Shown: positions 1-64,000 of the stretch, piece after piece
How positions within the stretch are numbered: the first letter of the stretch is position 1
How the letters are laid out: every line of letters starts with the position of its first letter
Assembly (NCBI GenBank): GCA_030650025.1
Contig: JAUSEN010000025.1
Span: 601 to 64,600 of the forward strand
Origin: Candidatus Magasanikiibacteriota bacterium
GTDB lineage: Bacteria; Patescibacteriota; Patescibacteriia; Magasanikbacterales; GWA2-37-8
Length of the DNA stretch: 64,000 bases
Reading direction: 5' to 3'
Notes under the pieces: model-generated
Seen by the model: the letters and a program-made list of their open reading frames with translations, nothing else
Database searches by the model: none
Told to the model about the DNA's origin: nothing
Made by a program: the position numbers and the translations under genes

Positions 1-103
1 TTTAATATCGGAAACCGAATTGCTAAAAAGCGTTCGCGCTGCTCGCCAGGAATACCTAGCAGGGCACTCCGTTAAGGCTAAGTCGCTGGCCGATTTGTTA
101 TGA
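1..103 (+). CDS. Partial (C-terminal) putative type II antitoxin; the gene starts upstream of the window.
   Basis: The open frame runs from the window start to a TGA at 101-103. That stop overlaps the ATG of the downstream RelE-like gene (ATGA overlap), as is usual for toxin-antitoxin pairs. Confidence 0.35.
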   Translation, partial: LISETELLKSVRAARQEYLAGHSVKAKSLADLL

Positions 104-372
104 TAATTGGTTCGATTGTTTATTCGTCAAAATTTGTTCGCGAATTACGGCAGTTGCCAAACGAGATAGCCACAGTAGCCATAAGAAAAGAAAAAATTTT
201 CCGAGACAACCCCCTATATCCTTCGCTTCGCCTTCATGCTTTGCAAGGCAAACTAAAAGGACTGTGGTCAATCTCAATTACGGGCGGCTATAGGATTATT
301 TTTGAACGCGAATCAAATGGCGAGATTTTGTTTATCTCAGTCGGTAAGCATGATATTTACCGAAATTTGTAA
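100..372 (+). CDS. Type II toxin-antitoxin system RelE/ParE-family toxin.
   Basis: The 90-aa product has RelE/StbE-like signatures (LHALQGKLKGLWSISITGGYRIIFE...ILFISVGKHDIY). Its start is coupled to the upstream ORF stop. Confidence 0.65.
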   Translation: MIIGSIVYSSKFVRELRQLPNEIATVAIRKEKIFRDNPLYPSLRLHALQGKLKGLWSISITGGYRIIFERESNGEILFISVGKHDIYRNL

Positions 373-381
373 CTGTCCTCT

Positions 382-1137
382 TTAATCTCTAGCCAAAACC
401 AGACTCCACAGTTCCTGCGTACCAGCCGCTTGTAGGGCCGCGGCGCAGGCGCGGAGCGTGGCGCCGGTCGTAAACACATCGTCTACTAAAATTACCTGTT
501 CCGGAGCGGGTTTATTTTTAGAATAGGCAAAAGCGCCTCTCATGTTTACCGCGCGCTCTTCTTTGCCAAGTTTGGTTTGCTGTTTGGTGGCGCGTACCCG
601 CTGTAAATCCACTCCGTTTATTTCTAAATCCATTTTTTGAGCAAAAATCTCGGCTAAGTCAGCGGCCAAATTAAAACCGCGGCTCCGCGCGCGCCGCGGG
701 AAAAGCGGCACGGGGATAACGACAGCGCGCCCCAAAGACTTGATCTCAAGAGGGGCAATAATTTTTTCCCAAACCGCGCGAATACTCCGAGCGTGGTTAT
801 ATTTATAAAGCTTAATTAACTTAGAAGCGGCCCGGCTAGACTGGTAGTCAAACAGCGCGGTGACGCCGAATTTAGGAATACGGTCGCAGTGAGAGCACGT
901 TGCCCATAGTTTAAGCGGCGCGCTACACTGGTTGCAAAAATTTTGTAAGCGCGCCGGTTCTTTAGCTTGGCAAGAAGCGCACCACCACTCCCCTTCTTGG
1001 CCACAAACTACGCAAAAAACCGGAAACAGCACGCCAGAGGCGTACTGTTTTATTTTAACAAGATTAATCATACAGTCAGAGCGGAGAATATCCTGAAGTT
1101 TATTTTTGGACTTCGTAAGAATCCACCAGCCAATCAC
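382..1137 (-). CDS. comFC: ComF family protein: double Zn-ribbon plus phosphoribosyltransferase domain.
   Basis: N-terminal CxxC...CxxC pairs (CVVCGQ...CASCQ, CNQC..CSHC) and a C-terminal PRTase motif (ILVDDVFTTGATL). Confidence 0.8.
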   Translation of the reverse strand: MIGWWILTKSKNKLQDILRSDCMINLVKIKQYASGVLFPVFCVVCGQEGEWWCASCQAKEPARLQNFCNQCSAPLKLWATCSHCDRIPKFGVTALFDYQSSRAASKLIKLYKYNHARSIRAVWEKIIAPLEIKSLGRAVVIPVPLFPRRARSRGFNLAADLAEIFAQKMDLEINGVDLQRVRATKQQTKLGKEERAVNMRGAFAYSKNKPAPEQVILVDDVFTTGATLRACAAALQAAGTQELWSLVLARD

Positions 1138-1711
1138 CAGAGTCTTTGATTAAAGTGACGACAATGTTTTGGTTAGTCACGGTAATTTGGCCGTTTTTTT
1201 CGAGAGTATTGCGAACTTGGAGTGTGGCGACAGCGGTTGGCGGGTCCCACTTAGTTAGCTCACTAACAAAAACTTCGGCGGTATTGCCGACAAATGGCCC
1301 GGCGGGTTGCGGGGTGCCAACTTTGGCGCCAATCCGCTGCCACATTTTTTGAGTGACGAGGGATTTTACTTCCACGATATTTTGCCATTTATTGTCCGTG
1401 GAATAAGAATTGTAGCGTTCCACAAAAATTACGGCTAGCTGGCGCACACCGCTTTGCTCGGCTTCAAGAGTGGTCTGCTTGGCCGGTGGCGCGGTAACTA
1501 CCCCAAGGCTCGGAGGATTCGTTAGGGCCGGCAACCGCTCTTCCACAGTATTGCTGTCGATAATATTGGCGGGCGCGGTCGGCGTGTTAGTAATGCCGAG
1601 AGCGGGCGGGGCGGCGGCGCGCTTGCTCCGAACCAAGAGGGCGATGCTAATGCCAAGAATCACGAGAACAGCCAAGCTAATCACTATAAATAGGCGGGTG
1701 CGGAGTGACAT
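1100..1711 (-). CDS. Membrane-anchored hypothetical protein with an N-terminal TM helix.
   Basis: ORF with a hydrophobic N-terminus (LFIVISLAVLVILGISIALLV). It sits in an operon between the VirB4 ATPase gene and comFC. Confidence 0.5.
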   Translation of the reverse strand: MSLRTRLFIVISLAVLVILGISIALLVRSKRAAAPPALGITNTPTAPANIIDSNTVEERLPALTNPPSLGVVTAPPAKQTTLEAEQSGVRQLAVIFVERYNSYSTDNKWQNIVEVKSLVTQKMWQRIGAKVGTPQPAGPFVGNTAEVFVSELTKWDPPTAVATLQVRNTLEKNGQITVTNQNIVVTLIKDSGDWLVDSYEVQK

Positions 1712-1729
1712 AAAGGCAAAAATTAAGAA

Positions 1730-3604
1730 TTACGGCTTCATTTGAGCTTCAAATTCGCGTTTCGATTGCTCGATTTGCAAAAGCTGTTCAGGATTCGTGG
1801 TAACGATCTGATCCTCGGTGTAAGACGCGACTACTTTGATGGCGGCATGTTTTTGACCGGCAAAGAAGATACCTTCGCCAACTCCGGATTCCAAAAGCAA
1901 ATACTTTTCGCTTTCCGTGAGCATAAAAGTTTTTTGCACTTGGTCCACGGCCGAGGGCGACTGCTTGAGAAGGAGCTGAAGCGCCGAGTTCGAGACAATC
2001 GCTTGGCCGTATTGGCTCTTTAAAAAGTCGTTAACATCCTGGGTAATAGTCGTGACGCCAAGGTAATATTTGCGACAGCGTTTAACGAGGGCGTAAATAA
2101 AGCGGGCGCTATCCTCGTTTTGCATAAGCCACCAGGCTTCGTCAATGACTAGGATGCGTTTTTTGCGCTCGCTCCTAACCACATTCCAAATATAATTAAC
2201 AATGGCGTAAATCGCCATAGGGCGGAGTTCGTCTTCGAGGTCGCGGACGCTAAAAACCACCAATTGGTTCCTCATTTCTACGTTCGTTGGCGAATTAAAA
2301 AGCCCAGAAAACGTGCCTTCGGTATATTTTTTAAGTTTTAAAACTAACTCACCGGAGCCTTCCATGCCTTCTAAAATTTCCGCTAAATCTTGCATGATCG
2401 GCGGCTTCACGGTAGTGAGGTCCGCGTCCGCCGTGATGTCTTTTTTAGCGTAGGTTTCAATCAGGGCGCGATCCAAAATTGAATCTTGCTCGGTAGTAAC
2501 GCCGCCGAGCATAATGCGGAGTAGCCCTTTCATAGTAATGACAGCGCCGCGGATAATGTCGTCCACCGCGACTTCTTGGCCGACCGGCCGAGGCAAGTCA
2601 AAGGGATTAACTTTGCTCTCGGAAGAGAGCGAGATATTAACATAAGTACCACCGACCGCGTCCGAGAGATGCTTGTACTCCATTTCCGGGTCAATGACGA
2701 TAACATCGACGCCAAACATCATGGTGCGCAAAATCTCCAGTTTGATGGCATAGCTTTTGCCTGAACCGGCCATGGCAAACACCACCATGTTGCCGTTTTG
2801 GAGACTAAAGCGGTCAAACAAAATCAAGCTGTTATTATGGCGATTAATGCCGTACAAAATGCCATCATCACTCGTGAGTTCCGCGGAGATAAACGGGAAC
2901 GACGCGGCGATCGGGCTCGAGTTCATGTTAAAGGCAATCATGAGCTCGTCGTTAGCCAGCGGCAGGGTGGAATTAAACCCTTGTTCGGCCTGGAACAAAA
3001 CTTTGCGGCTCGTAATTAATTTGGAGCCAAAAATATTTTCAATATCTTCGGAGATCTGGTCTAATTTTTCTTTGGTTTCGCAATAAATGGTGGCGTAAAA
3101 CGCGAATTGGAAAAAGTGCTCCACCCCTTGCGTTAAGTTGTCGCGCAATTGCTCGATGTCGCGCAGGGCGGTTTCTCTAACCGGGTCGCGCGGCGCGCCT
3201 TTTTCCGCATCGGAATTAATTTGGGCTTCCAAGGCGCCGACTTTATTTTTTAATTGTTTTAAAATAATAGCGGATTTAACCGGATAGAAAAACATCGCCA
3301 TGTCCATGGTGAGGGACATGCTGATAATCGGCGAGCTCCAGCCGATGGAAATATAGCGCGGGTATGAAACCACGAAAATTGTTCGAGCAAAAACCGAGCC
3401 GAGCTGGAGAAAACTCGATTCCACGTTAAAGGCGGCCGGGGCTACCAGATCGCGAATGGAAACCACGCCTTCGCGATAGACGCGCTCTTCTTCCAGCGTC
3501 ATGAGCTCGGAGGCGGCCTTGGTAGCCAGTTTGGCCTCGTCCTGCTCCAGTTTGCCGGCAGTCGCTTTATATTTGGAAACGTTAGTGGGGCGAAAAGCCA
3601 TCAT
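1730..3604 (-). CDS. virB4: VirB4/TrbE/CagE-family type IV secretion ATPase (ATPase core).
   Basis: Walker A (AMAGSGKS), DEAWW Walker B-like segment and a TraC/VirB4 C-terminal region. The start is placed at MMAF (ATG at 3602-3604), one nt after the TAG of the upstream ORF. Confidence 0.75.
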   Translation of the reverse strand: MMAFRPTNVSKYKATAGKLEQDEAKLATKAASELMTLEEERVYREGVVSIRDLVAPAAFNVESSFLQLGSVFARTIFVVSYPRYISIGWSSPIISMSLTMDMAMFFYPVKSAIILKQLKNKVGALEAQINSDAEKGAPRDPVRETALRDIEQLRDNLTQGVEHFFQFAFYATIYCETKEKLDQISEDIENIFGSKLITSRKVLFQAEQGFNSTLPLANDELMIAFNMNSSPIAASFPFISAELTSDDGILYGINRHNNSLILFDRFSLQNGNMVVFAMAGSGKSYAIKLEILRTMMFGVDVIVIDPEMEYKHLSDAVGGTYVNISLSSESKVNPFDLPRPVGQEVAVDDIIRGAVITMKGLLRIMLGGVTTEQDSILDRALIETYAKKDITADADLTTVKPPIMQDLAEILEGMEGSGELVLKLKKYTEGTFSGLFNSPTNVEMRNQLVVFSVRDLEDELRPMAIYAIVNYIWNVVRSERKKRILVIDEAWWLMQNEDSARFIYALVKRCRKYYLGVTTITQDVNDFLKSQYGQAIVSNSALQLLLKQSPSAVDQVQKTFMLTESEKYLLLESGVGEGIFFAGQKHAAIKVVASYTEDQIVTTNPEQLLQIEQSKREFEAQMKP

Positions 3605-3605
3605 A

Positions 3606-4292
3606 CTAAGATTGGTCAACTTCCATTTTATTAAGGGGCGGGATCTGTTCGGACAGGGCAATATCAGGGTTATAGGTTGAATAGAGGAGTTCGATTAGGG
3701 ACTGCGTGTCTAGCCTAACGGTCGTGAGACCCATGCTGGTTAAGCCGGATTCAATTTGGCGAAGGCGCTGGTCGAGGTCGTACTTGCGTTTTAAAAAACG
3801 CTCGCCTTTGAGCCGCACGGTAATGGCCGGGTTAATAACTTCCATGGCACGCGCCCAAAAACTCTTATTTTTATTGCTTAAAGGGTCATAGGGAACTACT
3901 ACGTAGAATTGCTTACTCATAATTTCGCCGAGCGACACCAATTCCGAAACAAACGAGCGATAATCAGACATTTGAGCGCGGAGGAGTTCGTTGCTTTGGG
4001 CGCGTTCTTTGGCGATTAATTTATCTAAGTAAGGCTTAATTTGCAGGCGGCGCGACTGCATCACGACCTGCAGAGGGTGCTCGAGCGAATTCAAGAAAGA
4101 AACATACGTAGAAATAATCGCGTTCTGCTCATCTTCGTTTTTTAAAGCGAAATTTAAACTCGAAACCATGAGGACAGCGCGAAGCGTTCCGTCCTTCATA
4201 ATAATAGTGTCGTTTCTGATTTCGGAAAAAAGCAAATGCAACTGCGCGGGCACTGTCTTCTTTTTTTGTTTGGCGGCTTTTTTGTTCTTCAT
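3606..4292 (-). CDS. VirB4 N-terminal-domain protein encoded separately (CagE/TrbE/VirB4 N-domain-like).
   Basis: The 228-aa product resembles the VirB4 N-terminal region (IIMKDGTLRAVLMVSSLNFALKNEDEQNAI...). It is translationally coupled (TAG-n-ATG) to the ATPase core. Confidence 0.55.
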   Translation of the reverse strand: MKNKKAAKQKKKTVPAQLHLLFSEIRNDTIIMKDGTLRAVLMVSSLNFALKNEDEQNAIISTYVSFLNSLEHPLQVVMQSRRLQIKPYLDKLIAKERAQSNELLRAQMSDYRSFVSELVSLGEIMSKQFYVVVPYDPLSNKNKSFWARAMEVINPAITVRLKGERFLKRKYDLDQRLRQIESGLTSMGLTTVRLDTQSLIELLYSTYNPDIALSEQIPPLNKMEVDQS

Positions 4293-4300
4293 GTGATTTA

Positions 4301-4380
4301 TGTCATCTTGAGCGAAGCGAAAGATCTAAGAAACATGATTTATTTTTACGCTTAGATTCTTCGCTACGCTCAGAATGACA
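4301..4380. repeat. Intergenic MITE-like long hairpin element, copy A (about 30-bp imperfect inverted arms TGTCATCTTGAGCGAAGCGAAAGATCTAAG ... CTTAGATTCTTCGCTACGCTCAGAATGACA).
   Basis: Near-palindromic arms with a 20-nt loop, lying between cistrons. Related copies occur at 13115-13194 and 56084-56189. Confidence 0.7.
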
Positions 4381-4387
4381 ATTATTT

Positions 4388-4819
4388 TTATTCGGCTTTA
4401 TAATAACCACCGGTATTTACTAAAAGCGTCAGGTCGCGAATGCGATTATAGGAAATATGTTTGATCTCCGGCGGCGCCTCGATGGGCAGGACTTTATTCT
4501 CGCGCATGATGGTTTTTATTTCCTTGTCGCTATAACCTTTATTCCAAACCCGGCGGCTCGGCCGCCGTAGAGTTTGAAAAATATTAAGCACAAAGTAATG
4601 AAAAACTTGCCCGTTTATTTTAACAAATGCGAGCACAAGTGAGAAGCCGCCAATTACGGCAAGAGCAAAAATGAAAAGCGTGGTGTCCACTAATTTAAAA
4701 GTAATAAATAAAACCAAGCCCGCCACCAGTAAAATAATAAATTGGCGGGTGGTGACGGGGCCAAAAATCTTGTCTTCCACATCAATAAATTGAGGGACGG
4801 TAAATTGATTCATGGTCAA
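4388..4819 (-). CDS. PrgI-family (VirB3-like) small membrane protein of Gram-positive-type T4SS.
   Basis: The N-terminus (VPQFIDVEDKIFGPVTTRQF) is followed by two TM helices. It lies adjacent to the VirB4 genes. Confidence 0.55.
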   Translation of the reverse strand: MTMNQFTVPQFIDVEDKIFGPVTTRQFIILLVAGLVLFITFKLVDTTLFIFALAVIGGFSLVLAFVKINGQVFHYFVLNIFQTLRRPSRRVWNKGYSDKEIKTIMRENKVLPIEAPPEIKHISYNRIRDLTLLVNTGGYYKAE

Positions 4820-4823
4820 AAAT

Positions 4824-5858
4824 TTAAGAGTTTAGTTCTTGATTCAAATGGGCAATGGCCAAAACCTCTTCGGGCGTTATGCCGCCGGCCGTATTGGCCG
4901 CGGCTGTGGCTAGCGATTTATTGTTTTGCGCCGCGCTCGCCAAGAATTTTATATAATCGCTAAACAAGGGGGACTCGCGCCAGGCAGTGAGAGAATCCAG
5001 ATAAAAAAGAATGGACTCTTCGCGCAGGTTTAAAAACTTTTGGCGGAGCCGGGAAGCGGCTTCGGCCGGGGCGCTCCCCAGGCGGCGCAGGTCGATTAAA
5101 TTGAATAAACGGATTTCGTCAATCGGGCTAACTTCAACATCGCGGCTAACGACGTCATTCATCGGCACTTTAGCGAGCGGCCCCTTCGAAATTTTAAATA
5201 AAGCGCTCGGCGCCGGAGCGGATGGTTTATTAACTAAAACCGGAATGCCCGGCTCGGCTGGAGGTTGGCGCTTTATCTGCGCTTCTAAATTAGAGGGGGC
5301 CAAAAGAGCGGCGCAGGCGGCTTCAAGTTCGTTGGCTTCTGGCTCTGCCAGAGCAAGCCCGCCCTGCAGAAGCGGGCGCATGGCAGCGTCTTTGGTCTGG
5401 GCGGTAGTGCGCACGTCTTTAAGGCGCAGTTGCGCGAGACTGCGCAGGCGATTAACAAAATCCGCCGGGACGGTAAAGCTCAAACTGGTGATGACTTTAT
5501 CCACCTGGTCCACGCGCGGGGCGCTCACTGCTACCAAATCATCGGCTTTAGAAATAGGGGCATCTTCTTCTAAAAGCGAGGTGTGCCAATCGCTGCTGGC
5601 ATTATTGATTTTAACAGGAATTGGCCGATCTTTGGGCTTAACAGGCTTAATAAGAGGAGGCCTGCTGACCGCTGGAGCAGATGCCTGTCGAGCAGGCAAA
5701 TTAACGCTAACAGCTTGAAGCGCGGCTGGTTTGACAACTGCTGGTACGGCGGCGCTTGGCTCTGGCGCAGGCTTTAAATTTTTAAGCACGCTAGAAAGCG
5801 GCACGCGCTCGGTGGTGCCGTCTTTTTTCTTAACAAGAATAGTTGGTTCCGGAGGCAT
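4824..5858 (-). CDS. Hypothetical protein, Pro/Ala-rich, within the T4SS-like operon.
   Basis: 344-aa ORF co-directional with and tightly spaced against its neighbours. No recognisable domain. Confidence 0.5.
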   Translation of the reverse strand: MPPEPTILVKKKDGTTERVPLSSVLKNLKPAPEPSAAVPAVVKPAALQAVSVNLPARQASAPAVSRPPLIKPVKPKDRPIPVKINNASSDWHTSLLEEDAPISKADDLVAVSAPRVDQVDKVITSLSFTVPADFVNRLRSLAQLRLKDVRTTAQTKDAAMRPLLQGGLALAEPEANELEAACAALLAPSNLEAQIKRQPPAEPGIPVLVNKPSAPAPSALFKISKGPLAKVPMNDVVSRDVEVSPIDEIRLFNLIDLRRLGSAPAEAASRLRQKFLNLREESILFYLDSLTAWRESPLFSDYIKFLASAAQNNKSLATAAANTAGGITPEEVLAIAHLNQELNS

Positions 5859-5864
5859 AAATTA

Positions 5865-6854
5865 TTATGACAAGATATCTTTCTGGCGCAAGTGCAAAAT
5901 TATAGAAAATACTTCACGCAGCCAATTAACGAGGTGCTCGACGCCGGCCGTGGCAGGATAGACAGAAGCCAAAAACATTTCTTCGGCCAGAGTGGCTACT
6001 TTTTCGGTAGATAGTTTAGCGATATAATCGGCCAAAATTTGGTGCAGGCCCTTCACGGCGGACAATTTGGCATTGAGCGGCACGACTTCGTTATTATTGT
6101 TAGTGACAGCGCGGCCGATAAAGTCGGAAACAGCGTCGGCCTTATCGTTGGCAATGGCAAAAATGATAGTATCTTGGAGCCAAGCGCGCACGGGCACACC
6201 CGCGACAATACCGGAATAAAAATAGCTGGTGAGAAGGGTGGCTTGCTTGTCCTCCGGCAATTCTTTAAACCCAGCCCAAATAATTTGCAAAATCAGAGCG
6301 TAAATTAAAGCGCCGTCCCAGGAAAATGTTTCCGTAATCAAATCCAGGGGTTTAGCGGCCAAAGTGCCATATAAAATCTCGGCTACGTCTTTGGCCTTGT
6401 GACCCTCGGCATAGTCGTGCAGACTATGCAAGAAAACCATGTCATTATAGTAATCCGCGCCCTGGAGCACGTCTTGCAGTTCGCTCTCGGCATAAGAGGG
6501 GGTGGCGCTAAGGCGCGGCAGGCGCCCAGAGGCAGCGCAAACCATATTGAGCTGAAAAATTAAATCGGTCTGTATGCCCTCGTCGGTCGGCGCGGCCAAA
6601 AATGCCGCTAACATGCCTGGGTCTAAACTGCGGATGGCTTCGCGCTCAAAAATGCCGGAAAAAACATTGTTAGTGTCGGCGGAGGAAAATAAATCGCGCA
6701 AGGCCAAAACATGAGCCACGATTTCGTTTATAGCCGCGCTCTCTAGCGCCTTGAGCTCGCTGGCGCGCTCGGCGATAATACTCAAAGCGCCCGCCACCTC
6801 GGGCCAGGGGTGGGAGCGGTAAGCGAAGAATGATTGGCGAATTGGGTCGGGCAT
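5865..6854 (-). CDS. Hypothetical protein, paralog A of the 7206..8468 product.
   Basis: Shares the motif LLT(S/N)YF..(I/L)V.GVPVR..L with the downstream 420-aa ORF. Confidence 0.55.
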   Translation of the reverse strand: MPDPIRQSFFAYRSHPWPEVAGALSIIAERASELKALESAAINEIVAHVLALRDLFSSADTNNVFSGIFEREAIRSLDPGMLAAFLAAPTDEGIQTDLIFQLNMVCAASGRLPRLSATPSYAESELQDVLQGADYYNDMVFLHSLHDYAEGHKAKDVAEILYGTLAAKPLDLITETFSWDGALIYALILQIIWAGFKELPEDKQATLLTSYFYSGIVAGVPVRAWLQDTIIFAIANDKADAVSDFIGRAVTNNNNEVVPLNAKLSAVKGLHQILADYIAKLSTEKVATLAEEMFLASVYPATAGVEHLVNWLREVFSIILHLRQKDILS

Positions 6855-7205
6855 ATTTTATGCTTATATTTTACCACGAATTCTGACAAATACGAAGTGC
6901 CTTTTAGAATATTCGCTTTTGACCAATTACAAACTAAAAAGCTTGGCCATTTCACGATACTTTACATTTTGCATGGGGTATTATACAAGTATAGTTATAG
7001 AAAATCATATGCTAATTTATAAGTCAAATGTGCTCTGTATTTGATTTAAATTAAAGTCAAGTATAATTTACCTGTGAAATTAGCTTTTTAAGCTTATTTA
7101 AGCAAAAAATACGCGCTATCACTGCATATATTATGCTAAAAATCTGTACCTAAAATACACATTTTAAACCAAATTGCGAGGTTTCTCTCTTCGCCCCTTT
7201 CCGTA

Positions 7206-8468
7206 CTACTTCGAAACCGCTTCATTCCATTTAAACTCGCCGGTGGCTTCGTCGAATTCTACATCGCCATCTGACGGCTTTAGAATTTTATTTGTTAATA
7301 GAAAATCTTTAAACGCGAACAACTCCCCCGCTAAATTGCTATTGGTCTTGGTTTCAGCGTCCGAGACTAACTGCGTCATGAGTTGCGCGGGGGTAACCAC
7401 AAGGTTACCGCTCTTAAAATAATCAGTGACCCTAGAATATTGTTTAGTATAAAAACAAAATACCAAGAGAATCATTTGTTTAACGAAGTCATCGTCTCCA
7501 AAGTCGGCATCGAATTGAAACTGGTTTATCAAATCTGCACTTTCAATGCCACAAAATATAGTCAAAGCCTCTTCAAGATAAGCCGACGCAAACAATGACG
7601 GTGCATTTGCCATCTGTTCTTTCACAAAGCCTTTAACAAAAATTACGTAATCAAAATTCGGTTCTTGCTCGTGCTTTTTCTCTATTATAACACCGCAATT
7701 TTTAACTAATTTTCCAAATTCAAAATTTTCTTTATTATCAGAGAATTGGTAGGATTCCTGGTTGCTGTTTAGACAATCGAGTAGAAAAACATCAAAAGAA
7801 ACGTACCTCTGAACCATATAGCTTTTTTCAAACAAAAAAGCTTCGAGAACAGAGCGCACTGGGACGCCTACCAAGATTGAAAAGAAAAAATAATTTGTTA
7901 AAAGTATTTCTTGCTGATCAAAACTTAAAAAGGCAAACTCACTCCAAAGACAGAATAAAAATACAACAAGTGTGATCAGTTCCGCAAAAGTATACTGACT
8001 TTTCTTTTGCTCTAAATATTCGTTCAGGTAAACAATAACGGCCGGAAGATAGGCCCTCAATTCCTTACTAGTGTACCCCAGAAAGTTGCTAACCGTGTAA
8101 AGCGCCTTAGCGCGGTCGTAACCTTCAAAATTTACCGCTAAACAATTCGTAAATTCTTGATGAGTGTAGGACACAATTCCAGTTTGGCTAGCACCAAGTG
8201 CCGCCGACATTAATTCTAATGAATCTAACAACGACCTAGCATCTTCGGCGGTGTTGCCTTTGTCTTTAATTTCTAAAAGTCCAGCCAGCTTAATTATCGC
8301 GCCGCGATAAGCCGAAAAATAATCTGTTACGGGATTGACAGAATAATTTTCCATAAACCAAGAAGCTTCCAAACTAATGATCGCAAGTTCCTTAAGTTTT
8401 TCTTCGCTGTCTTCACGCGGCTGCGAGAAACAATCTAATATAGATTTTTGGTTGTATTCTTTTTCCAT
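7206..8468 (-). CDS. Hypothetical protein, paralog B. It is markedly AT-rich relative to its neighbours.
   Basis: 420-aa ORF with the shared LLTNYFFFSILVGVPVRSVL motif. Local G+C is visibly lower than in the flanking genes. Confidence 0.55.
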   Translation of the reverse strand: MEKEYNQKSILDCFSQPREDSEEKLKELAIISLEASWFMENYSVNPVTDYFSAYRGAIIKLAGLLEIKDKGNTAEDARSLLDSLELMSAALGASQTGIVSYTHQEFTNCLAVNFEGYDRAKALYTVSNFLGYTSKELRAYLPAVIVYLNEYLEQKKSQYTFAELITLVVFLFCLWSEFAFLSFDQQEILLTNYFFFSILVGVPVRSVLEAFLFEKSYMVQRYVSFDVFLLDCLNSNQESYQFSDNKENFEFGKLVKNCGVIIEKKHEQEPNFDYVIFVKGFVKEQMANAPSLFASAYLEEALTIFCGIESADLINQFQFDADFGDDDFVKQMILLVFCFYTKQYSRVTDYFKSGNLVVTPAQLMTQLVSDAETKTNSNLAGELFAFKDFLLTNKILKPSDGDVEFDEATGEFKWNEAVSK

Positions 8469-8476
8469 ATACTAAA

Positions 8477-11400
8477 TTATGTTGGTTCTTCTTCTTCAAC
8501 AGTTGGAGTAGACGGTATTGGCGGGGTAGTGGTTGTTGTGCCAGCGGGCCCAGCCCCTCCAGTTCCACCACCTTTACCGCCTCCGGTTCCACCGCTGGGT
8601 GGCCTACTGAACGTGACACGCATGTTCTCAGCCTGTTTAATGCTAGACTTCACTTCATCGGAAGCAGCTTTGGCTTTAGTTTTTGTCAGAACTTTTAGTG
8701 CTTCTTCCTGCTGTTTCGTTCTAGTGGCCAAAGCCTTTAATTGTTTTATTTCATCATCAATATATTTTATCATGCTTACCGCCACCTCATCGACACCGCC
8801 ACCAGCAATAGTTGTGCCCTCAATTCTCCCGTTTAAAATACCAGCTTCAGCTAGTTCCTTTTTAGTACCATGGCGAGCTCCATTGGCTAAAGCGACAGTC
8901 AAAAATTGATGTTCCATGGTCGCAAAAAAGTTTTCAATTGTACGGGCGACGCCTAAAACAGAGTCACCTTCACCAATCTGTTTTAAACGCTTTGCATCAC
9001 CACCGAGCATAACTTTACCATCTTTGCCTAGCTCACTATCTAAAGAAAGTAAATCTTTAGTTCTGTCTTGCGCTCTTTGGTTTAAAGAAGCAATGGTCGT
9101 AACTTGCACGATGTTAGAGGTGCTGAAACGTTCCTCGTCAATGGCTTTGTGCCCTGTTGCTCCATCCATTGTAGATACGGCGTGCGGCGTCATTTTTACG
9201 CTTTCGTTTTTCTTCTTTTGTTGCCTTTCAAAATCGACTTGTTCGGCGTGCGTTACAAAACGCATGAGGCCATCAACGCCACGACGCATAAAACCAGACT
9301 GTTGGAAATGCCCGCCTTGGACACCAGATCTTTGGAACTCGTCTTGCAAAGCGATAAGGCGACCTTGGTGCTTTACAAAAAAACTTTTAAAATCCTCTTC
9401 TTTCTGATAGGCCCCAATTTTTGGCGCCGCAGATGCAAAATATTTCTTTTGGGCATCCTCGTACGAAGTTCCATCGGCTGCTGCAACATCCAAAATTTTC
9501 TTATGCGTCATCACTAAATCAGTATCTCCACCTGAGACCGTATGGTAGGCAAGCAAGGCGTTGGTATCTCCACTATTAGTGCTGGTCCATTTGCCTTCCA
9601 TGTTTTTCTTGGCTATCCCCATTCTTTCCCAATCCGCTCGAAGCGCCAAAAGCTCTTGTCTTTGCTCTTCTTTGCCCGTCCCCACTGCAGATTCCCAAGC
9701 AGCAGGGGTATCGAGAATTTCAAATTTCTTCATGGCCGAACCAAGAACAGCATCATCTACATTACAACCACGGCCAGTTCCAAGCAAGGTAGCAAACCCG
9801 TTTAATGTTACCTGTTCGGCATCGATCTCATCTTGAAGGCTCTTAAATCCTGCGGGCGTCAATTTGCCATCATGGCGTTTTTTGGAAACTAAAGCCCAGT
9901 TTTGTAGCAAGTTATCGCCGCGACCTTCATCACCAGCGCGAGCCTGATCTTCGGATTCGGCCTTCGCATATTGCTCTTCACCGGACCGAGGTTTTCCATA
10001 ACCGCGGTATTTCATATCAACCAAAAGCATTTCTGAGTCGGATTCTACATCTTTTTTAAATAAAGCACTTAGCTTTTCTGAATTCGCAGACAAAGCGGAG
10101 TTCTTGGCAGCTTCTACATACCTGCGCAGTGCTACTGGTTGTTTTTGATCATCGATAAATGCTTTAACATCGTCACCATTTTTAAAATCTTCCATCTTTT
10201 TACGCGCCAAAAAGAATTGCTCCTTAACGTGTTCACTCTTAATATGCTTCCCGTAGTTCTCGGCCGTGGAAATTTCAATTTCAGCATCGGCTAATCTCTT
10301 AATGATAGCAGTGCCCTCTGGTTCCCGAGCAAAATCCTTTTGCTTTTCCGATTCCATCGCACTGATTTCCTTTTCAAACAATCCTTGTCTGGCTTTCAGT
10401 TTAGCTTCTTCCTCAAGTTCGTGCTGCCCTTTTGAACCAGCAAAAAACTCTTTCTCTTTCTCCTTCTTCACCGTCTCTAACTTCTTCTCTTCCAAATGCG
10501 CCGCTTTTTCGCTTTCAATCGTCTTCACAATTTCCTTCAAGCCTTCGGGCAGTTTGGTGGCGATTTGGGTCATGGCCTCGCCTTCCACGCGCTTAAATTC
10601 GGCTTCTTGAGTTTTAACGCGAAGATCAGCCAAAATTTTAGCTTGCAAAGATTGCTGGCCCTTCTTACTTTGAGCAAACTTATTTTTGGCAGCGGCGGTG
10701 ATTAGCTTGCTACCAGCTTCGGTAGCTTCGGCACGGCCTTCGTGGCCAGCAATTTGGTCGGCCATTGATTCTTTCCAATCTTGGAAACGGCCATCTTTAA
10801 AACGCGCGTTTCCTAAAACAAGCTTCTCACCGACTGCTTTATATTCACGAGTTTTGGCTTGGGAGCGTTTGCCTTCGGCTTCGAGCTCGCCTTGTTCAAT
10901 ACGGTCTTCGGCATTCACCATAGGACCTTCGAACCTTTGGAAGAAATGCGTGGGGATACCGGTGGTGCGCTTCATCATTAATTCATCGCGCACTTTGGCC
11001 TGGTTCTCGGTTTTTTCCAAACGCTTTTTGCTTTCTAAAACCTGGCCATAACTGCTATTGGCCCAGCGTTGGAAAAAGCCGCGGCTGCCTTTCCCCTCTT
11101 CAAAATCATATCCAACGTCTTCTTTTCTAATTTGTCTTATTGTACGTGCGTCCTCTCTGTTCGTGGTTGTACCTTTGCCATCCTTTGTTTTATAGAGCTT
11201 GTCCCCATTCCTATCCCTCAAAACTTTGCCGTTTTCATCTGTAGCCTCCTCTGCGACATCTTCAGTTTCATAAACTGCCTCACTTTTTTCTATGGTCGCT
11301 TTTCCTTCCTTATTTTTATAGAGTGTATTGCCGTCTTTGTCTACGGCGGCGCGCGCCAATCTTTCGTCTGTGGTTTCGTTACCACGAGCATCATAATAAA

Positions 11401-13099
11401 CAGCCTTACCCTCTTCATCAACTTTCGCTTTGCCCCCTTCAATTACAGCGTCTTTAATCGCAGCTAGAACTGGTTCAAATTTTCTAGCAAAATCATAACG
11501 GTCGGACCCGTCGTCATTTTTTACCCTAATAAGCTGGCCATTGTTGGCGGCTTTGGCAGCCTCGATGTCGGTGGTGCCTTTGGTTTCATACAAAAATTTG
11601 CCTTTGCCGTCGCGAGCTTGAACCAGCTGGTCGTTTTCCTTCTTAGCTAAGGCTTCGTCGGTAGTAGTACCACCGCCTTCAGCTCGCTCATAAACTTTTT
11701 TCTGAGATAATTGGTAAACGGCCTCTTTCTTTTTGCGCGGGCCGCCGCGCGCCCAATCGTCGTAGCCAGCTTTTTGGCGTTTGGCAAAATCGCCGAGCAT
11801 TGTCCAGCGGTCTTTGAGGCGCAGGATTGGTGCCCGCGTAGCCAAGAAGCCTAAACCGCCGAGAGTAGCCGCGCCCGCGGCTTTAATACCACCCGCGCCC
11901 TTTTCGTAGAGCCAGCGGCCAGCCACATAGCCGGTCGCGATGGTGGCGACTTTCTTGCCAAAGCTCGAGACCGCGGTTAAAGCCGAGCCCGAGGAGCCGC
12001 CAATTTGCGAAGCTACTTGCGCGCCAGCTAAAAGCATGCCAATCGCGATTACAAAATTGGCCATTTTATTCCACTTGAGCGAATCGCCAATACCAGCGCT
12101 TTGGAAGTCGCCTGGTAAACTTTCACCAGCGCCTAAAATAGTGGCATCGTCTTGAATTTTATTTACGTCCGGAATGCTGGAATAGGCCGCGATTTGCGAG
12201 TTAACATCGCCATTAGTGAGCGACACGAAGGAAAGCCAGATAAAAAAGAGCAAAACCGGGCCGGTGACTAAATCATCGCCAAACTCGGTCCACCACTGGC
12301 TAGAAAATTTTTGCGTAAGAGGAATGGCGCTTAAAACAAAAGCCAGAGGCGAGAGCACGATTAAAACCCAGAGGCGGACCAGCCGAGCGGTCAGCATGAA
12401 GACAAAAATGGCTAGAGTCATCATGAGCATGCCGGCAAAAACCGCGGCCGCGACGCTCGCGGTAAACACGCCGGGCTCGGTTATATTCGAGCCCTCGGTA
12501 GTGCCTTTAAAACGCCAAATACTGCCGAGGTTAAACATGTTGATGAGGTTGCCGCCAGCGGTCGCGACAATGCCATTCACAAACGTGTTCATGACGATTT
12601 GGGAAGCGTCAATAAACAAGCCACAGATAATCCGGCTGAAGTTAACCAAAATGGCGGCCAAGACAAATTTAACGATTAATTTTTTCCACTCATACTGCTC
12701 GATGCCGAGGATGGTGCCGAAAGCGATGATAAGCAAAACTACCACGAAGAACATGTTGGTAATATCGCGCACCATGACCCAGCCAATGTTGACGGTCGTG
12801 GAATCGAGGTAGCCGTTGTAAGCGGAAATTTGAATAATAAAAGCCAAAAAGAACAGAGCGAGGCGGATCATCCACTGGGCAAAGGTGAGAAGAAGCGTGG
12901 AAACAATTTTGAGAAACCAATTGGGGTTAGAGAGGGCGGTTTGAAGCTGTTCTAATTCTGAGCCAGCAGTGGCCTGGTGCGGTAAAATCACGGTCACAAA
13001 AAGCGCCAGGCACAGAGCGGCCGCCAAAAACCAGAGCGCGCGCTTGTGGCTGACTCTGGCTTCGATGCGATTAACGAGTTTTAGAAAATACTGCTTCAT
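8477..13099 (-). CDS. Giant VirB6/TrbL-like polytopic membrane protein with a long charged, repeat-containing C-terminal extension.
   Basis: The N-terminal 400 aa or so carry multiple TM helices. Next come roughly 6 degenerate (D/N)G..LYKTK(D/E)GK repeats, then a K/E-rich coiled-coil and a Gly/Thr/Pro-rich tail. The start is placed at MKQYFLK (13097-13099), because the upstream ATG at 13118-13120 lies inside the hairpin element. An alternative start is 13120. Confidence 0.6.
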   Translation of the reverse strand: MKQYFLKLVNRIEARVSHKRALWFLAAALCLALFVTVILPHQATAGSELEQLQTALSNPNWFLKIVSTLLLTFAQWMIRLALFFLAFIIQISAYNGYLDSTTVNIGWVMVRDITNMFFVVVLLIIAFGTILGIEQYEWKKLIVKFVLAAILVNFSRIICGLFIDASQIVMNTFVNGIVATAGGNLINMFNLGSIWRFKGTTEGSNITEPGVFTASVAAAVFAGMLMMTLAIFVFMLTARLVRLWVLIVLSPLAFVLSAIPLTQKFSSQWWTEFGDDLVTGPVLLFFIWLSFVSLTNGDVNSQIAAYSSIPDVNKIQDDATILGAGESLPGDFQSAGIGDSLKWNKMANFVIAIGMLLAGAQVASQIGGSSGSALTAVSSFGKKVATIATGYVAGRWLYEKGAGGIKAAGAATLGGLGFLATRAPILRLKDRWTMLGDFAKRQKAGYDDWARGGPRKKKEAVYQLSQKKVYERAEGGGTTTDEALAKKENDQLVQARDGKGKFLYETKGTTDIEAAKAANNGQLIRVKNDDGSDRYDFARKFEPVLAAIKDAVIEGGKAKVDEEGKAVYYDARGNETTDERLARAAVDKDGNTLYKNKEGKATIEKSEAVYETEDVAEEATDENGKVLRDRNGDKLYKTKDGKGTTTNREDARTIRQIRKEDVGYDFEEGKGSRGFFQRWANSSYGQVLESKKRLEKTENQAKVRDELMMKRTTGIPTHFFQRFEGPMVNAEDRIEQGELEAEGKRSQAKTREYKAVGEKLVLGNARFKDGRFQDWKESMADQIAGHEGRAEATEAGSKLITAAAKNKFAQSKKGQQSLQAKILADLRVKTQEAEFKRVEGEAMTQIATKLPEGLKEIVKTIESEKAAHLEEKKLETVKKEKEKEFFAGSKGQHELEEEAKLKARQGLFEKEISAMESEKQKDFAREPEGTAIIKRLADAEIEISTAENYGKHIKSEHVKEQFFLARKKMEDFKNGDDVKAFIDDQKQPVALRRYVEAAKNSALSANSEKLSALFKKDVESDSEMLLVDMKYRGYGKPRSGEEQYAKAESEDQARAGDEGRGDNLLQNWALVSKKRHDGKLTPAGFKSLQDEIDAEQVTLNGFATLLGTGRGCNVDDAVLGSAMKKFEILDTPAAWESAVGTGKEEQRQELLALRADWERMGIAKKNMEGKWTSTNSGDTNALLAYHTVSGGDTDLVMTHKKILDVAAADGTSYEDAQKKYFASAAPKIGAYQKEEDFKSFFVKHQGRLIALQDEFQRSGVQGGHFQQSGFMRRGVDGLMRFVTHAEQVDFERQQKKKNESVKMTPHAVSTMDGATGHKAIDEERFSTSNIVQVTTIASLNQRAQDRTKDLLSLDSELGKDGKVMLGGDAKRLKQIGEGDSVLGVARTIENFFATMEHQFLTVALANGARHGTKKELAEAGILNGRIEGTTIAGGGVDEVAVSMIKYIDDEIKQLKALATRTKQQEEALKVLTKTKAKAASDEVKSSIKQAENMRVTFSRPPSGGTGGGKGGGTGGAGPAGTTTTTPPIPSTPTVEEEEPT

Positions 13100-13114
13100 T
13101 TTATTTATTTTACC

Positions 13115-13194
13115 TGTCATCTTGAGCGAAGCGAAAGATCTAAGCGTATATTTGGCAAACTTGACTTAGATTCTTCGCTCTGCTCAGAATGACA
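13115..13194. repeat. Intergenic MITE-like long hairpin element, copy B.
   Basis: Same arm sequences as 4301-4380 with a different loop. It overlaps the most upstream ATG of the VirB6-like ORF. Confidence 0.7.
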
Positions 13195-13218
13195 ATCGTG
13201 ATAATATAATATTAACTC

Positions 13219-16200
13219 TTATTCAGTAGGTTTAACGTATAATTTGCCTCCAAAATTGACCCAAGGCAAGGGCGAGTTCGGGTCAGCGCATTGATCGGGC
13301 CCAGCGCCGTCATTACCATCGTAACAGCCACTGCCTACGTTTCCTAAACAAGAACCGGCACACCAGCCCCAATTGTCTTTAACTTGCACCCGGGGTTTAT
13401 AAATACAACAGCCTTCGGGGAAGCGTTCGGGCAAACGGCCGCAGTCACTCGAGCTCGGGTGATAGGTTTTGTCGCCTTTAACACACTGGTAGTCGTGTTC
13501 GAATTGGAAATAAGAGTTGTCGCAAGAACGGTTTACAATCAAGCCAAATTCCGCCGCGGAATTTTCGGGCACGCATTGGCTAACCGTGGGGCAGCCCGGG
13601 TTTTGGTACGAGCAAGATAACTTGGTTGTGCCATCAGCCGCCAATACCGGAGCGCCGCTCGGAGTTTTACAGTTGCCGGGAGTAACTTTATCCGGAGCCG
13701 AGCAAATTGTCTGCACTTGTCCGCGCTGGTTGCGGAAAGCGCCTAGCCCAGGGTCGGTTACCATACCATCGCCCCAGTCCACCTTAATTTGGCGAATAGG
13801 CATTTGTTCTTTATACGCGGCCGCGTAAAAACGGGTGGTGGCGCGCTCGGCATAGTCGCCAAACAGATAGATGTCGCCGGTTGAGGTGTTGTTCACGCTA
13901 ATCGCGCCCGGGGCGCCTTCAATACAGTTGGCATCTTGGTCTGCCTCGGCGCAATTGACGGCGTAGACAGTGGGGGCTTTCGGGGTAACGCCATTGAGGC
14001 CGGTTCTAGTTATATTAAAGGTTGGCGCCAGGCCGCTAGTTAAATATTGCGAACCATTAAAATCATAAATATCAAAGACTTTGGCAAATAACTGAATTAC
14101 GTTGGTTCGGCCGGTAATGCCAACACCTACTTTGGCAAAATCTATGGCATTAGTGATTAAGTTTACGTCCTTATCGCCATCGTAACCAGGGCAAGCCCCG
14201 CCCAAACCGTCTTTACAACTATAGGGGTAGCCGGGCGTTAGCAAAACCGACTTATTTTTATCACCCGTATCTCTGTATACTTCGCCAAGCTTATCGTAAT
14301 TACACTCCCCGACATTAGGCGGGCATTGGTATTTGCTGGCGTCTTTTGGATCTTTACCAATTTTGTCGGCTTTAGTAAATAAAATAGTTTCGAATTTGTC
14401 AGCCGGGTTGCCAGTCGCGAGCGCGCCGAACGGCTCGGGTTTGGTGGTGTAATTGACCAGTGTCAGGTTGCCGTTGTTGTCCTTATCATATTTTAAATTA
14501 GAAACAACATATTGGCTTTTATTGGCATTGCCAATCCACAAACGGTCTGTCCAAGCTACCGCGCTAATCGGGTCAGTATAATTTACTTTGGCGCTAACCA
14601 CCGATTTACACCATTCTTTAAATTTGAAAAAGACGTGATATCCTACGCTACCACTACCAGGAGAATCGTCGCAATATGCTGTGTAATAACCCAAAAATGC
14701 GTGTGTAGCCGGGTCGAACCTAACTCTGATAGCATGCCAATTGCCTCCACACCTGCCTGGCAAAGAGTTACATTCTTGGTGGGGGGCATCATCTTTAGCG
14801 CCACTGGGGCAAATCTGGCTTCCCTTAACCCTGGTTGACCAAATACCAATATTTTCGGAGCCATTATTTTCTTGGCTCGGCAATTCCACGCCGCTCGCAT
14901 ACATCTTGCTCCCAAAAATATTTCCGCTAAAAGCGTTACAGCTGTTTTTATTCTGGCCATTGTAGGCATAACAAAAATCACCAACTGTCCCTGGCGTGTT
15001 AGGCTGGGCATCGTTAGGAATGCCATCGCTAGGGCTAGTAAAAATATATGGGAAAGTGCTACCCTCATGCTTGTGAGCACTGCTATAAGCAATAACCCAG
15101 TCAGTGCCTCTGCCCATATATTTACCAGCCACAGCCACACCTGGCCGGTAAGCATTATCATTAGCCCCGCCACCTTGAATTGTGATTGCTCGATAATAAG
15201 ACTGGTAGACAGTTTTATTTTTATTAGGGTCATTAGGCCAGATGCTAAAGGTAGCATCGTTGGCTGGGTCTTGGCTGTCTCCGCTCGTCACTTTAAAATC
15301 AATTCTTTCCACGTCTTCCATAATAACACCAATTTCATTGTCAACCGGTTGTACGAAAGAACGTGAAAATTGCCCAAGATTGTCGTTCTCCCAGGGGGCA
15401 GTACCACGACTGGAAAGAATTCCTAACCCAATTCCCATTCTACGAGTATAAAAATTCTTCGCCGAAGTACCATCGGGATCAGCTGGAGTCTCCCAGTCTA
15501 CCACTTTGCCATTGCCCGCTCCGTTTGAAGCTAAGCAGTACAGCGGAGCACCTTGATAACCCGCGTCAGTATGCTGATTATTAACATCCGCCGCGCCGTT
15601 GAGAGTATCCACCGGCCACCAGGTGAGGCAGGGGTGTTCGCTTGGGAGGCCGTTCAGGGGACGGGAAATATCCGGCTCCAGGCAATAGCCACTCCAGCCC
15701 AGGTGCGGGTCAACGCGTTTAAGTTTTTGGCAAGCGCCATCAATTGATGATATGTCACCTTTGTCTTTCTCGAAAATATTATCTTTATTAATTTCTATCT
15801 TATGACAGTCCCTGTCGGCTTCGCAATCCATACCATCGCGATCCCCTCCTTGGCAGAGGCCTTTGGGCACTTCGCCCGGTTGATTGCCCAAAATCCCCAA
15901 TGGAATTTTGGAGTTTTTGGAATTAATGACAATGGGAACTTGGTTAGGCCGCGCGTAGTTCCAAAATTTATTGATAAAATCGCCATACTGGGCGCGAGTA
16001 TAGTTACATTCGCAGAGGTTGGCAGTGAGCTTCCAGGAGGAGGGCAAATTGCCTTCGTTGCAGTAATTGACGCCTTTAAATAAGTTGGTGGCTTTGGCAA
16101 TGCTCGGCTGGTTCGGGAAGGGCGAGTCCTGCTCGGGGTACGCGCGGCAAATTTGCGAGGGCGCGCTATCCATGAGGCGCACATCGGGGAGGCCCCCGGG

Positions 16201-19200
16201 GGTCGCGACGCATACGCCGCTCCTAGCGCAAACGCCAGGTTGCGCGGCAGTGCCGCACGGCGCGAGCTCCTTGCAAGGAACATTAAATTCGCCCCCTAAA
16301 TCGCACTCCGAGAGATCACTCGGCACGCAGGCTGAATCCGTGGAAGTGGGGCTTTTGTTAACGCAAATCTTGTCGCCGCCAATGCTTTTATCGCCGCCGC
16401 AGGCGACTACTTTTACTAAACGCCAGGCCGGAGTCGAGGTGGGGTTATTAATATTGATTTGGCGCAAGGTTTCAATCGGGAGAGTGTTCAGGAGGGAATA
16501 ACCCGAATAATCCTGGCCAGTCCAGCCGACGTTACGCGTGACATAGACAGATTCGTCTAAGACACGAGGAGGAGGGTCGTTAATTTTGTAGGTAACCCAA
16601 TGGGCGCAAGTAGCATAAGAGCCTTTGGCCTTGCTGGGCAGAGCCCGGTCGCAACGAGCCACCTGGTCGCAGACTTTCTTAAAATTGCCAGTATTCTGGT
16701 CGCGCACGGTGTGCGAAGAGACGCACTGGATCCACTCGCCGCACATCCGGTCCTGTTTTACTTGAATAATAATGTTAGAATCATTGCCATTCGGGTCCGA
16801 AGCGGCCGGGACTAAATTGCCGTCCTTGTTTTCGCTATTTTTGTAACTTAAATCCGTGGACCAATATTTGTTGGGATTATCGGTTTTTTCAAACAGCGCG
16901 CAACCATATTTTTGGCTGGCCTGCCCCGCGCAATCGCCAGCCGAGATTTTTTTGTTATTTATAAAATAATGGCGCTCGTCATTGTCCGCGTGATCCACAA
17001 ACTCGGTGCACTGGTTCCACTCGTCCGGGCAAGAACCGACAAAATTTTGATAAGTTGACGTAGCGCCATAGGACCACAGGCCGTAAACCCCGTCCGCGTC
17101 AAGATATGATGGGTAGCACGGGACATTGGCCGCGAGGTCGCAAGAGTCGCCACCGCCGCAATCCGTATTCTTAACACAAAGGGCAGAGCTTTTTTTACAG
17201 TAACCAACTCCCTCTCTAAACCAGCCGCTATTTTTGGAAACAATATTTCTGACTTTCACATCCACATCCGCGCGATATTGGCAAAGGCCCTGCCCGCTTT
17301 GGAGAGGGTCTTTAAAGTAAAAGTCACCGCCGGCATTATCTTTATATTGGCCGCAAAAGAGCGCTTCCGCGTAGCAGAGCTGGTCGTTATACTCGGCCGG
17401 ACTATTTTTAATGGTGGTGGTAACATATTCAGGGCCGGTCGGAGTGTCTTTTAGTTTGCCGGCGTACATACAGCCTAAATCCGGCTCGGTGCAAGTGGCC
17501 CCTTTATTGGCTACTAAAAAGATGGGCGCGGTGGAAGAAGTGTCCGCGGGGACAGTGACAGTCGAAGTCACAACCGTGCCGCCGCCGTTTTGAATCGCGA
17601 TTAGAGAGAATTCCGCGGGAACGGTTTTAATATAACAACCGCTCCGCCCCACTTCGATCTGGCACTTGGGGTTTTTCTGGCCGAGTTTAAGATCTAGTGT
17701 TTTCCATGCCCCAGATAACCCGGGCATCCAAATATTATAATAGCGTTCGCCAGTGTCGCCCAAGGTATTAAAGCTGTCAATGACGCCAACACAGCCAATG
17801 GCATTTTCTCGGCACAAAAAGCTAAAGCCAGTGAGATTCACGCGTTGACCAACCGGGTTAGAATAAGCGCGGCAACCAAGCGCCGCCCCTGGCAAGTTAT
17901 CGTCCGTATTATCGTCGCAAGCAGAGCTGACTTTAAGGGTATTTTTCTTGATAAATATATTTTCAGCCACTTCCACTAACCTAACATTGTCTAAATATAT
18001 ACTGCCATTTTGGGTGAGAGCAAAGGCTAATCTAAAATTAGTGGTAGCAGGGTTATTGCCATTTGGAGTTAATTCCACCGGCCCTAAACTATAGTAATTC
18101 CAGGTGTCGCCAAGGCTAAGCGTGCCAAAAGCTTTGGTATATAAGCCATCGGCGGAATCCAGGCGTATATCAGTGGCAACGCCGCTGCCCTTGGCCCAAA
18201 AGCTAAGAATATAGGTATTGCCAGAAGCCAGTTCTAATTTTTTAAATACCTGGCCGGCTCCGGAATACCCGAGAGATTGGCCGGCGGGCTGGGTGGACTC
18301 GCGGGTGATGCTTATAGAACCACCCAAAATTGCCCAATCTTTTAAGAGAGCGGGCGTATTGGTGGCAATGTCGCTAAGTTCAAAAGTGTTTGGAAAATCA
18401 GCCATTACTTTGACATTATTGCCGGCGTTGCCTTTGTACTCGCGACAGCTATTGGCAGTCTCGGCGCAAGCGCGGCTCTCGCCAGCGCTATTCTTAGCGT
18501 CTTTAGGCAAACCATAGTAGTAGCACTGGCCATCTTTATATTCGCCGCTTTGGAAGCAGACCTGGCAGATATTGTCGGTTTTATTCCAAAACCCGTGGTA
18601 GATGCCGTTCTCTTCAGTGCAAGTGTTCTCGTTAATAGCGGGCACATTGTAAAGCTCGGTATTATTTAGCCGGTAACGCTGGCAAGAATCCGTAACCGGA
18701 ATAAGTCTAGAAAGCAAGCGATAAAAAACCCGGCCGCGGTCGTCGTTAAACTGGCGGCAATCCGGGTCAAAGGTTGGATTTTGGCTTTGCGCTTTATAAA
18801 CTGCTTCAGAGCAGAGGTCGGCAAACTTCTGGCGATCCGCCAAAGTGCCATATAAATATTTAGGCGCGCCAATTTGATTATTAGGGTTATTGATAATTGG
18901 TAAATTGTCTTCAACAGCAATGTTCTCTACCAAGCGATAGGTTTTAAGCTGAATACCGGTAAGAGCCGTGCTTTCGTAAGTAATGAAATTTTTGCCAGTA
19001 TTGACGCTGGAAGGAACGCAGGCGCGCAGATGCGTAAAATAATCCACCTGTTCCACTTGGTCTCCGGTAATATTGCCCACATTGGTAAACCCGGTACAGC
19101 CGGCGTCAGCAGGGGCGCAGGCTTCGCCGGAAGAGGGAATAATATAAGCCACATCTTGCCCGCCAGAGAAATTGCTGGGCATTTCGCGGTAACTGTCATA

Positions 19201-21456
19201 GCCCACACAAGAGGCATCGCATAAATTATCCACGCCGTATTTGCCGGGGATCGGGCGGCGATCGCCTGAAAGCGGAGTATACAAGTTACACCCCACTTCG
19301 CTCTTAATACAGGCTGATGAATACTGGCTGCAAGCGGGAGAAGCCGGCAATTGACGCAATTCTACCGGGGTATCGGGCCACTGGACGCCAAGCGCAACTT
19401 TATCAGCATCATAACAGCCCAAATACTCGGGGGCTTTTTTGAGAAACAGAGTAATGTCGGTCGAGGAAGCGTAAGCAAAGGCGCTGCAACCTTGTGAGTT
19501 AGGGGAACAACTTTCGGAAACAGATTTGTTAAAATAAATGCCATTATTAACACCCGCGTTCTGGCCCGGGCCCTGCCAACCACCATTTAGTTTGGTTAAG
19601 CTAAAATAATTACAACCCACATTTTGCGCCGAGCACCAGCCAGTGTCGAGCGTGCGGTAGATGTAAGAAGCGCTTTGATTCGTTTCGGAATTATTAAAAG
19701 TACGGCAGGTGCGAAATTCGGCCGGGCACTCGTCCGCGTCAAACTTCCAGGTATTTTTTTCGCGCGTGCAATAAGCGTAAGAGACGCACTGGCCTTTGAT
19801 GTCAAAAGCCACACAAGTAGAAAGGTCGGCACAGTCTTGGTTCCTCTGCGGGATGCCCTCGCTCAAGGGCTGTGGCCCCCACACCGAAGCATTACAACGA
19901 GTAGGTTCGAGTTTCAGCACCCAATTGGGGTCAATGAGATGGCAAAAAGGCTTGTTAACCGGGTCATAAATAATATTACCGGCTTCATCGCGCAGGCAGT
20001 CGTTGAAACCTTTAACCACTTGTTCCAAAGTCCAAGGGCGGTCCGGGTCGCTAAGCTTGGCCGCGATTTCAAATCCCAGTGGCAAAACGCGGATTTGGCG
20101 CAAGACCCGGATGTTGGCGTAGCAATAACTTTTTTCGAAACATTTTTTATCCATGTTTTCAGCCACGCGAGTCGGGGGCAGAAGTTGCTTGCTACCATCC
20201 AAAGCCCCGCTCTTCAAGGCGGCCGCGATAGTGGTGGGGCTGCCAACTTCGGTTTGTTTTAAAGCTTCCACTAATTTTTGATCAGCCCGGCAATTGTAAG
20301 TATTCTGGAGGCCATCGGGGCAAGCGGCGAGTTCGCCGGTTAAATCATAGTTATCAATCGGTTTAATTAGCGCGGTTTGCAAAATGCTTTCAAAATAAAT
20401 TTGCGCTTGGCGGCGCCCGCCAACAACACCCGTGCTCTCGTAGGCAGCCGCCCCGCCGCCGCCTAAACAAGCGGAAGAACCATCTTTACAGCCAATACCA
20501 AAAGGCAAAACACCTTGTTCTTGGTAATTTTTGACCATGGTACTAACCAACGTATTTACGAAAATGCTTAAAATAGTTGGCAAAACCTTAATATCCCCTT
20601 TGGAGAGAAGCGCGGCGATTTGCTGTTCGTCTTTTTCTTGTTGGGTGGAAGGCGTGTTAGACTCTAACTCTTTTTTAACATTACCAGCCGGGAGTTTAAT
20701 TTGGTCGGAAATTATACCAGCCACTGGCTTGGCCCCTCCACCTTCGAGGCGTTGCAATTCTTCGCCCGCCATTTTAACAGCCACGGTTTGATCTATAAGT
20801 TGTTTAGTGCCCAAATAAATTCCAAAATCAGTTTGGTCGGCGCTGCTCATGGCCGAGTTAAACTGATCCTGAATGTCATTGCCAAAACCGCTCCAGCGGC
20901 TTTTGTGGGCTTCGGCATCGCCCCAGTTTTTGGTAAATTCGGTAAAACTACAAGACGGCTTTTGTTGGCCAGCGTCCCCGCCACGCCCGCCAAAACCGCC
21001 AAACCCAGGCATCCGGAGACCCACCTTCATGGCGAGGTCTACTTTAATATCAGGAATTTTGCAAAGATTAAGGCCGATGCCAGTGCGCTTGTCGGCCAAG
21101 GATTCTATGGCCGCGCCAAAAGCTTCATTACCGACATCGGACATGTACGACCCGAAACCTTTGTTAAACGCCAGCGCGCCTTGGCCTTTGCCGCCGGAGG
21201 CGAGCCAGACAGCGGCGTCATAAGACACTTTGCGGATAACATATGTAACCAAACGAATGACGGCATTCAAAACCGCGGTTTTTAAAATTTCCCAAATCTG
21301 CAATAAAATATCTTTGATTTGCCCGGGGATATCAGTAGCGATAGTCGCAATTACTTGAGCATGAGCAGGAGGAGGAAAGCTAAACGAGCCTAGCAAAGCG
21401 CTAAGGGATACTAAGACCAGAAGAACGCTGGCGCTTAATTTCCTAAATCGCGACAT
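13219..21456 (-). CDS. Giant (2745 aa) secreted Cys-rich surface protein with a jelly-roll/CBM-like region. Putative adhesin associated with the T4SS-like locus.
   Basis: Signal peptide (MSRFRKLSASVLLVLVSLSALLG...AHA), hundreds of Cys in paired patterns, Gly/Asn/Thr-rich sequence and an uninterrupted 8.2-kb frame. The start is 4 nt downstream of the preceding gene. Confidence 0.85.
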   Translation of the reverse strand: MSRFRKLSASVLLVLVSLSALLGSFSFPPPAHAQVIATIATDIPGQIKDILLQIWEILKTAVLNAVIRLVTYVIRKVSYDAAVWLASGGKGQGALAFNKGFGSYMSDVGNEAFGAAIESLADKRTGIGLNLCKIPDIKVDLAMKVGLRMPGFGGFGGRGGDAGQQKPSCSFTEFTKNWGDAEAHKSRWSGFGNDIQDQFNSAMSSADQTDFGIYLGTKQLIDQTVAVKMAGEELQRLEGGGAKPVAGIISDQIKLPAGNVKKELESNTPSTQQEKDEQQIAALLSKGDIKVLPTILSIFVNTLVSTMVKNYQEQGVLPFGIGCKDGSSACLGGGGAAAYESTGVVGGRRQAQIYFESILQTALIKPIDNYDLTGELAACPDGLQNTYNCRADQKLVEALKQTEVGSPTTIAAALKSGALDGSKQLLPPTRVAENMDKKCFEKSYCYANIRVLRQIRVLPLGFEIAAKLSDPDRPWTLEQVVKGFNDCLRDEAGNIIYDPVNKPFCHLIDPNWVLKLEPTRCNASVWGPQPLSEGIPQRNQDCADLSTCVAFDIKGQCVSYAYCTREKNTWKFDADECPAEFRTCRTFNNSETNQSASYIYRTLDTGWCSAQNVGCNYFSLTKLNGGWQGPGQNAGVNNGIYFNKSVSESCSPNSQGCSAFAYASSTDITLFLKKAPEYLGCYDADKVALGVQWPDTPVELRQLPASPACSQYSSACIKSEVGCNLYTPLSGDRRPIPGKYGVDNLCDASCVGYDSYREMPSNFSGGQDVAYIIPSSGEACAPADAGCTGFTNVGNITGDQVEQVDYFTHLRACVPSSVNTGKNFITYESTALTGIQLKTYRLVENIAVEDNLPIINNPNNQIGAPKYLYGTLADRQKFADLCSEAVYKAQSQNPTFDPDCRQFNDDRGRVFYRLLSRLIPVTDSCQRYRLNNTELYNVPAINENTCTEENGIYHGFWNKTDNICQVCFQSGEYKDGQCYYYGLPKDAKNSAGESRACAETANSCREYKGNAGNNVKVMADFPNTFELSDIATNTPALLKDWAILGGSISITRESTQPAGQSLGYSGAGQVFKKLELASGNTYILSFWAKGSGVATDIRLDSADGLYTKAFGTLSLGDTWNYYSLGPVELTPNGNNPATTNFRLAFALTQNGSIYLDNVRLVEVAENIFIKKNTLKVSSACDDNTDDNLPGAALGCRAYSNPVGQRVNLTGFSFLCRENAIGCVGVIDSFNTLGDTGERYYNIWMPGLSGAWKTLDLKLGQKNPKCQIEVGRSGCYIKTVPAEFSLIAIQNGGGTVVTSTVTVPADTSSTAPIFLVANKGATCTEPDLGCMYAGKLKDTPTGPEYVTTTIKNSPAEYNDQLCYAEALFCGQYKDNAGGDFYFKDPLQSGQGLCQYRADVDVKVRNIVSKNSGWFREGVGYCKKSSALCVKNTDCGGGDSCDLAANVPCYPSYLDADGVYGLWSYGATSTYQNFVGSCPDEWNQCTEFVDHADNDERHYFINNKKISAGDCAGQASQKYGCALFEKTDNPNKYWSTDLSYKNSENKDGNLVPAASDPNGNDSNIIIQVKQDRMCGEWIQCVSSHTVRDQNTGNFKKVCDQVARCDRALPSKAKGSYATCAHWVTYKINDPPPRVLDESVYVTRNVGWTGQDYSGYSLLNTLPIETLRQININNPTSTPAWRLVKVVACGGDKSIGGDKICVNKSPTSTDSACVPSDLSECDLGGEFNVPCKELAPCGTAAQPGVCARSGVCVATPGGLPDVRLMDSAPSQICRAYPEQDSPFPNQPSIAKATNLFKGVNYCNEGNLPSSWKLTANLCECNYTRAQYGDFINKFWNYARPNQVPIVINSKNSKIPLGILGNQPGEVPKGLCQGGDRDGMDCEADRDCHKIEINKDNIFEKDKGDISSIDGACQKLKRVDPHLGWSGYCLEPDISRPLNGLPSEHPCLTWWPVDTLNGAADVNNQHTDAGYQGAPLYCLASNGAGNGKVVDWETPADPDGTSAKNFYTRRMGIGLGILSSRGTAPWENDNLGQFSRSFVQPVDNEIGVIMEDVERIDFKVTSGDSQDPANDATFSIWPNDPNKNKTVYQSYYRAITIQGGGANDNAYRPGVAVAGKYMGRGTDWVIAYSSAHKHEGSTFPYIFTSPSDGIPNDAQPNTPGTVGDFCYAYNGQNKNSCNAFSGNIFGSKMYASGVELPSQENNGSENIGIWSTRVKGSQICPSGAKDDAPHQECNSLPGRCGGNWHAIRVRFDPATHAFLGYYTAYCDDSPGSGSVGYHVFFKFKEWCKSVVSAKVNYTDPISAVAWTDRLWIGNANKSQYVVSNLKYDKDNNGNLTLVNYTTKPEPFGALATGNPADKFETILFTKADKIGKDPKDASKYQCPPNVGECNYDKLGEVYRDTGDKNKSVLLTPGYPYSCKDGLGGACPGYDGDKDVNLITNAIDFAKVGVGITGRTNVIQLFAKVFDIYDFNGSQYLTSGLAPTFNITRTGLNGVTPKAPTVYAVNCAEADQDANCIEGAPGAISVNNTSTGDIYLFGDYAERATTRFYAAAYKEQMPIRQIKVDWGDGMVTDPGLGAFRNQRGQVQTICSAPDKVTPGNCKTPSGAPVLAADGTTKLSCSYQNPGCPTVSQCVPENSAAEFGLIVNRSCDNSYFQFEHDYQCVKGDKTYHPSSSDCGRLPERFPEGCCIYKPRVQVKDNWGWCAGSCLGNVGSGCYDGNDGAGPDQCADPNSPLPWVNFGGKLYVKPTE

Positions 21457-21460
21457 AATT

Positions 21461-22168
21461 TTATGGGGTCGGCGAAATATTTATTAAAGTCGTGCTCACG
21501 CTTGAAGAGCGGCCAACGCCCACATTCGCGGCGCGCTGAATTTGCTCTAGTTGCGAACGGGTACTGGTGGCCGCCAAAATTTGCCCGCCCATTAACTTTA
21601 ACTGATCGTCGTTAATTTTATCGAGCGTCGCCTTGTCCATCCCTCCGGATAAAAGCAAACCGCGCAATTGCTTGGGGTCCTGCAAAATCGCCACTAGGTC
21701 GGGCGGCGGTTCTCCCAATTGCGCCGCGAGGGCCGCGGCGGTGGAAGAGGCGTCACTCACAGCGAGGCTTTGCTCGGACGCGGCCGGGGCCACGCAATCC
21801 TGGCCCTTGGGGCAAAGCGGCAGCCCTTTGGCCAAAACTTCGCGATCACTCATGCCATAACTAAAGGTATCAAATAAATATGGCGAAGTGCCATAAACAT
21901 AGAGCTCGTCAAAATCGTTTATCTCGTCGTGATCAGTGTCGCGGTAACGCAAAGCATCAATCGTGGCCACTTGATTCTTGAGGTCCACCGGCGGCTCGTT
22001 ATTTAAAGCCAAGGGGCCGTACATGGTATTGCGAATTTGCACTAGCCCCAGCCCAACACTTAAAAACGCAAAAACCACGAGCAACGAAAACCCGATTTTT
22101 TGCTCTTTGGTTAGGGAGTCCGGAAGGACCGCCATAATTAAAAAACTTAAGTTGGCACTTAAGTTCAT
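21461..22168 (-). CDS. Membrane-anchored hypothetical protein. First gene of the giant-protein operon.
   Basis: 235-aa ORF with a TM helix (FSLLVVFAFLSVGLGLV). It is tightly coupled to the giant gene. Confidence 0.55.
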   Translation of the reverse strand: MNLSANLSFLIMAVLPDSLTKEQKIGFSLLVVFAFLSVGLGLVQIRNTMYGPLALNNEPPVDLKNQVATIDALRYRDTDHDEINDFDELYVYGTSPYLFDTFSYGMSDREVLAKGLPLCPKGQDCVAPAASEQSLAVSDASSTAAALAAQLGEPPPDLVAILQDPKQLRGLLLSGGMDKATLDKINDDQLKLMGGQILAATSTRSQLEQIQRAANVGVGRSSSVSTTLINISPTP

Positions 22169-22221
22169 TATAGCACAATTTTATAAGACAAGTAAGTGGA
22201 TAACCACTTAAAAAATAAGAA

Positions 22222-23178
22222 CTACAAAGAAGCACTTAAATCCAGCCAATTGGGCAAACTTAACTCTTGCGCGCGAGCGGTTTTGGTAAGGCCAAATGAC
22301 TCTAACAGAGCCATTATTTTGCCACTATCCCCTGCCGGAATTAGAGATTTTAAATTTTTTAACAAAACCTTACGTTTACTAGAAAATCCGAGCCGCGCCA
22401 GTTTAAATAATTTAGATATTTCTTGAGAAGAGAGGCCGGGGGTTTTGGGTGTTAGCTTAATAACAGCCGAATCCACCCTCGGCACTGGCCAGAAAGACTC
22501 GCGAGGAACAGGAAAAACGATGGCTGGCTTTGAGTAAAGCTGAACAGACAAGGCCAAAAGGGACATCGCACCTGGCAGAGCGCAAATTCTCTCCGCCACT
22601 TCCCGCTGGATCATCAAAATCATTTCGCTTGGAGGATTACTAGATTCTAAAAACATTTTTATAAGCGGTGAGGTAATTTGGTACGGGATATTGGCGATGA
22701 CTTTGTATGGACTCACCACCTCTGCTTCCAGCAAAACCTTCCCCTGCCCTGTCCTCGACGTGTATCCTCCCCCCTGCCCCCTCCATTGCGATGGAGGGGG
22801 AGTGGCAATTCCCCTCCCCTTCGCAAAGGGGAGGGCGAGGGTGGGGTTAAAGCGATTCAAAACATTACCCCAAATAATTTCTAAATTATTTATTTTTTTT
22901 TCCTGAATATTATTTTCCCAATAATCTTGTAACTTTTTTTCAATCTCAAAACCAAACACTCTCCCAGCTTGCTCCGCGAGCGAGAGGGTGAGAGTGCCAA
23001 ACCCGGGCCCGACTTCTACCACCGTATCTTGTTTACTTAAATTCGCCACGGCCAAAATTTTATTAATTACCTCGGCGTCTATCAAAAAATTTTGGCCGTA
23101 TTGCTTACTCGGCCGCAGGCCATATTTTTGGCAAAGATGCTTTAGGTGGTCGGGGTTAAAGAGTTTAGTATTATCCAT
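22222..23178 (-). CDS. rsmA: 16S rRNA (adenine1518/1519-N6)-dimethyltransferase RsmA/KsgA carrying an in-frame GC-rich insertion.
   Basis: The N-terminus (QNFLIDAEVINKI..VVEVGPGFGTLT) is typical of KsgA. An inserted segment LALPFAKGRGIATPPPSQWRGQGGGY is encoded by the repeat element. Confidence 0.9.
   Translation of the reverse strand: MDNTKLFNPDHLKHLCQKYGLRPSKQYGQNFLIDAEVINKILAVANLSKQDTVVEVGPGFGTLTLSLAEQAGRVFGFEIEKKLQDYWENNIQEKKINNLEIIWGNVLNRFNPTLALPFAKGRGIATPPPSQWRGQGGGYTSRTGQGKVLLEAEVVSPYKVIANIPYQITSPLIKMFLESSNPPSEMILMIQREVAERICALPGAMSLLALSVQLYSKPAIVFPVPRESFWPVPRVDSAVIKLTPKTPGLSSQEISKLFKLARLGFSSKRKVLLKNLKSLIPAGDSGKIMALLESFGLTKTARAQELSLPNWLDLSASL
22766..22848. mobile_element. Intragenic GC-rich two-hairpin palindromic element, copy 1 (in rsmA).
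   Basis: Module B (CCCTCCATTGCGATGGAGGG) plus module A (CCCCTCCCCTTCGCAAAGGGGAGGG) with a shared ACCCCACCCTCGCCC flank. It is in-frame with no stop codons. Confidence 0.75.
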
Positions 23179-23180
23179 AA

Positions 23181-24278
23181 TTATTTTTTGATAATCACAC
23201 CGATGTCCGCATTAACTTCAACCAAATCTCCTGTTTTTAATAATTTAGTAACGTCTCTAACGCCGATAATGCAGGGAGTCCCCAGTTCACGGGCTACTAT
23301 GGCCGCGTGGCTCGTGAGGCCGCCTGTTTCGGTAACTAAGGCCGCGGCCAGCTTTATGGCAGGCAGGTACTCGACGGCAGTATACGGTGCTACTAAAATA
23401 TCACCTCGCTTCATTCGCCGTATCGCGGCCGTGCTATTTTTTACAACTATAACTCTCCCCGCCGCTACTCCACGCCGGGCTATTTGCCCCCGCAGTGTAT
23501 TGTTACTATTGCTCACTAAAAGTTCTTTAAATCGGCCGCGCTTTAAAAACTGGAGAGCAGCTTTACCCGCGTATATTTTTAATTTTTTTTCTTCGTAAAA
23601 TAAAATGGTTATTTTTTTACGGGCGTTAATTAGTCGACCAGCTATTTTACCGCGCCTTAGACCCAGAATAATCTCTGGTATGGTTAGATACTCAATATCA
23701 TTGGCACGGAGTCTTAAAATTTTAGCAATGGCTCCAAATAAATTATTACAATTATTCCGGCGACGCGCGAGTAATTTAGAAACATCTTCTTTAATATATG
23801 CGCCAACTTGGATAATTTTATTTAAGTTATTCGTGGGTTTACTATTTATACCACCAACTAACTCACTAAATAAATGCAATAGATTGCTCATGGCGTCTAA
23901 GGGAGCAGCCAGTTCTCGAATTTTGACTAAATCCCTTCCCGCCTCTCTACTGTTACTTTTATTATATTTAACTCGAGCGATTTGATCTAAAAACTTTTTT
24001 AATTTTTTACTTCGTGCCTTATATTCGACGAAAATAATTTTTATCCATGTTTTGCTACGCAATTTATTTTGGTAAACGGATTTTAAATTATTAATATCGT
24101 CTACAAGTCCATATTTTTCTTGCCAGCCATTTTTAATGATTGATAAAATACGGTATTGCGCGCCCACATATTTTTTAAACCACTTAAAAAATAATTCATC
24201 GGCGTAATTAAGGGCAACCAGCGGCGCTAAGTTGTTGCTAAAAAATAATTGGTATTGTTTGCGGCGAAAATTGATCAT
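23181..24278 (-). CDS. PEP-utilising-enzyme mobile-domain protein.
   Basis: C-terminal motif VTETGGLTSHAAIVARELGTPCIIG, typical of the phosphohistidine swivelling domain of PEP synthase/PPDK. Confidence 0.55.
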   Translation of the reverse strand: MINFRRKQYQLFFSNNLAPLVALNYADELFFKWFKKYVGAQYRILSIIKNGWQEKYGLVDDINNLKSVYQNKLRSKTWIKIIFVEYKARSKKLKKFLDQIARVKYNKSNSREAGRDLVKIRELAAPLDAMSNLLHLFSELVGGINSKPTNNLNKIIQVGAYIKEDVSKLLARRRNNCNNLFGAIAKILRLRANDIEYLTIPEIILGLRRGKIAGRLINARKKITILFYEEKKLKIYAGKAALQFLKRGRFKELLVSNSNNTLRGQIARRGVAAGRVIVVKNSTAAIRRMKRGDILVAPYTAVEYLPAIKLAAALVTETGGLTSHAAIVARELGTPCIIGVRDVTKLLKTGDLVEVNADIGVIIKK

Positions 24279-24290
24279 ACTTTTAATAAA

Positions 24291-25427
24291 TTATTCTGGT
24301 AGCAAACCAGCACTCGTATACCGATTACTCGCATTCCACATCAGCCACCCCGCGTCAGTGTATTTTTCAATCTCGTCTATTTGCGCGCGAATTTTGACTG
24401 CATCATAAACCGCCCCTAAATTAAAGGCCTGAATCCAAGGCCGCAGTTTGGCCCGCTGGCCAGTAAATTTAGGCATTCCGAGTTTAAGACCATGGGCAAA
24501 TACTTCACCCGGGTGCGCGGCAGGATTTTGGAAACCTAAATGACCGCGCGGGTAATGCGAAGGGTACATCATGGGAGAAATATAATCAGTGGAGCTCACG
24601 GCGTCCACAATACGCTGACCGATATTAAGATCAAAATTATTTTTCGCTTCCATGGTTAAACCAAACATGTCGAGCGAGAGCCACACCGGCTCGTTAGCCA
24701 ATTCGCTACTTAACGTTTGATAAAATTCCCGCATGATTTGGGATTTAGCGCGGCCACCCATGTTATAAACCACGCGGCTCATATCGCCGTCCGAAGGGAA
24801 GCGCACATAATCAAAATTTATTTCGTCAAACCCAAAATCCGCCACTTCCCTGGCAATATCAAAATTATATTTCCAGACTTCGCGGCGTGTCGGATCCACC
24901 CAAGAGAGGCCGCGATGGTCCCGCCACACCAAATTATCTTTATCTTTTATGGCCCAACCAGGCTTTTTGGCGGCCAAAACCGGATCCTGAAAAACAGTTT
25001 GCCGAGCAATTACGTAAATATTTTTGTCATGCAGTTTTTTTATGATGCCGGGCAAATCTGGTAATAAATTTCTCGATAAACCATTTTTCTTGGCCAGAGG
25101 CACGCGGCTTTTATACAAAATATATCCCGTGTAATCTTTGATGTCTATGATCACGGCATTTAATTCTGTCTCATCGATTAATTTTATTATCTCATCGAGT
25201 TTTTTGGGGTCGCTCGCGGAATAAGCGGTAAGATACAAGCCTTTGGCAGTTTGGGCCGGCGGCTTTGCCTTGGGTTTGTTCTCGAGTAAAAAGGCCAAGG
25301 GGCTAAATACGCTCGGCGTGGCATAACTCGTTTCACTGTTCGCGGCTTGCCACTGAAATAAAATAGCGCCCGCGCCTAAAAGCGCGGCTAAGACGGAAAT
25401 TAAAATGTAATTACGCGAGGTCAACAT
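24291..25427 (-). CDS. Putative TIM-barrel glycoside-hydrolase-like protein (GHL/DUF4015-like) with an N-terminal TM anchor.
   Basis: 378-aa ORF. The segment WVDPTRREVWKYNFDIAREVADFGFDEINFDYVRFP resembles the DUF4015 putative glycosyl hydrolase family. Recalled similarity only. Confidence 0.4.
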   Translation of the reverse strand: MLTSRNYILISVLAALLGAGAILFQWQAANSETSYATPSVFSPLAFLLENKPKAKPPAQTAKGLYLTAYSASDPKKLDEIIKLIDETELNAVIIDIKDYTGYILYKSRVPLAKKNGLSRNLLPDLPGIIKKLHDKNIYVIARQTVFQDPVLAAKKPGWAIKDKDNLVWRDHRGLSWVDPTRREVWKYNFDIAREVADFGFDEINFDYVRFPSDGDMSRVVYNMGGRAKSQIMREFYQTLSSELANEPVWLSLDMFGLTMEAKNNFDLNIGQRIVDAVSSTDYISPMMYPSHYPRGHLGFQNPAAHPGEVFAHGLKLGMPKFTGQRAKLRPWIQAFNLGAVYDAVKIRAQIDEIEKYTDAGWLMWNASNRYTSAGLLPE

Positions 25428-26535
25428 ATACTTCGCCTTGGCGCAAAATTTTTATTTTGCTATTTAAGACGCTAACTAATGTACTCGGTTTATTTTTTGT
25501 CAAGATGCCATAATCGAGCATAATATCCGGCTGATATTCTTGATTTTTAAATTGCTCGGCGAGTATCTTAGCGTCATAAATCTCACCGGCATCCGATAAA
25601 TTAGCCGATGTGGCCACGAGAGGCCGACCAATTTTTTCGGTAATTGATTTTAGAAGAGGGTGCGTGGTAACGCGCAGGGCGATGGTGCCAGCCTGCGATA
25701 TCACACCTCTCGCGATGCCACTGCCAATCCTCCCCCCCGCCCCCTCCATTGCTATGGAGGGGGGGACGCGATCTCTGTTTTTAAAAACTTCATCTATAAT
25801 TGAATCTAAAACAGCATCTAAATTATTAAAGACCTGTAAATTATCGAATCTAATAACTTTATAGCCAGAATCTACCAACCACTTAGTGCGTAGTCTGTCC
25901 TTTTCTACTTGATCTTTATCCACATAATGCACATCACCATCTAATTCGATAACTAGTTTTGTGTCGGGTTGAAAAAAATCAACTATGTAAGAGCCTACCC
26001 CATGCTGACGTCTAAATCTGATACCGTTCAATCGCTTATCCCGTAAATGATTCCAAAGAATTAACTCGGCTTTCGTTTGATTTTTTCTAAGTTCCCGGCG
26101 TCTTACTAAGCTAGATATGTAACCAGCTATTCGCTCAAATCGAAATTCGCGTCCCCTCCCCTTAGCAAAGGGGAGGGTAGGGTGGGGTCTGGTATCGCCA
26201 TCGGCCAATCCACCCCCTACCCCCTCCATTGCTATGGAGGAGGGGTGACGATACTCCCCCACCACCGTCAAAGCCCCGGGCCAATATTTTTTAGAAATTT
26301 CTTCTAACTGCTTGCTCCACGCTAAATATTTTTTTGCTTCGGCAATGCTCGGCACGACCACTAGGAGCGGCTTCTTAAAATCCCGGCCTTTAATTTTAAA
26401 AATTTTGTCTACGGCTTGTTGGTTAGTGGCATCACACCCGAGACCATACGACGTTTCGGTGGGAAAAACAATAATCTTGCCATTCAGTATATCGACGACG
26501 AGCTCGGCTAAATTACACTCGGTTAAAATTTTCAT
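25411..26535 (-). CDS. tsaC: L-threonylcarbamoyladenylate synthase TsaC/YrdC interrupted in-frame by a DUF559 endonuclease-like domain flanked by palindromic repeat modules.
   Basis: YrdC N-terminal part (FPTETSYGLGCDATN...) and C-terminal part (TIALRVTTHPLL...PLVATSANLS...). Between them lies the DUF559 motif set (TKAELILWNHL...FRRQHGVGSYIVDFF...VIELDGDVH...VIRF). Confidence 0.85.
   Translation of the reverse strand: MKILTECNLAELVVDILNGKIIVFPTETSYGLGCDATNQQAVDKIFKIKGRDFKKPLLVVVPSIAEAKKYLAWSKQLEEISKKYWPGALTVVGEYRHPSSIAMEGVGGGLADGDTRPHPTLPFAKGRGREFRFERIAGYISSLVRRRELRKNQTKAELILWNHLRDKRLNGIRFRRQHGVGSYIVDFFQPDTKLVIELDGDVHYVDKDQVEKDRLRTKWLVDSGYKVIRFDNLQVFNNLDAVLDSIIDEVFKNRDRVPPSIAMEGAGGRIGSGIARGVISQAGTIALRVTTHPLLKSITEKIGRPLVATSANLSDAGEIYDAKILAEQFKNQEYQPDIMLDYGILTKNKPSTLVSVLNSKIKILRQGEVYVDLA
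25728..25770. mobile_element. Intragenic palindromic element module B, copy 2b (tsaC, distal flank of the DUF559 insert).
   Basis: CCTCCCCCCCGCCCCCTCCATTGCTATGGAGGGGGGG. It encodes PPSIAMEGAGG in-frame. Confidence 0.7.
25771..26150 (-). other. Embedded DUF559 (Vsr-like / PD-(D/E)xK-fold) endonuclease domain inside tsaC.
   Basis: About 125-aa segment matching the DUF559 consensus (LR..qT.aE..LW..L......FrRQ...g.YivDF......viElDG..H......D..R...L...G..viRf). Confidence 0.7.
26150..26250. mobile_element. Intragenic palindromic element (modules A+B), copy 2a (tsaC, proximal flank of the DUF559 insert).
   Basis: CCCCTCCCCTTAGCAAAGGGGAGGG ... CCCCTCCATTGCTATGGAGGAGGGG. It encodes PSSIAMEGVGGG...LPFAKGRG. 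Confidence 0.75.
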
Positions 26536-26536
26536 A

Positions 26537-26887
26537 CTAAACTTCAACTTCTTTCCAAACAATCTCAATGGCATTAAAATATTCTTTGGTAAATTTTACG
26601 AGCACTTCTGGATCAAATGGCTTGCAAGTATAACAATCGACAGTAAACAGTGGCGGATTTGTTGGATAACTATAAAAATGACTACCGGAAGATTTCCAAT
26701 GAATCCAACCACCATAACCCATGTCATGAGCGCTATAGGCAATGGGCTCAGATAGTACTTCCATTTTGCAAACTTCAGCAATCGCGAGTAAATATTTTTT
26801 AATTTCCTCTGGTTCAACAATCTTCTGTGTGGTACCCTCAATAATTACTCGCTGTCTAATTAAATTTGGCGCTAAATTTTTCCACAT
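26537..26887 (-). CDS. S-adenosylmethionine decarboxylase-like (pyruvoyl-dependent, SpeH/SpeD small type) protein.
   Basis: Motifs KSSGSHFYSYP...FTVDCYTCKPFD resemble the ESHxxxHTxPE...VDxFTCG signature of AdoMetDC proenzymes. Confidence 0.45.
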   Translation of the reverse strand: MWKNLAPNLIRQRVIIEGTTQKIVEPEEIKKYLLAIAEVCKMEVLSEPIAYSAHDMGYGGWIHWKSSGSHFYSYPTNPPLFTVDCYTCKPFDPEVLVKFTKEYFNAIEIVWKEVEV

Positions 26888-26900
26888 ATATTAAAATTAC

Positions 26901-27890
26901 TTACACCAACAAATTCGTAATCAATTTTATCATCATGTCTTTTTCCTTCGGGTTACTTTCGGCAACCAACAACGCTAATGCCACCAGTGTAGTATCGGAA
27001 ATTTTGCGCTCACCGGTTTTGCGCCACAAATATTTATTGCGTTCCAAAAAATACACAAACAAAAGCGCGCCGGTGCGTTTATTGCCATCGGCAAAAGGGT
27101 GATCTTTAATTACGAGGTACAGCAAATTGGCAGCTTTTTCTTCGACCGAATTATAAAGCTCGACCCCGCCAAATGTTTGGTAGAGCGCACCTAAAATACT
27201 TTTAAACTTATCGCCGTATTCTTGGCCAAACAAGTCGCCGGCCTCGCCTTTTTCTATCAGCTTCAATTTTGTTTCGTCAACAAGCTTGCGAGCGATATCA
27301 TAATTGAGTATGATGCTCGGCTTTTTATTTTTCTTGAGTGCGAGCGTACCTTTGTCATATTGGTAAAACAACGACAAAGACGTGGCGTAATCTTCTATCA
27401 CACTCAACAATTCTTGAGTCTGCCCCGCAAGCTCTGGGCGAGCGGCTTTCTCGCGCATAAACACAACAGCTTTTTGAAGGTCATTTAGCCGCGTCTGTTG
27501 TTCTTGCAGGCGCTTTTGGTTAATGGTGTAACCTTGTACAAGATGGCTACGCAAAACTTTGGTGGCCCAAATACGGAATTGGCTGGCCTGTTTGGAATTT
27601 ACGCGGTAGCCAACAGAAAGAATGGCATCGAGATTATATGCCAATACTTCATAGACCTTGCCGTCTTCGGCAGTATGTGCAAATTTTGCACATACTGAAT
27701 TTTCTCTTAGCTCAGCAGAAAGAAAAATATTTTTTAAGTGTTTGCCAACAACAGATCTATCGACTCCAAAAACATCGCCGATTTGCTTTTGCGTAGCCCA
27801 AATTGTTTCCTGCTTAAAATCGCCCTTAAACTCAATCGCTCCAGTCTTAGTCTGGTACACAACAACTTCTTTTTGTTTAATTTTTTTCAT
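26901..27890 (-). CDS. Fic/DOC family protein fused to an N-terminal RhuM-like domain.
   Basis: Fic motif HPFADGNKRTGAL. The N-terminus (VVVYQTKTGAIEF..ETIWATQKQIGDVFGVDRSVVGKHLKNIF) is RhuM-like. Confidence 0.7.
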   Translation of the reverse strand: MKKIKQKEVVVYQTKTGAIEFKGDFKQETIWATQKQIGDVFGVDRSVVGKHLKNIFLSAELRENSVCAKFAHTAEDGKVYEVLAYNLDAILSVGYRVNSKQASQFRIWATKVLRSHLVQGYTINQKRLQEQQTRLNDLQKAVVFMREKAARPELAGQTQELLSVIEDYATSLSLFYQYDKGTLALKKNKKPSIILNYDIARKLVDETKLKLIEKGEAGDLFGQEYGDKFKSILGALYQTFGGVELYNSVEEKAANLLYLVIKDHPFADGNKRTGALLFVYFLERNKYLWRKTGERKISDTTLVALALLVAESNPKEKDMMIKLITNLLV

Positions 27891-27892
27891 AA

Positions 27893-29014
27893 TTAGCGCT
27901 GCTCTTTAATCCACCGCAAATACGCTTCAGAGAGCGGCAATAACTTGCCTTCTAAAACACTCTCCGGATCCGTGGATTTATATTCTGTCCGGTGGTCGTT
28001 AACCATGTGGTAAGGGTGCAAGACGTAAGAACGAATCTGGTTGCCCCACTCCGCGCTTTTCCATTCGCCGCGCAGTTCTTGCCGCGCCGCGGCCTTTTTC
28101 TCTTCTTCTAATTTAAATAATTTTGATTTTAAAATCTTCATGGCCATGTCTTTGTTTTGCGTCTGGCTCCGTTCGTTTTGGCACTGAACAGTAATATTTG
28201 TCGGTAGATGCACGATGCGGACGGCCGAATAAGTGGTGTTGACACTCTGGCCGCCTTTGCCGCCGCTCATAAAAGTGTCAATGCGCAAGTCATCGGGTTT
28301 AATTTCAAGGGTGACTGCTTCGGCAATTTCGGGAATAACTTCTACCGAAGCAAAGCTGGTGTGGCGCATTTTTTCGGCGTCAAACGGCGAGATGCGCACC
28401 AAGCGGTGCACGCCGTGCTCGCTTTTTAAATATCCATAGGCATGGCGGCCAGTAACTTCAAAAGTGATGGATTTATAACCGGCTTCTTGCCCGCGGGATT
28501 CGTCTAAAATTTTTACTGGCCAATTTTGGGATTCACAAAAACGAAAAATCATGCGCACCAGCATCTCGGCCCAATCTTGCGCCTCGGTGCCGCCGCTCCC
28601 GGCATGCACGGCCACAATCGCGCCATTCGTGTCGTACGGGCCATTTAATAACAGAACAAATTCGTAGTCGGTAAATTGCTTCTCAAGTTCGGCAGTTTGT
28701 TTGGCAATTTCTGTAATCAATGATTCGTCCCGTTGTAGGGGCGGGGTTGCCCCGCCCCTGGGCGCGGAGATCGCGCCCCTACACAATTCAATAAGATCTT
28801 GCACCTGTTTTTCTAGTTCACCCCACTTATCCACCTCTCTTTTAATATCTTGATAATCTTGCGAGATAGTCTGCGCGGTTTTAGGATCTTGCCAAAATCC
28901 AGAGCTATTCATCTCGCCCTCTAATTGTTGTAATTTTATTTTTAGCTCGGGCAATTTCAAAAGCGCGGTCGTAGCCGCGATTTTAGTTTGGAGATTATTT
29001 AAGCGATCTAACAT
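27893..29014 (-). CDS. prfB: Peptide chain release factor 2. The ORF is continuous with no programmed frameshift, and it carries an in-frame nested GC palindrome.
   Basis: SPF motif (RISPFD) and GGQ motif (GGQSVNTT). 373 aa in one frame. Confidence 0.9.
   Translation of the reverse strand: MLDRLNNLQTKIAATTALLKLPELKIKLQQLEGEMNSSGFWQDPKTAQTISQDYQDIKREVDKWGELEKQVQDLIELCRGAISAPRGGATPPLQRDESLITEIAKQTAELEKQFTDYEFVLLLNGPYDTNGAIVAVHAGSGGTEAQDWAEMLVRMIFRFCESQNWPVKILDESRGQEAGYKSITFEVTGRHAYGYLKSEHGVHRLVRISPFDAEKMRHTSFASVEVIPEIAEAVTLEIKPDDLRIDTFMSGGKGGQSVNTTYSAVRIVHLPTNITVQCQNERSQTQNKDMAMKILKSKLFKLEEEKKAAARQELRGEWKSAEWGNQIRSYVLHPYHMVNDHRTEYKSTDPESVLEGKLLPLSEAYLRWIKEQR
28731..28786. repeat. Nested GC-rich palindrome in-frame inside prfB (family 2).
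   Basis: TGTAGGGGCGGGGTTGCCCCGCCCCTGGGCGCGGAGATCGCGCCCCTACA. The outer stem encloses two inner hairpins. It encodes ISAPRGGATPPLQ. Confidence 0.6.
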
Positions 29015-29131
29015 AATTTTGATACGTCATTGCGAGGAGGGAACGAAGTGACCGACAAAGCAATCTTATCATTATTTATTGCAAGGATTGCTTCGTCAGC
29101 GCCTTAACGGCGCTTCCTCGCAATGACAACG

Positions 29132-29614
29132 CTAAAAAATTTTATCTAAACCAACAGTCAGAACTAAAATTACAACGTTATAAACCACCACCCCCGCGAA
29201 TAAATATGGCAGGGCGTGTTGTTTTTTAAAACCGAGGAGGAAGGCGATAAAAGCCGCGGTAAAAGCGCCGTTTACCGGAGTCGGGATACTTAAAAAAAGA
29301 AACAAGCCGATTAAGCCGTATTTTTCATAGCGCGCAAACTTTTTCTGGATATGATTTATAACTCGCACCCAATGCTTGCCAAATAACGCGTGCGCCGAAA
29401 CCCAAGCGTGGAATTTTTCACTAACTGACAAAATAATAAAAATTGGCACCATGTTACCGACAATAACCAACAAAAAAGCCAGCCAGATCGGTAATTTAAA
29501 AACCGCGATCGCGACCGGGAGCGCGATACGCTCAGCCACTGGAACCATTGCCATGAGAAGCGTGGCAATCTCTGGTGGAAATGCCGAAAACCAAGCTACA
29601 AAAGTTTGAGCCAT
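29132..29614 (-). CDS. Small multidrug-export-like membrane protein (PF06695-like).
   Basis: Start moved to MAQTFVAWF. About 160 aa of four-TM hydrophobic protein. A TTGTCA-17-TACACT promoter-like sequence lies upstream. Confidence 0.5.
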   Translation of the reverse strand: MAQTFVAWFSAFPPEIATLLMAMVPVAERIALPVAIAVFKLPIWLAFLLVIVGNMVPIFIILSVSEKFHAWVSAHALFGKHWVRVINHIQKKFARYEKYGLIGLFLFLSIPTPVNGAFTAAFIAFLLGFKKQHALPYLFAGVVVYNVVILVLTVGLDKIF

Positions 29615-29680
29615 ACTAACAGTAGTGTAATGTATTTTGGCTATCTTGACAATTATTGTGTTTGTTTGTGGATAAACCGC

Positions 29681-29710
29681 TTGACAATCATGCTGACTCC
29701 AAGGTATTAT
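29681..29710 (+). promoter_or_regulatory. Sigma70-like promoter (TTGACA-18-TATTAT) driving a short plus-strand transcript.
   Basis: Consensus -35 at 29681-29686 and -10 at 29705-29710. An intrinsic terminator (GAGCTCCCGCAAGGGAGTTC plus T8) lies at 29759-29786. Confidence 0.45.
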
Positions 29711-29948
29711 AGATAGCGACAAGTTTAGCAACGAGTACCAAAACTCGTACCGTTTCCAGAGCTCCCGCAAGGGAGTTCTTTTTTTTCTAGTGTTTTACTT
29801 AATGTTAATATGTGTACTATGCGGTTGCATTTTAAATAATACATTGGTATACTACGGCACGGTGGATTTGAGGGCCGAGTACGAGTGGTCTCGTAGCTAA
29901 ACTTGTCATTTTAGTTCCTGGGGATCGTAACCCCCTCGGTCCACCACC

Positions 29949-29976
29949 AAAAAATCCCGCTTTGCGGGATTTTTTG
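29949..29976. terminator. Bidirectional rho-independent terminator downstream of groEL.
   Basis: Hairpin ATCCCGC-TTTG-CGGGAT flanked by an A-run and a T-run. Confidence 0.65.
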
Positions 29977-29998
29977 ATTGATTAAAAATATTTTTGCT

Positions 29999-31654
<1,656 letters not shown>

Positions 31655-31673
31655 TTAATTATTTTTATTTAAT

Positions 31674-31985
31674 TTACTCAACCATCGCGATAACATCGCT
31701 CTTGTCTTCTTCTTTACCGACGTACAAAATCTTGTATTCCTCTTCATCCTTGCCTTTGCCGAGCTTAACTTCTTCGCCGCCCCACTTCTTATACATAACT
31801 CTATCCCCAACTTTTAAACCCATTTTTTTAACTTCTTCTCCCGTGCCAATGGCGATAACTGTGCCGTAGGCCTTTTTTTCTTTATCCATAGTTTGGGGAA
31901 GCACGATCCCCGAGGCGGTGACTGCTTCTTCTGAATCTGGCTTAACTAAAATGCGGTCCCCGAGCGGTTTGATGTTCATAGACAT
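31674..31985 (-). CDS. groES: Co-chaperonin GroES.
   Basis: 103 aa (IKPLGDRILVKP...) immediately upstream of groEL. Confidence 0.9.
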   Translation of the reverse strand: MSMNIKPLGDRILVKPDSEEAVTASGIVLPQTMDKEKKAYGTVIAIGTGEEVKKMGLKVGDRVMYKKWGGEEVKLGKGKDEEEYKILYVGKEEDKSDVIAMVE

Positions 31986-32176
31986 ATTTTTTAACTATAT
32001 AAATTGTTAGTTAAAATAAGCAAATTTAATCGACCCTTATTATCACTCCTGGTGTTTGAGTGCTAAATGTTTCTGCATTTTACAGTAATAAAAAAAACTG
32101 TCAAGAGGGGTGCCGCTAGCAATTTGTCCACAGACTTTGTATAATCATTGTATTCATTCAAACTCCTGTTATTCAT

Positions 32177-32848
32177 ATGGCTTTTAGTGAAGTTGAGGCA
32201 TTTCTTACTGGGGAACCATGGGTCCCATTTGAAAACCGGCCTAAGCTCGAATTACCTTCCCCGAGTGAGCGGCGAGCTCTTTTTGAAGAAGGACGTTTTG
32301 ATTTGGCGAATCGGGCGCGAGCTCAAATGACGCGCGGCGTTTCTTATCGCGAATTTAAAGTAGGTTGTTCAGTGCTGGCGTGGCACCCAACCGAGGGGCC
32401 AATCCTTTATGATGCCTATAATTTTAAACCAGTAAAAAAAGAGGAGAAGGGCGAAGCCAAACGTTGCGCCGAAAGAAACGCCATCCGTTTTGCAGAACAA
32501 GACGGCTGTGTTAAAATTATCGCTATCGTAACGGCTTCCCGAGAAAAGAGTGTTAGCGAGAAATATGACCACGATGTGCTGCACCCGTGCGAAGAATGCA
32601 GGTCGTTATTTAGAACTGTTCCGGCGATTGACCAAGATACGATTGTGTATAACATTCTCGATACCACGCCGCCACTACCGGACGAGGAAATAGCCCAGCA
32701 TAGAAAAGCGGTGATGGATTTTGTGGCTAGCACTTCTTTACCTCTTCCGGACAACACTATAATTCACCCGCCACTTAACACTGAATTCGATATCATGGCT
32801 GAAGAAAGAACGATGCAAGAACTGCAGGAGCTATACCGCGAAAAATAG
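32177..32848 (+). CDS. Cytidine/deoxycytidylate deaminase-family zinc-binding protein.
   Basis: CAERNAI and HPCEECRSL motifs ((C/H)AE ... PCxxC zinc ligands). Confidence 0.5.
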   Translation: MAFSEVEAFLTGEPWVPFENRPKLELPSPSERRALFEEGRFDLANRARAQMTRGVSYREFKVGCSVLAWHPTEGPILYDAYNFKPVKKEEKGEAKRCAERNAIRFAEQDGCVKIIAIVTASREKSVSEKYDHDVLHPCEECRSLFRTVPAIDQDTIVYNILDTTPPLPDEEIAQHRKAVMDFVASTSLPLPDNTIIHPPLNTEFDIMAEERTMQELQELYREK

Positions 32849-32856
32849 AAGACAGT

Positions 32857-34236
32857 TTATTCTGCGGATGATCTGCCGAGGCCAAGAGCCAAGACTCCCC
32901 ACCAGAGCATTTGGCCGGCATATAAACTCCACCAAAAATGGTCAAATAAAGCGGCTGCCAGCATGGCGGCAATAACCGCCAGCCAGAGCGGGTTTTGTTT
33001 TTTAATAAGGTTAATTATTGAGAAGCTTAAAAAAAACAGCAAAACAAAACCCAACAACCCGAGCTCGGCAAAAATTAGTAAATAAGTGTTGTGCACCTGG
33101 TCATAGGCCCAGCTAGAAAAATTTGGGTTATATTGCCGCAAGGCATATGTATAAAGCCCGGGGCCAGCGCCGAGCAGGAAATTCCGCGGAGTGGCGGATA
33201 TGAGCGCAGTCCAAGTACTTACTTGAGAAAAGCGGTCATTGATAGAACGCGCTTCGAGGGGGCCAGAGCCGGAGAGCCGCGTGGTAATAAGCGGCGAATA
33301 AATTGTGGCCAAAAGTAATGCCGTGGCGCCCAAAATAAACAAATTCCAGCGCCAAGCTATTTTTTGATATTTAACAACCTCGGGAGAATTTTGACGGCGC
33401 CAAATTATTATTCCTAAATAGACTAGGCCAGCGATTAAACCAACCCAGGCGCTCCGCGAAAAAGAAAAAAATAGGCCAGCGCTAATAAAAATTTGACCGA
33501 CCGCGAGCCCGAGCCGCTCGCGAACAGTTTTTACATGTAACGTTAAAATTACGCCTACTAAAAAGGCCGTTGCTAAAAATGCGCCCAGAATATTGGGCGA
33601 AGGAAAGGCGCCGTAAGCACGTAGCCACCTCTCGACTCCGCCTACAGCTGCGCTCGAGATGCCTACGGCACCAGTCTCAATTACGAAATCTCCTAAATTA
33701 GCGGCTGAATGCGCGGCGAGGCCAAGCCATTTGCTCGCCATCACGCTTTGCGAAAAAAATTGCCAAATAGCGAGTAACCCCTGCCCTACCCCGCCGAGCC
33801 AGAAAGCGTAAAGCGCGCGGCGATTTTCGCTTTGAGTCAAGGTTAACTCGTGAACTATAACAATTAAACACAGACCCTCCAGGACCCTAAAAATCGTATT
33901 ATACGAAATATCGGGAAACGGACTCAAGAATAGATAAAACGCCAGTAATAAAAAAATGCTGATTAAAATAATTAAGCGAGAAAAATTTTTGCTAAGATTA
34001 ATTTTTTCTAAAACTTGCGCCCAGGAGCGGCGCGAAAAAATTATCGGGAGGCCCACCCCCAAGATCACTACCCACAAAATTAATTCCGTGGCATAAAGGC
34101 TAGAGCGGCCATATTCCAGCAAACGGCCGCTAAAAAATGAGCTCTCGCTGTATATCAACCGCGTTTGCCAGGGGAGCAAAAATAAAAAGGAGTATAGAAA
34201 ATATAAAATTATTTGACGGGTTTTCGTTAGATTCAT
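32857..34236 (-). CDS. O-antigen ligase (WaaL/Wzy_C) family membrane protein.
   Basis: Polytopic (roughly 10 TM helices) with a Wzy_C-like periplasmic loop (QVHNTYLLIFAELGLLG). Confidence 0.6.
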   Translation of the reverse strand: MNLTKTRQIILYFLYSFLFLLPWQTRLIYSESSFFSGRLLEYGRSSLYATELILWVVILGVGLPIIFSRRSWAQVLEKINLSKNFSRLIILISIFLLLAFYLFLSPFPDISYNTIFRVLEGLCLIVIVHELTLTQSENRRALYAFWLGGVGQGLLAIWQFFSQSVMASKWLGLAAHSAANLGDFVIETGAVGISSAAVGGVERWLRAYGAFPSPNILGAFLATAFLVGVILTLHVKTVRERLGLAVGQIFISAGLFFSFSRSAWVGLIAGLVYLGIIIWRRQNSPEVVKYQKIAWRWNLFILGATALLLATIYSPLITTRLSGSGPLEARSINDRFSQVSTWTALISATPRNFLLGAGPGLYTYALRQYNPNFSSWAYDQVHNTYLLIFAELGLLGFVLLFFLSFSIINLIKKQNPLWLAVIAAMLAAALFDHFWWSLYAGQMLWWGVLALGLGRSSAE

Positions 34237-34351
34237 ATTTTCGAGCTAGTACAATTGACAAGTATTTTTTCGCTTTTCTCGTGCGCGAGCACTCGAGGCG
34301 ACCCGCCTTGGGCGGGTCAAACCCGCTCGAAAACTCTCATCGCCTTAATAC

Positions 34352-35278
34352 TCAAATTAACAAATCGCCACATTTGGCCAGCCATTTATCGCGCAGAACG
34401 CGGCGGAGGTCGTGCTCGTGAAATTTCAAAATACCATCGGCGATGATAACGTTTTTATCGGGTTTTTTGGCGGCATCTTTGAGAGCGTAAGATAATTTCA
34501 TCAGCTGGATTTTTTTGGTGTCATTTTCAATAATGTTACCATAACTTCCGCGCCACATGGGCTCGGCCAGACGCTGCCACAACCCTGGTTTGCCAAGAGC
34601 GGGCGGCAGGATGGCGCCTTTGGCGTTGGGTAAAAACTTATCTAGCCAGCGGTTGGTTTTTAAAATTTGGGCGTAAAAAGCTTCGGGGTCAAAGAGCGGA
34701 ATAAGGGTAAGCGCCCAGTATGCCAAGTAAACGTCGTCTGGCGCAATGGCGAGAGGAGATAAATCCAAATGTTTGGAATCCAAAAAAAATGACAGGCAAA
34801 TTTTATTGGCCGAATGTAATTTGCCAATGCGCTGGAGAGTCAATTTTAAAATTAGGTTGGCAAAAAAGCGCGCTACCCAAATGCGCCCCGGAACGGTGAT
34901 GATAAACAGATCAATATCGCTCTTTTCGCGGGGCGAACCGAATGCTACCGAATTGCAAACAAAGACCGCTTTAATAAAAGGGACTTGGCGGAGCCACTTG
35001 ACCGCGGCCCTAGCCCTTTTAATTTTTTGGTCGCTGATGGCCACGCGCCGCCGGCGTTCCTCGACTATTGTTTCTCGGCCGCTTAAAAAATAATAACCGA
35101 ATTTATTGCCAATTTTCTCCGGCGGCAGATTGTCTAATATATTTTCCAATTCTAGTTTGCCGGCAGAGGGCGGCGACCAAGCGTAGCGAAAAATTTCTTC
35201 CCTGGTTAAGGGCAGATCGAATAAATCAAAAAAACTCAAGGCCCTAATAATTGACTCTAAAAAAACACCTTGGTTCAT
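34352..35278 (-). CDS. Nucleotidyltransferase-fold hypothetical protein.
   Basis: Pol-beta-type NTase motif (GSPREKSDIDLFIIT). Confidence 0.4.
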   Translation of the reverse strand: MNQGVFLESIIRALSFFDLFDLPLTREEIFRYAWSPPSAGKLELENILDNLPPEKIGNKFGYYFLSGRETIVEERRRRVAISDQKIKRARAAVKWLRQVPFIKAVFVCNSVAFGSPREKSDIDLFIITVPGRIWVARFFANLILKLTLQRIGKLHSANKICLSFFLDSKHLDLSPLAIAPDDVYLAYWALTLIPLFDPEAFYAQILKTNRWLDKFLPNAKGAILPPALGKPGLWQRLAEPMWRGSYGNIIENDTKKIQLMKLSYALKDAAKKPDKNVIIADGILKFHEHDLRRVLRDKWLAKCGDLLI

Positions 35279-35283
35279 AGTTC

Positions 35284-35991
35284 TTAGGTCGAAGGAGTTT
35301 CACCTTTGTCTGCTATTTCCGCTTCCTCGGAATTAAGCAAAAATACAAACTCTTCGCCGCCTATCATAACCTTCCAGCCAAAAAAATCACCGTCGCCGTG
35401 GCCCGGAGTAGCTTCTTTGGTATGGTAAATATCATCAACTTTTACTCTTTCTAAACCTCTAAGGGGGCCAAAAATTCGGCGTAAATTTTCCTGCCTGGTT
35501 CCCTGCTCAATCAAAAAGTAACGATCGGCGTGCTGCACTCCGGCAATGTTTTCTAGTTCCGATGGGAGTTCAGTATTAGTTACTACTGCTAGGCGATCGC
35601 TGTTATTAATAAACAGGTTGGCAATGGCCATATTACTGCGCAGTTCAAATTGAGTTTGCTCTCTGGCGGTTTTCCCAATAGCGGTTAAATCGGCAACGTC
35701 CACTTCTGAATTCTCCCCGCTCTCAAGCAAAGAATCTTTAATTTTAGCAACAGCCGCGCTTTCTGTCTGCTGGCGGAGAGCATCGAGTTTCGGAGAGATA
35801 TCTCGTTCCCAGCTAAATTCGCGTGTGGTTAATGCCGCGCCGTTGGGACCTAAAAAATGGCGATACCGATCGGAGCGAAAACGAGCCACGTGCTCTAGGT
35901 TTACCCCCGGAATTCCTCTCCAATCCCCGCCGTGCCTCGCTTCCCCCTCCGGCCGCGGTCCACCTCGCTCCATAGAATTAGCGTTACTCAT
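35284..35991 (-). CDS. Hypothetical protein.
   Basis: 235-aa ORF, co-directional and tightly spaced. No recognisable motif. Confidence 0.4.
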   Translation of the reverse strand: MSNANSMERGGPRPEGEARHGGDWRGIPGVNLEHVARFRSDRYRHFLGPNGAALTTREFSWERDISPKLDALRQQTESAAVAKIKDSLLESGENSEVDVADLTAIGKTAREQTQFELRSNMAIANLFINNSDRLAVVTNTELPSELENIAGVQHADRYFLIEQGTRQENLRRIFGPLRGLERVKVDDIYHTKEATPGHGDGDFFGWKVMIGGEEFVFLLNSEEAEIADKGETPST

Positions 35992-35995
35992 AGAT

Positions 35996-36304
35996 TTATT
36001 TTTCTTCCGCCATAGAAGCGGCGCCTCCCAAGGCGGATTGTGAAGCCAGGTTTTTAACTACCGAAGAGCGCGTGCCAGGCTCTGCCAGCGAGGCGTCGTA
36101 TACAATTAAACGATCGGCTAATATTTGTTTAACTTGATTGGGTTTTATCAATTTTTCACCACCCGCAAAAAACCCGACCCGCACCAGATAAGCATTGATC
36201 GCGTGCGCCTCGCAATCGAGCGTGGCATCAACTACTTTACCGATCTTAACGCCAGACTCTGTCACAACCGGAAGCCCCAAAAGGTTGCGGAGAGTGATTT
36301 GCAT
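35996..36304 (-). CDS. PRC-barrel domain protein.
   Basis: 102 aa; LGLPVVTESGVKIGKVVDATLD is PRC-barrel-like. Confidence 0.4.
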   Translation of the reverse strand: MQITLRNLLGLPVVTESGVKIGKVVDATLDCEAHAINAYLVRVGFFAGGEKLIKPNQVKQILADRLIVYDASLAEPGTRSSVVKNLASQSALGGAASMAEEK

Positions 36305-36313
36305 ACTAAATCT

Positions 36314-37096
36314 CTATTTTTTAATCTCGAGCGCGGTCGCGGGCACATCCGAAACTACTGAAACTGCTAAGGCTTTATTTTTTTGTCGCGAAAAAAGAAT
36401 CATTTGTTGGGCGACCATTAAGGCCGTGCTAAAAAACCAATAAAGCGTAAGGCCGGCCTGAAGCTTCATACCGATAATCACAGTCATAGCAGGCATGAGA
36501 TATAACATTTGTTTGTTCATCATGGCCATCATGTTCTCGTCTTTGCCGCCAGCTCCAGCGGCCGGCGGGGAGGGTTTCCGAATCATCATTTTGGCTTGCC
36601 AGAATTGAGCGGCGCCAGCGAGCACCGCGAGCGCGATACTAGGTTTGGCGAGATCAAAAAAACCCAGAGACATTTGTTTGATTACTTCGGGATTATGCAC
36701 AAACGGATACAAATTGGCCGCGAGGTTTTGGCCAGCGAGCCCATCGCGCAACACCAAGTACAGCGCGATCAAGATCGGCAGTTGGATTAAAATAGGCAAA
36801 CAGCTCGTGAGCGGGTTGACCTTGTGCTCTTTGTAAAGCTTCATGGTCTCTTGCGCTAGGCGCTGTTGATCGGAGCCAAACTCTTTTTTAAGCGCGTCCA
36901 TTTTGGGCTGGAGCTCTTGCATGGATTTTTGCGCTTTAATCGACGAGTTGGTGAGCGGGTACAAAACTAACCGGATAATTATCGTGATAACCAAAATTAC
37001 AATGCCAACATCGTGCCCGGGAATAATATTATAGAGTACGACAAAAGCATTAAAAATCGGTTTATACAAAATTGCGTTAAATAAAGCCATGAACAT
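36314..37096 (-). CDS. yidC: Membrane protein insertase YidC (short form).
   Basis: YidC/Oxa1 core with conserved helices (LYPLT....Q..M..LQPKM..LK). Confidence 0.85.
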   Translation of the reverse strand: MFMALFNAILYKPIFNAFVVLYNIIPGHDVGIVILVITIIIRLVLYPLTNSSIKAQKSMQELQPKMDALKKEFGSDQQRLAQETMKLYKEHKVNPLTSCLPILIQLPILIALYLVLRDGLAGQNLAANLYPFVHNPEVIKQMSLGFFDLAKPSIALAVLAGAAQFWQAKMMIRKPSPPAAGAGGKDENMMAMMNKQMLYLMPAMTVIIGMKLQAGLTLYWFFSTALMVAQQMILFSRQKNKALAVSVVSDVPATALEIKK

Positions 37097-37105
37097 AATA
37101 ATTTA

Positions 37106-38362
37106 TTATTCGGATTTAGACTCTTCGGATTTAACTTCGGAAGTAGCGTCTGCGGTTGGGGCAACGCTCTCTTCGACCGGAGCCACAACTTCTGGCGGCG
37201 CGCCCGCTTGCAGAACGTTAATGCGCCAGCCCGTGAGCTCCGAAGCCAAGCGCACATTTTGGCCATTGCGGCCAATGGACAGCGAGTATTGCTCGGGGGC
37301 AACGGTAACATTGGCGGACTTTCCTTCTTCGTTGAGTTCCACGTCCACTACTTTGGCGGGAGAGAGCGCGTGCATAACATATTCGCGCTGGTCCTCGCTC
37401 CAAAGGACAATATCGATTTTCTCGCCGCCTAATTCTTCGATAATCGTATTAATGCGGCCGCCGCGCTGTCCAATGCAAGAACCGATGGGGTCAATTTGGG
37501 GGTCAGTAGCAAACACGGCCACTTTGCTGCGCCAGCCGGCATCGCGGGCAATGCCTTTGATTTCAATCTTACCATCCTGCAGTTCAGGAATTTCTTGCTT
37601 AAAAATTTCGGCTACCATGCCGGTATGGGCGCGCGAGAGAATAATTTCCGGGCCGCGCGCGGTCATCTCAACGGCGATAACATAAAACTTCAGGCGGGCG
37701 CCGGGGCGGTAGTGCTCGTTATAAATGGCCTGATCGCCCGGCATGATGCCGGTGACTTTGCCTAAATCCACTAAAACTTTGCGGCCTTCGGCGCGCTGGA
37801 CAGTGCCCATAATAATCTGGCCTTCTTGACCTTTAAAATCGCCAAACACCATAGTGCGCTCGGCCTCGCGCACTTTTTGAATAATCACCTGTTTGGCGGT
37901 TTGCGCGGCCATGCGCCCAAAAGCATGCGGGATCTCAAGCGGAATCTCCAAGACTTCGGTGATCTTAGCGTTCTTTTTGAAGCCCTTAGCCTCGGAGAGC
38001 ATGACTTCGGTCTTGGGGTTGAAGCGCGGCAGATCCGCGGTTTCTTCTTCGGTTAACTCGCGATCTTCTTCTCTGGCCTTTTCCCGGCGCGCCGAGAGTT
38101 CTTCTTGGGCCTTCTCTAAAGTATCGGGGTCGATATCATCCACCACGGTTTTAATGTCCCAAGCCTGCATATCGCCCGTGTCGGGGTCGAATTTTACTTT
38201 AATGTTTTGCTGTTTGTTGCCAAAATCTTTGCGATAGGCGGCGGCAAGGGCGGCTTCGATAGTTTCCATGACGGCTTCGTAAGACAAATTTTTTTCATCG
38301 CAGAGCGACTGAATGGCTTTAGTAATTTCGGACATAAGAATTTGCGGACAAATTCTCTCCAC
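37106..38362 (-). CDS. nusA: Transcription termination/antitermination factor NusA.
   Basis: N-terminal domain plus S1 and KH domains, with an acidic C-terminal tail. Confidence 0.9.
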   Translation of the reverse strand: MERICPQILMSEITKAIQSLCDEKNLSYEAVMETIEAALAAAYRKDFGNKQQNIKVKFDPDTGDMQAWDIKTVVDDIDPDTLEKAQEELSARREKAREEDRELTEEETADLPRFNPKTEVMLSEAKGFKKNAKITEVLEIPLEIPHAFGRMAAQTAKQVIIQKVREAERTMVFGDFKGQEGQIIMGTVQRAEGRKVLVDLGKVTGIMPGDQAIYNEHYRPGARLKFYVIAVEMTARGPEIILSRAHTGMVAEIFKQEIPELQDGKIEIKGIARDAGWRSKVAVFATDPQIDPIGSCIGQRGGRINTIIEELGGEKIDIVLWSEDQREYVMHALSPAKVVDVELNEEGKSANVTVAPEQYSLSIGRNGQNVRLASELTGWRINVLQAGAPPEVVAPVEESVAPTADATSEVKSEESKSE

Positions 38363-38475
38363 TCGCGTGGAGCGATTTATCCATTAGTTAACGTGGCAAT
38401 ATTATACCACAAAATAATTAAACAAAAAAGCGACTGTGTTAACAGTTGCTTTATAATGAGTTTACTATAACAGGT

Positions 38476-39516
38476 TTATAAAATTATGTCAATATCGCCT
38501 AAAATATCGGTACGTAAGATATTCGCCCCAGCACGCTCTAAATGCTTGATAACTCTGGGGCTCGGGTGGCCGAATTTATTTTTCTGGCCAGATGAAATTA
38601 TGGCTGTTCTAGGATTAACTTTGCTTAAAAAATCCTCGCCGCTCGAGCTGTTGCTCCCGTGATGCCCGACTTTTAAGATGTCAGATTTTAGAGTAGGGCA
38701 ACCAGCACTAGACCCCACCCTCGCCCTCCCCTTTGCTAAGGGGAGGGGAATCGTTGGTGTAGTTACTGATGGCTCTCCCCTCCTTAGCAAAGGAGGGGTT
38801 GGGGGAGGTTTGGCTACACTGCAATATTTCTCTATCAACACTTGCTCGAGCGGTTCTTCGGCGTCGCCGGTAAATAAAAAAGTTTTTCCACTCGGCGCCG
38901 TTAATTTAAACACTATTGAATAATTATTACTTTCGGCGTCCGCGAGCGGCAAGCCCAAATCTTCACCCGGCGACAAAAATTCGAGCGTACTGCTCGCGAT
39001 TTCCAGTTTAGCGAATCCATTGACAACCACCTGGCGAGCCCGACTCGCTTCTACAGTGGCATTAAACTCTCGCCAGTATGGATTATATTCTTTGGATTGG
39101 CCATTCAAAATAATAGTGCCCACCTGGTAGCGGCGCAAAACTTCAACGCAACCGCCATAATGGTCTAGATCCGGATGGGTGACTAATAAATAATCAATTT
39201 TTTTGTTAAACATGGGCAAGGCACGGCCTAGTTTAAACAAAATTGTTTTATCCGGGCCACAATCAACTAACATCTTTTCATCATTGCCAAAATTTATTAA
39301 ACTGCTGTCGCCTTGGCCGACATCAAAAAAAGTAACGCGAAATTTTTTATCTTGCTCGTTCTCTTTCTCTAGATAGCTAACAAACAAAAAAATTGTGCTG
39401 GACAACACGCAAATAATTATAAATACCCAAAATAAATTTTTGTTTTTCTGCATAAGCATAGACAGTTTTGTCATTTCGACCGAGCCCGCAGGGCGAGCGG
39501 AGAAATCTCTGTCCAA
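38476..39516 (-). CDS. ComEC-type metallo-beta-lactamase domain protein (membrane-anchored), carrying an in-frame repeat element.
   Basis: N-terminal TM helix and MBL motifs (LLVTHPDLDHYGG; KVGHHGS). Confidence 0.6.
   Translation of the reverse strand: MDRDFSARPAGSVEMTKLSMLMQKNKNLFWVFIIICVLSSTIFLFVSYLEKENEQDKKFRVTFFDVGQGDSSLINFGNDEKMLVDCGPDKTILFKLGRALPMFNKKIDYLLVTHPDLDHYGGCVEVLRRYQVGTIILNGQSKEYNPYWREFNATVEASRARQVVVNGFAKLEIASSTLEFLSPGEDLGLPLADAESNNYSIVFKLTAPSGKTFLFTGDAEEPLEQVLIEKYCSVAKPPPTPPLLRRGEPSVTTPTIPLPLAKGRARVGSSAGCPTLKSDILKVGHHGSNSSSGEDFLSKVNPRTAIISSGQKNKFGHPSPRVIKHLERAGANILRTDILGDIDIIL
38712..38812. mobile_element. Intragenic palindromic element (two A modules), copy 3.
   Basis: GACCCCACCCTCGCCCTCCCCTTTGCTAAGGGGAGGGGAATCG is 41/41 identical to the truB copy. 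A second A' module is CTCCCCTCCTTAGCAAAGGAGGGG. Confidence 0.75.
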
Positions 39517-39563
39517 TTTATTAAGAGAGAGAGATTCCTCCTGCGACGTCGGAATGACAGGCT

Positions 39564-40232
39564 CTATTTGCTCGCTAACAAAATTTGATTAATCCACCCT
39601 GCACCAGGCGCGCCAACGCGCGCCGATGCAGGGCTCTGCTCTTCTCTTGTGCGCACAATTATCTCTTTCTCTACGGTAAACGCCAAAGCTTCTAAGATGC
39701 CTCGAATTTGCTCGGGGCGGTGGTAATAAGACTCAATCAAGATGGGGCCGTATTTAGTCTTAACCTCCGGCGGTTTTCGTTGGTTAATATTGGTAACCAA
39801 AAATTGCCCCTTGTCTTTTAAAACGCGATGCACTTCGGTAAAAAAAACCGCGGGGTCTTTAAGGTGCACAATTAAAAATGCGGCCGTTACTAAATCAAAG
39901 TGATTATTCGGAAACGGAAGGCTCTCGGCATCAGCTAAAATAGTTTGAATCTTATTATTTTTTTTGGAAATTTTAGAGAGCATTTGCGCCGAAATATCGA
40001 GCGCCGTTACCGTGGCCCCTAATTTTAAAAGCTGGAGCGACAGCCGCCCCGTGCCCGCGCCAACATCCAGCACCCTCTGGCCAGTTAAATCCCCAAGCGT
40101 CGGGAGGATTTTTCCTTTCTCAAAACTATCTAAAAATTTTTCTTTGGCATCATAATAAGGCGCGGCTAGGTCGTAACCGTGGGCGCTGTCTAAAAGCGGA
40201 ATTTTTTTAGGCATATGATTTGACAAAATCAT
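39564..40232 (-). CDS. Class I SAM-dependent methyltransferase.
   Basis: Motif I VLDVGAGTGRLS. The C-terminus contains an in-frame nested GC palindrome (39596-39636: CCCTGCACCAGGCGCGCCAACGCGCGCCGATGCAGGG). Confidence 0.75.
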   Translation of the reverse strand: MILSNHMPKKIPLLDSAHGYDLAAPYYDAKEKFLDSFEKGKILPTLGDLTGQRVLDVGAGTGRLSLQLLKLGATVTALDISAQMLSKISKKNNKIQTILADAESLPFPNNHFDLVTAAFLIVHLKDPAVFFTEVHRVLKDKGQFLVTNINQRKPPEVKTKYGPILIESYYHRPEQIRGILEALAFTVEKEIIVRTREEQSPASARVGAPGAGWINQILLASK

Positions 40233-40317
40233 GCAATTTAACGAAATTGTGTCGAGTTGCGTCCTTTAAAACTCGACCCGCGCAATGTCATTTGAAGCGC
40301 GGCGCAAGTGGTCTTAA

Positions 40318-42000
40318 TTATACCGTATCCTGCCGTTTGGCGGCAATGATATAAACCAGAAGGCCATACAAAATTAGCATCACCCACCACTCTATTTTTA
40401 TTTCCACGGCCGCGTATTTTAAATTGGCGAACCATTCGACGACAAACAGAAAAGCGCGGGAGACTAAAACCACAGGCGCGCCAAAAATAATGCCGAGTGG
40501 CAGATAAATTATCCCGCCAATTAGAGACACGAAACCGCCCAGCATGAGAAACGGCACACTCCAGAGCAATAACACGTTAACCACCGGCGCTACGAGTGAA
40601 ATTAACCCAAACTGATACAACATAAGAGGGAGCGTCATGACAATGGCCGAAATTGTTTGTACAAGAATATTACTGCCTTGCAAAAGCACGTCATTGCGAG
40701 GAACGAGCGAAGCGAGCGACGAAGCAATCTCTGTGTTATTGCCAAAAGATTGCTTCGTCCTCCTCCCCGCTACGCGGGTTATTGTCCTCGCAATGACGTC
40801 TGCGAAGACTGGCGATAAATAAACTAACCCAATCGTCGCTAAAAACGAAAGCTGGAAACCGGCGTCATACAATAAAATATAGGGTGAAATTAAAACCATC
40901 AGCGCGGCTGTGAAGCTTAAACCCGGGCCCATACTAGAGAGCCGCCCTAAATATTGCGCGAGTAGTACCAAAGCGCCCATGACAGCCGCGCGCACGACCG
41001 AAGCCGTAGCGCCAGTCATAATTACAAAACAAAACAAGACGAAGAGCGTGGCCCAAAATGCCTGCCGCCGCCAAAGCCCAATTAAAATTAAAATGCTCAT
41101 TAAGGCGCTCGCGATTATCGTAATATTAAAACCAGACACTGCCAAAACATGCGAGAGGCCGGTACGCTGAAAGGATTTTTTTAAACTCTCTGGGAACCCG
41201 CTCGAACCGCCAAACAAAAGCCCATTTATAAAACTATTCTCCGGCTCGGCCCAAATTTGCGAGGCCGTTGAGAAAAATACGCTCCGGACCCAATATATTT
41301 TAGAACCAATAAATTTTACAGGGCCTTCATAATTTTGGCTTATTCCTGAAAGAAAAGTAACACTCCGGACATCGTTGCAAACCGCTTGAATATTGCGACT
41401 CGCCAGATATCGATCGTAACGAAAGTTATTGCTCGCTTTATATTCGGCCGCCTGGCCGGCTGCCTGACGACTCCTCGGTTTTGGTACCTCTACAAAACAA
41501 CCGAAGGCCAGCGTATCGCCGTAAGTAAATTTATTGGCCAGAGATGTTTTTAACAAAATTTTTCCGTTCACGCTCTGACGCACCAATTCTATGCCCTCCC
41601 CCACTATACCAACTGTTTTAACTTTCACAACATATTCAAGGCTACTAATTTTTTCTTCGGGGTACTTGGCCACCTCGCCTGTAATGTTTATTTTCTGACC
41701 ATTATAGTAACAAATATTGTTAAAATTAGCGCAATCAAAACCGGTTACACTAACGCGCCAGAGACCAAACATAAAAAATAAACAGGCCAGTAGAAAAAAT
41801 CTGGCGAAAATATTTTTCCAAAATAAAATTGCGCCGGCCAATACCACAAACAGCCCGGCGTACCAATAAATACCGGGAGCAAGTGTGACGAAATCGGAAA
41901 ATAGCGAACCCGCGGCGATGCCGCCTAAAAATAAAACGCAAAACGCGATGAACGTTTGGCTGGGGGAAATAATTATTTTTTTAAGCCACGCGCGCGGCAT
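40318..42000 (-). CDS. comEC: ComEC/Rec2 family competence channel protein (DUF4131 plus Competence domain).
   Basis: Polytopic. Competence-domain motif GLSHVLAVSGFNITII. Confidence 0.8.
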   Translation of the reverse strand: MPRAWLKKIIISPSQTFIAFCVLFLGGIAAGSLFSDFVTLAPGIYWYAGLFVVLAGAILFWKNIFARFFLLACLFFMFGLWRVSVTGFDCANFNNICYYNGQKINITGEVAKYPEEKISSLEYVVKVKTVGIVGEGIELVRQSVNGKILLKTSLANKFTYGDTLAFGCFVEVPKPRSRQAAGQAAEYKASNNFRYDRYLASRNIQAVCNDVRSVTFLSGISQNYEGPVKFIGSKIYWVRSVFFSTASQIWAEPENSFINGLLFGGSSGFPESLKKSFQRTGLSHVLAVSGFNITIIASALMSILILIGLWRRQAFWATLFVLFCFVIMTGATASVVRAAVMGALVLLAQYLGRLSSMGPGLSFTAALMVLISPYILLYDAGFQLSFLATIGLVYLSPVFADVIARTITRVAGRRTKQSFGNNTEIASSLASLVPRNDVLLQGSNILVQTISAIVMTLPLMLYQFGLISLVAPVVNVLLLWSVPFLMLGGFVSLIGGIIYLPLGIIFGAPVVLVSRAFLFVVEWFANLKYAAVEIKIEWWVMLILYGLLVYIIAAKRQDTV

Positions 42001-42003
42001 AAA

Positions 42004-42639
42004 CTAAAATTCTCGGGGCTCGCCATTGTTCAACACTTCCCAATTTAAACCCGCGGCTTTAAATTCGCGCTCGGCGTTTGGGGTATAGGGATTAGCAGTA
42101 ACCAAAAAACCATCATGGATGGGAAACATGATTTTAGGATTTATAGCGATACCAAACTCTAGAGTATGGGCTAGGTCGGTCCAGGGAGCGACTAAAGGCA
42201 AGGCGAGAATAGCAACTGGCTCCTCTGGCAATTCGTATGAATCTCCAGGGTGGAACAATTGACCAGCGATAATAAAACCAACATTGTCGCAGATGGGCAT
42301 GGTTTTATAAATAAAAGCGTGTTTCTCGCCAAAACCCTTAATACTGACCGTTTTTACTTGCACGACCTCTCCATTTTTCAAAATACTAGCCACAACACCC
42401 TCGGCTTTGGCTTTAGCAACGACCGTAGGATTGGTAAAAATTTTAGCTCCAGGATTATTTTTTAAAATATTTTTGATATTCGAAATATAAAAATGGTCGC
42501 CGTGCTCATGCGTAATTAAAATAGCGTCAATATTTTTTAAATCTGGCGGCACCACACTCCACATGCCCGGATCAATTAAAATTCCGGCATCCGCTTCTTC
42601 TACTAATAAACACGAGTGGCCGAATTTGGTGATTTTCAT
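42004..42639 (-). CDS. MBL-fold metallo-hydrolase.
   Basis: HxHxDH motif (ITHEHGDHF). Confidence 0.7.
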   Translation of the reverse strand: MKITKFGHSCLLVEEADAGILIDPGMWSVVPPDLKNIDAILITHEHGDHFYISNIKNILKNNPGAKIFTNPTVVAKAKAEGVVASILKNGEVVQVKTVSIKGFGEKHAFIYKTMPICDNVGFIIAGQLFHPGDSYELPEEPVAILALPLVAPWTDLAHTLEFGIAINPKIMFPIHDGFLVTANPYTPNAEREFKAAGLNWEVLNNGEPREF

Positions 42640-42656
42640 ATTTAAATTAATACCCG

Positions 42657-43262
42657 TTATTTTAGAATCGCTTTATATAAAATCTTACGCACCGTACATT
42701 TATCTCCAAAATGCCCAATCGCCAAAGCGCTGGCATTAAAGTTTATTGGCAACTTAATTGTTTTTATTTTTGAGGTGCGAAGAGTTATGTGCGGACTGAA
42801 TTTTTTGCCAATCGAAGTTTTTAAATATTTTTTTACCCAGAGTTTAGTAATCGGATTAAAGTGCTCCCCCGGTTTAATATAAAACATTTTTTTCTCGGCT
42901 TGCCTACTCGTCAGCGGCGTGGCGGCCGCGATAATTTTATTTTGTAAGTACCTTAGTTTTTTTGTAATCTCTAAATCTAAAAAATGCATCGGCTCCCCCG
43001 CCATTACGTCACTGTTAAATCGAGTCAATTTCAGTGGCAGGCTAGCATACTCGGCCGCAATGTTTTTAACTACCCAGGCCACTTTTAATAAATTTTTTTC
43101 TGATACCACCCCAAAAAATAAAGAAATGTGGGGCAAATTATCTTTTAAATTCAAAGGAAAGGGATACCTGTCTAGATGCGAAAACTTACGACTAATTTTA
43201 ACACACCGCCGCATTATATTTTTGGGCGGCAGTACTATAATATCAATCGCGTAATTTTTCAT
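42657..43262 (-). CDS. 2H phosphoesterase (LigT / 2'-5' RNA ligase-like) family protein.
   Basis: Two H-x-(S/T)-x motifs (PHISLFFG and PHITLRTS). Confidence 0.5.
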   Translation of the reverse strand: MKNYAIDIIVLPPKNIMRRCVKISRKFSHLDRYPFPLNLKDNLPHISLFFGVVSEKNLLKVAWVVKNIAAEYASLPLKLTRFNSDVMAGEPMHFLDLEITKKLRYLQNKIIAAATPLTSRQAEKKMFYIKPGEHFNPITKLWVKKYLKTSIGKKFSPHITLRTSKIKTIKLPINFNASALAIGHFGDKCTVRKILYKAILK

Positions 43263-43286
43263 ATCAACACCAACGCTTAACTAAAT

Positions 43287-46200
43287 TTAAACCACCACAC
43301 TCACTAATCTCCCCTTAACATAGATGATCTTCTTCGGCGTTTTACCTTCTAACCACTTGTGAATTTTTTCTGACTCTAGCGCTAATTTTTTGATTTCGTC
43401 TTCGGAAATATCGGGCGCCACTGTTAATTCATCGCGCACTTTGCCGTTGATTTGAATGACGATGGTAATAATTGATTCTTTGGCGAGCTCGGGGTCAAAC
43501 TGTGGCCAGGCCGAATATGCAAGAGGCGTACCGTCACCAAATTTAGACCATAACTCCTCGGCAAGATGCGGCGCAAAAGGTGAAAGTAATTGAATGAGTG
43601 TTGAGTAGTGAGTAGGGAGTAGCGAAATTTGTTTGGTCATTTCATTAACCAATTCCATCAACTTCGCAATCGCGGTATTAAATCGCATCGCTTCAATATC
43701 TTCGGAAACTTTTTTAATGGTTTGGTGAAGAATAGAAAGGGTTTGCCTTTGCGAGACCTCCCCCCACCCCTCCTTTGCTAAGGAGGGGGGAGCGAGCCCC
43801 CTCTCCATCGCAATGGAGAGGGCGGGGGGTGAGGATTCGCCTATCTTCTCCTGCAACCCCCATACCTTCTCTAAAAACCGCCGCACGCCAACTAGGCCGT
43901 TGGTATCCCACATCACGGCCTGATCAAACGGGCCCATAAACATAATATAGCAACGGAAAGCATCGGCCCCGAATTTTTCTATCATTTCGTCCGGGTTAAT
44001 TACGTTGCCGCGCGATTTGCTCATTTTTTCCCCATCCGGCCCCAAAATCATGCCGTGGCTAGTGCGTTTTTTATACGGCTCGCTCGTGGGCACCACGCCA
44101 ATATCAAATAAAAACTGATTCCAAAAACGGGAATATAATAAATGCAAAACAGTGTGTTCCATACCGCCATTGTACCAATCCACTGGAGTCCAGTACCGTA
44201 ATTTTTCTGGCGAAGCAAATTCTTTATCGTTGTTGGGATCAGTATAACGTAGAAAATACCAAGACGACCCGGCCCAGTTCGGCATAGTGTCAGTTTCGCG
44301 TCTCGCCTCTCCACCACAGCGTGGGCAGGTGGTGTTTACCCAACTAGTCATGGTCGCGAGCGGCGACTCGCCCGTGTCGGTGGGCTGGTATTTTGCGACG
44401 GCGGGGAGTTCTAACGGCAATTCACTTTCGGGGAGAGGAACCCAGCCGGTATGTTTACTCTGTAAAAATAAATCTAATAAAACTGGAATTTCAGGTTCAA
44501 CCGTAAAATGTTCGTAGCCAGAAACTGTTTGAACTTGCCAGCCCTCTGGTAACACGTCGTGACCAACGGAATGAACACTTGGATCATCGTTAGAAAAAAT
44601 TGCGTTGCCACTAAAAACCTTATTTTTTATTTTCTGCCAGTCAAGTGGTGCGTTCCAAAACGATTGAACTGTTGAATAATCTCTCTCTGGTTTCTTTTTC
44701 TTTTTAATCTCAAGATCCTCGTCGGTCAATGTTGCCAGCGCGGGCGCAACCAGATAAAGATAACCAATTTTATTTTTTAATTTTTCTAATAAGTGTAAGG
44801 CTGCTTTGCCACCAAGGCTGTGACCAACAATAACATCATCTTCGCCAAGCTGTTTAGCTAGAGGCAATAATTCTTCAAGCCATTTTTCTAATATCGGCCT
44901 ATCGGTAGTGGTCATTGTTGGGGTCATCACCTCGAAGCCTCTTAATTCTAATTCTTTCTTTACCCAAGGTAGCCAATTTTTATCAGCTCTGCCCGTGAAG
45001 CCATGAATAATCAAAACTTTCTGCTTTTTATTTTTACAATTCTCGCAATACACCAGCGGAATCGGCTCGCCCCAGTAATGCTGGCGCGAAAACACCCAGT
45101 CGCGCAGTTTGTAATTTACTTGTCGCTTGCCCCACCCTTTGGCTTCAATGTAATCCATTATTTTATTTTTTGCTTCCATGATCGGCAAGCCGTTGAGAAA
45201 CTCGCTATTTACCATGGCACCAGTTTCTTCCTGAACCTGCTCTGGCTTGGTGATTGGCGATGCATCGCCATCGGGCCCAACCACCACGCGGATAATCTCC
45301 AGGCCCATCTCAATCGCAAATTCAAAATTGCGTAGATCGTGACCAGGAACGCCAACCAGGGCGCCAGTGCCAACATTGCCTAAAACAAAATCACTCACAT
45401 ACATTGGCATCTTAAACCCAGTGAGCTGATTAATCGCATACCAGCCGGTGAACACACCCGTTTTTTTCTTTCCGGCCTGGGCGCGCTCCATATCGGTCTT
45501 TTTCTTTGTTTCGGCAATATATTTTTCGACTTTAACGCGCTCTGGAAACTTTTCTAAATTTTCGATTACAAACTTGCCATCGGGAGCCAGAGCAATAAAC
45601 GTAGCGCCAAAATTTGTATCTGGCCGCGTGGTGAAAACAGTAACCGGCGCGCCCGATCCTTCAACTTCGTATGTAATGTTTATGCCTTCGCTCCGCCCAA
45701 TCCAGTTCTCCTGTTGCACGCGCGCGGGGGTAATATAGTCAACGGTTTTTAAGCCCTCCAAAAGCTTGTCGGCATATTTGGTAATCGCGAGCATCCACTG
45801 GTCTTTATCACGCTGTTCAACCGGCGTGCCACAGCGCTCGCAACAACCATTTATCACTTCTTCGTTCGCGAGGCCGGTTTTGTCCTTGGGGCACCAATTG
45901 ATAGGCAGATTTTTCTTATAGGCCAAGCCGTGCTTAAAAAACTGTAGAAACATTTGTTGTGTCCATTTATAATACGCGGGGTCGGAAGTATTTACCTGGC
46001 GCGACCAATCAAAACTATACCCCAGAGCTTTGAGCTGACGGGTAAAATTCGCAATATTTTTAGCCGTCACCTCCGCGGGCGGCCGACCCGTCTTAATCGC
46101 AAAATTTTCAGTCGGGAGGCCAAAAGCGTCAAAGCCAATGGGATATAAAACATTGTAGCCTTCCATGCGACGCTTCCGGCTTACAATGTCCATGGCCGTA

Positions 46201-46376
46201 AACGGCCTAGGATGGCCGACATGCAGGCCTTCGGCCGATGGGTAAGGAAATTCTATGAGAGAATAAAACTTTTTTTCCGCATGCTTAAAATCTTCCGTAA
46301 CTTCAAAAGTTTTCTGGTCTTCCCAAAATTTCTGCCATTTCTTTTCTATCTTATGAGGATCGTATTTTTTTGGCAT
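43287..46376 (-). CDS. leuS: Leucine--tRNA ligase carrying an inserted alpha/beta-hydrolase domain and an in-frame repeat element.
   Basis: HIGH region (PYPSAEGLHVGH), CP1 editing domain, KMSKS. 1029 aa, against about 860 aa for typical LeuRS. Confidence 0.9.
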   Translation of the reverse strand: MPKKYDPHKIEKKWQKFWEDQKTFEVTEDFKHAEKKFYSLIEFPYPSAEGLHVGHPRPFTAMDIVSRKRRMEGYNVLYPIGFDAFGLPTENFAIKTGRPPAEVTAKNIANFTRQLKALGYSFDWSRQVNTSDPAYYKWTQQMFLQFFKHGLAYKKNLPINWCPKDKTGLANEEVINGCCERCGTPVEQRDKDQWMLAITKYADKLLEGLKTVDYITPARVQQENWIGRSEGINITYEVEGSGAPVTVFTTRPDTNFGATFIALAPDGKFVIENLEKFPERVKVEKYIAETKKKTDMERAQAGKKKTGVFTGWYAINQLTGFKMPMYVSDFVLGNVGTGALVGVPGHDLRNFEFAIEMGLEIIRVVVGPDGDASPITKPEQVQEETGAMVNSEFLNGLPIMEAKNKIMDYIEAKGWGKRQVNYKLRDWVFSRQHYWGEPIPLVYCENCKNKKQKVLIIHGFTGRADKNWLPWVKKELELRGFEVMTPTMTTTDRPILEKWLEELLPLAKQLGEDDVIVGHSLGGKAALHLLEKLKNKIGYLYLVAPALATLTDEDLEIKKKKKPERDYSTVQSFWNAPLDWQKIKNKVFSGNAIFSNDDPSVHSVGHDVLPEGWQVQTVSGYEHFTVEPEIPVLLDLFLQSKHTGWVPLPESELPLELPAVAKYQPTDTGESPLATMTSWVNTTCPRCGGEARRETDTMPNWAGSSWYFLRYTDPNNDKEFASPEKLRYWTPVDWYNGGMEHTVLHLLYSRFWNQFLFDIGVVPTSEPYKKRTSHGMILGPDGEKMSKSRGNVINPDEMIEKFGADAFRCYIMFMGPFDQAVMWDTNGLVGVRRFLEKVWGLQEKIGESSPPALSIAMERGLAPPSLAKEGWGEVSQRQTLSILHQTIKKVSEDIEAMRFNTAIAKLMELVNEMTKQISLLPTHYSTLIQLLSPFAPHLAEELWSKFGDGTPLAYSAWPQFDPELAKESIITIVIQINGKVRDELTVAPDISEDEIKKLALESEKIHKWLEGKTPKKIIYVKGRLVSVVV
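43757..43838. mobile_element. Intragenic palindromic element (A-variant plus B-variant), copy 4, in leuS.
   Basis: CCCCTCCTTTGCTAAGGAGGGG ... CCCTCTCCATCGCAATGGAGAGGG. It encodes SPPALSIAMERGLAPPSLAKEGWG. Confidence 0.7.
44460..45040 (-). other. RBBP9/YdeN-type serine hydrolase (alpha/beta-hydrolase) domain inserted into LeuRS between WGEPIP and RETDTMP.
   Basis: VLIIHGFTGRADKNWLPW...VIVGHSLGGKAAL (GxSxG nucleophile elbow) ...LVAP...NDDPSVH..GYEHF. Confidence 0.65.
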
Positions 46377-46445
46377 AAAACAAAATAATCAATGCGTTGC
46401 ATCTAAATCGTAGTTTAGCTTATAACTGCGAGGAAATCAACCCCT

Positions 46446-47276
46446 TTATTTGTTAAACAAATCCATTAACTTGGGATGTAATTTGGGGTTGGCGATAACC
46501 ATATCTTTCCGCCCGCGTTGCCAAATATTACCCTCGCAATCGGTGGCGCGCGCGCCGGCTTCAGTCGCTATCACGAACGCGGCCAAAAAATCATGGTACA
46601 TTGGCCCGTTTTTAAGCACCGCATCCATACGGCCGGCGGCCACATAGCAAGCCCCGAGCATACTGCCGTAATTAAAAATCCATTTGCCGCGCTCCCCCAT
46701 TAAATTATTATAGAACCGCAGATAGTCTGGGTATTTTTCGGAATCATAAGGCGAACCAGTGTTCATGTGGCCCGGGCTAAAATCCATAAAACTATTCTGC
46801 ACATCATCGTTTTCGTTCACAGTAATTTTTTTATCATTTAAAAAAGCGCCCTTCCCAGCCTCGGCAAAATACAACTCATCGTTCATGGCATCGTAAATCG
46901 CTCCCAAAAAAGGCTGGCCATTTTTTGTAATTCCGATCATCACGCACCAATGAGAAATTTTATTGGCAAAATTTCTGGTGCCGTCAATGGGGTCTATCAC
47001 CCACGTGTACTCCGCGCCAGGATTAATTTCGCCGGCACGCTCTTCGGTAATAATGCCGTGGTCCGGGAATTTTTCTTTTATTTTGTTAACCAAAAAAATT
47101 TCCGTTTCTTTATCGGCAACTGTCACGATGTCAGAGGGGCTGGATTTATAGGCGTGCGCAACGCCCTCTAAATAATAACCTTTAGCCAAAAACCCAGCTT
47201 CTTTAATAATGTCTTGAAGAAATTTTTGCATAAAATCAATTAAATGGCCGTACCGAGTGTGGCCATTGTATCTCAA
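46446..47276 (-). CDS. Inositol monophosphatase family protein (SuhB/CysQ-like).
   Basis: WVIDPIDGTRNF and DxxxGxxxF motifs. Confidence 0.8.
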   Translation of the reverse strand: MRYNGHTRYGHLIDFMQKFLQDIIKEAGFLAKGYYLEGVAHAYKSSPSDIVTVADKETEIFLVNKIKEKFPDHGIITEERAGEINPGAEYTWVIDPIDGTRNFANKISHWCVMIGITKNGQPFLGAIYDAMNDELYFAEAGKGAFLNDKKITVNENDDVQNSFMDFSPGHMNTGSPYDSEKYPDYLRFYNNLMGERGKWIFNYGSMLGACYVAAGRMDAVLKNGPMYHDFLAAFVIATEAGARATDCEGNIWQRGRKDMVIANPKLHPKLMDLFNK

Positions 47277-47291
47277 AAAAACACTTTGATT

Positions 47292-47549
47292 TTAACGATA
47301 CACATCTTTCCGGTGGCCGATAGTAGCAAGCAAGGCGGTTTCCGGAGCCACAAACATAAACAAAACACGATATTCCCTTGTAATACGAAAAGAAAACGCC
47401 GCCGTTTCACCTTTTAATTTTTTGGTATGCAAACGCGGATCACGCCAGCTCGTTTTAAAAAACAGTTCCTGCTCTCTAAATTTATCCTGGATATTCAAGG
47501 GCAACTTATGAAAACGCTTATAAAACTCTTCGGCGTACAAAATTTTCAT
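47292..47549 (-). CDS. Type II toxin-antitoxin RelE/ParE-family toxin.
   Basis: About 85 aa from MKILYAEEF. The FSFRITREYRVLF...IGHRKDVYR signature matches. The start overlaps the upstream ORF stop. Confidence 0.55.
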   Translation of the reverse strand: MKILYAEEFYKRFHKLPLNIQDKFREQELFFKTSWRDPRLHTKKLKGETAAFSFRITREYRVLFMFVAPETALLATIGHRKDVYR

Positions 47550-47782
47550 AATGCGGTGCGTACCCGCCCCGCCCGCCAATCCTTAACGCCGCGCTTAAAC
47601 GAGGAACGCAAACTGCGCGGCTCGCGGTAATCAATAAACGAATCTTGAGGAAACGTAACGGCCAGCTCCTCCAGAATATACTGAGAAAACTCAGTAAGTG
47701 ACAAACCATAATTTAACGCCAACCGGTTCAGGCGTTCTTTAGTTGGTCTGGCTAGGGTAACCGTAACATTAGAAAAAACCAT
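47546..47782 (-). CDS. Putative ribbon-helix-helix antitoxin paired with the downstream RelE-like toxin.
   Basis: 78 aa with an RHH-like segment (ARPTKERLNRLALNYGLSLTEFSQYILEE). ATGA overlap with the toxin. Confidence 0.5.
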   Translation of the reverse strand: MVFSNVTVTLARPTKERLNRLALNYGLSLTEFSQYILEELAVTFPQDSFIDYREPRSLRSSFKRGVKDWRAGRVRTAL

Positions 47783-47862
47783 ATTTTTTAGGGAATTAAA
47801 ATCTAATTGCCTTTACATACCAGTAGTATAACAGAAATATACAGCTCGTCAACCGCAACCGG

Positions 47863-48966
47863 TTACCGTTGGCATCTCGGGCAAAAATGCGTCCCTCGGC
47901 CAGCAATTTTAATTTTTTTAATTATTTCCTCGCATTTTTTGCACTTTTCTCCGTCTCTGTCATAGACATTTAAAAAATCCGTATAATTGCCTTTTTTACC
48001 ACTCGAATCGAGGAAATTACGAAACGTCGTACCGCGATGTTTAAGGGCGGCGCGCAGAATTTTAGGGATCGCCAAAAATAATTTTTTTTGTTCTAATTTG
48101 GTAACCGCGCCAACGCGCCGATTAGGACGAACGCCGGCGGCAAAGCAAACTTCGTCCACATAAATATTCCCGAGTCCGGCGATAAGTTCTTGGTTTAAAA
48201 GCAGGGCTTTTAGATTTGTATTCTGACGTTTTTTAAAGAGTAAAGAAAAATATGCAAAAGTGAATCCTCCCCCTGCCCCCTCCATTGCGATGGAGGGGGG
48301 TCGCGATTTCCCTCCCCTTCGCAAAGGGGAGGGCGACCCGCCCGAATCGCTACGCGAAGCGTTGCGGGCAGGGGGTGGGGTCTCGATCGGTTCGGGACCA
48401 AATTTTTTTAGCGCTCTCTCGACGTCCTGCGCAGTTGCTAATTTCATGTAACCAAACAAACGCAGGTCGTTAAAAAATAACTCTCCTCCATCTTGGAACG
48501 CAAAGGCGATACGCGTATGCTTATTCGGTAGGCATTCAATGTCGCTTTCCGACAATTTGTGCCCGCCGGCCACGATTTCCACCCCGCCCTTTTTTTCCCG
48601 CTCATCACCGCCATAAAGGCGGGATCCCGCCACGAGGCGGTGATCACCGCCATAAAGGCGGGATCCCGCCACGAGGCGGCGATAAATTAACTGGCCGGTC
48701 ATTTTAAGATGTACTAACAAACTTTGGGCTCCGTGCTTCAATCTAAAAATCATCAGCTTCCCGCGCCGATCAATGTCTCTAAAACTATTGCCCGTGAGAG
48801 CTTGAATAAATTTTGTACTCTGGCCGCCAACGCTCGTTTTTTTATAAACCTTAACTTGAACAATTTTTTTGTTCAAGATTTTATGGCGCAAGTCTTGACG
48901 AATAGTCTCTACCTCTGGTAGTTCGGGCATAGAATTACACTGTATCAAAATTACAAAATTTCGCAA
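47863..48966 (-). CDS. mutM: Formamidopyrimidine-DNA glycosylase (Fpg/MutM) with a tandem 13-aa duplication and an in-frame repeat element.
   Basis: PELPEVE N-terminus and a C-terminal zinc finger (CxxC...CPRC). Confidence 0.85.
   Translation of the reverse strand: MRNFVILIQCNSMPELPEVETIRQDLRHKILNKKIVQVKVYKKTSVGGQSTKFIQALTGNSFRDIDRRGKLMIFRLKHGAQSLLVHLKMTGQLIYRRLVAGSRLYGGDHRLVAGSRLYGGDEREKKGGVEIVAGGHKLSESDIECLPNKHTRIAFAFQDGGELFFNDLRLFGYMKLATAQDVERALKKFGPEPIETPPPARNASRSDSGGSPSPLRRGGKSRPPSIAMEGAGGGFTFAYFSLLFKKRQNTNLKALLLNQELIAGLGNIYVDEVCFAAGVRPNRRVGAVTKLEQKKLFLAIPKILRAALKHRGTTFRNFLDSSGKKGNYTDFLNVYDRDGEKCKKCEEIIKKIKIAGRGTHFCPRCQR
48264..48390. mobile_element. Intragenic palindromic element (B+A plus an extra small hairpin), copy 5, in mutM.
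   Basis: CCCTCCATTGCGATGGAGGGGGG ... CCCTCCCCTTCGCAAAGGGGAGGG ... GACCCCACC. It encodes PSPLRRGGKSRPPSIAMEGAGGG. Confidence 0.75.
48603..48680. repeat. Perfect-to-near-perfect tandem duplication (2 x 39 bp) inside mutM.
   Basis: ATCACCGCCATAAAGGCGGGATCCCGCCACGAGGCGG(T/C)G repeated head-to-tail. It encodes HRLVAGSRLYGGD twice. Confidence 0.85.
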
Positions 48967-49016
48967 TTAAAAAATCCCAAGAATTTAACTCGGGATTTTA
49001 TATCATAAAACAATAA

Positions 49017-49394
49017 TTATAAACTTTTTGCCATAAACGCCTTTAATTTTTCTTTGGGCATGCCGCCGAGAGTTTGTTCAGCGACAGCGCCGTTTTTGAA
49101 CATAATAAAAGTAGGAATGCTCATGACGTTATAGGTTTGAGCGGTATTCGGATTCTCATCCACGTTTAATTTACCAATTTTAATTTTGGTTTTATCGAGT
49201 TCGCTAGAGAGCTCGGCAACAATCGGGCCCATCATCCGGCAGGGGCCGCACCAGGGCGCCCAAAAATCCACAAAGACGGGCACAGCCGATTTTAAAACTT
49301 CGGCGTCAAAATTAGCGTCAGTGAAAACATTGTCCATATTATTTAACAAAATTGATTGATTGGATTGATTGTAAGGTGGTTGATATTTTATCAA
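49017..49394 (-). CDS. trxA: Thioredoxin.
   Basis: WCGPC active site; 125 aa. Confidence 0.9.
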   Translation of the reverse strand: MIKYQPPYNQSNQSILLNNMDNVFTDANFDAEVLKSAVPVFVDFWAPWCGPCRMMGPIVAELSSELDKTKIKIGKLNVDENPNTAQTYNVMSIPTFIMFKNGAVAEQTLGGMPKEKLKAFMAKSL

Positions 49395-49404
49395 AATTTT
49401 GGTT

Positions 49405-51423
49405 TTAGCTCAAGACCAGCTTTTTCTCTTTCTTTTCTTCTTTATACGCTTCGAGAACGTCGCCCTCTTCGATTTTTAATTTACCTTCAAACTGCAGGCC
49501 GCATTCACTGCCGCTGGGGATTTCGTTCACGGCCTGTTTGCCGCTCTGAAGCTGGACCAATTTGCCTAGGCCAATAATCTCACCATCACGTTTAACACGC
49601 ACTTTGGCTTCTTTAACCAATTTACCGCTTTCGACGCGAGCGCCGACGATCATAACTTTTTTATCACTGCGGAATATTTGCAAAACTTTGGCGTTACCAA
49701 GTTCGGTTGTGATGAGTTCGGGATTTAGTAATTTCTGCAATTCTTCTTTAAGATCATCGAATAAATCGTAAATAATTTTGTGCTGCCTAAAAATAATATT
49801 ATTTTTTTGAATCATTTCAAAAGCGACCGGAGTAGTGGTGGTATTAAAACCGTAAATAATAGCGCCGCTCGCCATGGCTCTCTGAACATCATCCGCCGTG
49901 ATATTGCCCAGGCCCTTGGCCACGATTTTAACGCCCACTTCTTCGTTTTTAATCTTTTCAATAGAGCCAACGATGGCTTCGAGCGACCCAAGAGTGTCGG
50001 CCTTAATAACCATGTTAAAATTTTTGTGGCCTTCTTCGGCCGCGGCCTCTTGCTGGGCGGCGGAAACGCGCTGTTCGGCGCCGGTTTGAGTGGCGCGTTT
50101 AGCGCGAACGTCCACGACCTCGGCCGAGTCAGCCTGGCTTAAATCCAAGACATCGCCGACTTGAGGGGCAATTTTAAAACCTAAAATGCGAACTGGGGTA
50201 GAAGGAGGGGCGGCGGTAATATCTTTACCATGATGATCTTTGAGCGCGCGGGCTTTGCCATAAATTTCGCCATTAATAACGAGCGGGTCGTTCACGCGCA
50301 AAGTTCCGGTTTGGACCAAAATAGTCGCGACCGGCCCTTGACCCTTATCCACATGAGCTTCAATAACCGTGCCGGCGGCCGGACGAATGGGGTTGGCCTT
50401 GATACTGCCCTCGTTAACAGCCGCGACCGCGAGCAAAGCATCGAGAAGCTTATCAATATTTTTATTTTCTTTGGCCGAGATTTCTACCATGGGAGTGTCG
50501 CCACTCCAGTCCTCGGGAATAATGTTGTGCTGGGCTAAATCGTTTTTAACTTTTTGCACATCGGCTCCAGGTTTATCGATCTTATTTATCGCAACCACGA
50601 GAGGAAGTTTGGCGGCCTTAATAATGTTAATGGCTTCCACGGTTTGCGGCTTGACAGAATCATCGGCCGCTACCACCAAAATGGCGATGTCCGCCACTTT
50701 GGCGCCGCGGCTCCGCATGACTGTGAAAGCTTCGTGGCCGGGAGTGTCAATAAACGTTAGAAGTTTTTTGGCTTTGGTTTTGGGGTCAGTCCAAACAGTT
50801 TGATAAGCGCCGATGTGCTGGGTAATACCACCGGCTTCGGTGGCCACCACATTGGCACTCCGAATGGCGTCGAGTAACTTGGTTTTGCCGTGGTCCACAT
50901 GACCCATAACCACAATCACGGGTGGGCGGGCGTCCGTGGCATCGGCTGTCAAACGCGTTTCGAGCTGGGCCACATGTTCGGAACTGCCTTCACTTTTATT
51001 TTCGGTAACAGCCGCGACCACGCTAAAGCCTAAATCACCGGCAATAATCGTCGCCGTATCACGGTCAATATTTTCGTTTTGGTTTACCAAGATGCCATTT
51101 TTCATTAGTTCCACGATAAGGGCATTCACCGGTGTTTGCAAGATGTCGGCCAGGGCGCGCACGGTTAATTTGTCGGGAAGGGCGATGGTCGCGCCGCTCG
51201 CCTTGCGGGCTTCTTTTTCTTTTAGTTTTTCTTTTTCTTTTTCTTCTTTTTCACGGCGCTCTAAAATAAAACGAATGCGGCGCCAATCTTTTTGGATCTG
51301 GGTGGCTACTTTGTCATCTATTTTTATGGCCTTGGCGCCAATATCAAAACCAAACTCCGGGAGGACAGACAAGAGCTTTTGGGGGTGGATATTTAGCTGG
51401 CGAGCAAGTTCGGAGACATTCAT
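49405..51423 (-). CDS. infB: Translation initiation factor IF-2.
   Basis: G-domain motifs (GHVDHGKT, DTPGH, NKID) and IF-2 C-terminal domains. Confidence 0.9.
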   Translation of the reverse strand: MNVSELARQLNIHPQKLLSVLPEFGFDIGAKAIKIDDKVATQIQKDWRRIRFILERREKEEKEKEKLKEKEARKASGATIALPDKLTVRALADILQTPVNALIVELMKNGILVNQNENIDRDTATIIAGDLGFSVVAAVTENKSEGSSEHVAQLETRLTADATDARPPVIVVMGHVDHGKTKLLDAIRSANVVATEAGGITQHIGAYQTVWTDPKTKAKKLLTFIDTPGHEAFTVMRSRGAKVADIAILVVAADDSVKPQTVEAINIIKAAKLPLVVAINKIDKPGADVQKVKNDLAQHNIIPEDWSGDTPMVEISAKENKNIDKLLDALLAVAAVNEGSIKANPIRPAAGTVIEAHVDKGQGPVATILVQTGTLRVNDPLVINGEIYGKARALKDHHGKDITAAPPSTPVRILGFKIAPQVGDVLDLSQADSAEVVDVRAKRATQTGAEQRVSAAQQEAAAEEGHKNFNMVIKADTLGSLEAIVGSIEKIKNEEVGVKIVAKGLGNITADDVQRAMASGAIIYGFNTTTTPVAFEMIQKNNIIFRQHKIIYDLFDDLKEELQKLLNPELITTELGNAKVLQIFRSDKKVMIVGARVESGKLVKEAKVRVKRDGEIIGLGKLVQLQSGKQAVNEIPSGSECGLQFEGKLKIEEGDVLEAYKEEKKEKKLVLS

Positions 51424-51616
51424 GAGTAAAAAAACTATAAGCCTTATTTAAATTTAGGCTAATCTGCGACTATTATATAGAAGAAACGAGTTTAAGTCAA
51501 TGGAAGGTATGACATGAAAGGCATGCCGGTAGGACATTTTAACTTCCGGTTGACATGAAAGGCACACAGTTTGACAAAATTCTAATACTACGCTATACTA
51601 AGTCGTTCTTTGAAAA

Positions 51617-51690
51617 TAATTGTGGTGGGGGGAAAAATGGCCAAAATATGGCTTTTTTTGTAAAATTCGCCATTTTTCCCCCCACCAATT
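51617..51690. repeat. Perfect 22-bp inverted repeat (AATTGTGGTGGGGGGAAAAATGGC / GCCATTTTTCCCCCCACCAATT) with a 28-nt spacer. It lies just upstream of the high-GC island.
   Basis: Read directly from the sequence. It lies between the infB start and the GC-island ORF. Confidence 0.8.
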
Positions 51691-51750
51691 CACCACAACC
51701 TTCACAAGAGCGCGTAATTCGGCGGGGAACGCTCTAGACAAGGATAGGAC

Positions 51751-52320
51751 ATGAAATGGAGCCACATCAAAGAACTGCTCGTCCGCCTCGTCGGCCGCGA
51801 GCGCAACCCCGGCACCGATGACAACCCCGAACGCGAGCAGAGCAACGACGGCCAGCCCCACGAGGTCGACGTCAGCGAGCTCCTCGGTGCGCTCTTGGGC
51901 GGCCTGGCCCACGTGCGGAGCACGCCGTTCGTGATCAAGATCACCGTCATGGCCGGTGGCGCGGATCTCTCGCAGTCCAACCTCGAGGGCGTTGTCTTCG
52001 ACCAGGAGTCCGACCACCCGTGGCGCACGCGGTGGGTCGTCGGCGGCGGGCTCGTGCTCGCCATCTCGGGCTGTACCACCTGCCAGCGCGAGAAGCTCGA
52101 GGTGGTCAACTTCGCGACCCACGACTGGGCGCTCGCGGAGACCCGGCGCCCGCGCCCGATCCGCATGGATGACGTGGCCAAGCTCACGGCCAAGCTCATC
52201 CAGCGCGGGGAGGACGTGCGCGCCCTCGCCGAGCTCGTGACCGAGGCCCAGCGTCTCTTCACGACGCTGGCCACGAAGGAGGAGCCGGCGCAGGCCACCA
52301 AGAGGCGCGGCCGGCGCTGA
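51751..52320 (+). CDS. Hypothetical protein encoded by a very high-GC foreign island, with codon usage unlike the rest of the window.
   Basis: 189-aa ORF. G/C is strongly enriched at third codon positions in this frame only. The surrounding genome is AT-richer. Confidence 0.55.
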   Translation: MKWSHIKELLVRLVGRERNPGTDDNPEREQSNDGQPHEVDVSELLGALLGGLAHVRSTPFVIKITVMAGGADLSQSNLEGVVFDQESDHPWRTRWVVGGGLVLAISGCTTCQREKLEVVNFATHDWALAETRRPRPIRMDDVAKLTAKLIQRGEDVRALAELVTEAQRLFTTLATKEEPAQATKRRGRR

Positions 52321-52460
52321 ACGGTCGAGGGGCAGTGGTGCGCGACGAAGAACCAATTCGTCGTCGCATCACCTTTTTGCGATAATTGAATCTAAGTTAG
52401 TTAACAACTTAAATTATCATTATCCCAAGAAGGTGACGACGAATTGAAGAAATTATATTA

Positions 52461-52490
52461 ACCCTGCACCGTTCTGGTGCAGGGTTTTTT
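52461..52490 (+). terminator. Rho-independent terminator (CCCTGCACC-GTTCT-GGTGCAGGG plus T6).
   Basis: Perfect 9-bp stem followed by a T-run, downstream of the GC-island ORF. Confidence 0.6.
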
Positions 52491-52552
52491 ATTTGCCCGG
52501 TTACTTGCTTTTTTTTATTTTTGCGATTATTCTAGTGGTATAAATATTTATT

Positions 52553-53320
52553 ATGACCCCTCTCCCTCCTGATTTCCTCCTCATCAACAAACCAGCGGGC
52601 TGGACCAGTTTTGACGTGGTGAATTTTATTAGAAAAAAAGCGCGCGTCGATTCTGGAAATAAAAAAATCCGTGTGGGCCACGCGGGCACGCTTGATCCGT
52701 TCGCCACCGGCCTCTTAATTGTAGGCGTGGGGCGGGAGGCAACTAAAAAATTAGATGAATTTAAAAATTTGCCCAAGACTTATCTGGCCACTATAAAATT
52801 GGGAGCGACCAGTGATACGGGAGATGTGACTGGAGTAATTACCGAGACCCCACCCTCGCCCTCCCCTTTGCTAAGGGGAGGGGAATCGCCCTCCTCCATC
52901 GCAATGGAGGGGGTAGGGGGAGGATTCGCCTTTGGCAAGGAGGGGCTGGGGGAAGTTTCGGAAAAACAAATCAAAAAAATCTTAAAACAATTTCTTGGCA
53001 AGCAAAGGCAAATTCCACCGATGTACTCGGCTAAAAAAATTGGCGGGCAGAGATTGTATAAATTAGCGCGCGCCGGAAAAACTATTAAACGAGAGCCGAG
53101 TGAAATTGAAATTTATAAAATCAAATTGCTCTCTTATGATTGGCCAATTCTAAAAATCGAAGTAACGTGCGGCGCGGGGACGTATATCCGTACTCTGGCC
53201 GAAGACATTGGCAAAAAACTGGGGACCATGGCCTACTGCCAAGAACTAACCCGCACTAAAATTGGTCCATATGCGCTAGAGCAAACCACTGATTTCCGAA
53301 GCAAGTCGCCAGCAGCTTGA
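52553..53320 (+). CDS. truB: tRNA pseudouridine(55) synthase TruB carrying an in-frame repeat element.
   Basis: GHAGTLDPFATGLL catalytic motif. A roughly 37-aa GC-rich insert lies in the middle. Confidence 0.9.
   Translation: MTPLPPDFLLINKPAGWTSFDVVNFIRKKARVDSGNKKIRVGHAGTLDPFATGLLIVGVGREATKKLDEFKNLPKTYLATIKLGATSDTGDVTGVITETPPSPSPLLRGGESPSSIAMEGVGGGFAFGKEGLGEVSEKQIKKILKQFLGKQRQIPPMYSAKKIGGQRLYKLARAGKTIKREPSEIEIYKIKLLSYDWPILKIEVTCGAGTYIRTLAEDIGKKLGTMAYCQELTRTKIGPYALEQTTDFRSKSPAA
52846..52955. mobile_element. Intragenic palindromic element (A plus B plus degenerate A), copy 6, in truB.
   Basis: GACCCCACCCTCGCCCTCCCCTTTGCTAAGGGGAGGGGAATCG ... CCTCCATCGCAATGGAGGGGG. It encodes PSPLLRGGESPSSIAMEGVGGG. 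Confidence 0.75.
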
Positions 53321-53375
53321 CAACTGCCGCTAACACTTCTACTATTACCCCTAATTCAACCGCAGGAGGACGCCC

Positions 53376-53552
53376 ATGACAACGAAAGGAAAATGCGGCG
53401 TCCCCAAGATGCCGCGGCAAGCGCCGCGCCCGCGACGTATCCCCCGCTTCTCGCGCCGGGTGATGCCGAAGAAGCGGCTCCGGCGTTTGCGCGCTGAAGC
53501 GCGCAGAAAGCAGCGCCGGAAAAAGGCGAAAAAAGAGAAAGGAAGAGGCTAA
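53376..53552 (+). CDS. Candidate small (58 aa) extremely basic Arg/Lys-rich protein in a GC-rich patch.
   Basis: AGGAGG lies 6 nt upstream of the ATG. Product MTTKGKCGVPKMPRQAPRPRRIPRFSRRVMPKKRLRRLRAEARRKQRRKKAKKEKGRG. It is below the ORF-track length cutoff. Confidence 0.3.
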   Translation: MTTKGKCGVPKMPRQAPRPRRIPRFSRRVMPKKRLRRLRAEARRKQRRKKAKKEKGRG

Positions 53553-53687
53553 AGCCGAAGGAGGACAACGACCCCAGGAAACTCGATGTGGCCCTGCCGT
53601 ACATACGCCCGGCCGCTCTTCTCCGCGGGGTCCACATCACTTTTAAACTTCGGCCCATTTTATTAAATGGACCGATTTTAATTAAAT

Positions 53688-53716
53688 TTGACAAAAACCG
53701 ACATTATTTCTAATAT
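53688..53716 (+). promoter_or_regulatory. Consensus sigma70-like promoter TTGACA-17-TAATAT.
   Basis: Read directly from the sequence. An ATG at 53748 follows. Confidence 0.5.
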
Positions 53717-53747
53717 ATCTCTAGGGTAAAGACATTAATTTTTTCTT

Positions 53748-53993
53748 ATGCCACGCCTAGAAATTCCCATAATACCAGTGCCGGGCAGGACACCTAATGG
53801 AGAGATGGAGCGCCGTAATAGAATCGAACGCGGCGAGGTTGATGTTGACACCAGGCAACAACCAGAAATCCGCGAGGCTCCGCACGGTCGCACCGCCGAA
53901 GAATGGAGACAGTGGCAAGACCATATCAGAAAACACCCCGAGGACGACCCCAACAAGAATCCAAATGCTGAACGCGGCGTTGCTTACTTGTAA
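53748..53993 (+). CDS. Hypothetical small hydrophilic protein (81 aa).
   Basis: ORF downstream of a strong promoter. No SD and no homology are recognised. Confidence 0.3.
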   Translation: MPRLEIPIIPVPGRTPNGEMERRNRIERGEVDVDTRQQPEIREAPHGRTAEEWRQWQDHIRKHPEDDPNKNPNAERGVAYL

Positions 53994-54423
53994 TTCAATC
54001 CACCACTTTCGCAAGATCTAAACCCTCATAAAACAAGGGTTTACCGTGCCTTGACTACCCCACTCCACTTATGATATGCTTAAGGCATAATTAATTAAAA
54101 GTTTTGGGGATAGTCCGAATAGGCATTTACAGTTTCTGAATTTGCCTTTACCAAGCCAAAAATTGCTTAAAACATGTACAGACACAACTCTTCATGGGCT
54201 TTAAAAACCTCTGAAGCGGCCTAAACCGCCGCGTGTTTTGCATAGCGAATAAGCGCTCTTCTGGCTTTTGGATAGTTCCTCAAAATTTTGAGGAACTTTT
54301 GTTAACGACCAGAATTTTCAAGACCGCTTAAGCGGGCGCAGAAAATTATGTGTCAGCCTGCCTACCGGCAGGCAGGTTAACAATCCGCCTGGGGCGGGAT
54401 AATTCAAATAATTTTTATTCATT

Positions 54424-55956
54424 ATGCCAATTAAGTGGATAATTGCCGGCATTGTGGCCGCGCTTTCGGGGGCCTTAGGCCTCGCGGTAGGTTATTATTT
54501 GCGCAAACAAATCGCGCGCGGCGAAGCTAACTCGGTAGAAGCTAAAGCCGAAACCATGCTTACCGAAGCGAAAAATAAACAGCAGGGTATTATTCTGGAA
54601 GGTAAAGAAAAGGCGGTGCAAGCGCTCGACGAAGTGAAACGCGAAGAACAACGCCTGCGCCAGGATTTGCAAAAAGAAAAACAGCGCCTGGAGCAACGCG
54701 AAAACACATTTGACCAAAAGCTCTTGGAAATCCAAGACAAAGAAGCCAAGCTGGTGGAAAAAATCGAACGCGTCAAACAAATCAAAGTAGAAATAGAAGG
54801 GCTCCGCGACCAACAAATTACTAAATTGCAAGAAGTGGCCGGGCTCTCTAAAGATGACGCTCGAGACGAGCTGTTAAAAAAGATCGAGGAAGTTAGTAAA
54901 ACCGACCTCTTGGGGCGCGTGATAAAACTGGAAAAAGAATCCACCGAGGTTTATGAAGAAAAAGCGCGCGAAATTCTCTCGGACTGCATGCAGAGGTGCG
55001 CTTCGTCGGTCGCGGCCGAGAACACGGCCACGATAGTCAACATTCCGAGCGAAGAAATGAAAGGGCGTATTATCGGCAAAGAAGGCCGCAATATTAAAAC
55101 CATTGAAAAACTAACGGGCTGTGAAATTGTGATTGACGACACGCCAGATTCTATTATCATCTCGGGCTTCTCCATGATTCGCCGCCAAATCGCGCGCTTA
55201 GCCCTGGAAAAACTGATTGCCGATGGCCGCATTCAGCCGGCGCGCATTGAGGAGTTTGTGGAAAAAGCCAAGCAGGATTTATCGCTCGATATTAAAAAAG
55301 CGGGCGAAGAAGCGCTCTATAAAATGGGCATTACGGGCATTGACCCAAAACTCGTTAATATTGTCGGCCGCCTTAAATATCGCACCAGCTATGGGCAGAG
55401 TGTCATGAACCATTCAATGGAAGTTGGCTATGTGTCTGGTATGATCGCTAACGAACTTGGCCTTAATGCCACGCTCGCCAAAAAATGCGGCTTCTTCCAT
55501 GATATTGGCAAAGCCGTGGACCATGAGACGCAAGGAAGCCACCCTGAAATTGGCCACCTGATCCTGAAGAAATTCAACATGGACGAGGACGTGGCCCAGG
55601 CCGCCCTAACGCATCACCACGACAAACCATATAACATCTACTCTTCTATTGCCAAAGCCGCGGACGCGATCTCGGCCTCGCGCGTCGGAGCCCGCCGCGA
55701 TTCGTACGAGCAATATGTTGCCCGCTTAGAAGACCTGGAGAAAACTGCCAGCTCGTTTACTGGTATTGAAAAGGTTTATGCCATTCAAGCTGGCCGTGAG
55801 GTGCGCATTTTTGTCCGTCCTAATGAAATTGACGATTACTCGGCCTTCCAACTCGCTAAAGATATCGCGCACAAAATTGAACAGGAGCTTAAATACCCGG
55901 GCGAAATCCGCGTTACTCTGATTCGCGAAACCCGCGTGGTCGAATACGCGAAATAA
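54424..55956 (+). CDS. rny: Ribonuclease Y.
   Basis: N-terminal TM helix, coiled-coil, KH domain and HD domain (HHHDKP..). Confidence 0.9.
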   Translation: MPIKWIIAGIVAALSGALGLAVGYYLRKQIARGEANSVEAKAETMLTEAKNKQQGIILEGKEKAVQALDEVKREEQRLRQDLQKEKQRLEQRENTFDQKLLEIQDKEAKLVEKIERVKQIKVEIEGLRDQQITKLQEVAGLSKDDARDELLKKIEEVSKTDLLGRVIKLEKESTEVYEEKAREILSDCMQRCASSVAAENTATIVNIPSEEMKGRIIGKEGRNIKTIEKLTGCEIVIDDTPDSIIISGFSMIRRQIARLALEKLIADGRIQPARIEEFVEKAKQDLSLDIKKAGEEALYKMGITGIDPKLVNIVGRLKYRTSYGQSVMNHSMEVGYVSGMIANELGLNATLAKKCGFFHDIGKAVDHETQGSHPEIGHLILKKFNMDEDVAQAALTHHHDKPYNIYSSIAKAADAISASRVGARRDSYEQYVARLEDLEKTASSFTGIEKVYAIQAGREVRIFVRPNEIDDYSAFQLAKDIAHKIEQELKYPGEIRVTLIRETRVVEYAK

Positions 55957-56083
55957 TTTGAAAAATTATGATTCAGGTGCCTGCAGTGTACCAGAGGTCG
56001 CCTTAGGCGACCGACTGGTACACTGTGGATAACTAATTTGCGCTAATTATAGCCGAACTTTGCGTCTAGTGCTATAATGACCT

Positions 56084-56189
56084 TGTCATTCTGAGCACAT
56101 TCGCTACGCTCAGTGTAAACTCCGCGAAGAATCTAAGGGCAAACAGGCAGAAAAAAACGCTTAGATCTTTCGCTTCGCTCAAGATGACA
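56084..56189. repeat. Intergenic MITE-like long hairpin element, copy C (opposite orientation, with a 26-nt internal insertion).
   Basis: TGTCATTCTGAGC...GCGAAGAATCTAAG ... CTTAGATCTTTCGCTTCGCTCAAGATGACAA. It starts immediately after an extended -10 (TGcTATAAT, 56070-56078) upstream of hup. Confidence 0.7.
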
Positions 56190-56224
56190 AATAATATAAA
56201 TATTTTATTTTTAAGCTAAGTTCT

Positions 56225-56506
56225 ATGAACAAAGCAGAGTTGGCCCAGGTGTTGGCCGAGAAATTAAATGTCTCTAAAAAAGAAGCCGAGGATATGCTTA
56301 ATATGTTTGTGGATGTGGTGATTGAGCAGTTAAAGAAAAACGAAGAGGTGGTGTTGACCGGCTTTGGCGCTTTTAGCGCCAAGATGCGCGCGGCCAGAAC
56401 CGGCGTGAACCCTCAAAACCCAACCCAAAAAATTCAGATCCCAGCGGTGCGCGTGCCTAAATTTAAGGCTGGCAAAGCACTCAAGGACGCGCTTAAGGCT
56501 ACTTAA
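56225..56506 (+). CDS. hup: DNA-binding protein HU.
   Basis: 93 aa with canonical HU sequence (MNKAELAQVLAEKLNVSKKEAEDMLN...GFGAFS...R.GVNPQ). Confidence 0.9.
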   Translation: MNKAELAQVLAEKLNVSKKEAEDMLNMFVDVVIEQLKKNEEVVLTGFGAFSAKMRAARTGVNPQNPTQKIQIPAVRVPKFKAGKALKDALKAT

Positions 56507-56530
56507 TTCTAGCTCTATATTTTATAATTA

Positions 56531-56562
56531 AAACCCTCTAAATTACAGAGGGTTTTATTTTG
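56531..56562 (+). terminator. Rho-independent terminator after hup.
   Basis: AACCCTCT-AAATTAC-AGAGGGTT followed by a T-run. Confidence 0.65.
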
Positions 56563-56603
56563 AAAATTAATTCTTAATTAATTTTATTCTTAATCAAGAA
56601 AAT

Positions 56604-57362
56604 ATGGAAGTTGCAAATGCAGCGACCGCGCCAAAATTACCCGGGTCTTGGGAATTATTTAAAAGCTCTTGGCAAACACTTTTGAATAATCGAAATTTGT
56701 TTGCCTGGCCAATCGTCATAGTATTTCTGATTGATTTTGTTTTTGGGATCGCGGAATATTTTACCGCTAGCCCGGCCATGATGTTGGCCAGTTGGTTGGT
56801 GGGGAAATTAGCAGAAATTTGGGTGCTAGTGGTAATCGCGAAAATAATAAAAGATCTCCACAGTAAAACCGGGGCCACTACCAACTATATGCAGGCGGCC
56901 TTGGCCTTACTCCCGGTAGCCACGGTGACAGCCGTCATTATGGGCCTTCTTAATGGCCTATTATACTTCGCGCTGATTGTGCCGGGCATTATCTTTAGTT
57001 TTTACTGGGCTTTTACTTTGTTCGCCCTAGCCGTGACCGACAAAAAATATAAAGCGGCCATGAACTATAGCAAATACTTAGTAAAGGGCAGAGCGGCGGT
57101 ATTATTTGGATATATGCTATTTTTTGCTATCGTCGGCGGGCTGATCGCACTCCTTCTGGTGGCGCCGGTCTTATTGATAGCCGGAACGTTTGAACAAAAT
57201 TTGTTAGTTGAATACTTGAATAACAACTTGGCCGCGGGGGTCTATGTTTTGGCGATTGCCGAGATATTTACCGCTTTTGGCTTAATATATACCGCGAAAT
57301 TATACTTAGCGTTTGAAGAAACCAAGCCGGCGGTGACAGCCACCCCAGTGGTGAAAGTTTAA
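56604..57362 (+). CDS. Polytopic membrane protein, function unknown.
   Basis: 252 aa with 5-6 hydrophobic helices. Confidence 0.55.
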   Translation: MEVANAATAPKLPGSWELFKSSWQTLLNNRNLFAWPIVIVFLIDFVFGIAEYFTASPAMMLASWLVGKLAEIWVLVVIAKIIKDLHSKTGATTNYMQAALALLPVATVTAVIMGLLNGLLYFALIVPGIIFSFYWAFTLFALAVTDKKYKAAMNYSKYLVKGRAAVLFGYMLFFAIVGGLIALLLVAPVLLIAGTFEQNLLVEYLNNNLAAGVYVLAIAEIFTAFGLIYTAKLYLAFEETKPAVTATPVVKV

Positions 57363-57372
57363 AAAAATTTGG

Positions 57373-58308
57373 CTAAGCGGCCTTAGCCATTTGGGTTCGC
57401 TCTTCTAAATCAAAGTCTTCTCCAAGTTTCTCCAGCAATTTATTATCAAAAGCGCCGCAAGAACTTAAATAACGGCGAACCTCGCTGTAAACCGAAATAT
57501 CTACCGGCTTCTTGCCAAAAGCGTAATCAATAAAAGCTTCGCCGCCGGCTCCCAGCCCTTTTCTATATTCTTCTTCGTGCGCGCGCAGTTGCGGCGTATC
57601 AGGGAGATTAGGCGGCTCCCACCGAAAAGTATAAAACAGATCAATTTCTGATTGGCTAAAAATTTTATCAAACGCGCGCAAACAGCCGCGTTCCGCGTCG
57701 CGTTCCAACAGTTGCGCTGGTAATCGCGCCAGCTGTTCCCGCTCAATTTGCTCGTGAACAGCAAACTTCGGCAATAAGCTTCCAAGCAATGCCTGCAAAG
57801 TTTCGGGGGTCTGTTTCCCGGTGAGAATATTTTCCGGTTCGTAAAAATTAACTAGCAGAGCCTCCAGCTTAGGATCGCGAAACTGGGCGGCATGCCGCAA
57901 TTCGTGTAGCAACATGGCTACTTCGCGAGGCGAACGGAGCGGCGGAATAATTATAATCTCGGGATCAAGCTCCCACCCGCATTGTTCTATCGTGCTATCA
58001 ACAATCACGGGTACGTGGTGCGGGTTAAATTGATCCAACAATTCAACAGTAGCGCCAGTGTCCGGGTGTTCCAGGATGCAACTCCGCAAACGCTGGCCGG
58101 CATAAGGCTCCAGCCCCGGAGCTTCCGACACCTCAAGCCTGGTCGGAGTGGTTTCCATTTCTACTGTTACCCGAGCGCGCACTTGGCCATGTAAATCGTG
58201 AAATTCATAGTAGTGCGTGGCTGTCTCCGGCGCTGGTCTTGCCTCGGGACGCCGGGCCAGCGCTGGTCTTGCCAGAGGCTGGGTTTCGGAACCCAATTGT
58301 TCGTACAT
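57373..58308 (-). CDS. Hypothetical protein with an HExxH motif (possible metallopeptidase-like).
   Basis: 311 aa; LLHELRHAAQF contains HELRH. Confidence 0.45.
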   Translation of the reverse strand: MYEQLGSETQPLARPALARRPEARPAPETATHYYEFHDLHGQVRARVTVEMETTPTRLEVSEAPGLEPYAGQRLRSCILEHPDTGATVELLDQFNPHHVPVIVDSTIEQCGWELDPEIIIIPPLRSPREVAMLLHELRHAAQFRDPKLEALLVNFYEPENILTGKQTPETLQALLGSLLPKFAVHEQIEREQLARLPAQLLERDAERGCLRAFDKIFSQSEIDLFYTFRWEPPNLPDTPQLRAHEEEYRKGLGAGGEAFIDYAFGKKPVDISVYSEVRRYLSSCGAFDNKLLEKLGEDFDLEERTQMAKAA

Positions 58309-58412
58309 AAATGGCTAATTATATTTTTAAATTTAAGTTAGTGACTTAGCTAGAGCGTATCTAATCATAAAATTACCACGAAGGCAAGCGCCAGACGCCC
58401 AGCCCAGTGCAG

Positions 58413-58441
58413 TTGACTTTTCTTAAAAAAAAATGTACACT
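58413..58441 (+). promoter_or_regulatory. Sigma70-like promoter TTGACT-17-TACACT upstream of tRNA-Glu.
   Basis: Read directly from the sequence. A roughly 125-nt leader containing the CCTGCCTACCGGCAGGCAGG palindrome precedes the tRNA. Confidence 0.45.
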
Positions 58442-58569
58442 TTGCTATGTTCGCTGAATTCGGTGGCTGTGCTATCCGAAGCTTTAGCGAAGTTTGCCTC
58501 GAGCGAAAAACGGCTTGCCCTGCCTACCGGCAGGCAGGCGTCCGTAGCTCGCCAGGGCGAGCGTAGGAC

Positions 58570-58644
58570 GGCCCCATCGTCTAATGGTTAGGACATTTCG
58601 CTTTCAATGAAAAAATACGGGTTCGATTCCCGTTGGGGCTACCA
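58570..58644 (+). tRNA. tRNA-Glu (anticodon UUC), CCA encoded.
   Basis: Cloverleaf: acceptor GGCCCCA/UGGGGCU, D-arm GUCUAAUGGUUAGGAC, anticodon loop CUUUCAA, T-arm ACGGGUUCGAUUCCCGU, then ACCA. Confidence 0.85.
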
Positions 58645-58971
58645 CGATAACACAGGTTCAAGTGACCGAGAGGGCTTGGACTTGGCAGATCACGCAAAAG
58701 ACATCCGAAATGGGTGTTTTTTGCTATCTAATTTTAAGGTTTACTTTTTGGCTTAAAAATGATATTATGTTAGTGTTTTTTGAGAAACCTGATTAATATT
58801 AACGTGCAAAAAATCACCGATCAACATGCCAAGTATTTTGCTTATGAGATGACAAAGCGCAGTTCTTCTAATAGTCTTGAAAAATTATCTTCTACATTAT
58901 CCAATGCTCAAGTCGATTTAAATCCCCATCAGATAGAAGCGGCTCTTTTCGCTTAAGGAATATTCTTTTGA

Positions 58972-61026
58972 TTGTCCCTTCTAGCTTACGGAAACAATTG
59001 GTGCTTATTAGGTAAAATGACACAATTTATGAGACACGAATATCCGGAGGAACAAGAGGCCATGCGGGCGACATTGGAGATGAAAATGAAGTCGTTGCTC
59101 AAATCCGGCGTTCCCACTAAAGAGATCGCTACTATTTTGGGCGCGGAAGAATTTTTACATATTACAAAATCTCGCAGTCAAAGACATAGCGATGTAACAG
59201 TTTTTGATTTTAAAGCTTTTATTGCAGCAGAAATAAAAAAAGCTAAGCCAATAAAATTGCCTGATGCTATAGAATTAAGACCCGAGGTTTTTTTACCTCC
59301 GGGAGCAGGCGAACTTCGAACCAGCGGTGAAGGAGGAGGCATCGAAGAGAAGGCAACTATTCATCGAACTAGATTTTTGATTGACCTCCTTACCTCATTG
59401 AATCTTGAGTATACTATTGTTCAGGGGACCAATACGGAGACTATGATGCGCGGCCAGAGCTACGCTGTTTTTATTGTTTCCACTAGAAAAAAAGCAGTTT
59501 TTGTAAATAACGAGGAAGGAAATGCTACTTTCATCTTGCACAATAACAACCCAGCTACCAATGAGTGGGAGCCGTATTCCCAATTGACCAAAGATCAACT
59601 CCAGGAGGAAGAGCATACTGGCCGTGTGTCTCGCCACGTTTGGCCGGGTAACCAAACGGCTTGGCAAAGTCAGATTGCGGATGCTTTAAACCTAGACTAT
59701 AAGCCCGTCGCACGGAATCCTCGCGATCAAACTGCTTCGCCAGTTAAGGAACAGGAAATTGATCTAGAACCTAAACAATCGCCTCCCGATGGGTGGGTGC
59801 CATTTTATAAGCTTGCGGCTGGGGCTGAAAAATCAAGGTTGTGGGTTGAAAAACGTTTGCCAGCACTTATAGCATCTCACCCCGAATGGTCAGGTAAGAA
59901 TTTTGAAGGTTTTAGTGGGGTATTTTACCCACCAGAATTGCTTGCTGAGTTAAGAAAAATGGCGACGGAGCTAGAAAAAGCACCAGAAGGTTGGTTGAGC
60001 GAGAAAGATGCAATTATTGCTATTAAAAGTAATAACTTGTTGCTACGGGCAACAGCTGCCCAGCTAGCAGAGAATCATCCAGAGTGGGCACCAAAACAAT
60101 TCGTGGGTAAATCCGGAATGCGCGGTACATTCTATCCGCCTGAATTGGTTGATGAGATAAAAAGGATAAAACAAGAAAAAAAAGAAGTTCCTCATGGGTG
60201 GCGTACGGCAAAGGACTTATCGCGATTTGTAACAAAAAATGTAGAATGGGTTGATGTTCGGATAAATAAAATTTTAGCTGACCATCCAGGTTGGATTGGA
60301 CGCGAATATCTGGATAGCCGTGGAAAGATGCGAATTTTTTATCCAGCAGAACTTGGTGCTGAGTTAAAGCAAATGGCGGAGGCTGTTGGTAAACCACCAG
60401 CAGGTTGGCTAAATATTGTGGGTATTGCAGAGAGTGTTCAAAAATCACCAAGATGGGTCGAGGAGCGTATTCCTAAATTAATAGAGCAGAATCCAGATTG
60501 GATTGGTAAGGAATATATTGGTAGAAATGGAAAAGTTGTAATGTCCTATCCTGGTGAACTTGTTGTTGAGCTTGACGCCTTAGCTAAAACAAAACAGAAA
60601 TCCCCTGAAGGGTGGATGACAACATCTGGTATAGCAACTTTTACCGGTCAAACATTTGATCGTGTAGAAAAACAAGTTGCACAACTGGCGGCTGTGCGTC
60701 CCGATTGGGTTAGCAGTGATTATCTCGACAAGGGTGGCCATGCTGGATTAGATCATTATTCTCCACAGTTGGTGAGCGAGATCCTGAAAATGAAAGAAGC
60801 TGTCGTCATAGCGCCAACTGGTTGGCTGAGTGAAGCAGGCATAGCAAAAGCTATTAATAAAGATGCTAGTTGGGTCAAGGCGAGAATCCCGGCAATTTTA
60901 AGCGAACATCCAGATTGGGCAAACGATAAATTTCAGGATAGAAGTGGTTTGCCAGGAATTAGGCAATATTCACCTAAACTTGTAGAACTATTGAGAAGTC
61001 TTACTCGGGAAAACCCATCTAAATGA
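58972..61026 (+). CDS. Tandem-repeat protein (six repeats of about 68 aa) of unknown function.
   Basis: The C-terminal 410 aa or so are built of the repeat P.GW......I........W V...I..L...HP(D/E)W......(D/G)..G....YP.ELV.E(L/I). Confidence 0.6.
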   Translation: MSLLAYGNNWCLLGKMTQFMRHEYPEEQEAMRATLEMKMKSLLKSGVPTKEIATILGAEEFLHITKSRSQRHSDVTVFDFKAFIAAEIKKAKPIKLPDAIELRPEVFLPPGAGELRTSGEGGGIEEKATIHRTRFLIDLLTSLNLEYTIVQGTNTETMMRGQSYAVFIVSTRKKAVFVNNEEGNATFILHNNNPATNEWEPYSQLTKDQLQEEEHTGRVSRHVWPGNQTAWQSQIADALNLDYKPVARNPRDQTASPVKEQEIDLEPKQSPPDGWVPFYKLAAGAEKSRLWVEKRLPALIASHPEWSGKNFEGFSGVFYPPELLAELRKMATELEKAPEGWLSEKDAIIAIKSNNLLLRATAAQLAENHPEWAPKQFVGKSGMRGTFYPPELVDEIKRIKQEKKEVPHGWRTAKDLSRFVTKNVEWVDVRINKILADHPGWIGREYLDSRGKMRIFYPAELGAELKQMAEAVGKPPAGWLNIVGIAESVQKSPRWVEERIPKLIEQNPDWIGKEYIGRNGKVVMSYPGELVVELDALAKTKQKSPEGWMTTSGIATFTGQTFDRVEKQVAQLAAVRPDWVSSDYLDKGGHAGLDHYSPQLVSEILKMKEAVVIAPTGWLSEAGIAKAINKDASWVKARIPAILSEHPDWANDKFQDRSGLPGIRQYSPKLVELLRSLTRENPSK

Positions 61027-61086
61027 GGCGTTGGTAAATCGCCCCTTTTGTGTCTCATTTGTCTTATTCTCATTTATAGATCTGCC

Positions 61087-61114
61087 TTGACTTTGCTTCT
61101 ATTTTTGCTATAAT
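61087..61114 (+). promoter_or_regulatory. Near-consensus promoter TTGACT-16-TATAAT.
   Basis: Read directly from the sequence. It drives the short transcript ending at the 61244-61276 terminator. Confidence 0.5.
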
Positions 61115-61120
61115 AACCCA

Positions 61121-61276
61121 AGATAATTACCGTAGACGCCTCAAATAGACCCCGACCGAGAGGGGTTGGTCAGGCCCGCGTGAGACAGCCAAATAAGACC
61201 TCAACGGTCTGATCCCTAGAGGTTATAGACCGAGTTGTTCTACAAAAAAATCCGCTTATTATAGCGGATTTTTTGT
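61121..61276 (+). ncRNA. Candidate small structured RNA (about 155 nt) with its own promoter and intrinsic terminator. It may be SRP RNA.
   Basis: Bounded by a promoter and the terminator ATCCGC-TTATTAT-AGCGGAT plus T5. Internal GGUCAGGCCCGCGUGAGACAGCCAAA resembles the SRP helix-8 region (GGUCAGGUCCGGAAGGAAGCAGCCAA). Confidence 0.3.
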
Positions 61277-61442
61277 ATCAAAATTGTTATGACCACTGGG
61301 GAAATCGAACCTAAACTAATTTGCTGAAAAAGCGTTATGATGTTATAATTTTTTTACAGTTAAAATTAGTCGCATTAAATATTAAATATTATGACAACTG
61401 AAACAGAGAATGGTGAAATTTGTTTAATCCACCGTCAATGGA

Positions 61443-62342
61443 GTGGCCTACCACGATAACACTTTCCGAAAACCGGAAACTCTTGTCTACAATATGGATA
61501 ACGAACGCGTTCGTCCCAAAGATATTTTTAGGGCTCAATATAGCACTACCGGCCCAATGGCTGATTTTTTTGCCGAGTTTGAACAGCTAAAAAAAGATTA
61601 CGACGGCATTAAGATTCCGGAACGCCTTCCTATAGCAGTCACAAAACAATCTGACTGCCAAGAATTATTCGACATCTCGCTTAATGCTTGGGTAGAAAAT
61701 TTTGACCGAGTCAAAATAAGTGGGGCTATAGACCGATTACGTGATCCAGAAATTTCGGAGAAAGAACGCCGCTCCATAATGAAATATTTTATGGAAGTCA
61801 GACGGATCGGGATTATTATACGTAATTCCTGGGCGGATTTTAACACTGATCACGGTGATGCTCCTAAAGTTCACCGCAAATTTATGAGCGCTATCGGCCG
61901 CGTACGCGACGGCATTAGGTTTACTCAAGAACCAGCCGTAATTTCGGCTGCCTTGTCTGAACTGCAAGCCACTCTGCGTGAATATCCCGATCCACGCCAA
62001 ATTTTTAAACTTAAACCCGCCACCCCAGCTTCATTTAGCCGCGCTTTCAGCGCGCGGGTAAAAATTTTAGAAAATTTGTTATCTAACAAAACCACGGCCA
62101 AAGAATTACATCAAGTCAGAATAAAGGGAATGCGGCCAATTTTCTCATTATATTTGCTTTTGTCCCTAAGAAGTCGTGACCAGGCGGCTATAGACACCTA
62201 CCTTGCCATTCGATACATTGACAAAGATTTGGGAAAGAAGAATGATCGCGTTGTTAAAGAAGAGATAAACGAAAACGACCAGCAACAGGCTAGCGATGAG
62301 TCCAAACAGATAGCGCGGGAATTGGTTGCTAAATTATACTAA
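61443..62342 (+). CDS. Hypothetical protein (possibly CHAD-domain-like).
   Basis: 299 aa. Segments VHRKFMSAIGRVRDGIRF and HQVRIKGMRPIFSLYLL resemble CHAD conserved-His helices. The similarity is weak. Confidence 0.45.
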   Translation: MAYHDNTFRKPETLVYNMDNERVRPKDIFRAQYSTTGPMADFFAEFEQLKKDYDGIKIPERLPIAVTKQSDCQELFDISLNAWVENFDRVKISGAIDRLRDPEISEKERRSIMKYFMEVRRIGIIIRNSWADFNTDHGDAPKVHRKFMSAIGRVRDGIRFTQEPAVISAALSELQATLREYPDPRQIFKLKPATPASFSRAFSARVKILENLLSNKTTAKELHQVRIKGMRPIFSLYLLLSLRSRDQAAIDTYLAIRYIDKDLGKKNDRVVKEEINENDQQQASDESKQIARELVAKLY

Positions 62343-62423
62343 AGCAATACTAAAGCAACTTCTTGCACAGCTTTCCTAAACATGTTAGGGTAAGTTAAAG
62401 CATTATTATTCTAATTAAAATGT

Positions 62424-64000
62424 ATGATTTTAGCTAAAAAATCGCTTTGGTATAGCATATTAACTTACCTAGTATTAAACACTTTTTTAGTAGGCATCCC
62501 AAGCGCCAACGCCACTATCGAAACCGTCTACATGTCCGCTGATTCTGTGTTGAGCCTGAACGAACCGAACAAGCACTTGGCCTGCAGTATGTACGGAGAC
62601 ATTGGCTCGTGGAACGCGTATGGTGGGCATGCTTACCGCTATATTGCTAAAGCTGATTTGAGTAACATCACTGCTAATCCGGCGCAAATAATTAAAGCGA
62701 GCTTTAATATCGACCGCGTCAGCAACAGCTGGGACGATAATGATAACTATGTCCTGCAACGCGTAACAGCGTCTTGGTCAAATACTGTTAACTGGGGAAA
62801 CCAGCCAAGCAGAGACCCGGGCACGATTGCGCCGACCGGCCCAATCTATGGCATATTTAGATTTGATATTACGCAAGTGGTGAAGAACTGGCTAAGCGAC
62901 CCGAGCAGTAACAACGGCGTAATTATTAAGAAGGTGAGTGAGGATTTAACTTTAGAAAGCAATAAAGGTTCGTTTGCCTGCGCCAGCTATAGCCCGAGTG
63001 GAGGCGAAAGCCGGCCAACTATTACCATAGAATCGTGTACTGAAGACGAATGGACTTGTGGCAGTTGGGGAACTTGCAGTCAAGCCGGCGCCCAAACCAG
63101 AAGCTGTAATAAAAGCGTGGACTGCCCAAATATTGATACTCCGACTAGCCCCGAAACCTCACAATCCTGCACACCACCCACTGCCCCAACTGCGCCGACT
63201 TCGCCCACTTCTCCGTCTACCCCGCCCCCAAGCACTTGCAACAGCGACACCTGGAATTGTAGCGACTGGAGCGTATGCTCGGCTTCTGGCCAGCAAACCC
63301 GCTCATGTAATTTAACGTATGATTGTTCCACGGCGCTGACACCTTCTCCAACTATGGCTCAGGGTTGTACGCCAAGTACTAACAACACGCCGAGTAGCCC
63401 GAGCATTCAGCCAACAACACCAAGTTGCGCGTCTGACACCTGGAACTGTAGCGACTGGAGCGTATGCTCGGCCTCTGGCCAGCAAACGCGCTCTTGTAAT
63501 TTAACGTATGACTGCGCGACCGCTTTGACCCCGGTTCCAGCGATTGCCCAAGGCTGCACGCCACCGAGCTCTGCTCCGGCCACGCCAACATCACCGACTG
63601 CGCCAACGTCCCCGACAGCTCCGATCGATAACACCTGCACGGCCGACACCTGGGCCTGTGGCGACTGGGATTACTGCTCGCTCTCGGGCGTGCAAGGGCG
63701 CACGTGCACTCGCACCTATAACTGCCCGAATGCCGAGACTCCCCCGCCAGCCACTTACCAATATTGCCAGGCGCCAGTACAACCGAAACCGGTTGACCCG
63801 AGTAGCCCAGACGCGGCCGCTAACCAAGACACGATTATTAAAGCCACGGTAAAATTGGTTTGCCCGGTGAGTGACACTATGGCCAGCCAAGGGAGCGGCA
63901 CGATAATAGACCAGAATGGCACAATCCTAACGAACAAACACGTCATTAACCAAACTGCTGGCTGTTTTGTGGGGTTTATCGATAAATATAGCGACGAACC
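62424..64000 (+). CDS. Secreted multidomain protein, partial (continues beyond the window): signal peptide, DNRLRE-like domain, 4 Cys-rich modules with PT linkers, then the start of a trypsin-like (S1) peptidase domain.
   Basis: Open frame from the ATG at 62424 to the window end. It is not in the ORF track because it has no stop. Modules C.SDTWNCSDWSVCSASGQQTRSCNLTYDC. TNKHVI His-box of S1 proteases. Confidence 0.7.
   Translation, partial: MILAKKSLWYSILTYLVLNTFLVGIPSANATIETVYMSADSVLSLNEPNKHLACSMYGDIGSWNAYGGHAYRYIAKADLSNITANPAQIIKASFNIDRVSNSWDDNDNYVLQRVTASWSNTVNWGNQPSRDPGTIAPTGPIYGIFRFDITQVVKNWLSDPSSNNGVIIKKVSEDLTLESNKGSFACASYSPSGGESRPTITIESCTEDEWTCGSWGTCSQAGAQTRSCNKSVDCPNIDTPTSPETSQSCTPPTAPTAPTSPTSPSTPPPSTCNSDTWNCSDWSVCSASGQQTRSCNLTYDCSTALTPSPTMAQGCTPSTNNTPSSPSIQPTTPSCASDTWNCSDWSVCSASGQQTRSCNLTYDCATALTPVPAIAQGCTPPSSAPATPTSPTAPTSPTAPIDNTCTADTWACGDWDYCSLSGVQGRTCTRTYNCPNAETPPPATYQYCQAPVQPKPVDPSSPDAAANQDTIIKATVKLVCPVSDTMASQGSGTIIDQNGTILTNKHVINQTAGCFVGFIDKYSDE

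What the first reader, a model, noticed from the sequence alone, without database searches (positions are those of the whole stretch)
382..22168. Type IV secretion-like / DNA-uptake locus with giant membrane and Cys-rich secreted proteins
Eleven co-directional, tightly coupled minus-strand genes make up the locus. They are a membrane protein (21461-22168), a 2745-aa signal-peptide Cys-rich giant protein, a 1547-aa VirB6/TrbL-like polytopic protein with a long charged repeat tail, three unknown proteins, a PrgI/VirB3-like gene, a split VirB4 (N-domain plus ATPase), a membrane protein and ComFC. The architecture resembles the Gram-positive-type T4SS-like systems reported in CPR bacteria. The giant Cys-rich exoprotein is a candidate pilus-tip or adhesin cargo. 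Having ComFC at the operon end links the locus to DNA uptake.
Basis: partly seen in the sequence, partly recalled or inferred. Interest (0 to 1): 0.6.

Follow-up and report, generated by a model that had tools for sequence, protein, structure and literature searches.

The report
Patescibacterial type IV secretion locus
This is the chromosomal type IV secretion system already described for ultra-small Patescibacteria (CPR), here in a Magasanikbacteria genome, and next to it sits a separate, uncharacterised two-gene module encoding a giant cysteine-rich surface protein and its small membrane partner.

Summary
The eleven minus-strand ORFs exist at the stated coordinates. The window is from a Candidatus Magasanikbacteria MAG (exact NCBI protein match).

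Genes 382-13120 are a Patescibacteria-type, monoderm (MPF-FATA-like) T4SS:
- an extended VirB6
- three lineage-specific unknown proteins
- PrgI/VirB3
- a TrsD-like protein plus VirB4, which together are collinear with a full-length CD1110-family VirB4
- a weak VirB8-like protein
- ComF

A 2025 paper already describes this layout, including the TrsD/VirB4 split, VirB8 and comF in class ABY1, and KsgA nearby. I found no relaxase, coupling protein, VirB1 or VirB2 pilin in the 64 kb.

The giant 2745-aa protein (Sec signal peptide, 110 Cys, a CBM-like beta-sandwich, an orphan-fold domain) and the small upstream membrane protein form their own unit. They are adjacent in 76 of 77 species. KsgA lies upstream in 66 of 68. 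VirB6 follows in only 31 of 42. In four of six distant lineages examined the pair sits in unrelated neighbourhoods with no T4SS genes.

So the "T4SS cargo or pilus tip" reading is unsupported, and single-operon status is doubtful. The T4SS is a new member of a known kind. The giant-protein family (more than 1,000 clusters, all annotated hypothetical) is the unexplored part.

The parts
21461..22168 (-). Small type-II membrane protein (235 aa). It has an N-terminal TM anchor, Asp-rich TSP3-like repeats of the calcium-binding type (DTDxDGxxDxDE...TSPY), a CPxGxxC loop and a conserved C-terminal helical motif. It is the invariant partner of the giant protein.
   Evidence: One TM helix at residues 25-43. 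Alignment of 21 orthologues shows invariant D77 T78 D79 D81 D85 E88 and C119. Precomputed Pfam PF18884 TSP3_bac is only 'faint' in orthologues. It lies directly upstream of the giant gene in 76 of 77 species loci.
13219..21456 (-). Giant secreted cysteine-rich protein (2745 aa). It is identical to NCBI hypothetical protein Q7K39_04390 of a Candidatus Magasanikbacteria MAG.
   Evidence: Exact match, plus 125 homologues of about 2500-3650 aa, all 'hypothetical'. At least 552 GTDB species hits. About 60 invariant Cys. Collinear over the full length even at 28% identity. The motif C-x5-7-C-x1-3-[FYW] occurs 14 times against 3.2 +/- 1.7 in shuffles.
21358..21456 (-). Signal peptide of the giant protein (residues 1-33, cleavage after the AHA motif).
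   Evidence: Hydrophobic segment at residues 7-25. A31 and A33 are invariant in the 16-sequence alignment A2; A33 is also invariant in A5/A6. Read from the translation.
19777..20373 (-). Conserved orphan-fold domain of the giant protein (residues 362-560). Mixed alpha/beta, with invariant Cys, E463, R453 and the HLIDPNW motif.
   Evidence: AlphaFold2 pLDDT 88.6, pTM 0.77. No Foldseek match in the PDB (best E 2.7, TM at most 0.17). The profile finds 1121 50%-identity clusters. In the top 150 the domain lies mostly near residue 350 of proteins of about 2500-3500 aa; the shorter hits may be fragments.
17962..18399 (-). CBM_4_9-like beta-sandwich (jelly roll) in the giant protein (about residues 1020-1165).
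   Evidence: PF02018 in 12 of 16 family members, best E 1e-6. Profile against PDB xylanase CBM 3jxs, E 0.007. In the AF2 model of residues 1-1170 this is the all-beta stretch 1041-1163. The top Foldseek PDB hits for that model are CBM16, CBM4 and CBM29, E about 3e-7. The table gives no query ranges, so assigning those hits to this stretch is an inference.
13115..13194 (-). Hairpin element of about 80 nt between the giant gene and VirB6. Its 3' arm contains the annotated VirB6 ATG.
   Evidence: Sequence. RNA fold -36.1 kcal/mol, z -5.5. Near-identical to the copy at 4301-4380. The 5' arm has more than 120 exact matches in metagenome contigs, so it is a widespread REP-like palindrome.
8477..13120 (-). 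Extended VirB6/TrbL-like polytopic membrane protein (1547 aa). TM domain about residues 28-400, then a roughly 1100-residue tail (29-40% charged residues over 470-1500) that ends in a G/T/P-rich stretch.
   Evidence: 7-8 TM helices. Tail composition and three D-x-x-G-x-x-LY-x-x-K-x-G motifs. No direct Pfam hit. Three of 16 orthologues hit TrbL, best 4.7e-7. Homologue P0285 (profile E 4e-73) hits PF04610 at 28.8 bits, above the 25.9-bit cut-off. Orthologue lengths range 933-1782 aa, and the tail is not conserved in sequence.
7206..8468 (-). Unknown protein (420 aa) with two hydrophobic segments. Shares a motif with the 329-aa protein.
   Evidence: No Pfam or NCBIfam hit. Shares a 41-residue motif with 5865-6854 (44% identity, E 3e-8). 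Homologues detected in only 4 loci.
6855..7205 (-). AT-rich intergenic gap of 351 nt. Possible internal promoter region.
   Evidence: No credible ORF. Sequence. One promoter-like hexamer pair on the minus strand at 7015-6988, but the scan as a whole is at most marginally above chance (31 sites against 24.2 +/- 3.8 in shuffles).
5865..6854 (-). Unknown protein (329 aa). Shares a motif with the 420-aa protein.
4824..5858 (-). Unknown protein (344 aa) with a Pro/Ala-rich N-terminal half. A lineage-specific T4SS-linked gene that always lies just upstream of PrgI.
   Evidence: No family hit. Homologues in 24 syntenic loci. 25 database homologues, with every named one from Magasanikbacteria and all 'hypothetical'.
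4388..4819 (-). PrgI/VirB3-like protein (143 aa, 2 TM helices).
   Evidence: PF12666 at 2.9e-9, 37.8 bits, above the 27-bit cut-off. TM helices. Orthologues are 141-155 aa.
4301..4380 (-). Second copy of the ~80-nt hairpin element. It ends 8 nt upstream of the TrsD-like start codon (3' arm ends at 4301, ATG at 4292).
   Evidence: (-34.9 kcal/mol, z -6.9). In orthologous loci the PrgI-TrsD gap is only a few nucleotides in most cases, so this copy is probably an insertion here.
3606..4292 (-). TrsD-like protein (228 aa), equivalent to the N-terminal domain of full-length VirB4.
   Evidence: PF11130 at 3.6e-5. NF041427 TrsD at 2.3e-7. NF045971 positions 19-120 and NF045975 positions 90-233. Orthologues carry PF26593 TraC-like. 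No match in the PDB by sequence.
1730..3604 (-). VirB4 ATPase (624 aa from the ATG at 3604). Walker A is AGSGKS; Walker B is LVIDEAW.
   Evidence: P-loop_TraG 1e-26 and AAA_10. NF045971 CD1110-family VirB4 at 344 bits, above the 325-bit cut-off, positions 173-730 of 752. PDB 4ag5 at 3e-49 and TrwK at 1e-7. Motifs read from the translation.
1100..1711 (-). Bitopic membrane protein (203 aa). VirB8-like by position and topology.
   Evidence: One TM helix. PF04335 VirB8 at E 0.008, 16.5 bits, below the 23.2-bit cut-off. Five orthologues give no VirB8 hit. The literature reports VirB8 homologues almost only in class ABY1.
382..1137 (-). ComF/ComFC-family protein (double zinc ribbon plus PRTase fold). 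The start is either the GTG at 1137 or the ATG at 1071.
   Evidence: PF00156 at 31.7 bits, above the 26.3-bit cut-off; DZR_2 at 26.4 bits, just below its 27-bit cut-off. TIGR00201 comF at 1.1e-24 over positions 1-190 of 190, but 87 bits against a 233-bit cut-off. It follows the VirB8-like gene in 4 of 4 loci with room, and a PRTase gene occupies the same place in L089.

Best explanation
The region holds two adjacent but separable units in a Candidatus Magasanikbacteria (Patescibacteria, class ABY1) chromosome.

Unit 1 (382-13120) is the vertically inherited, chromosomal 'Patescibacteria-clade' T4SS, derived from monoderm MPF-FATA conjugation machinery.
- Shown: a VirB4 ATPase with intact Walker motifs; its detached N-terminal domain (TrsD-like); PrgI/VirB3; an extended VirB6; a bitopic VirB8-like protein.
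- Inferred: the VirB4 hexamer docks through the TrsD-like protein and PrgI onto a channel built from VirB6 and the VirB8-like protein.
- Three lineage-specific proteins of unknown role and a ComF-family gene at the 3' end complete the unit.
- No relaxase, coupling protein, VirB1 hydrolase or VirB2 pilin lies within 64 kb. Most likely, therefore, it is not a conjugation machine. It would instead translocate an unknown substrate across the single membrane during contact with a host cell. This is inferred from the Saccharibacteria system, which is essential for epibiotic growth. A DNA-handling role through ComF remains possible.

Unit 2 (13219-22168) is a conserved two-gene cell-surface module.
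- The 2745-aa protein has a Sec signal peptide, so it should be exported by Sec.
- Its roughly 60 invariant cysteines point to folding into a disulfide-stapled extracellular structure. It carries a CBM-like beta-sandwich.
- Inferred: it is held at the cell surface by the small membrane protein with calcium-binding-type repeats, and it acts as a structural or adhesive surface component that binds glycans.
- It sits next to the T4SS in much of the Magasanikbacteria lineage, but as an evolutionary unit it does not depend on the T4SS.
For: Identity of the T4SS genes.

The split VirB4 is conserved in all orthologous loci.

The literature describes this same system, with TrsD next to VirB4 in 1,664 cases, VirB8 nearly restricted to ABY1, comF in ABY1 loci, KsgA nearby, and relaxases rare. 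The Saccharibacteria T4SS is essential for epibiotic growth independently of ComEC.

Pfam scans of the ORFs of at least 120 aa taken as genes across the window found no T4CP, relaxase or VirB1, and ORFs in the intergenic gaps show no pilin array.

Organism: exact NCBI matches to a Magasanikbacteria MAG.

Unit 2 as a separate unit:
- The small TM gene is directly upstream of the giant gene in 76 of 77 loci.
- KsgA is upstream in 66 of 68.
- VirB6 is downstream in 31 of 42, at a variable distance of 0.15-6.9 kb.
- In L001 an opposite-strand gene lies in between.
- In L084-L087 the pair follows thymidylate kinase, the ribosomal/SecY/Adk operon (twice) or HSP20, with no T4SS genes within the available flanks.

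Signal peptide and Cys conservation. CBM.
Against: The order giant, VirB6..., VirB4, VirB8-like, ComF is kept even in two lineages whose giant protein is only 28-36% identical (L088, L089). That would fit a functional link between the two units.

No expression, localisation or interaction data exist.

The VirB6 and VirB8 assignments are indirect or weak for the window's own proteins.

The substrate and the role of ComF are unknown. The anchoring of the giant protein by the small protein is inferred only from invariant adjacency.
Confidence: 0.7

Rival explanations
1. One integrated eleven-gene apparatus. The giant Cys-rich protein and its small partner would be the dedicated extracellular adhesin or stalk of this T4SS, standing in for the VirB2 pilin arrays or PrgB-type adhesins of other systems. 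All genes would be co-expressed.
For: The genes are co-directional and adjacent in the window. VirB6 follows the giant gene in 31 of 42 species loci and in two deeply diverged lineages. No VirB2 pilin or known adhesin is present in the window. The 2025 survey found no PrgB-like adhesin in Patescibacteria.
Against: The pair occurs without neighbouring T4SS genes in 11 of 42 closer loci and in 4 of 6 distant lineages examined.

Adjacency to the housekeeping gene KsgA (66 of 68) is stronger than adjacency to VirB6, so conserved synteny alone explains the neighbourhood.

The giant-VirB6 spacer is variable and can hold an opposite-strand gene.

The 'cargo' version conflicts with the Sec signal peptide.
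Confidence: 0.22
2. A DNA-uptake (competence) machine. The T4SS would import DNA and hand it to ComF (and ComEC), as the Helicobacter pylori ComB T4SS does with ComEC/ComFC, or as the archaeal Ced system does.
For: ComF is conserved at the 3' end of the T4SS block. The 2025 paper notes comF, recG and radA in ABY1 T4SS loci. ComEC is encoded about 27 kb away from the T4SS block on the same strand. No relaxase or T4CP is present. VirB4 shows weak similarity to CedB (2.1e-13).
Against: The CedB score is 49.8 bits against a 700-bit cut-off, whereas the conjugative VirB4 model scores 344 bits.

In the only genetically tractable patescibacterium, competence depends on type IV pili and ComEC. The T4SS is essential even though a comEC deletion is viable, so its key role there is not DNA uptake through ComEC.

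The comF adjacency may simply be conserved synteny, as with KsgA.
Confidence: 0.2
3. A remnant or active integrative conjugative element carrying a Gram-positive-type conjugation module.
For: VirB4 falls in the CD1110 family (the conjugative-transposon VirB4 model NF045971). The PrgI, TrsD, VirB4 order matches what I recall of pGO1/pIP501-type plasmids (gene order from my own knowledge).
Against: No integrase, relaxase, T4CP or flanking repeats in 64 kb.

The chromosomal position between housekeeping genes is the same in dozens of species.

Base composition in the T4SS block is not distinct from the rest of the window.

The literature shows vertical inheritance within classes.
Confidence: 0.03

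Closest known systems
Patescibacteria-clade chromosomal T4SS (Quinonero-Coronel et al. 2025, PMC12102498; functional data from Southlakia epibionticum, Wang et al. 2023, as summarised in PMC12857230)
   Same: VirB4 with a separate TrsD-like protein, PrgI/VirB3 and VirB6. A VirB8 homologue and comF, as reported for class ABY1. KsgA nearby. No relaxase. Chromosomal and vertically inherited.
   Different: No VirB2-like pilin array, VirB1-like hydrolase or T4CP within the 64-kb window. VirB6 is unusually long (1547 aa). The three accessory genes have detected homologues only in Magasanikbacteria-type loci. That paper does not mention the neighbouring giant-protein module.
Monoderm MPF-FATA conjugation systems: pGO1/pSK41 TrsC-TrsD-TrsE, pIP501 Tra, pCF10 Prg, C. 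difficile CTn2 (CD1110-family VirB4)
   Same: The order VirB3-like, TrsD, VirB4. VirB4 scores above the curated cut-off of the CD1110-family model. The TrsD-like protein matches NF041427. The system is built for an envelope without an outer membrane.
   Different: No relaxase, T4CP, PrgK/TrsG-type hydrolase or PrgB-type adhesin. It lies on a chromosome next to housekeeping genes, not on a mobile element.
Extended VirB6 proteins (Rickettsiales VirB6 paralogues; 'extended-VirB6' class in PMC12857230)
   Same: A polytopic VirB6-like N-terminal domain followed by a very large hydrophilic C-terminal extension.
   Different: The tail here is K/E-rich, Cys-free and not conserved in sequence even among orthologues, whose total lengths range 933-1782 aa. 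No homology to the rickettsial extensions was shown.
DNA-import T4SS-like systems: Helicobacter pylori ComB with ComEC/ComFC, and Sulfolobales Ced (CedA/CedB)
   Same: A VirB4-family ATPase and a polytopic membrane protein without relaxase or T4CP, genetically linked to a ComF-family protein, with ComEC present in the genome.
   Different: VirB4 is far closer to conjugative VirB4 than to CedB (344 bits against 49.8 bits). The host is a monoderm. Data from Saccharibacteria argue against a ComEC-dependent essential role.
Gram-positive T4SS surface adhesins (e.g. PrgB of pCF10)
   Same: A large secreted surface protein encoded upstream of the T4SS channel genes, plausibly mediating cell-cell contact.
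   Different: No sequence or domain similarity was found. There is no C-terminal LPXTG sorting signal or C-terminal TM segment. It has about 110 Cys, and it is conserved as a pair with a membrane protein even where no T4SS gene is nearby.

Membership tests
Type IV secretion system (monoderm MPF-FATA / Patescibacteria clade) | VirB4-family ATPase with Walker A and B motifs | tested here: met
   NF045971 at 344.4 bits (cut-off 325). PF19044 at 1e-26. PDB 4ag5 at 3e-49. Motifs AGSGKS and LVIDEAW are present.
Type IV secretion system (monoderm MPF-FATA / Patescibacteria clade) | VirB3/PrgI small membrane protein next to virB4 | tested here: met
   PF12666 at 37.8 bits, above the 27-bit cut-off; 2 TM helices.
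Type IV secretion system (monoderm MPF-FATA / Patescibacteria clade) | TrsD-like protein (VirB4 N-terminal homologue) adjacent to VirB4 | tested here: met
   NF041427 at 2.3e-7. NF045971 positions 19-120. PF11130 at 3.6e-5. All three are below the curated cut-offs, but orthologues carry PF26593 TraC-like. It is a separate ORF of 225-229 aa in 19 loci.
Type IV secretion system (monoderm MPF-FATA / Patescibacteria clade) | VirB6/TrbL polytopic channel protein | tested here: met
   Met indirectly only. The window protein gives no TrbL hit even at E 10. Three of 16 orthologues hit PF04610, best 4.7e-7. Homologue P0285 (profile E 4e-73) scores 28.8 bits, above the 25.9-bit cut-off. The protein has 7-8 TM helices.
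Type IV secretion system (monoderm MPF-FATA / Patescibacteria clade) | VirB8-like bitopic protein with an NTF2-like extracytoplasmic domain | tested here: inconclusive
   PF04335 at E 0.008, 16.5 bits, below 23.2. Five orthologues show no hit. Topology and gene position fit.
Conjugative T4SS | Relaxase and type IV coupling protein (VirD4/TcpA) | tested here: not met
   No such domains in the ORFs of at least 120 aa that I took as genes across the 64-kb window. The rest of the genome was not available.
Saccharibacteria-type T4SS | Array of VirB2-like pilin genes and a VirB1-like hydrolase near virB4 | tested here: not met
   There is no room for small genes inside the locus. No pilin-like ORFs in the intergenic gaps of the window. 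No SLT, CHAP or lysozyme domain was found. The orphan domain of the giant protein has no lysozyme-like fold match.
ComF/ComFC family | N-terminal Cys4-type double zinc ribbon plus C-terminal PRTase fold with a PRPP-loop motif | tested here: met
   DZR_2 at 26.4 bits, just below its 27-bit cut-off. PF00156 at 31.7 bits, above 26.3. TIGR00201 at 1.1e-24 over its full length, though 87 bits is below the 233-bit curated cut-off. Four CxxC pairs and the VILVDDVFTTGAT motif are present.
DNA-import systems (Ced / ComB) | CedB-type or ComB4-type ATPase scoring as an equivalog | tested here: not met
   NF041017 CedB at 49.8 bits against a 700-bit cut-off. NF053655 CedD at 22.4 bits against 600.
CBM_4_9 carbohydrate-binding module (within the giant protein) | Beta-sandwich jelly-roll fold with profile similarity to PF02018 | tested here: met
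   12 of 16 family members hit PF02018, best 1e-6, although the window copy gives no hit at E 0.1. PDB profile hit 3jxs at 0.007. Foldseek top hits are CBM16, CBM4 and CBM29, E about 3e-7, TM to target 0.56-0.67. Sugar binding itself was not tested.
Sortase-anchored Gram-positive adhesins (PrgB-like) | C-terminal LPXTG motif with a hydrophobic tail; adhesin domains | tested here: not met
   The C-terminus is ...GGKLYVKPTE, without LPXTG or a TM segment. No adhesin Pfam domain was found.

The most novel reading that the evidence does not exclude
The invariant pair of a calcium-binding-type membrane anchor and a ~2,700-aa disulfide-rich protein could be a previously unrecognised major surface organelle of ABY1-class Patescibacteria. 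In the Magasanikbacteria lineage it would serve as the missing extracellular, host-contact part of their pilin-less T4SS, binding host glycans through its CBM domain. The T4SS together with ComF would then process material, possibly DNA, taken from the host.
Probability: 0.2. Interest if true: 0.65.

Novelty: new member of a known kind. Interest (0 to 1): 0.4.

Why it matters
The T4SS part adds one more example, from Magasanikbacteria, of a system that is already catalogued in about 2,400 Patescibacteria genomes and is essential in the one tractable species. It is confirmatory.

The value here is in three refinements:
- The 'split VirB4' is collinear with a full-length CD1110-type VirB4 and is ancestral in this lineage.
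- The ABY1-type locus lacks pilins, hydrolase, coupling protein and relaxase within 64 kb, yet keeps ComF at its 3' end.
- The conspicuous giant Cys-rich protein is not a T4SS component by the gene-neighbourhood evidence. It belongs to a very large family (at least 552 species, more than 1,000 50%-identity clusters) whose named members are all annotated 'hypothetical', and it is always paired with a small membrane protein. It contains at least one confidently modelled domain with no PDB fold match.

For organisms that live attached to other cells, such a conserved surface giant is a reasonable target for experiments on host recognition.

Tried and rejected
- Giant protein: Pfam and PDB sequence searches gave nothing beyond the CBM.
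- I considered whether residues 362-560 are a VirB1-like lysozyme or transglycosylase, because the domain is helical with an invariant Glu. I rejected this: the model is confident (pLDDT 88.6) but has no PDB fold match.
- The AF2 model of residues 1-1170 is poor for residues 1-360 (pLDDT below 50), so nothing can be said about the N-terminal region.
- Promoter and terminator scans are at most marginally above chance (promoter-like sites 31 against 24.2 +/- 3.8 in shuffles) and cannot settle the operon structure.
- Rfam has nothing in the locus.
- Pfam scans of VirB8-like and unknown-protein orthologues gave only noise.
- Two literature searches for giant Cys-rich proteins in Patescibacteria or Magasanikbacteria found nothing relevant.
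- I considered a frameshift or pseudogene explanation for the TrsD/VirB4 split. I rejected it because both are separate ORFs of constant length in all orthologous loci recovered.
- I considered an origin of replication at about 52 kb, based on the strand switch and the GC-skew minimum, but there is no DnaA-box cluster there.

Full report
**Observation.** ORF listing confirms eleven minus-strand ORFs at exactly the coordinates given. Translations and a hydropathy scan confirm the descriptions:
- 21461-22168: one TM helix.
- 13219-21456: 2745 aa, N-terminal signal peptide, 110 Cys.
- 8477-13120: 1547 aa, 7-8 TM helices in the first ~400 residues, then a tail with 29-40% charged residues over 470-1500.
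- 4388-4819: 2 TM helices.
- 1100-1711: 1 TM helix.

Junctions are mostly tight (from -38 to +18 nt). The exceptions are a 351-nt AT-rich gap (6855-7205) and two gaps of 95-98 nt. Co-directionality does not delimit a locus here. Every ORF of at least 120 aa taken as a gene between 382 and 51423, bar one, is on the minus strand.

**Organism.** The giant protein and the 344-aa protein are exact matches to 'hypothetical proteins' Q7K39_04390 and Q7K39_04370 of a Candidatus Magasanikbacteria MAG on a 114-kb contig. From my own knowledge, GTDB places this lineage in Patescibacteria class ABY1.

**The T4SS genes.**
- VirB4: Pfam gives P-loop_TraG (1e-26) and AAA_10 for 1730-3661. NCBIfam places it in the CD1110 family of conjugative VirB4 ATPases at 344 bits, above the 325-bit cut-off, covering profile positions 173-730 of 752. 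The best solved relative is the VirB4 C-terminal domain of Thermoanaerobacter (4ag5, 3e-49), then R388 TrwK at 1e-7. Walker A (AGSGKS) and Walker B (LVIDEAW) are intact.
- TrsD-like: the 228-aa protein hits the TrsD model (2.3e-7). It also hits positions 19-120 of the same CD1110 model and positions 90-233 of the mycoplasma ICE VirB4 model.
- The split is not a frameshift. In the orthologous loci recovered (19 for TrsD, 14 for VirB4) the two are separate ORFs of 225-229 aa and 621-626 aa. This also places the true VirB4 start at the ATG at 3604.
- PrgI is above the Pfam threshold.
- VirB6: the window protein has no direct TrbL hit even at E 10. Three of 16 orthologues hit TrbL (best 4.7e-7). 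A homologue linked by a profile E-value of 4e-73 scores above the TrbL gathering threshold. I accept VirB6 by transitive homology plus topology.
- VirB8: only a sub-threshold hit (E 0.008), not reproduced in five orthologues. Inconclusive.
- ComF: PRTase and the TIGR00201 comF model over its full length (1.1e-24), though below NCBI's curated cut-off; the double zinc ribbon scores just below its Pfam cut-off.
- The three unknown proteins have no family. The 329-aa and 420-aa proteins share a motif. The 344-aa protein has 25 homologues, with every named one from Magasanikbacteria.

**What is missing.** I scanned the ORFs of at least 120 aa that I took as genes across the window and inspected ORFs in the intergenic gaps. 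There is no relaxase, VirD4/TcpA coupling protein, VirB1-type hydrolase or VirB2-like pilin array in 64 kb. ComEC is present at 40318-42000.

**Comparison with the literature.** Quinonero-Coronel et al. 2025 (PMC12102498) surveyed 3,035 Patescibacteria genomes and report:
- VirB4 in 2,417 of them, forming a monophyletic clade nested in MPF-FATA.
- TrsD adjacent to VirB4 in 1,664 cases.
- PrgI/VirB3 and VirB6 nearby.
- VirB8 homologues nearly confined to class ABY1.
- comF, recG and radA in ABY1 T4SS loci.
- KsgA commonly nearby.
- Relaxases rare.

That is this locus. A 2025 review (PMC12857230) summarises that the Southlakia T4SS is essential for epibiotic growth. It also reports that deleting comEC abolishes competence but not viability. 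The core of the finding is therefore a new member of a known kind.

**The giant protein.** It belongs to a large family.
- 125 homologues of about 2500-3650 aa were found (plus shorter, partly partial records), all unnamed. At least 552 GTDB species have hits.
- A profile of one domain finds 1,121 clusters at 50% identity. In the top 150 the domain lies mostly near residue 350 of proteins of similar size.
- About 60 cysteines are invariant.
- Distant members are collinear over the whole length.
- A short motif, C-x5-7-C-x1-3-aromatic, recurs 14 times against 3.2 expected.
- The only recognisable domain is a CBM_4_9-like beta-sandwich at about residues 1020-1165. It is found in 12 of 16 members, by a PDB profile hit and by Foldseek on the AF2 model.
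- Residues 362-560 model confidently (pLDDT 88.6, pTM 0.77) but match nothing in the PDB. That rules out my idea of a VirB1-like lysozyme domain.
- Residues 1-360 model poorly.
- There is no LPXTG signal and no C-terminal anchor.

**Is the giant protein part of the T4SS?** I fetched 80 species-level loci and mapped the window's proteins onto them.
- The small TM gene is directly upstream of the giant gene in 76 of 77 loci.
- KsgA is upstream in 66 of 68.
- A VirB6-like gene lies downstream on the same strand in 31 of 42 loci with enough sequence, at 0.15-6.9 kb. In L001 a methyltransferase gene and an opposite-strand gene lie in between.
- Eleven of 42 show no VirB6 within 10 kb downstream.
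- Of the more distant family members examined, two keep the whole order RF1, Sua5, KsgA, anchor, giant, VirB6..., PrgI; in L089 the contig continues through TraC-like, VirB4, a 197-aa protein and a PRTase gene, while L088 ends at PrgI (L088, L089).
- Four others have the anchor-giant pair behind thymidylate kinase, behind the ribosomal/SecY/Adk operon (twice) or behind HSP20. None of these has T4SS genes within the available flanks (L084-L087).

The invariant unit is therefore the anchor-giant pair. Its neighbourhood with the T4SS is a lineage-level synteny that also includes unrelated housekeeping genes. The Sec signal peptide also argues against the giant protein being T4SS cargo. A functional link, with the giant as a host-contact structure for a pilin-less T4SS, is not excluded. 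I give it about 0.2.

**The small partner.** Alignment of 21 orthologues shows an N-terminal TM anchor, then one or two Asp-rich TSP3-like repeats (DTDxDGxxDxDE...TSPYxxDTDSDG), then a CPxGxxC loop and a conserved C-terminal helical motif. Pfam TSP3_bac is only 'faint' in the precomputed hits. Tethering of the giant protein by this protein is inferred from adjacency only.

**Operon structure.** Both ~95-nt gaps are filled by near-identical ~80-nt hairpins, at 13115-13194 and 4301-4380. Predicted folds are -36 and -35 kcal/mol, with z-scores of -5.5 and -6.9.
- The first hairpin includes the annotated VirB6 start codon in its 3' arm.
- Orthologous loci mostly have only a few nucleotides between PrgI and TrsD, so the second copy is probably an insertion here.
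- The 5' arm has more than 120 exact matches in metagenome contigs from many habitats.

It is a ubiquitous REP-like palindrome rather than a T4SS-specific signal, though it may still affect mRNA stability or translation locally. Together with the 351-nt gap, this makes a single eleven-gene transcript doubtful. Promoter and terminator scans are uninformative.

**Mechanism and confidence.**
- Shown: gene identities, the split VirB4, the absence of conjugation-specific genes in the window, and the independence of the giant module in gene-neighbourhood terms.
- Inferred: a VirB4-powered VirB3/VirB6/VirB8-like channel in a single membrane, used in host interaction rather than conjugation. The giant protein would be a Sec-exported, disulfide-stabilised, glycan-binding surface structure held by the small anchor.

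I put 0.7 on this composite explanation. I put 0.22 on the integrated-apparatus reading, 0.2 on a DNA-uptake role for the T4SS with ComF (this overlaps with the others), and 0.03 on an ICE remnant.

**Verdict.** The T4SS is a new member of a known kind. The giant-protein module is a real, widespread and unstudied family, but it is not demonstrably part of the T4SS. Interest 0.4.

Noticed in passing
window 13115-13194 and 4301-4380 (minus strand); related element at 29009-29144: Two near-identical ~80-nt imperfect hairpins (arms GTCATTCTGAGCnnAGCGAAGAATCTAAG / CTTAGATCTTTCGCTTCGCTCAAGATGAC). One overlaps the VirB6 start codon; the other ends 8 nt upstream of the TrsD-like start codon. Predicted folds are -35 to -36 kcal/mol, z -5.5 to -6.9. 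The 5' arm has more than 120 exact matches in metagenome contigs from many habitats, so this is a widespread REP-like palindrome with no Rfam family. A different long hairpin (-55 kcal/mol, z -7.9) sits just upstream of the RF1 gene, in the gap next to the small multidrug-export gene.
   Followed up: partly
window 25411-26574 (minus strand): The Sua5/YrdC protein is 387 aa, and its Sua5 domain is interrupted by a DUF559 (Vsr-like endonuclease) domain at residues 158-262. Orthologues in related loci are 203-218 aa without the insert.
   Followed up: no
window 43287-46376 (minus strand): The leucyl-tRNA synthetase (1029 aa) carries an inserted Ser_hydrolase / alpha-beta-hydrolase domain at residues 454-619.
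   Followed up: no
window 26901-27890 (minus strand): A RhuM/Fic-domain gene sits between Sua5 and RF1, which are adjacent in related genomes (L001, L088). It is probably an insertion. L087 also has a RhuM gene near its giant-protein locus.
   Followed up: no
window about 50000-52600: Gene orientation switches from minus (382-51423) to plus (from 52553), and cumulative GC skew has its minimum near 50 kb. This resembles a replication origin or terminus, but there is no DnaA-box cluster and no dnaA. The 252-aa ORF at 51598-52356 has no family, and its region has overlapping ORFs on both strands.
   Followed up: partly
window 38476-42639 (minus strand): ComEC (Competence + DUF4131, 40318-42000) has its metallo-beta-lactamase parts encoded as separate genes on either side (38476-39516 and 42004-42639).
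   Followed up: no
window 100-372 (+) and 47292-47782 (-): A HigB/RelE-like toxin gene lies at the window's left end. At 47292-47782 two small adjacent ORFs look, by eye only, like a RelE/ParE-type toxin-antitoxin pair; neither was scanned against any library.
   Followed up: no
L085 18720-26861; L087 18632-22231: In the lineages where the anchor-giant pair follows the ribosomal/SecY/Adk operon, a second giant gene lies directly downstream (2713 aa in L085). In L085 a 1715-aa LamG-rich protein then follows, suggesting surface-protein islands.
   Followed up: no
L001 18624-20576 (opposite strand): In one related genome a 650-aa Cys-rich protein (Cu-binding_MopE, with faint Stig1) and a methyltransferase are inserted between the giant gene and VirB6.
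   Followed up: no

Follow-up and report, generated by a model that had tools for sequence, protein, structure and literature searches.

Repeat units inside housekeeping genes

The window analysed here (the whole stretch of DNA, 64,000 nucleotides) belongs to a CPR genome, as the earlier sequence-only reading had guessed, and its TsaC and TruB proteins match the NCBI records of a Candidatus Magasanikbacteria MAG with 100% identity. It carries a GC-rich repeated element at seven sites in six housekeeping genes, i.e., those for KsgA, TsaC (two sites), a ComEC-type metallo-beta-lactamase (MBL), LeuRS, Fpg and TruB (Table 1). Module A, CCCTCCCCTTNGCNAAGGGGAGGG, is found at 22812, 26154, 38724, 48310, and 52859, and module B with its variants at 22779, 25742, 26222, 38778, 43768, 43801, 48278, and 52892, while neither module matched dinucleotide shuffles of the window even once. 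The presence of the element in these six genes is thus confirmed. The count of seven copies holds for the sites, but what they actually contain is 13 full units plus a partial one and a nested palindrome of 36 nt, arranged as solo, paired and nested units. As had been proposed, the elements are well above their surroundings in G+C content (59–74% vs. 42–52% in the surrounding 2-kb windows). The identical core shared by the MBL and TruB copies is also real, although it extends over 44 nt (38710-38753 and 52845-52888) and not 41.

All the units are found within long ORFs identified by Pfam and all are in frame, in agreement with the first description. Coding density is ca. 92%, so that the probability of all seven sites being coding is 0.57 and their intragenic position is by itself unsurprising. 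Along similar lines, 29 of the 42 reading frames of the elements are free of stops, vs. 37% for random windows, and an open frame is therefore weak evidence of selection.

Table 1. Host genes, repeat units and nuclease domain in the window (positions counted from its first nucleotide).
Feature	Position	Strand	Remarks
KsgA/RrnaAD ORF	22222-23178	-	Pfam
ksgA unit pair	22766-22848		aa 111-138, NPTLALPFAKGRGIATPPPSQWRGQGGG; third arms outward
ksgA unit B	third arm 22766-22774; hairpin 22777-22800
ksgA unit A	hairpin 22812-22835; third arm 22839-22848
Sua5/YrdC (TsaC) ORF	25411-26574	-	Pfam
tsaC solo unit B	25728-25770		downstream of DUF559 in gene sense; encodes PPSIAMEGAGG
tsaC solo unit B, arms	third arm 25729-25737; hairpin 25740-25763
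Complete DUF559 domain in tsaC	25789-26103	-	ORF aa 158-262; Pfam PF04480, E = 1.1e-33
tsaC unit pair	26150-26250		upstream of DUF559 in gene sense; encodes RHPSSIAMEGVGGGLADGDTRPHPTLPFAKGRGR; third arms inward, 20 nt apart
tsaC upstream unit A	hairpin 26154-26177; third arm 26180-26189
tsaC upstream unit B	third arm 26210-26217; hairpin 26220-26245		1 mismatch in hairpin
Metallo-beta-lactamase ORF	38476-39516	-	Pfam
MBL (ComEC-type) unit pair	38712-38812		aa 235-269; 29-nt spacer between hairpins
MBL unit A	third arm 38712-38720; hairpin 38724-38747
MBL unit C	hairpin 38777-38798; third arm 38801-38810
LeuRS ORF	43287-46376	-	Pfam
leuS unit pair	43757-43838		aa 847-874
leuS unit C	third arm 43757-43765; hairpin 43767-43788
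leuS variant unit B*	hairpin 43799-43822; third arm 43827-43835		stem CCCTCTCC/GGAGAGGG; third arm GGGTGAGGA
Fpg ORF	47863-48966	-	Pfam
mutM/fpg unit pair	48264-48390		aa 193-235
fpg unit B	third arm 48266-48273; hairpin 48276-48299
fpg unit A	hairpin 48310-48333; third arm 48373-48382		split by nested palindrome
fpg nested palindrome	48337-48372		36 nt (12 codons), different type; in loop 2 of unit A
TruB ORF	52553-53320	+	Pfam
truB units	52846-52955		aa 98-135
truB unit A	third arm 52847-52855; hairpin 52859-52882
truB unit B	hairpin 52889-52913; third arm 52916-52924		1 mismatch in hairpin
truB partial third unit	52928-52955

Three-armed architecture of the units

The elements had been described as two hairpin modules with GACCCCACCC as a flank. 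This sequence is in fact a third arm, present in every unit and overlooked in that description. Each unit (ca. 36 nt) is composed of a homopyrimidine arm, a loop of 4–8 nt, the complementary homopurine arm, ca. 3 nt, and a G-rich third arm, the mirror image of the purine arm, in which G faces G and A or T faces A, so that a single DNA strand can fold as a hairpin plus a third strand, a purine-motif triplex. Most of the hairpins are perfect, as had been claimed for all of them, but those at 26220 and 52889 carry a mismatch. Of the 11 perfect hairpins of the window, 10 have a mirror third arm (8/9 matches or better) on one side and one side only, and in the eleventh it has been displaced by the nested insert.

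The pattern extends to other loci. Taking the window together with loci L001-L099, 195 out of 257 pyrimidine/purine hairpins have a third arm, the spacer being 3 nt in 165 of these, and where the stem is asymmetric a mirror arrangement was the better fit in 177 cases and a direct copy in 19. The purine arms of this set are of 46 different kinds, each with its matching third arm, and 97% of the base triples are G.G (1177), A.T (331), or A.A (198), with 48 of other kinds. When third arms were dealt among stem types of equal length the fit fell from 100 to 24%, a figure that is partly circular since the permutation was restricted to passing units. In LeuRS, a variant in which the stem GGAGAGGG goes with the third arm GGGTGAGG illustrates how the third arm changes along with the stem. 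Judging from these sequence patterns, the window units would be able to fold into triplexes. RNA folding, one of the checks suggested earlier, gave stable hairpins only (ViennaRNA; -12.9 kcal/mol for the solo unit, -25 to -43 kcal/mol for paired regions, z-scores of -2.7 to -5.4). A motif for G-quadruplexes (3 G or more in each of four runs, 1–7 nt apart) occurs only in the four uninterrupted copies of unit A; units B and C do not have it, and G-quadruplexes are therefore not the common principle. We have shown that the window elements are members of the repeat class known as BoxC, PIT, or triplex motif (TM).

Insertion at protein loops

At the five sites outside tsaC the inserts are absent from orthologues in related CPR contigs that are largely syntenic, and the flanks are conserved: the Fpg, LeuRS, and TruB inserts are missing from L018, that of KsgA from L127 and L128, and that of the MBL from L127. 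Structural homologues without inserts (Thermotoga maritima TruB, Bacillus subtilis KsgA 6ifs and, for Fpg, MutM 1l1t) place them at short loops or linkers. Both the alignment of orthologues and the mapping onto structures, which the sequence-only reading had called for, therefore support that the elements were inserted at the nucleotide level, instead of being ancestral features of the proteins. Unit number at a given codon can vary, as in the truB of L017, where only unit A is present at the codon occupied in the window, with 36/36 nt identical, while the rest of the gene is only 66% identical (38% at third codon positions). In fpg, a 36-nt insert found as a single copy in the window has split a unit, falling between the hairpin and the third arm of unit A. 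Among the sequences compared we observed no transposition event, target-site duplication or true empty-filled site pair in one population, nor could a target-site duplication be defined by comparison with the relatives.

A nuclease domain within tsaC

Between the two tsaC copies, within one loop of the protein, there is a whole DUF559 domain, overlooked in the first description, that provides the main mechanistic lead. DUF559 is a ubiquitous, uncharacterised Vsr-like nuclease. The domain is in frame, with no stop codon before the flanking TsaC sequence, and corresponds to a Vsr-like PD-(D/E)XK endonuclease domain (match to PDB 3hrl, E = 3.5e-17). Foldseek gave TM scores of 0.87 with 3hrl, 0.80–0.82 with the homing endonuclease I-Bth0305I and 0.53 with Vsr, and all 18 columns that are invariant in an alignment of 25 DUF559 proteins are kept. 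The solo unit B on one side of the domain is a direct repeat of the unit B on the other. AlphaFold modelled the two halves of TsaC with pLDDT values of ca. 90, the DUF559 domain with 70–86 and the linkers encoded by the units with less than 50. Pfam detected only Sua5_yciO_yrdC, DUF559, and MTES_1575 in this ORF, with no intein/Hint domain, and Rfam no intron, so nothing points to the insert being spliced out.

The same DUF559 insertion was found in ca. 25 TsaC homologues from CPR genomes, and the domain is conserved over long divergence. In L127, a relative, there are just two units in 21 kb and they lie on either side of it, and the TM sequences beside orthologous tsaC DUF559 domains differ between lineages but are always present. 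Given the shared gene order and a remnant (P0026), the insertion seems to be an old one that was inherited vertically and lost in places; in other words, it shows persistence and not recent mobility.

Units in other phyla and beside DUF559 genes

The exact module-A palindrome (22 specified bases) was found in 16 contigs (14 genomes) from many phyla, when far fewer than one would be expected. The palindrome is present in cyanobacteria, Bacteroidota, Proteobacteria, Chloroflexota, Armatimonadota, and other CPR lineages. With this distribution and three-armed units, the elements are not a two-hairpin family private to this genome. In CPR loci 15/22 units were intragenic vs. 0/15 in other phyla, and in-frame intragenic units in CPR genomes appear to be a new result.

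We have also analysed 80 metagenomic loci, the best hits of one DUF559 subfamily (characterized by the KFRRQHGI motif). Within 200 bp of DUF559 there were 109 units, or 3.54 per kb, compared with 0.146 per kb in the rest of these loci and 0.54 per kb in distant non-coding DNA. Density decreases steadily with distance from the gene, from 5.4 per kb (0–50 bp) to ca. 0.06 per kb beyond 1.6 kb. At least one adjacent unit was present in 57/80 loci, and none was detected within 200 bp in the other 23/80. This shows that having triplex units at the flanks is much more frequent for free-standing DUF559 genes than for DNA elsewhere, which also appears to be a new result. Free-standing DUF559 proteins bear tails that are translated units, and in Escherichia coli K-12 a TMECO lies ca. 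165 bp from ycjD, a DUF559 gene. At two loci (L075 and L061) the unit that bears DUF559 has both its ends in common with a gene-less pair nearby. Orientation around the gene (upstream 33 “+” and 9 “-”; downstream 25 “-” and 15 “+”) is a majority rule only, and the tsaC copy of the window departs from it. Most units have no DUF559 gene nearby (15/16 genome loci).

Possible origin of the insertions

The explanation that we favor, with a probability of roughly 55%, is a selfish system made of a nuclease and triplex repeats whose insertions survive in protein loops, with an inferred role of the nuclease in mobility. DUF559 with its flanking triplex units would be the selfish cassette, and solo units and pairs its non-autonomous derivatives, in the way of REP/REPIN with RAYT or MITEs with IS. 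The nuclease might nick or cut at or near folded units, and repair or template switching might then copy units to new sites, preferably beside existing ones. We know of no lone PD-(D/E)XK nuclease that carries out strand transfer, and this copying is hence hypothetical. The only survivors in a gene-dense CPR genome would be stop-free copies with a multiple of 3 nt in tolerant loops, translated as disordered linkers rich in Pro, Gly, and Ser, and the nuclease embedded in tsaC would be expressed within the host protein. It is also conceivable, although here we are more tentative, that the enzyme so far missing for the BoxC/PIT/triplex repeats in general is DUF559 (E. coli YcjD included). They would then form a pan-bacterial, hitherto unrecognised class of mobile elements with intrastrand-triplex ends, which in CPR would live inside essential genes with the repeats as disordered linkers and the nuclease as a TsaC domain.

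One alternative is that DUF559 parasitises the repeats, as a homing-endonuclease-like gene that targets the center of TM pairs and accumulates in pre-existing repeats, which would spread by another route, e.g., slippage or template switching at triplex-stalled forks, or another enzyme. At L075 and L061 the gene occupies precisely the central loop of a palindromic pair of which gene-less versions also exist, and units far outnumber the nuclease, with 13 to one DUF559 domain in the window and 23 TMECOs in E. coli K-12 to the single DUF559 gene examined, ycjD. The fold is close to that of I-Bth0305I, and in a study of fractured genes Vsr-like nucleases reportedly serve as homing endonucleases (PMC2677866). 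However, this scenario accounts neither for solo units on one side of DUF559 nor for direct-repeat arrangements (L026-L029 and the tsaC of the window), and it leaves the spread of the repeats unexplained. Besides, a TM that differs between lineages but is ever-present at the tsaC domain suggests a functional tie and not a one-off landing. We consider this alternative rather unlikely.

The units could otherwise be structural DNA signals maintained by the host (recombination or replication punctuation, supercoiling sinks) and DUF559 a housekeeping nuclease resolving such structures, with nothing mobile and insertions arising by local de novo duplication. No transposase was found near TMs, which have been tied to local rearrangement (Holder et al., 2015; PMC4666352), the homology around fabI-ycjD breaks ca. 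40 bp from the TMECO in ca. 38% of E. coli genomes, and the long conservation of the tsaC domain would fit a housekeeping function. We find this improbable, because identical stretches of 36–44 nt occur in unrelated genes, units remain identical between genomes in which the genes around them have reached saturation at silent sites, and the exact palindrome of 22 specified bases is shared by so many phyla. Nested units, the varying unit number at one codon and the five sites empty in contigs of largely the same gene order also speak against it, and signals inside essential coding sequences bring no evident benefit to the host. Least probable is a lineage-specific two-hairpin family analogous or related to Rickettsia palindromic elements (RPEs), which would account for in-frame, loop-located, translated insertions in housekeeping genes that are absent from orthologues, but the family is not lineage-specific, its unit is a three-armed triplex motif and not a plain hairpin pair, solo units exist and the published BoxC/PIT/TM definition fits, so that it survives only as an analogy of behavior.

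Comparison with known systems

RPEs are ca. 100–150 bp long and, to our knowledge, confined to Rickettsia (PMC1779305) and without a nuclease partner. Like RPEs and the in-frame MITEs of Coxiella (PMC5896051), the window units are in frame in housekeeping genes of a reduced genome, at surface loops, and are translated. The resemblance first noted thus holds for behavior (in frame, in loops, translated) but not as a family relationship, since architecture and composition are unrelated and no relation in sequence is to be expected. The host (Candidatus Magasanikbacteria) and the 36-nt triplex unit set them apart from RPEs. With regard to IS-derived MITEs, the pairs have an inverted architecture and those without a gene end in the same way as the DUF559 units, no target-site duplication could be defined and no DDE transposase was found.

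The REP/REPIN-RAYT system is similar in its short GC-rich palindromes, solo or in inverted pairs, and in a single-copy nuclease-type gene flanked by repeats that vastly outnumber it. Here, however, the partner is a PD-(D/E)XK (Vsr-like) nuclease and the units have a triplex-forming third arm. Pfam identified no RAYT/Y1 transposase among 45 ORFs of the window that were scanned, and there was no consistent GTAG/CGTC tag. Vsr/EDxHD-like homing endonucleases and inteins share with tsaC a nuclease ORF embedded in frame within an essential gene that provides for its expression, a patchy presence among orthologues and a similar fold (I-Bth0305I). The tsaC domain differs in being flanked by triplex repeats, no Hint blocks of an intein were detected beside it (Pfam), and its flanks are repeat-encoded and predicted to be disordered. 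The mobile GC clusters and double-hairpin elements of fungal mitochondria are also short GC-rich hairpin modules within a genome richer in AT, and they may be in frame with protein genes and accompany endonuclease ORFs. We know of no triplex arm described in them, and they differ in host compartment and sequence family.

The closest likeness is to BoxC, described in E. coli in the 1990s, and to the PIT elements, described in 2000 (both as cited in PMC4666352). The TM pattern (class II, purine motif) is C-stem, N3-6, G-stem, N3, G-stem, in which the last stem is able to pack antiparallel against the first G-stem by G.G-C and A/T.A-T triads, and triplex formation has been demonstrated by CD and NMR (Holder et al., 2015, NAR; PMC4666352). 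The window units share with this class a C-rich stem, a loop of 3–6 nt, a G-rich stem, a 3-nt loop, and a second, mirror G-rich stem, as well as stems of 8–10 nt, frequent inverted pairs and very high identity between copies. The class is found in Proteobacteria and cyanobacteria and is associated with variable regions. The TMECO consensus (CCCTCNCCC N3-6 GGGNGAGGG N3 GGGNGAGGG) had no match on either strand of the window, whose stems are CCCTCCCC, CCCCCTCC, and CCCCTCC, unlike the CCCTCNCCC...GGGNGAGGG of TMECO; the units are therefore members of the TM class but not strict TMECOs. In E. coli TMs are reported to be always intergenic, with no mobility genes found near TMECOs (Holder et al., 2015; PMC4666352), whereas all 13 full units of the window are intragenic and in frame; intergenic location describes the E. 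coli copies and is not a class-defining trait. No gene partner had been reported for the class, while here the partner is DUF559, and this adjacency gives BoxC/PIT repeats, for the first time, a candidate mobility enzyme.

In-frame copies in the window

The sequence-only reading had reported GC-rich palindromic copies in frame within housekeeping genes, and shuffling, Pfam assignment of the ORFs, frame checks and G+C content confirmed the observation. Its hairpin consensus sequences have 5 (module A) and 8 (module B) matches in the window and 0 in dinucleotide shuffles, so that chance and low complexity can be rejected; GACCCCACCCTCGCCC, which it had supposed to be a flank, has 3 matches. At all sites the copies are inside long ORFs with a Pfam identity (see table), in frame without exception, and their G+C is 59-74% vs. 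42-52% in the surrounding 2-kb windows. The identical core that had been claimed for the copies in the metallo-beta-lactamase (MBL) gene and in truB does exist (44 nucleotides in common), and the host is indeed CPR-like, TsaC and TruB being 100% identical to NCBI proteins from a 114-kb contig of a Candidatus Magasanikbacteria MAG. A known RNA family is ruled out as the identity of the elements, as an Rfam scan of the window at the gathering threshold found tRNA-Glu alone.

Positions of the features discussed in the text
Feature	Position	Strand	Remarks
TraG/VirB4-type P-loop gene	1730-3661		type-IV-secretion-like
Two giant ORFs after the PrgI gene	region 1730-21456		1547 and 2745 aa
Third repeat family	4301-4382, 13115-13196, 56160-56191		intergenic; inverted-repeat pair TGTCATCTTGAGCGAAGCGAAAGATCTAAG / CTTAGATTCTTCGCT..CTCAGAATGACA
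PrgI gene	4388-4819		type-IV-secretion-like
KsgA ORF	22222-23178	-	copy; Pfam
TsaC and DUF4015 glycosyl-hydrolase-like genes	24291-26574		overlap 17 nt
Sua5/YrdC (TsaC) ORF	25411-26574	-	copies; Pfam
Solo unit in TsaC	25728-25770		
Unit pair in TsaC	26150-26250		
prfA	27893-29014	-	RF-1 coding sequence
Compound palindrome in prfA	28722-28789		GC-rich; TGTAGGGGCGGGGTTGCCCCGCCCCTGGGCGCGGAGATCGCGCCCCTACA
Second-family copy	29024-29131		intergenic, after prfA
YidC	36314-37096		
NusA	37106-38362		
MBL ORF adjoining ComEC	38476-39516	-	copy; Pfam
ComEC	40318-42000	-	
Second-family copy	~40660-40760		in frame in ComEC; encodes ...RRTKQSFGNNTEIASSLASLVPRNDV...
LeuRS ORF	43287-46376	-	copy; Pfam
Alpha/beta-hydrolase (Ser_hydrolase) domain in LeuRS	~44520-45017		aa 454-619
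Fpg ORF	47863-48966	-	copy; Pfam
Tandem duplication in Fpg	48599-48676		39-nt unit, aa ~97-122; palindrome GGCGGGATCCCGCC (gene strand)
G+C block	51598-52356		~70% G+C; between infB and truB
TruB ORF	52553-53320	+	copy; Pfam
20-nt hairpin	54357-54376		CCTGCCTACCGGCAGGCAGG; upstream of RNase Y
20-nt hairpin	58519-58538		identical; just upstream of tRNA-Glu
tRNA-Glu	58570-58644		

A third arm

In each hairpin the 5' arm is homopyrimidine and the 3' arm homopurine, and 2-4 nt further on comes a third arm, rich in G, which mirrors the purine arm and has A or T facing A, as in CCCTCCCCTT-cgca-AAGGGGAGGG-cga-GGGTGGGGTT, in CCCCCTCC...GGAGGGGG-ca-GGGGGAGG and in the LeuRS variant CCCTCTCC...GGAGAGGG-cggg-GGGTGAGG. 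With a threshold of 8/9 matches, 10 of the 11 perfect window hairpins have this arm on one side and one side only, and in the eleventh, in Fpg, a nested 36-nt palindrome parts the arm from the hairpin. Over the window and the comparison loci L001-L099, 195 of 257 pyrimidine/purine hairpins have a mirror arm, in 165 of these 195 with a spacer of 3 nt, and for asymmetric stems the mirror fit is better than that of a direct copy 177 times and worse 19 times. These hairpins comprise 46 distinct purine arms, and their triads are G.G (1177), A.T (331), A.A (198) and other (48). Where units are paired, both outer arms can alternatively base-pair with one another. A G-quadruplex is ruled out as the unifying structure, its pattern being fitted by unit A alone.

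The palindrome of module A, exact in its 22 specified bases, was found in 16 contigs that belong to 14 GTDB species representatives, against a chance expectation, by our own estimate, of <0.1 in 596 Gb. Its hosts include Nomurabacteria, Minisyncoccia, Bacteroidales, Balneolaceae, Chitinophagales and Cellvibrionaceae, as well as Methylovirgula, Pseudanabaena, Nodularia, Chloroflexia and Chthonomonadaceae. These loci contain additional units with other stems, and the third arm co-varies with each.

Insertions in essential genes

To compare orthologues we drew on three contigs of relatives that retain much of the window gene order: L018 (LeuRS, Fpg, IF2, TruB, RNase Y) and L127 and L128 (GroES/EL, PrfA, TsaC, DUF4015, KsgA; L127 additionally MBL, NusA, YidC). 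L018 lacks the inserts of Fpg, LeuRS and TruB, L127 lacks that of MBL, and the one in KsgA is found in neither L127 nor L128; the flanks are well conserved throughout. PDB homologues of TruB, KsgA and Fpg align on both sides of the segment with a gap between (T. maritima TruB residues 88/93, B. subtilis KsgA 107/122, MutM 141/156), and show just short connecting segments where the inserts sit. The TruB of a further relative, L017, with 69% protein identity to that of the window, has one 36-nt unit at the same codon. The two units are identical in 36/36 nt vs. 66% in the remaining truB and 38% at its third codon positions, so that it is as a nucleotide sequence that the element has been either conserved or renewed. 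Ancestral protein segments are therefore ruled out, the segments being absent in orthologues and nucleotides, not residues, being conserved, and the earlier view of inserted elements is upheld: these are insertions, conserved as nucleotide sequence, nested and clustered. In other Magasanikbacteria unrelated repeat-like peptides occupy the same TsaC and TruB loops, which are insertion hot spots. No target-site duplication could be defined at the boundaries of the TruB, Fpg and LeuRS inserts.

At a coding density of 92% the probability that all 7 sites are intragenic is P = 0.57, so that such a location is expected by chance and it is the survival in essential genes that needs explaining. A position well inside a long open frame (in GatB, UvrB, TruB and the window genes) was found for 15 of 22 units of CPR loci vs. 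0 of 15 in other phyla; the unit of locus L008, in a Tgt-like frame truncated by the locus end, was left out of the count. Summed insert lengths are divisible by 3, several units measure exactly 36 nt, and 29 of 42 element frames are free of stops. The in-frame CPR copies would be the survivors of purifying selection.

Other repeats and neighboring genes

A second, unrelated palindromic family, ACGTCATTGCGAGGA...CGAAGCAATCT, has two copies in the window, and peptides of its type (SLRAKRSNL..IATSP..APRND, CHPE..SLPQNDK) fill TsaC/TruB loops of other Magasanikbacteria. A third family is represented by intergenic inverted-repeat pairs, the compound palindrome in prfA may be another in-frame repeat type, and one 20-nt hairpin recurs identically at two sites. 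The tandem duplication in Fpg, which the L018 orthologue lacks, gives RLVAGSRLYGGD twice. In LeuRS the inserted hydrolase domain is common to the L018 orthologue (777-4214), which additionally has a NUDIX domain in the editing region. The NusA N-terminal domain and YidC are each ~40 residues longer than the Pfam model, and the extra residues may be further loop insertions. The G+C block is far above its surroundings and contains an ORF of 252 aa for which Pfam gives no match; in L018 a 280-aa gene, unannotated, occupies the same place. Lastly, the type-IV-secretion-like genes are followed by giant ORFs, and L127 and L128 also have a giant ORF adjoining ksgA.

Association with DUF559 nucleases

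The TsaC ORF contains, in frame, a complete domain of the Vsr-like PD-(D/E)XK nuclease family DUF559 (aa 158-262, Pfam E = 1.1e-33), bracketed by a unit pair and a solo unit, with PSIAMEG(V/A)GG encoded by both flanks. The domain matches PDB 3hrl (E = 3.5e-17), and the AlphaFold model predicts it as folded (pLDDT 70-86), with the TsaC halves at ~90 and the unit-encoded linkers, whose peptides are predicted to be disordered, at <50. Foldseek retrieved YrdC/Sua5 structures for the host part and, for DUF559, 3hrl (TM-score 0.87), the homing endonuclease I-Bth0305I (0.80-0.82) and Vsr (0.53). An intein is ruled out, as Pfam detects no Hint domain in the insert. Around 25 CPR TsaC homologues (42-56% identity) also have DUF559 in this loop, between repeat-like peptides. 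One homologue (P0026) retains a remnant and others have none, and carriers and non-carriers are interleaved when ordered by host-part identity. Over 21 kb of L127 there are just two units, one on either side of the TsaC DUF559 domain. In many other Magasanikbacteria TsaC is fused with DUF4015 in one protein of ~575-590 aa (P0052, P0058, P0060 and others).

Tails resembling translated units are found at the N or C terminus of free-standing DUF559 proteins from many phyla. A metagenome scan with a narrower DUF559 alignment (the broad one was too diverse) returned 80 loci, 57 of them with at least one adjacent unit; 109 units were ≤200 bp from DUF559 (3.54/kb vs. 0.146/kb in the rest of the loci). 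Unit density falls monotonically with distance from 5.4/kb (0-50 bp) to ~0.06/kb (>1.6 kb), and the excess is still 6.6-fold vs. non-coding DNA >400 bp away. The third arm of the nearest upstream unit faces DUF559 in 33 cases and away in 9, and that of the nearest downstream unit in 25, with 15 opposite. Units and DUF559 genes are thus tightly associated physically. In L075 and L061 a long palindrome has the DUF559 gene in its central loop, and the DUF559-bearing unit and a gene-less pair close by have both ends in common, i.e., gene-less derivatives have the same ends. Adjacency can be rejected as a rule for the module-A genome loci, where DUF559 is within 8 kb in just 1 of 16; the majority of units lie far from DUF559 genes.

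In E. coli K-12 a TMECO, the triplex motif of this species, lies ~165 bp downstream of the DUF559 gene ycjD (comparison loci L099 = K-12, 1351205-1351245, and L129). The fabI-sapF interval is dimorphic, with TMECO and ycjD in 3346 of 5426 genomes and the eefRABC efflux operon replacing both in the remaining ~38%. Homology stops ~40 bp from TMECO, and the replacement is no clean empty site. For Salmonella, TMECO is reported as lacking. A scan of viral contigs gave one clear case of DUF559 with a unit (L100) and several DUF559 genes between pyrimidine/purine hairpins without third arm; carriage by phages is weakly suggested.

Two explanations may be proposed for this association. One would be that DUF559 homes into units instead of starting their copying. 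The other, which we prefer, is that the nuclease would itself start the copying of units. Among 45 window ORFs scanned with Pfam none was identified as a transposase or RAYT, neither a movement event nor a target-site duplication was observed and we know of no strand-transfer activity for a lone PD-(D/E)XK nuclease, so that the copying step is hypothetical. Our searches of the open-access literature found no paper tying BoxC/PIT/TM to DUF559 or ycjD, nor any account of palindromic repeats lying in frame in Patescibacteria, although absence is not proof. The partnership of this repeat class with DUF559 nucleases was apparently undescribed before. The association, strong and dependent on distance, yields a concrete hypothesis that is open to direct test in E. 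coli (ycjD and 23 TMECOs). If it is true, DUF559, a very large family without known function, would acquire a role.

Comparison with known repeats

Knowledge of BoxC/PIT/TM repeats goes back to the 1990s, and they have thousands of copies in enterobacteria and cyanobacteria. The architecture found here is that of E. coli BoxC, described anew first under the name of PIT element and later as an intrastrand "triplex motif" (TM or TMECO) with the pattern CCCTCNCCC N3-6 GGGNGAGGG N3 GGGNGAGGG, for which triplex formation in vitro was demonstrated by CD and NMR (Holder et al., 2015, PMC4666352). There are 3610 copies in 262 proteobacterial genomes and the motif is abundant in cyanobacteria; E. coli copies are always intergenic and often in inverted pairs, and the motif has been linked to local rearrangement, with transposases or integrases nearby "never found" (Holder et al., 2015, PMC4666352). 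This class had no known origin, function or mobility gene, and DUF559 is now a candidate partner. Judging from the sequence, the CPR copies would be read through in essential coding sequence, i.e., triplex-forming DNA would be tolerated there, which bears on selfish DNA in minimal, gene-dense genomes and on the many odd loop insertions of CPR proteins. For annotation, PLPFAKGRG, PSIAMEGGGG or PLFKEGLGEV in metagenomic proteins can be recognized as translated repeats.

The likeness to Rickettsia palindromic elements proposed earlier holds for behavior and fails for identity, membership being ruled out by host and architecture. REP/RAYT is likewise ruled out, as the window elements lack the tag and the 45 window ORFs scanned gave no Y1 transposase. 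None of the window units matches the strict TMECO consensus, although they fit the class definition of the triplex motif and belong to that class, of which they are a new, intragenic and translated variant.

What the first reader, a model, noticed from the sequence alone, without database searches (positions are those of the whole stretch)
25728..26250. DUF559 (Vsr-like endonuclease) domain embedded in-frame inside tsaC, bracketed by the palindromic modules
The YrdC/TsaC fold is split between GEYRHPSS and GTIALRVTTHPLL by a roughly 170-aa insert. The insert contains a complete DUF559 domain (TKAELILWNHL..FRRQHGVGSYIVDFF..VIELDGDVHYVDKDQVEKDRLRTKWLVDSGYKVIRF). That domain is normally a small stand-alone PD-(D/E)xK/Vsr-fold endonuclease. 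It is flanked on both sides by module-B hairpins (PPSIAMEG on each side) and on one side by module A. Because module B is palindromic, the two flanks act as inverted terminal repeats. This looks like a selfish cassette, with an endonuclease carried by the same repeat family that has invaded other genes. It may be a homing-type or transposition-type element that stays in-frame without intein splicing. Alternatively the endonuclease may be what mobilises the hairpin elements.
Basis: partly seen in the sequence, partly recalled or inferred. Interest (0 to 1): 0.85.

Follow-up and report, generated by a model that had tools for sequence, protein, structure and literature searches.

The report
Hairpin-flanked nuclease cassette inside tsaC
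An essential tRNA-modification gene of a tiny uncultured bacterium carries, in frame and unspliced, a small nuclease gene bracketed by hairpin repeats, and the same nuclease-plus-hairpin cassette turns up across many bacterial phyla and inside other genes, so it looks like a so-far undescribed kind of selfish DNA.

Summary
ORF 25411-26574(-) is TsaC/YrdC split by a 178-aa in-frame insert (25717-26250). The insert holds a complete DUF559 (Vsr-fold) nuclease domain. GC-rich hairpin module B lies on both sides and module A on one side.

An independent assembly is 100% identical across both junctions, so this is not a chimera. There is no intein and no intron.

New findings:
- 26 other Patescibacteria TsaC proteins carry DUF559 at the same loop. 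They are scattered among insert-free relatives, and one copy is decayed.
- The model shows both domains folded, joined by disordered linkers that the hairpin modules encode.
- In 80 DUF559 loci from about ten phyla, perfect GC hairpins flank the gene in 50 (upstream) and 46 (downstream) of 80. For neighbouring control genes the figure is about 7%.
- The same cassette sits in frame in UvrA, HsdR/M/S, MmeI-like, type ISP and CCA-adding enzymes.
- Cassettes can be 97-98% identical while their flanks are 77-82% identical. One case shows a co-conversion-like tract and another an inversion.
- In this window DUF559 lies in the linker of a B-A hairpin element. Empty copies of that element sit in frame in five other housekeeping genes.

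Best reading: a selfish, hairpin-bounded nuclease cassette. Its mobility mechanism (homing-like or RAYT-like) is inferred, not shown.

The parts
25411..26535 (-). tsaC (L-threonylcarbamoyladenylate synthase) including the insert. The mechanical ORF runs up to 26574, but homologues start at MKILTEC (M14).
26251..26535 (-). TsaC N-terminal half (aa 14-108, ends ...LTVVGEY). It keeps the K-x-R motif (KGR).
25717..26250 (-). The whole in-frame insert (178 aa), measured against the 4-5 aa loop of insert-free TsaC.
26207..26250 (.). Module B2. It has a C-rich tail (26207-26219) and a hairpin at 26220-26243. It encodes ..HPSSIAMEGVGGG.., part of disordered linker 1. It is a direct repeat of B1.
26190..26206 (.). 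17-nt spacer between modules A and B2. It resembles the linker of the B-A elements.
   Evidence: read from sequence
26150..26189 (.). Module A. It has a hairpin at 26153-26177 and a G-rich tail (26178-26189). The 3' arm plus tail form a canonical G-quadruplex motif (26170-26187). It encodes ..PHPTLPFAKGRG.. (linker 1).
25768..26145 (-). DUF559 / Vsr-fold PD-(D/E)xK nuclease domain (Pfam match 25789-26103). All 20 residues that are invariant in its clade are present (D56, E67, D69, D71, H73, D83 and others, numbered within the insert core).
25726..25772 (.). Module B1. It has a C-rich tail (25726-25739), a hairpin at 25740-25763 and a linker-like GGACGCGAT. It encodes VPPSIAMEGAGGRI (disordered linker 2).
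25411..25716 (-). TsaC C-terminal half (aa 287-387, IARGVISQAGTIALRV... with the TSAN motif).
22763..22847 (.). Empty B-linker-A hairpin element (MITE-like), in frame in a KsgA/RsmA-like gene (22222-23178, -).
48262..48392 (.). B-linker-A element with a third palindromic module nested in its tail, in frame in an Fpg/MutM-like gene (47863-48966, -).
52846..52932 (.). B-A element in reverse orientation, in frame in a TruB-like gene (52553-53320, +).
38706..38808 (.). Module A plus a related hairpin, in frame in a ComEC/metallo-beta-lactamase-like gene (38476-39516, -).
43757..43835 (.). Two diverged modules (B-like and related), in frame in a LeuRS-like gene (43287-46376, -).

Best explanation
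The insert is a resident copy of a selfish cassette: a ~0.4-kb gene for a compact DUF559 (Vsr-fold) nuclease bracketed by homopyrimidine/homopurine hairpin modules.

It landed in a permissive surface loop of TsaC. It survives there because the whole unit is a multiple of three and stop-free. The hairpin modules translate into Pro/Gly-rich disordered linkers, so TsaC and the nuclease fold as separate domains of one polypeptide (shown by sequence and model). No splicing is needed.

Cassettes of this design occur throughout Bacteria, both free-standing and in frame in other proteins. They show the life cycle of a homing-type element: gain, lateral transfer with flanking co-conversion, inversion, decay and loss (shown comparatively, in other lineages).

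How it moves is inferred. The nuclease, probably as a dimer, cuts at or next to the palindromic modules or the empty target. The break is then repaired by recombination from a cassette-bearing copy. The repeated modules and adjacent host sequence supply the homology.

In this genome the nuclease sits in the linker of a B-A hairpin element, and empty copies of that element litter other genes. So either the empty elements are deletion derivatives of the cassette, or they are its landing pads. Recombination between the two direct B copies (480 nt apart) would delete the cassette and leave an in-frame solo hairpin. Relatives show exactly that state.

Rough probabilities:
- selfish hairpin-bounded cassette persisting unspliced: ~0.8
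- nuclease still active: ~0.6
- break-and-repair (homing-like) as the main route: ~0.45
- this particular tsaC copy still mobile today: ~0.3
For: 1. Domains and frame.
- Pfam and NCBIfam find a split TsaC plus a complete DUF559.
- AF2 gives pLDDT ~95 for both TsaC halves and 87-95 for DUF559, but <50 for aa 116-145 and 270-283, which are the module-encoded linkers.
- Foldseek hits Sua5/YrdC, 3HRL (TM 0.85) and I-Bth0305I (3R3P, TM 0.75).

2. Recurrence.
- 26 other 90%-identity cluster representatives have DUF559 at the same TsaC loop, all with VDF and IE.DGD.H motifs and hairpin-like flanking peptides.
- Synteny prfA-tsaC-DUF4015-ksgA is conserved.
- Carriers are scattered in the host tree. 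The nearest neighbours are often insert-free, with a 4-5 aa loop.
- P0026 is an internal-deletion remnant.
- The TsaC inserts plus six truly intergenic DUF559 genes form one clade among 147.

3. Filled versus empty sites. L010 has an 88-bp double-hairpin unit on both sides of DUF559. L087 has one unit and no DUF559 at the same site.

4. Hairpin association. In 80 genome loci, hairpins flank 50/80 upstream, 46/80 downstream and 36/80 on both sides. For 263 control genes the counts are 20, 19 and 3. Binomial p is 1e-51 and 1e-45. In 61 of 73 loci the two flanks are repeats of each other, direct or inverted. There is a shared hairpin-plus-tail design.

5. Other hosts: UvrA, HsdM, HsdS, MmeI-like, HsdR, type ISP, Eco57I-like, CCA/polyA polymerase and M14 peptidase.

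6. Mobility signatures.
- L038/L053: identity jumps from ~50-65% to 98-100% over the cassette plus ~30 and ~150 nt of host gene.
- L022/L025: cassette 98% identical, flank 77%, and the cassette is inverted.
- Paralogous copies occur within genomes, bounded by 42-44-bp terminal inverted repeats.

7. This window. Three empty B-A elements share the orientation of B1...A around DUF559, and their tails pair. The modules are stop-free in most frames.

8. Published context.
- Vsr-like homing endonucleases are dimers that cut pseudopalindromes (PMC3239194).
- 'DUF559 domain-containing protein' is 14-fold enriched among predicted inversion targets (PMC9881135).
Against: - No cleavage, target site or target-site duplication is defined.
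- Within the TsaC clade the insert is not more conserved than the host (mean identity 54% against 58%, r = 0.42). This copy therefore looks old and mostly vertically inherited.
- Only one DUF559 copy lies in 64 kb, while three empty B-A elements remain uninvaded.
- Module orientation differs. Tails point outward in the window and inward in most other loci.
- The trees are neighbour-joining on short alignments.
- The nuclease has no start codon of its own here, so it would have to act as part of the fusion protein.
- The many restriction-modification and repair hosts could point to a cellular role.
- Some 'in-frame' cases (Mpg in Nitrospirales, L016) may be stop-free intergenic read-through.
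Confidence: 0.7

Rival explanations
1. RAYT/REPIN-like system. DUF559 is the enzyme that mobilises the hairpin modules. The B-A elements are its non-autonomous passengers, and the nuclease gene itself is a mostly vertically inherited, low-copy 'driver' flanked by its substrates.
For: - The nuclease gene is flanked by the same modules that are dispersed in the window.
- The hairpin association is strong across phyla.
- There is a single DUF559 copy but seven module sites in 64 kb.
- The TsaC-borne copies look largely vertical.
- The architecture parallels RAYT genes flanked by REPs (PMC3116915, PMC3337134).
Against: - A lone Vsr-fold nuclease has no known strand-transfer activity.
- In L003 the only two hairpins in 21 kb are those flanking DUF559, so there is no dispersed family there.
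- Cassettes are multi-copy and laterally transferred in cyanobacteria, unlike typical RAYTs.
Confidence: 0.3
2. Immobile fossil. There was one ancient insertion into tsaC, inherited vertically and lost many times. The hairpins landed independently in a loop that tolerates anything, and the nuclease is no longer active in mobility.
For: - Host and insert divergence are similar.
- The TsaC inserts are nearly monophyletic.
- The same loop holds unrelated fillers in other lineages, such as LSLRG...ARND-type repeats and hairpin-only inserts.
Against: - 20 residues, including the acidic and His catalytic set, are invariant over 21 diverged sequences.
- Free-standing members are nested in the clade at other loci, with the same flanks.
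- Hairpin flanks are found at DUF559 genes in unrelated phyla and contexts.
- This reading needs at least 10 independent, often clean, losses.
Confidence: 0.15
3. Domesticated domain fusion. The DUF559 domain has a cellular role inside TsaC (and in repair or restriction proteins), for example nucleic-acid binding or repair.
For: - The domain has been retained for a long time with conserved residues.
- Hosts are often DNA enzymes: UvrA, Mpg, HsdR/M/S.
- The fusion is confidently folded.
Against: - Close relatives do without the insert, and one carries a decayed copy.
- Linkers are disordered and repeat-derived.
- The same cassette is found in functionally unrelated hosts (CobQ, M14 peptidase, CCA enzyme) and in tandem triplicate.
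- Cassettes are more similar than their hosts.
Confidence: 0.1
4. Artefact or other known intervening element: an assembly chimera, a pseudogene, an intein or a self-splicing intron.
For: GC-rich repeats can break or mis-join assemblies. The Logan contig does end at the repeat at 22839.
Against: - An independent assembly is 100% identical across both junctions.
- 26 homologues from other samples have the same architecture.
- The frame is open for 387 codons.
- Pfam lists only four families and none is a Hint/intein domain.
- No Rfam intron or ribozyme match reaches threshold.
Confidence: 0.01

Closest known systems
Vsr-like 'EDxHD' homing endonucleases (I-Bth0305I; the endonucleases of 'fractured genes') - PMC3239194, PMC2677866
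   Same: The nuclease fold is the same: 3R3P is a Foldseek hit (TM 0.75) and the acidic and His catalytic residues are conserved. These enzymes interrupt conserved genes. They act as dimers that cut pseudopalindromic DNA. Hairpins were noted upstream of their ORFs.
   Different: The known enzymes are ~260-300 aa with N-terminal NUMOD DNA-binding domains. They are mostly phage-borne. They are free-standing ORFs in group I introns or between split-intein halves, so the host protein is restored by splicing. Here the nuclease is a ~125-aa DUF559 with no extra domain. It is bacterial and chromosomal, translated as part of the host protein, and bracketed by hairpin repeats.
ShiLan-type unspliced in-frame homing insertion in a phage methylase (PMC11855218)
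   Same: It is an insertion with intein-like evolutionary behaviour. It is stop-free in the host frame, has no splicing domain, and is predicted to loop out of the host protein.
   Different: There the HNH nuclease is encoded out of frame within the insert. Here the nuclease is in the host frame and is a folded domain of the fusion. The nuclease family is different, the hosts are bacterial, and hairpin modules flank the insert.
Rickettsia palindromic elements and other intragenic MITEs (review PMC10969869)
   Same: They are short palindromic repeats inserted in frame into many housekeeping genes and tolerated as extra peptide segments. The B-A elements of this window behave this way in six genes within 64 kb.
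   Different: RPEs carry no gene and their mobilising enzyme is unknown. Here one copy of the element carries a nuclease ORF. The lineage (Patescibacteria) and the sequences are different.
REPIN-RAYT systems (PMC3116915, PMC3337134)
   Same: An enzyme gene is flanked by the same hairpin repeats that are dispersed through the genome. Two-hairpin units occur in inverted orientation.
   Different: RAYT is a Y1 (HUH) transposase of the IS200/IS605 type. REPINs are extragenic. Here the enzyme is a PD-(D/E)xK/Vsr-fold nuclease and the elements sit inside coding regions.
Inteins with homing-endonuclease domains
   Same: They are in-frame insertions at conserved sites of essential genes, with patchy distribution and a gain-decay-loss cycle.
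   Different: There is no Hint domain and no splice-junction residues, and nothing indicates that the insert is removed from the protein.
DUF559 family, structure 3HRL (N. gonorrhoeae NGO0050)
   Same: It is the best sequence match (E 3e-17) and fold match (TM 0.85, 37% identity).
   Different: It is a stand-alone protein of unknown function. I found no published link to repeats or mobility.

Membership tests
TsaC/YrdC (PF01300; TIGR00057) | Match to the family profile above the curated cut-off | tested here: met
   PF01300 scores 154 bits (cut-off 25.1). TIGR00057 scores 138.5 bits (cut-off 123.2). Both match in two stretches either side of the insert.
TsaC/YrdC (PF01300; TIGR00057) | Conserved K-x-R and S-x-N active-site motifs and the YrdC fold | tested here: met
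   KGR and TSAN are present and nearly invariant in the alignment. The model matches Sua5/YrdC structures 6f89 and 1hru. That these motifs are catalytic comes from general knowledge of the family.
DUF559 (PF04480) | Full-length match to the profile above the cut-off | tested here: met
   115.8 bits (cut-off 20.6), profile positions 6-107 of 109. 3HRL matches at E 3e-17.
Vsr very-short-patch repair endonuclease proper | Match to the Vsr profile; zinc site; T:G mismatch-intercalating residues | tested here: not met
   No Vsr family appears among the Pfam or NCBIfam hits at E <= 0.1. 1VSR gives only a weak fold match (TM 0.50, E 0.97).
EDxHD homing endonucleases (I-Bth0305I type) | Vsr-like catalytic domain with conserved acidic and His residues | tested here: met
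   3R3P is a Foldseek hit (E 7e-4, TM 0.75). D56, E67, D69, D71, H73 and D83 are invariant in 21 sequences.
EDxHD homing endonucleases (I-Bth0305I type) | N-terminal NUMOD DNA-binding region; residence in a group I intron or between split-intein halves | tested here: not met
   The domain is ~125 aa with no extra domain. There is no intron and no intein.
EDxHD homing endonucleases (I-Bth0305I type) | Site-specific cleavage of the insert-free allele | not testable with these tools
   This needs a biochemical assay.
Intein | Hint domain blocks and nucleophilic junction residues (Cys/Ser at the N-terminus; His-Asn plus Cys/Ser/Thr at the C-terminus) | tested here: not met
   No Hint or intein Pfam hit. 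The junctions read GEY|RHPSS and RIGSG|IARG.
Self-splicing intron (group I/II) | Ribozyme core detectable; the reading frame is usually interrupted | tested here: not met
   Rfam gives only sub-threshold hairpin noise. The frame is open throughout.
MITE / RPE-like intragenic palindromic element (modules A and B) | Short, non-coding, multi-copy, with terminal inverted repeats or a palindromic structure | tested here: met
   There are seven sites in 64 kb, with 0 expected by chance. B-A units fold with paired tails and two hairpins (z -4.1 to -4.8 in two copies, -2.7 in the third).
MITE / RPE-like intragenic palindromic element (modules A and B) | In-frame insertion in protein-coding genes, absent from orthologues | tested here: met
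   The modules are in frame in KsgA-, ComEC-, LeuRS-, Fpg- and TruB-like ORFs. For TsaC, orthologues with a 4-5 aa loop exist. Orthologues of the other five genes were not checked.
MITE / RPE-like intragenic palindromic element (modules A and B) | Target-site duplications | tested here: inconclusive
   No clear duplication could be read at the cassette ends in the Acaryochloris copies (by eye). In the window the element ends are too ill-defined to test.
REPIN-RAYT system | The flanked gene is a Y1/HUH (IS200/IS605-type) transposase | tested here: not met
   The gene is DUF559, a PD-(D/E)xK fold.
REPIN-RAYT system | The gene is flanked by the hairpin repeats that are dispersed in the same genome | tested here: met
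   In the window this holds. Across loci the hairpin flanks are enriched. Dispersal is not seen in every locus.
Insertion sequence / transposon | Encodes a recognised transposase (DDE, HUH, serine or tyrosine recombinase) | tested here: not met
   Only DUF559 and MTES_1575 hits lie in the cassette.

The most novel reading that the evidence does not exclude
DUF559 is a huge family of unknown function (about 24,000 cluster representatives at 50% identity). In this reading it is the nuclease of a pan-bacterial class of mobile elements. These elements consist of nothing but a ~125-aa Vsr-fold nuclease gene between homopyrimidine hairpin modules. The nuclease drives both its own spread and that of the gene-less hairpin elements that colonise coding sequences in frame, as RPEs do. 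It would be a PD-(D/E)xK counterpart of the RAYT/REPIN system. Because the cassettes are bounded by invertible repeats and are stop-free in one orientation only, their inversion could also switch host genes on and off, notably restriction-modification genes.
Probability: 0.35. Interest if true: 0.9.

Novelty: new variant of a known kind. Interest (0 to 1): 0.8.

Why it matters
1. It gives a testable function to DUF559, one of the large 'unknown' protein families.
2. It names a candidate enzyme for the long-unexplained spread of small palindromic repeats inside bacterial coding sequences (RPE-like elements).
3. It shows a third way, besides introns and inteins, for a nuclease gene to live inside an essential gene. 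The cassette brings its own flexible, stop-free linkers and stays in the protein.
4. For Patescibacteria genomics, it explains oversized 'fusion' proteins and contig breaks at these repeats.
5. Compact dimeric nucleases that recognise defined palindromes could be useful reagents.

Tried and rejected
- **Metagenome scan for module B.** It gave two hits in unrelated high-GC contigs with no DUF559.
- **Viral contig scan with the DUF559 alignment.** It gave 33 weak hits (at most 48% identity), several at contig ends. The cassette is not mainly phage-borne. I did not pursue it.
- **Single-sequence homologue search with the insert.** Only 294 candidates were collected and none of the TsaC fusions was listed. 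I used the full ORF search, the genome scan and the exhaustive phmmer run instead.
- **Rfam on 25000-27000.** Only sub-threshold miRNA-like hairpin matches to the A-B2 region, so the intron/ribozyme idea was rejected.
- **Intein idea.** Rejected: no Hint domain and no junction residues.
- **An 'exact multiple of three' argument for the B1...A unit.** I dropped it because the ends are fuzzy. Only the 480-nt B1/B2 repeat spacing is firm.
- **Target-site duplications.** I looked at the Acaryochloris cassette ends and found nothing convincing.
- **Host versus insert congruence.** The result is a weak positive correlation with a few outliers (P0008/P0020, P0019/P0023). That is too noisy to prove lateral transfer within the TsaC clade.
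- **dN/dS.** Not attempted, because the available DNA pairs are saturated at about 50% amino-acid identity.
- **First hairpin script.** It timed out and was rewritten.
Full report
**1. What is in the window**

The minus-strand ORF 25411-26574 encodes 387 aa. Homologues and the NCBI protein P0001 start at MKILTEC, so the gene probably begins at 26535.

Pfam places Sua5_yciO_yrdC (E 3.8e-45) in two separated stretches. A nearly full-length DUF559 domain (E 1.1e-33, aa 158-262) lies between them. NCBIfam gives TIGR00057 (TC-AMP synthase) above its cut-off, also split.

The host sequence ends at LTVVGEY (nt 26251) and resumes at IARGVISQAGTIALRV (nt 25716). The insert is 178 aa, 25717-26250.

- Module B is at 25740-25763 and 26220-26243.
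- Module A is at 26153-26177.
- None is expected in shuffled sequence.

The two B copies are a 40-nt direct repeat with start-to-start spacing of 480 nt. They also match as inverted repeats because B is almost a palindrome.

A contig assembled independently from run SRR13727527 is 100% identical to window 22839-27696. The junctions are therefore not a mis-assembly.

There is no Hint/intein domain, no Rfam intron or ribozyme, and no second tsaC in the window.

**2. The protein**

I ran an AlphaFold2 model with 33 aligned sequences.
- Both TsaC halves have pLDDT near 95.
- The DUF559 domain has 87-95.
- Residues 116-145 and 270-283 fall below 50. These are exactly the stretches translated from modules B2/A and B1.

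The modelled picture is a separately folded nuclease domain hanging from a TsaC loop on two floppy, Pro/Gly-rich linkers.

Foldseek finds Sua5/TsaC/YrdC structures for the host part. For the insert it finds 3HRL (TM 0.85), the catalytic domain of the homing endonuclease I-Bth0305I (3R3P, TM 0.75, E 7e-4), and weakly Vsr. By sequence, 3HRL is the best solved relative (E 3e-17).

The TsaC K-x-R and S-x-N motifs are intact.

**3. The tsaC insertion is recurrent, patchy and sometimes decayed**

A homologue search found 26 other cluster representatives with both PF01300 and PF04480, at 42-56% identity over about 96% of the query. Sources name them Magasanikbacteria, Kaiserbacteria or nothing.

In the alignment DUF559 always sits at the same loop. 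All copies keep the VDF and IE.DGD.H motifs. All are bracketed by hairpin-like peptides such as PPLFKEGLGEV, SPLLKKRG and HPALPLKGE.

Gene order prfA-tsaC-DUF4015-ksgA is conserved, so these are orthologous loci.

P0026 carries an internal-deletion remnant of the domain.

In a neighbour-joining tree of the host parts, the 24 carriers are scattered among 117 TsaC sequences. Their nearest neighbours are often insert-free, some with a clean 4-5 aa loop. Others carry hairpin-only or unrelated repeat fillers.

The 27 TsaC-borne domains, together with six free-standing genes, form one clade among 147 DUF559 sequences. Two of those six were checked. They are truly intergenic, next to dprA or other genes, with the same hairpin-plus-tail flanks.

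Host and insert are about equally diverged (58% and 54% mean identity, r = 0.42). I read the window's copy as an old resident. The lineage as a whole shows repeated gain or loss and at least one move between tsaC and intergenic sites.

**4. A filled and an empty site**

In L010 an 88-bp unit made of two hairpins stands on both sides of DUF559 as a direct repeat. In L087 the same tsaC loop holds one copy of the unit and no DUF559.

That is what recombination between the flanking direct repeats would leave, or what a landing pad would look like. In the window the equivalent B1xB2 event would remove 480 nt and stay in frame.

L086 and L087 also carry free-standing DUF559 genes a few kb from tsaC, two of them paralogous in L087.

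**5. The hairpin flanks are a general property of this DUF559 group**

A scan of one genome per species with an alignment of the inserts returned 80 loci. They come from Patescibacteria, Nitrospirota, Nitrospinota, Cyanobacteria, Chloroflexota, Bacteroidota, Ignavibacteriota, deltaproteobacterial MAGs, Zixibacteria and Gastranaerophilales.

Perfect GC-rich hairpins with stems of at least 8 bp, within 200 bp of the gene:

| | Upstream | Downstream | Both sides |
|---|---|---|---|
| DUF559 loci (n = 80) | 50 | 46 | 36 |
| Control genes in the same loci (n = 263; left and right gene end) | 20 | 19 | 3 |

The background is 84 hairpins in 525 kb. Binomial p is 1e-51 upstream and 1e-45 downstream.

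Further details:
- 89 of 123 flanking hairpins have an all-pyrimidine 5' arm, of the types CCCCTCC, CCTCCCC and CCCTCTCC.
- A common layout is hairpin, then G-rich tail (such as GGTGGGGTAGAG), then ORF, then C-rich tail (CTCTACCTCCCC), then hairpin.
- In 61 of 73 loci the two flanks are repeats of each other, beyond the 95th percentile of shifted controls. Direct repeats reach 140 nt in some loci and others are inverted.
- Stem sequences differ between lineages but stay perfectly paired. This points to selection on, or renewal of, the palindrome.

**6. Other hosts**

Open frames run through the cassette into recognisable host proteins:
- UvrA (L063, with domains on both sides)
- an HsdM-like methylase (L059)
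- MmeI-family enzymes (L038, L053, L055, L068)
- HsdS (L028)
- CobQ (L027)
- Mpg in Nitrospirales, where the cassette lies upstream of the domain. This case may be stop-free read-through.

An exhaustive phmmer run found 23,989 representatives at E <= 1e-3. About 18 of the best 150 are embedded in longer proteins. These include three HsdR (between the nuclease and motor domains), two type ISP enzymes, an Eco57I-like enzyme with two DUF559 copies, a CCA/polyA polymerase, an M14 peptidase, and one ORF with three tandem DUF559 domains.

**7. Signs of mobility elsewhere**

*L038 versus L053 (Phormidium tenue and a Pseudanabaena MAG).* Identity is about 50-65% per 100 nt in the methylase gene. It jumps to 98-100% from about 30 nt before the first module to about 150 nt after the last, then falls again. 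That is the pattern of a recently transferred cassette with co-converted flanks.

*L022 versus L025.* The 589-bp cassette is 98% identical while the adjoining 3.9 kb is 77% identical. The cassette is inverted relative to that flank.

*Acaryochloris.* Paralogous copies (88-90% identical) are bounded by 42-44-bp terminal inverted repeats. They lie in either orientation inside an outer repeat.

*Nitrospirales.* The cassette is no more similar than its flanks, consistent with vertical descent.

*Published context.* A survey of programmed inversions listed 'DUF559 domain-containing protein' as 14-fold enriched among predicted inversion targets (PMC9881135). This fits genes bracketed by inverted repeats.

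**8. The window's repeat family**

B-linker-A units stand at 22763-22847, 48262-48392 (with a third palindrome nested in the tail) and, reversed, at 52846-52932. Related modules are at 38706-38808 and 43757-43835.

All are in frame, in KsgA-, Fpg-, TruB-, ComEC- and LeuRS-like ORFs.

As single strands the units fold into two hairpins closed by pairing of the C-rich 5' tail with the G-rich 3' tail.

Judged by loop orientation, B1 (25726-25772) and A (26150-26189) around DUF559 are one such unit with the nuclease ORF in its linker. B2 is an extra half unit (reading of the sequence).

The modules are free of stop codons in most of the six frames. That explains why they, and anything they bracket, can sit in coding DNA.

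**9. Interpretation**

*Shown:*
- a folded, catalytically conserved Vsr-fold nuclease translated inside TsaC
- a cassette design (nuclease between hairpin modules) conserved across phyla
- its presence in many hosts
- its patchy distribution, decay, paralogy, inversion and lateral transfer

*Inferred:*
- that the nuclease causes this behaviour

The nearest characterised enzymes, the EDxHD homing endonucleases, are dimers that cut pseudopalindromes and spread by break repair (PMC3239194, PMC2677866). A dimeric DUF559 cutting the palindromic modules or the empty site, followed by recombinational repair, is the most economical mechanism. It would account for the co-conversion tract.

A RAYT-like role, moving the gene-less hairpin elements, is the main rival on mechanism. 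The two are not mutually exclusive.

Domestication, a pure fossil, and artefacts are less likely for the reasons given under the rivals.

**10. Known or new**

Full-text searches for DUF559, Vsr-like homing, in-frame palindromic elements and related terms found no description of hairpin-bounded DUF559 cassettes or of the TsaC insertion. The library lacks most subscription journals, so this is not proof of absence.

The closest precedents are:
- EDxHD endonucleases (same fold, but in introns or split inteins)
- the ShiLan insertion (unspliced and in frame, but with an out-of-frame HNH; PMC11855218)
- RPEs (in-frame palindromes without a gene; PMC10969869)
- REPIN-RAYT (an enzyme flanked by its hairpins, but a Y1 transposase; PMC3116915)

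I class the finding as a new variant of known kinds of selfish element. The window's copy is one member of a widespread and apparently unnamed class.

Noticed in passing
window 22763-22847, 38706-38808, 43757-43835, 48262-48392, 52846-52932: The same hairpin modules are inserted in frame in five other housekeeping-type ORFs. By their sequence motifs these are KsgA/RsmA-, ComEC/MBL-, LeuRS-, Fpg/MutM- and TruB-like. That makes six invaded genes in 64 kb, an RPE-like situation in a Patescibacteria genome. I did not check orthologues without the inserts.
   Followed up: partly
window 22828-22846, 26170-26187, 38713-38731, 52848-52866: Four of the five canonical G-quadruplex motifs (four runs of G3+ with loops of 1-7 nt) in the whole window are the 3' arm plus tail of module A (GGGGAGGG.{1,2}AGGGTGGGG). 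Each module could therefore adopt a hairpin or a G4/i-motif.
   Followed up: partly
window 48335-48368: A third palindromic module (CCCGCCCGAATCGCTACGCGAAGCGTTGCGGGC) is nested inside the G-rich tail of the B-A element in the Fpg-like gene. The modules nest within one another.
   Followed up: no
window 22839 (end of Logan contig L001): The independent Logan contig ends inside the B-A element at about 22839. This suggests that these repeats break short-read assemblies.
   Followed up: no
window 26537-26887 (-) and 26901-27890 (-): Upstream of tsaC lies a 116-aa ORF annotated PF02675 (AdoMet_dc) in the matching contig. It overlaps the mechanical start of the tsaC ORF. The next ORF (329 aa) contains HPFADGNKRTG, which looks like a Fic-type motif. 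I did not check this.
   Followed up: no
window 8477-13120 (-) and 13219-21456 (-): Two giant ORFs (1547 and 2745 aa) lie downstream of the tsaC neighbourhood. Giant ORFs occupy the same position in related loci L002-L005 and L086.
   Followed up: no
L018, L020, L024, L076, L077, L085 (Nitrospirales): DUF559 lies directly upstream of, and in an open frame with, a 3-methyladenine DNA glycosylase (Mpg, PF02245). In L020 the frame also runs back 701 codons into a nitroreductase-like gene. It is unclear whether this is a real fusion or stop-free read-through.
   Followed up: partly
P0241, P0242 and the hosts: One ORF holds three tandem DUF559 domains. An Eco57I-like enzyme holds two. Restriction-modification proteins (HsdR, HsdM, HsdS, MmeI-like, type ISP, Eco57I-like) dominate the list of hosts. 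This matches the enrichment of DUF559 among predicted invertible genes in PMC9881135.
   Followed up: partly
L011 (= P0009), after the DUF559 domain: There are three full copies of the peptide TSPRPILKV plus a diverged fourth (TSPRPSLKR) between DUF559 and the TsaC C-terminal half. This looks like a 27-nt tandem repeat derived from a module.
   Followed up: no
TsaC loop in P0029, P0030, P0047, P0050, P0055, P0090: A different repeat-like filler (LSLRG/A...GIA..P..ARND, about 33-36 aa) occupies the same TsaC loop in several insert-free lineages. The loop is a general hot spot for palindromic elements.
   Followed up: no
L007, L008, L010, L011 record titles: Several MAG records that carry the Magasanikbacteria-type tsaC::DUF559 locus are titled 'uncultured Gammaproteobacteria bacterium'. 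P0008 is named Kaiserbacteria yet shares the Magasanikbacteria gene order. These are probably labelling or binning problems.
   Followed up: no
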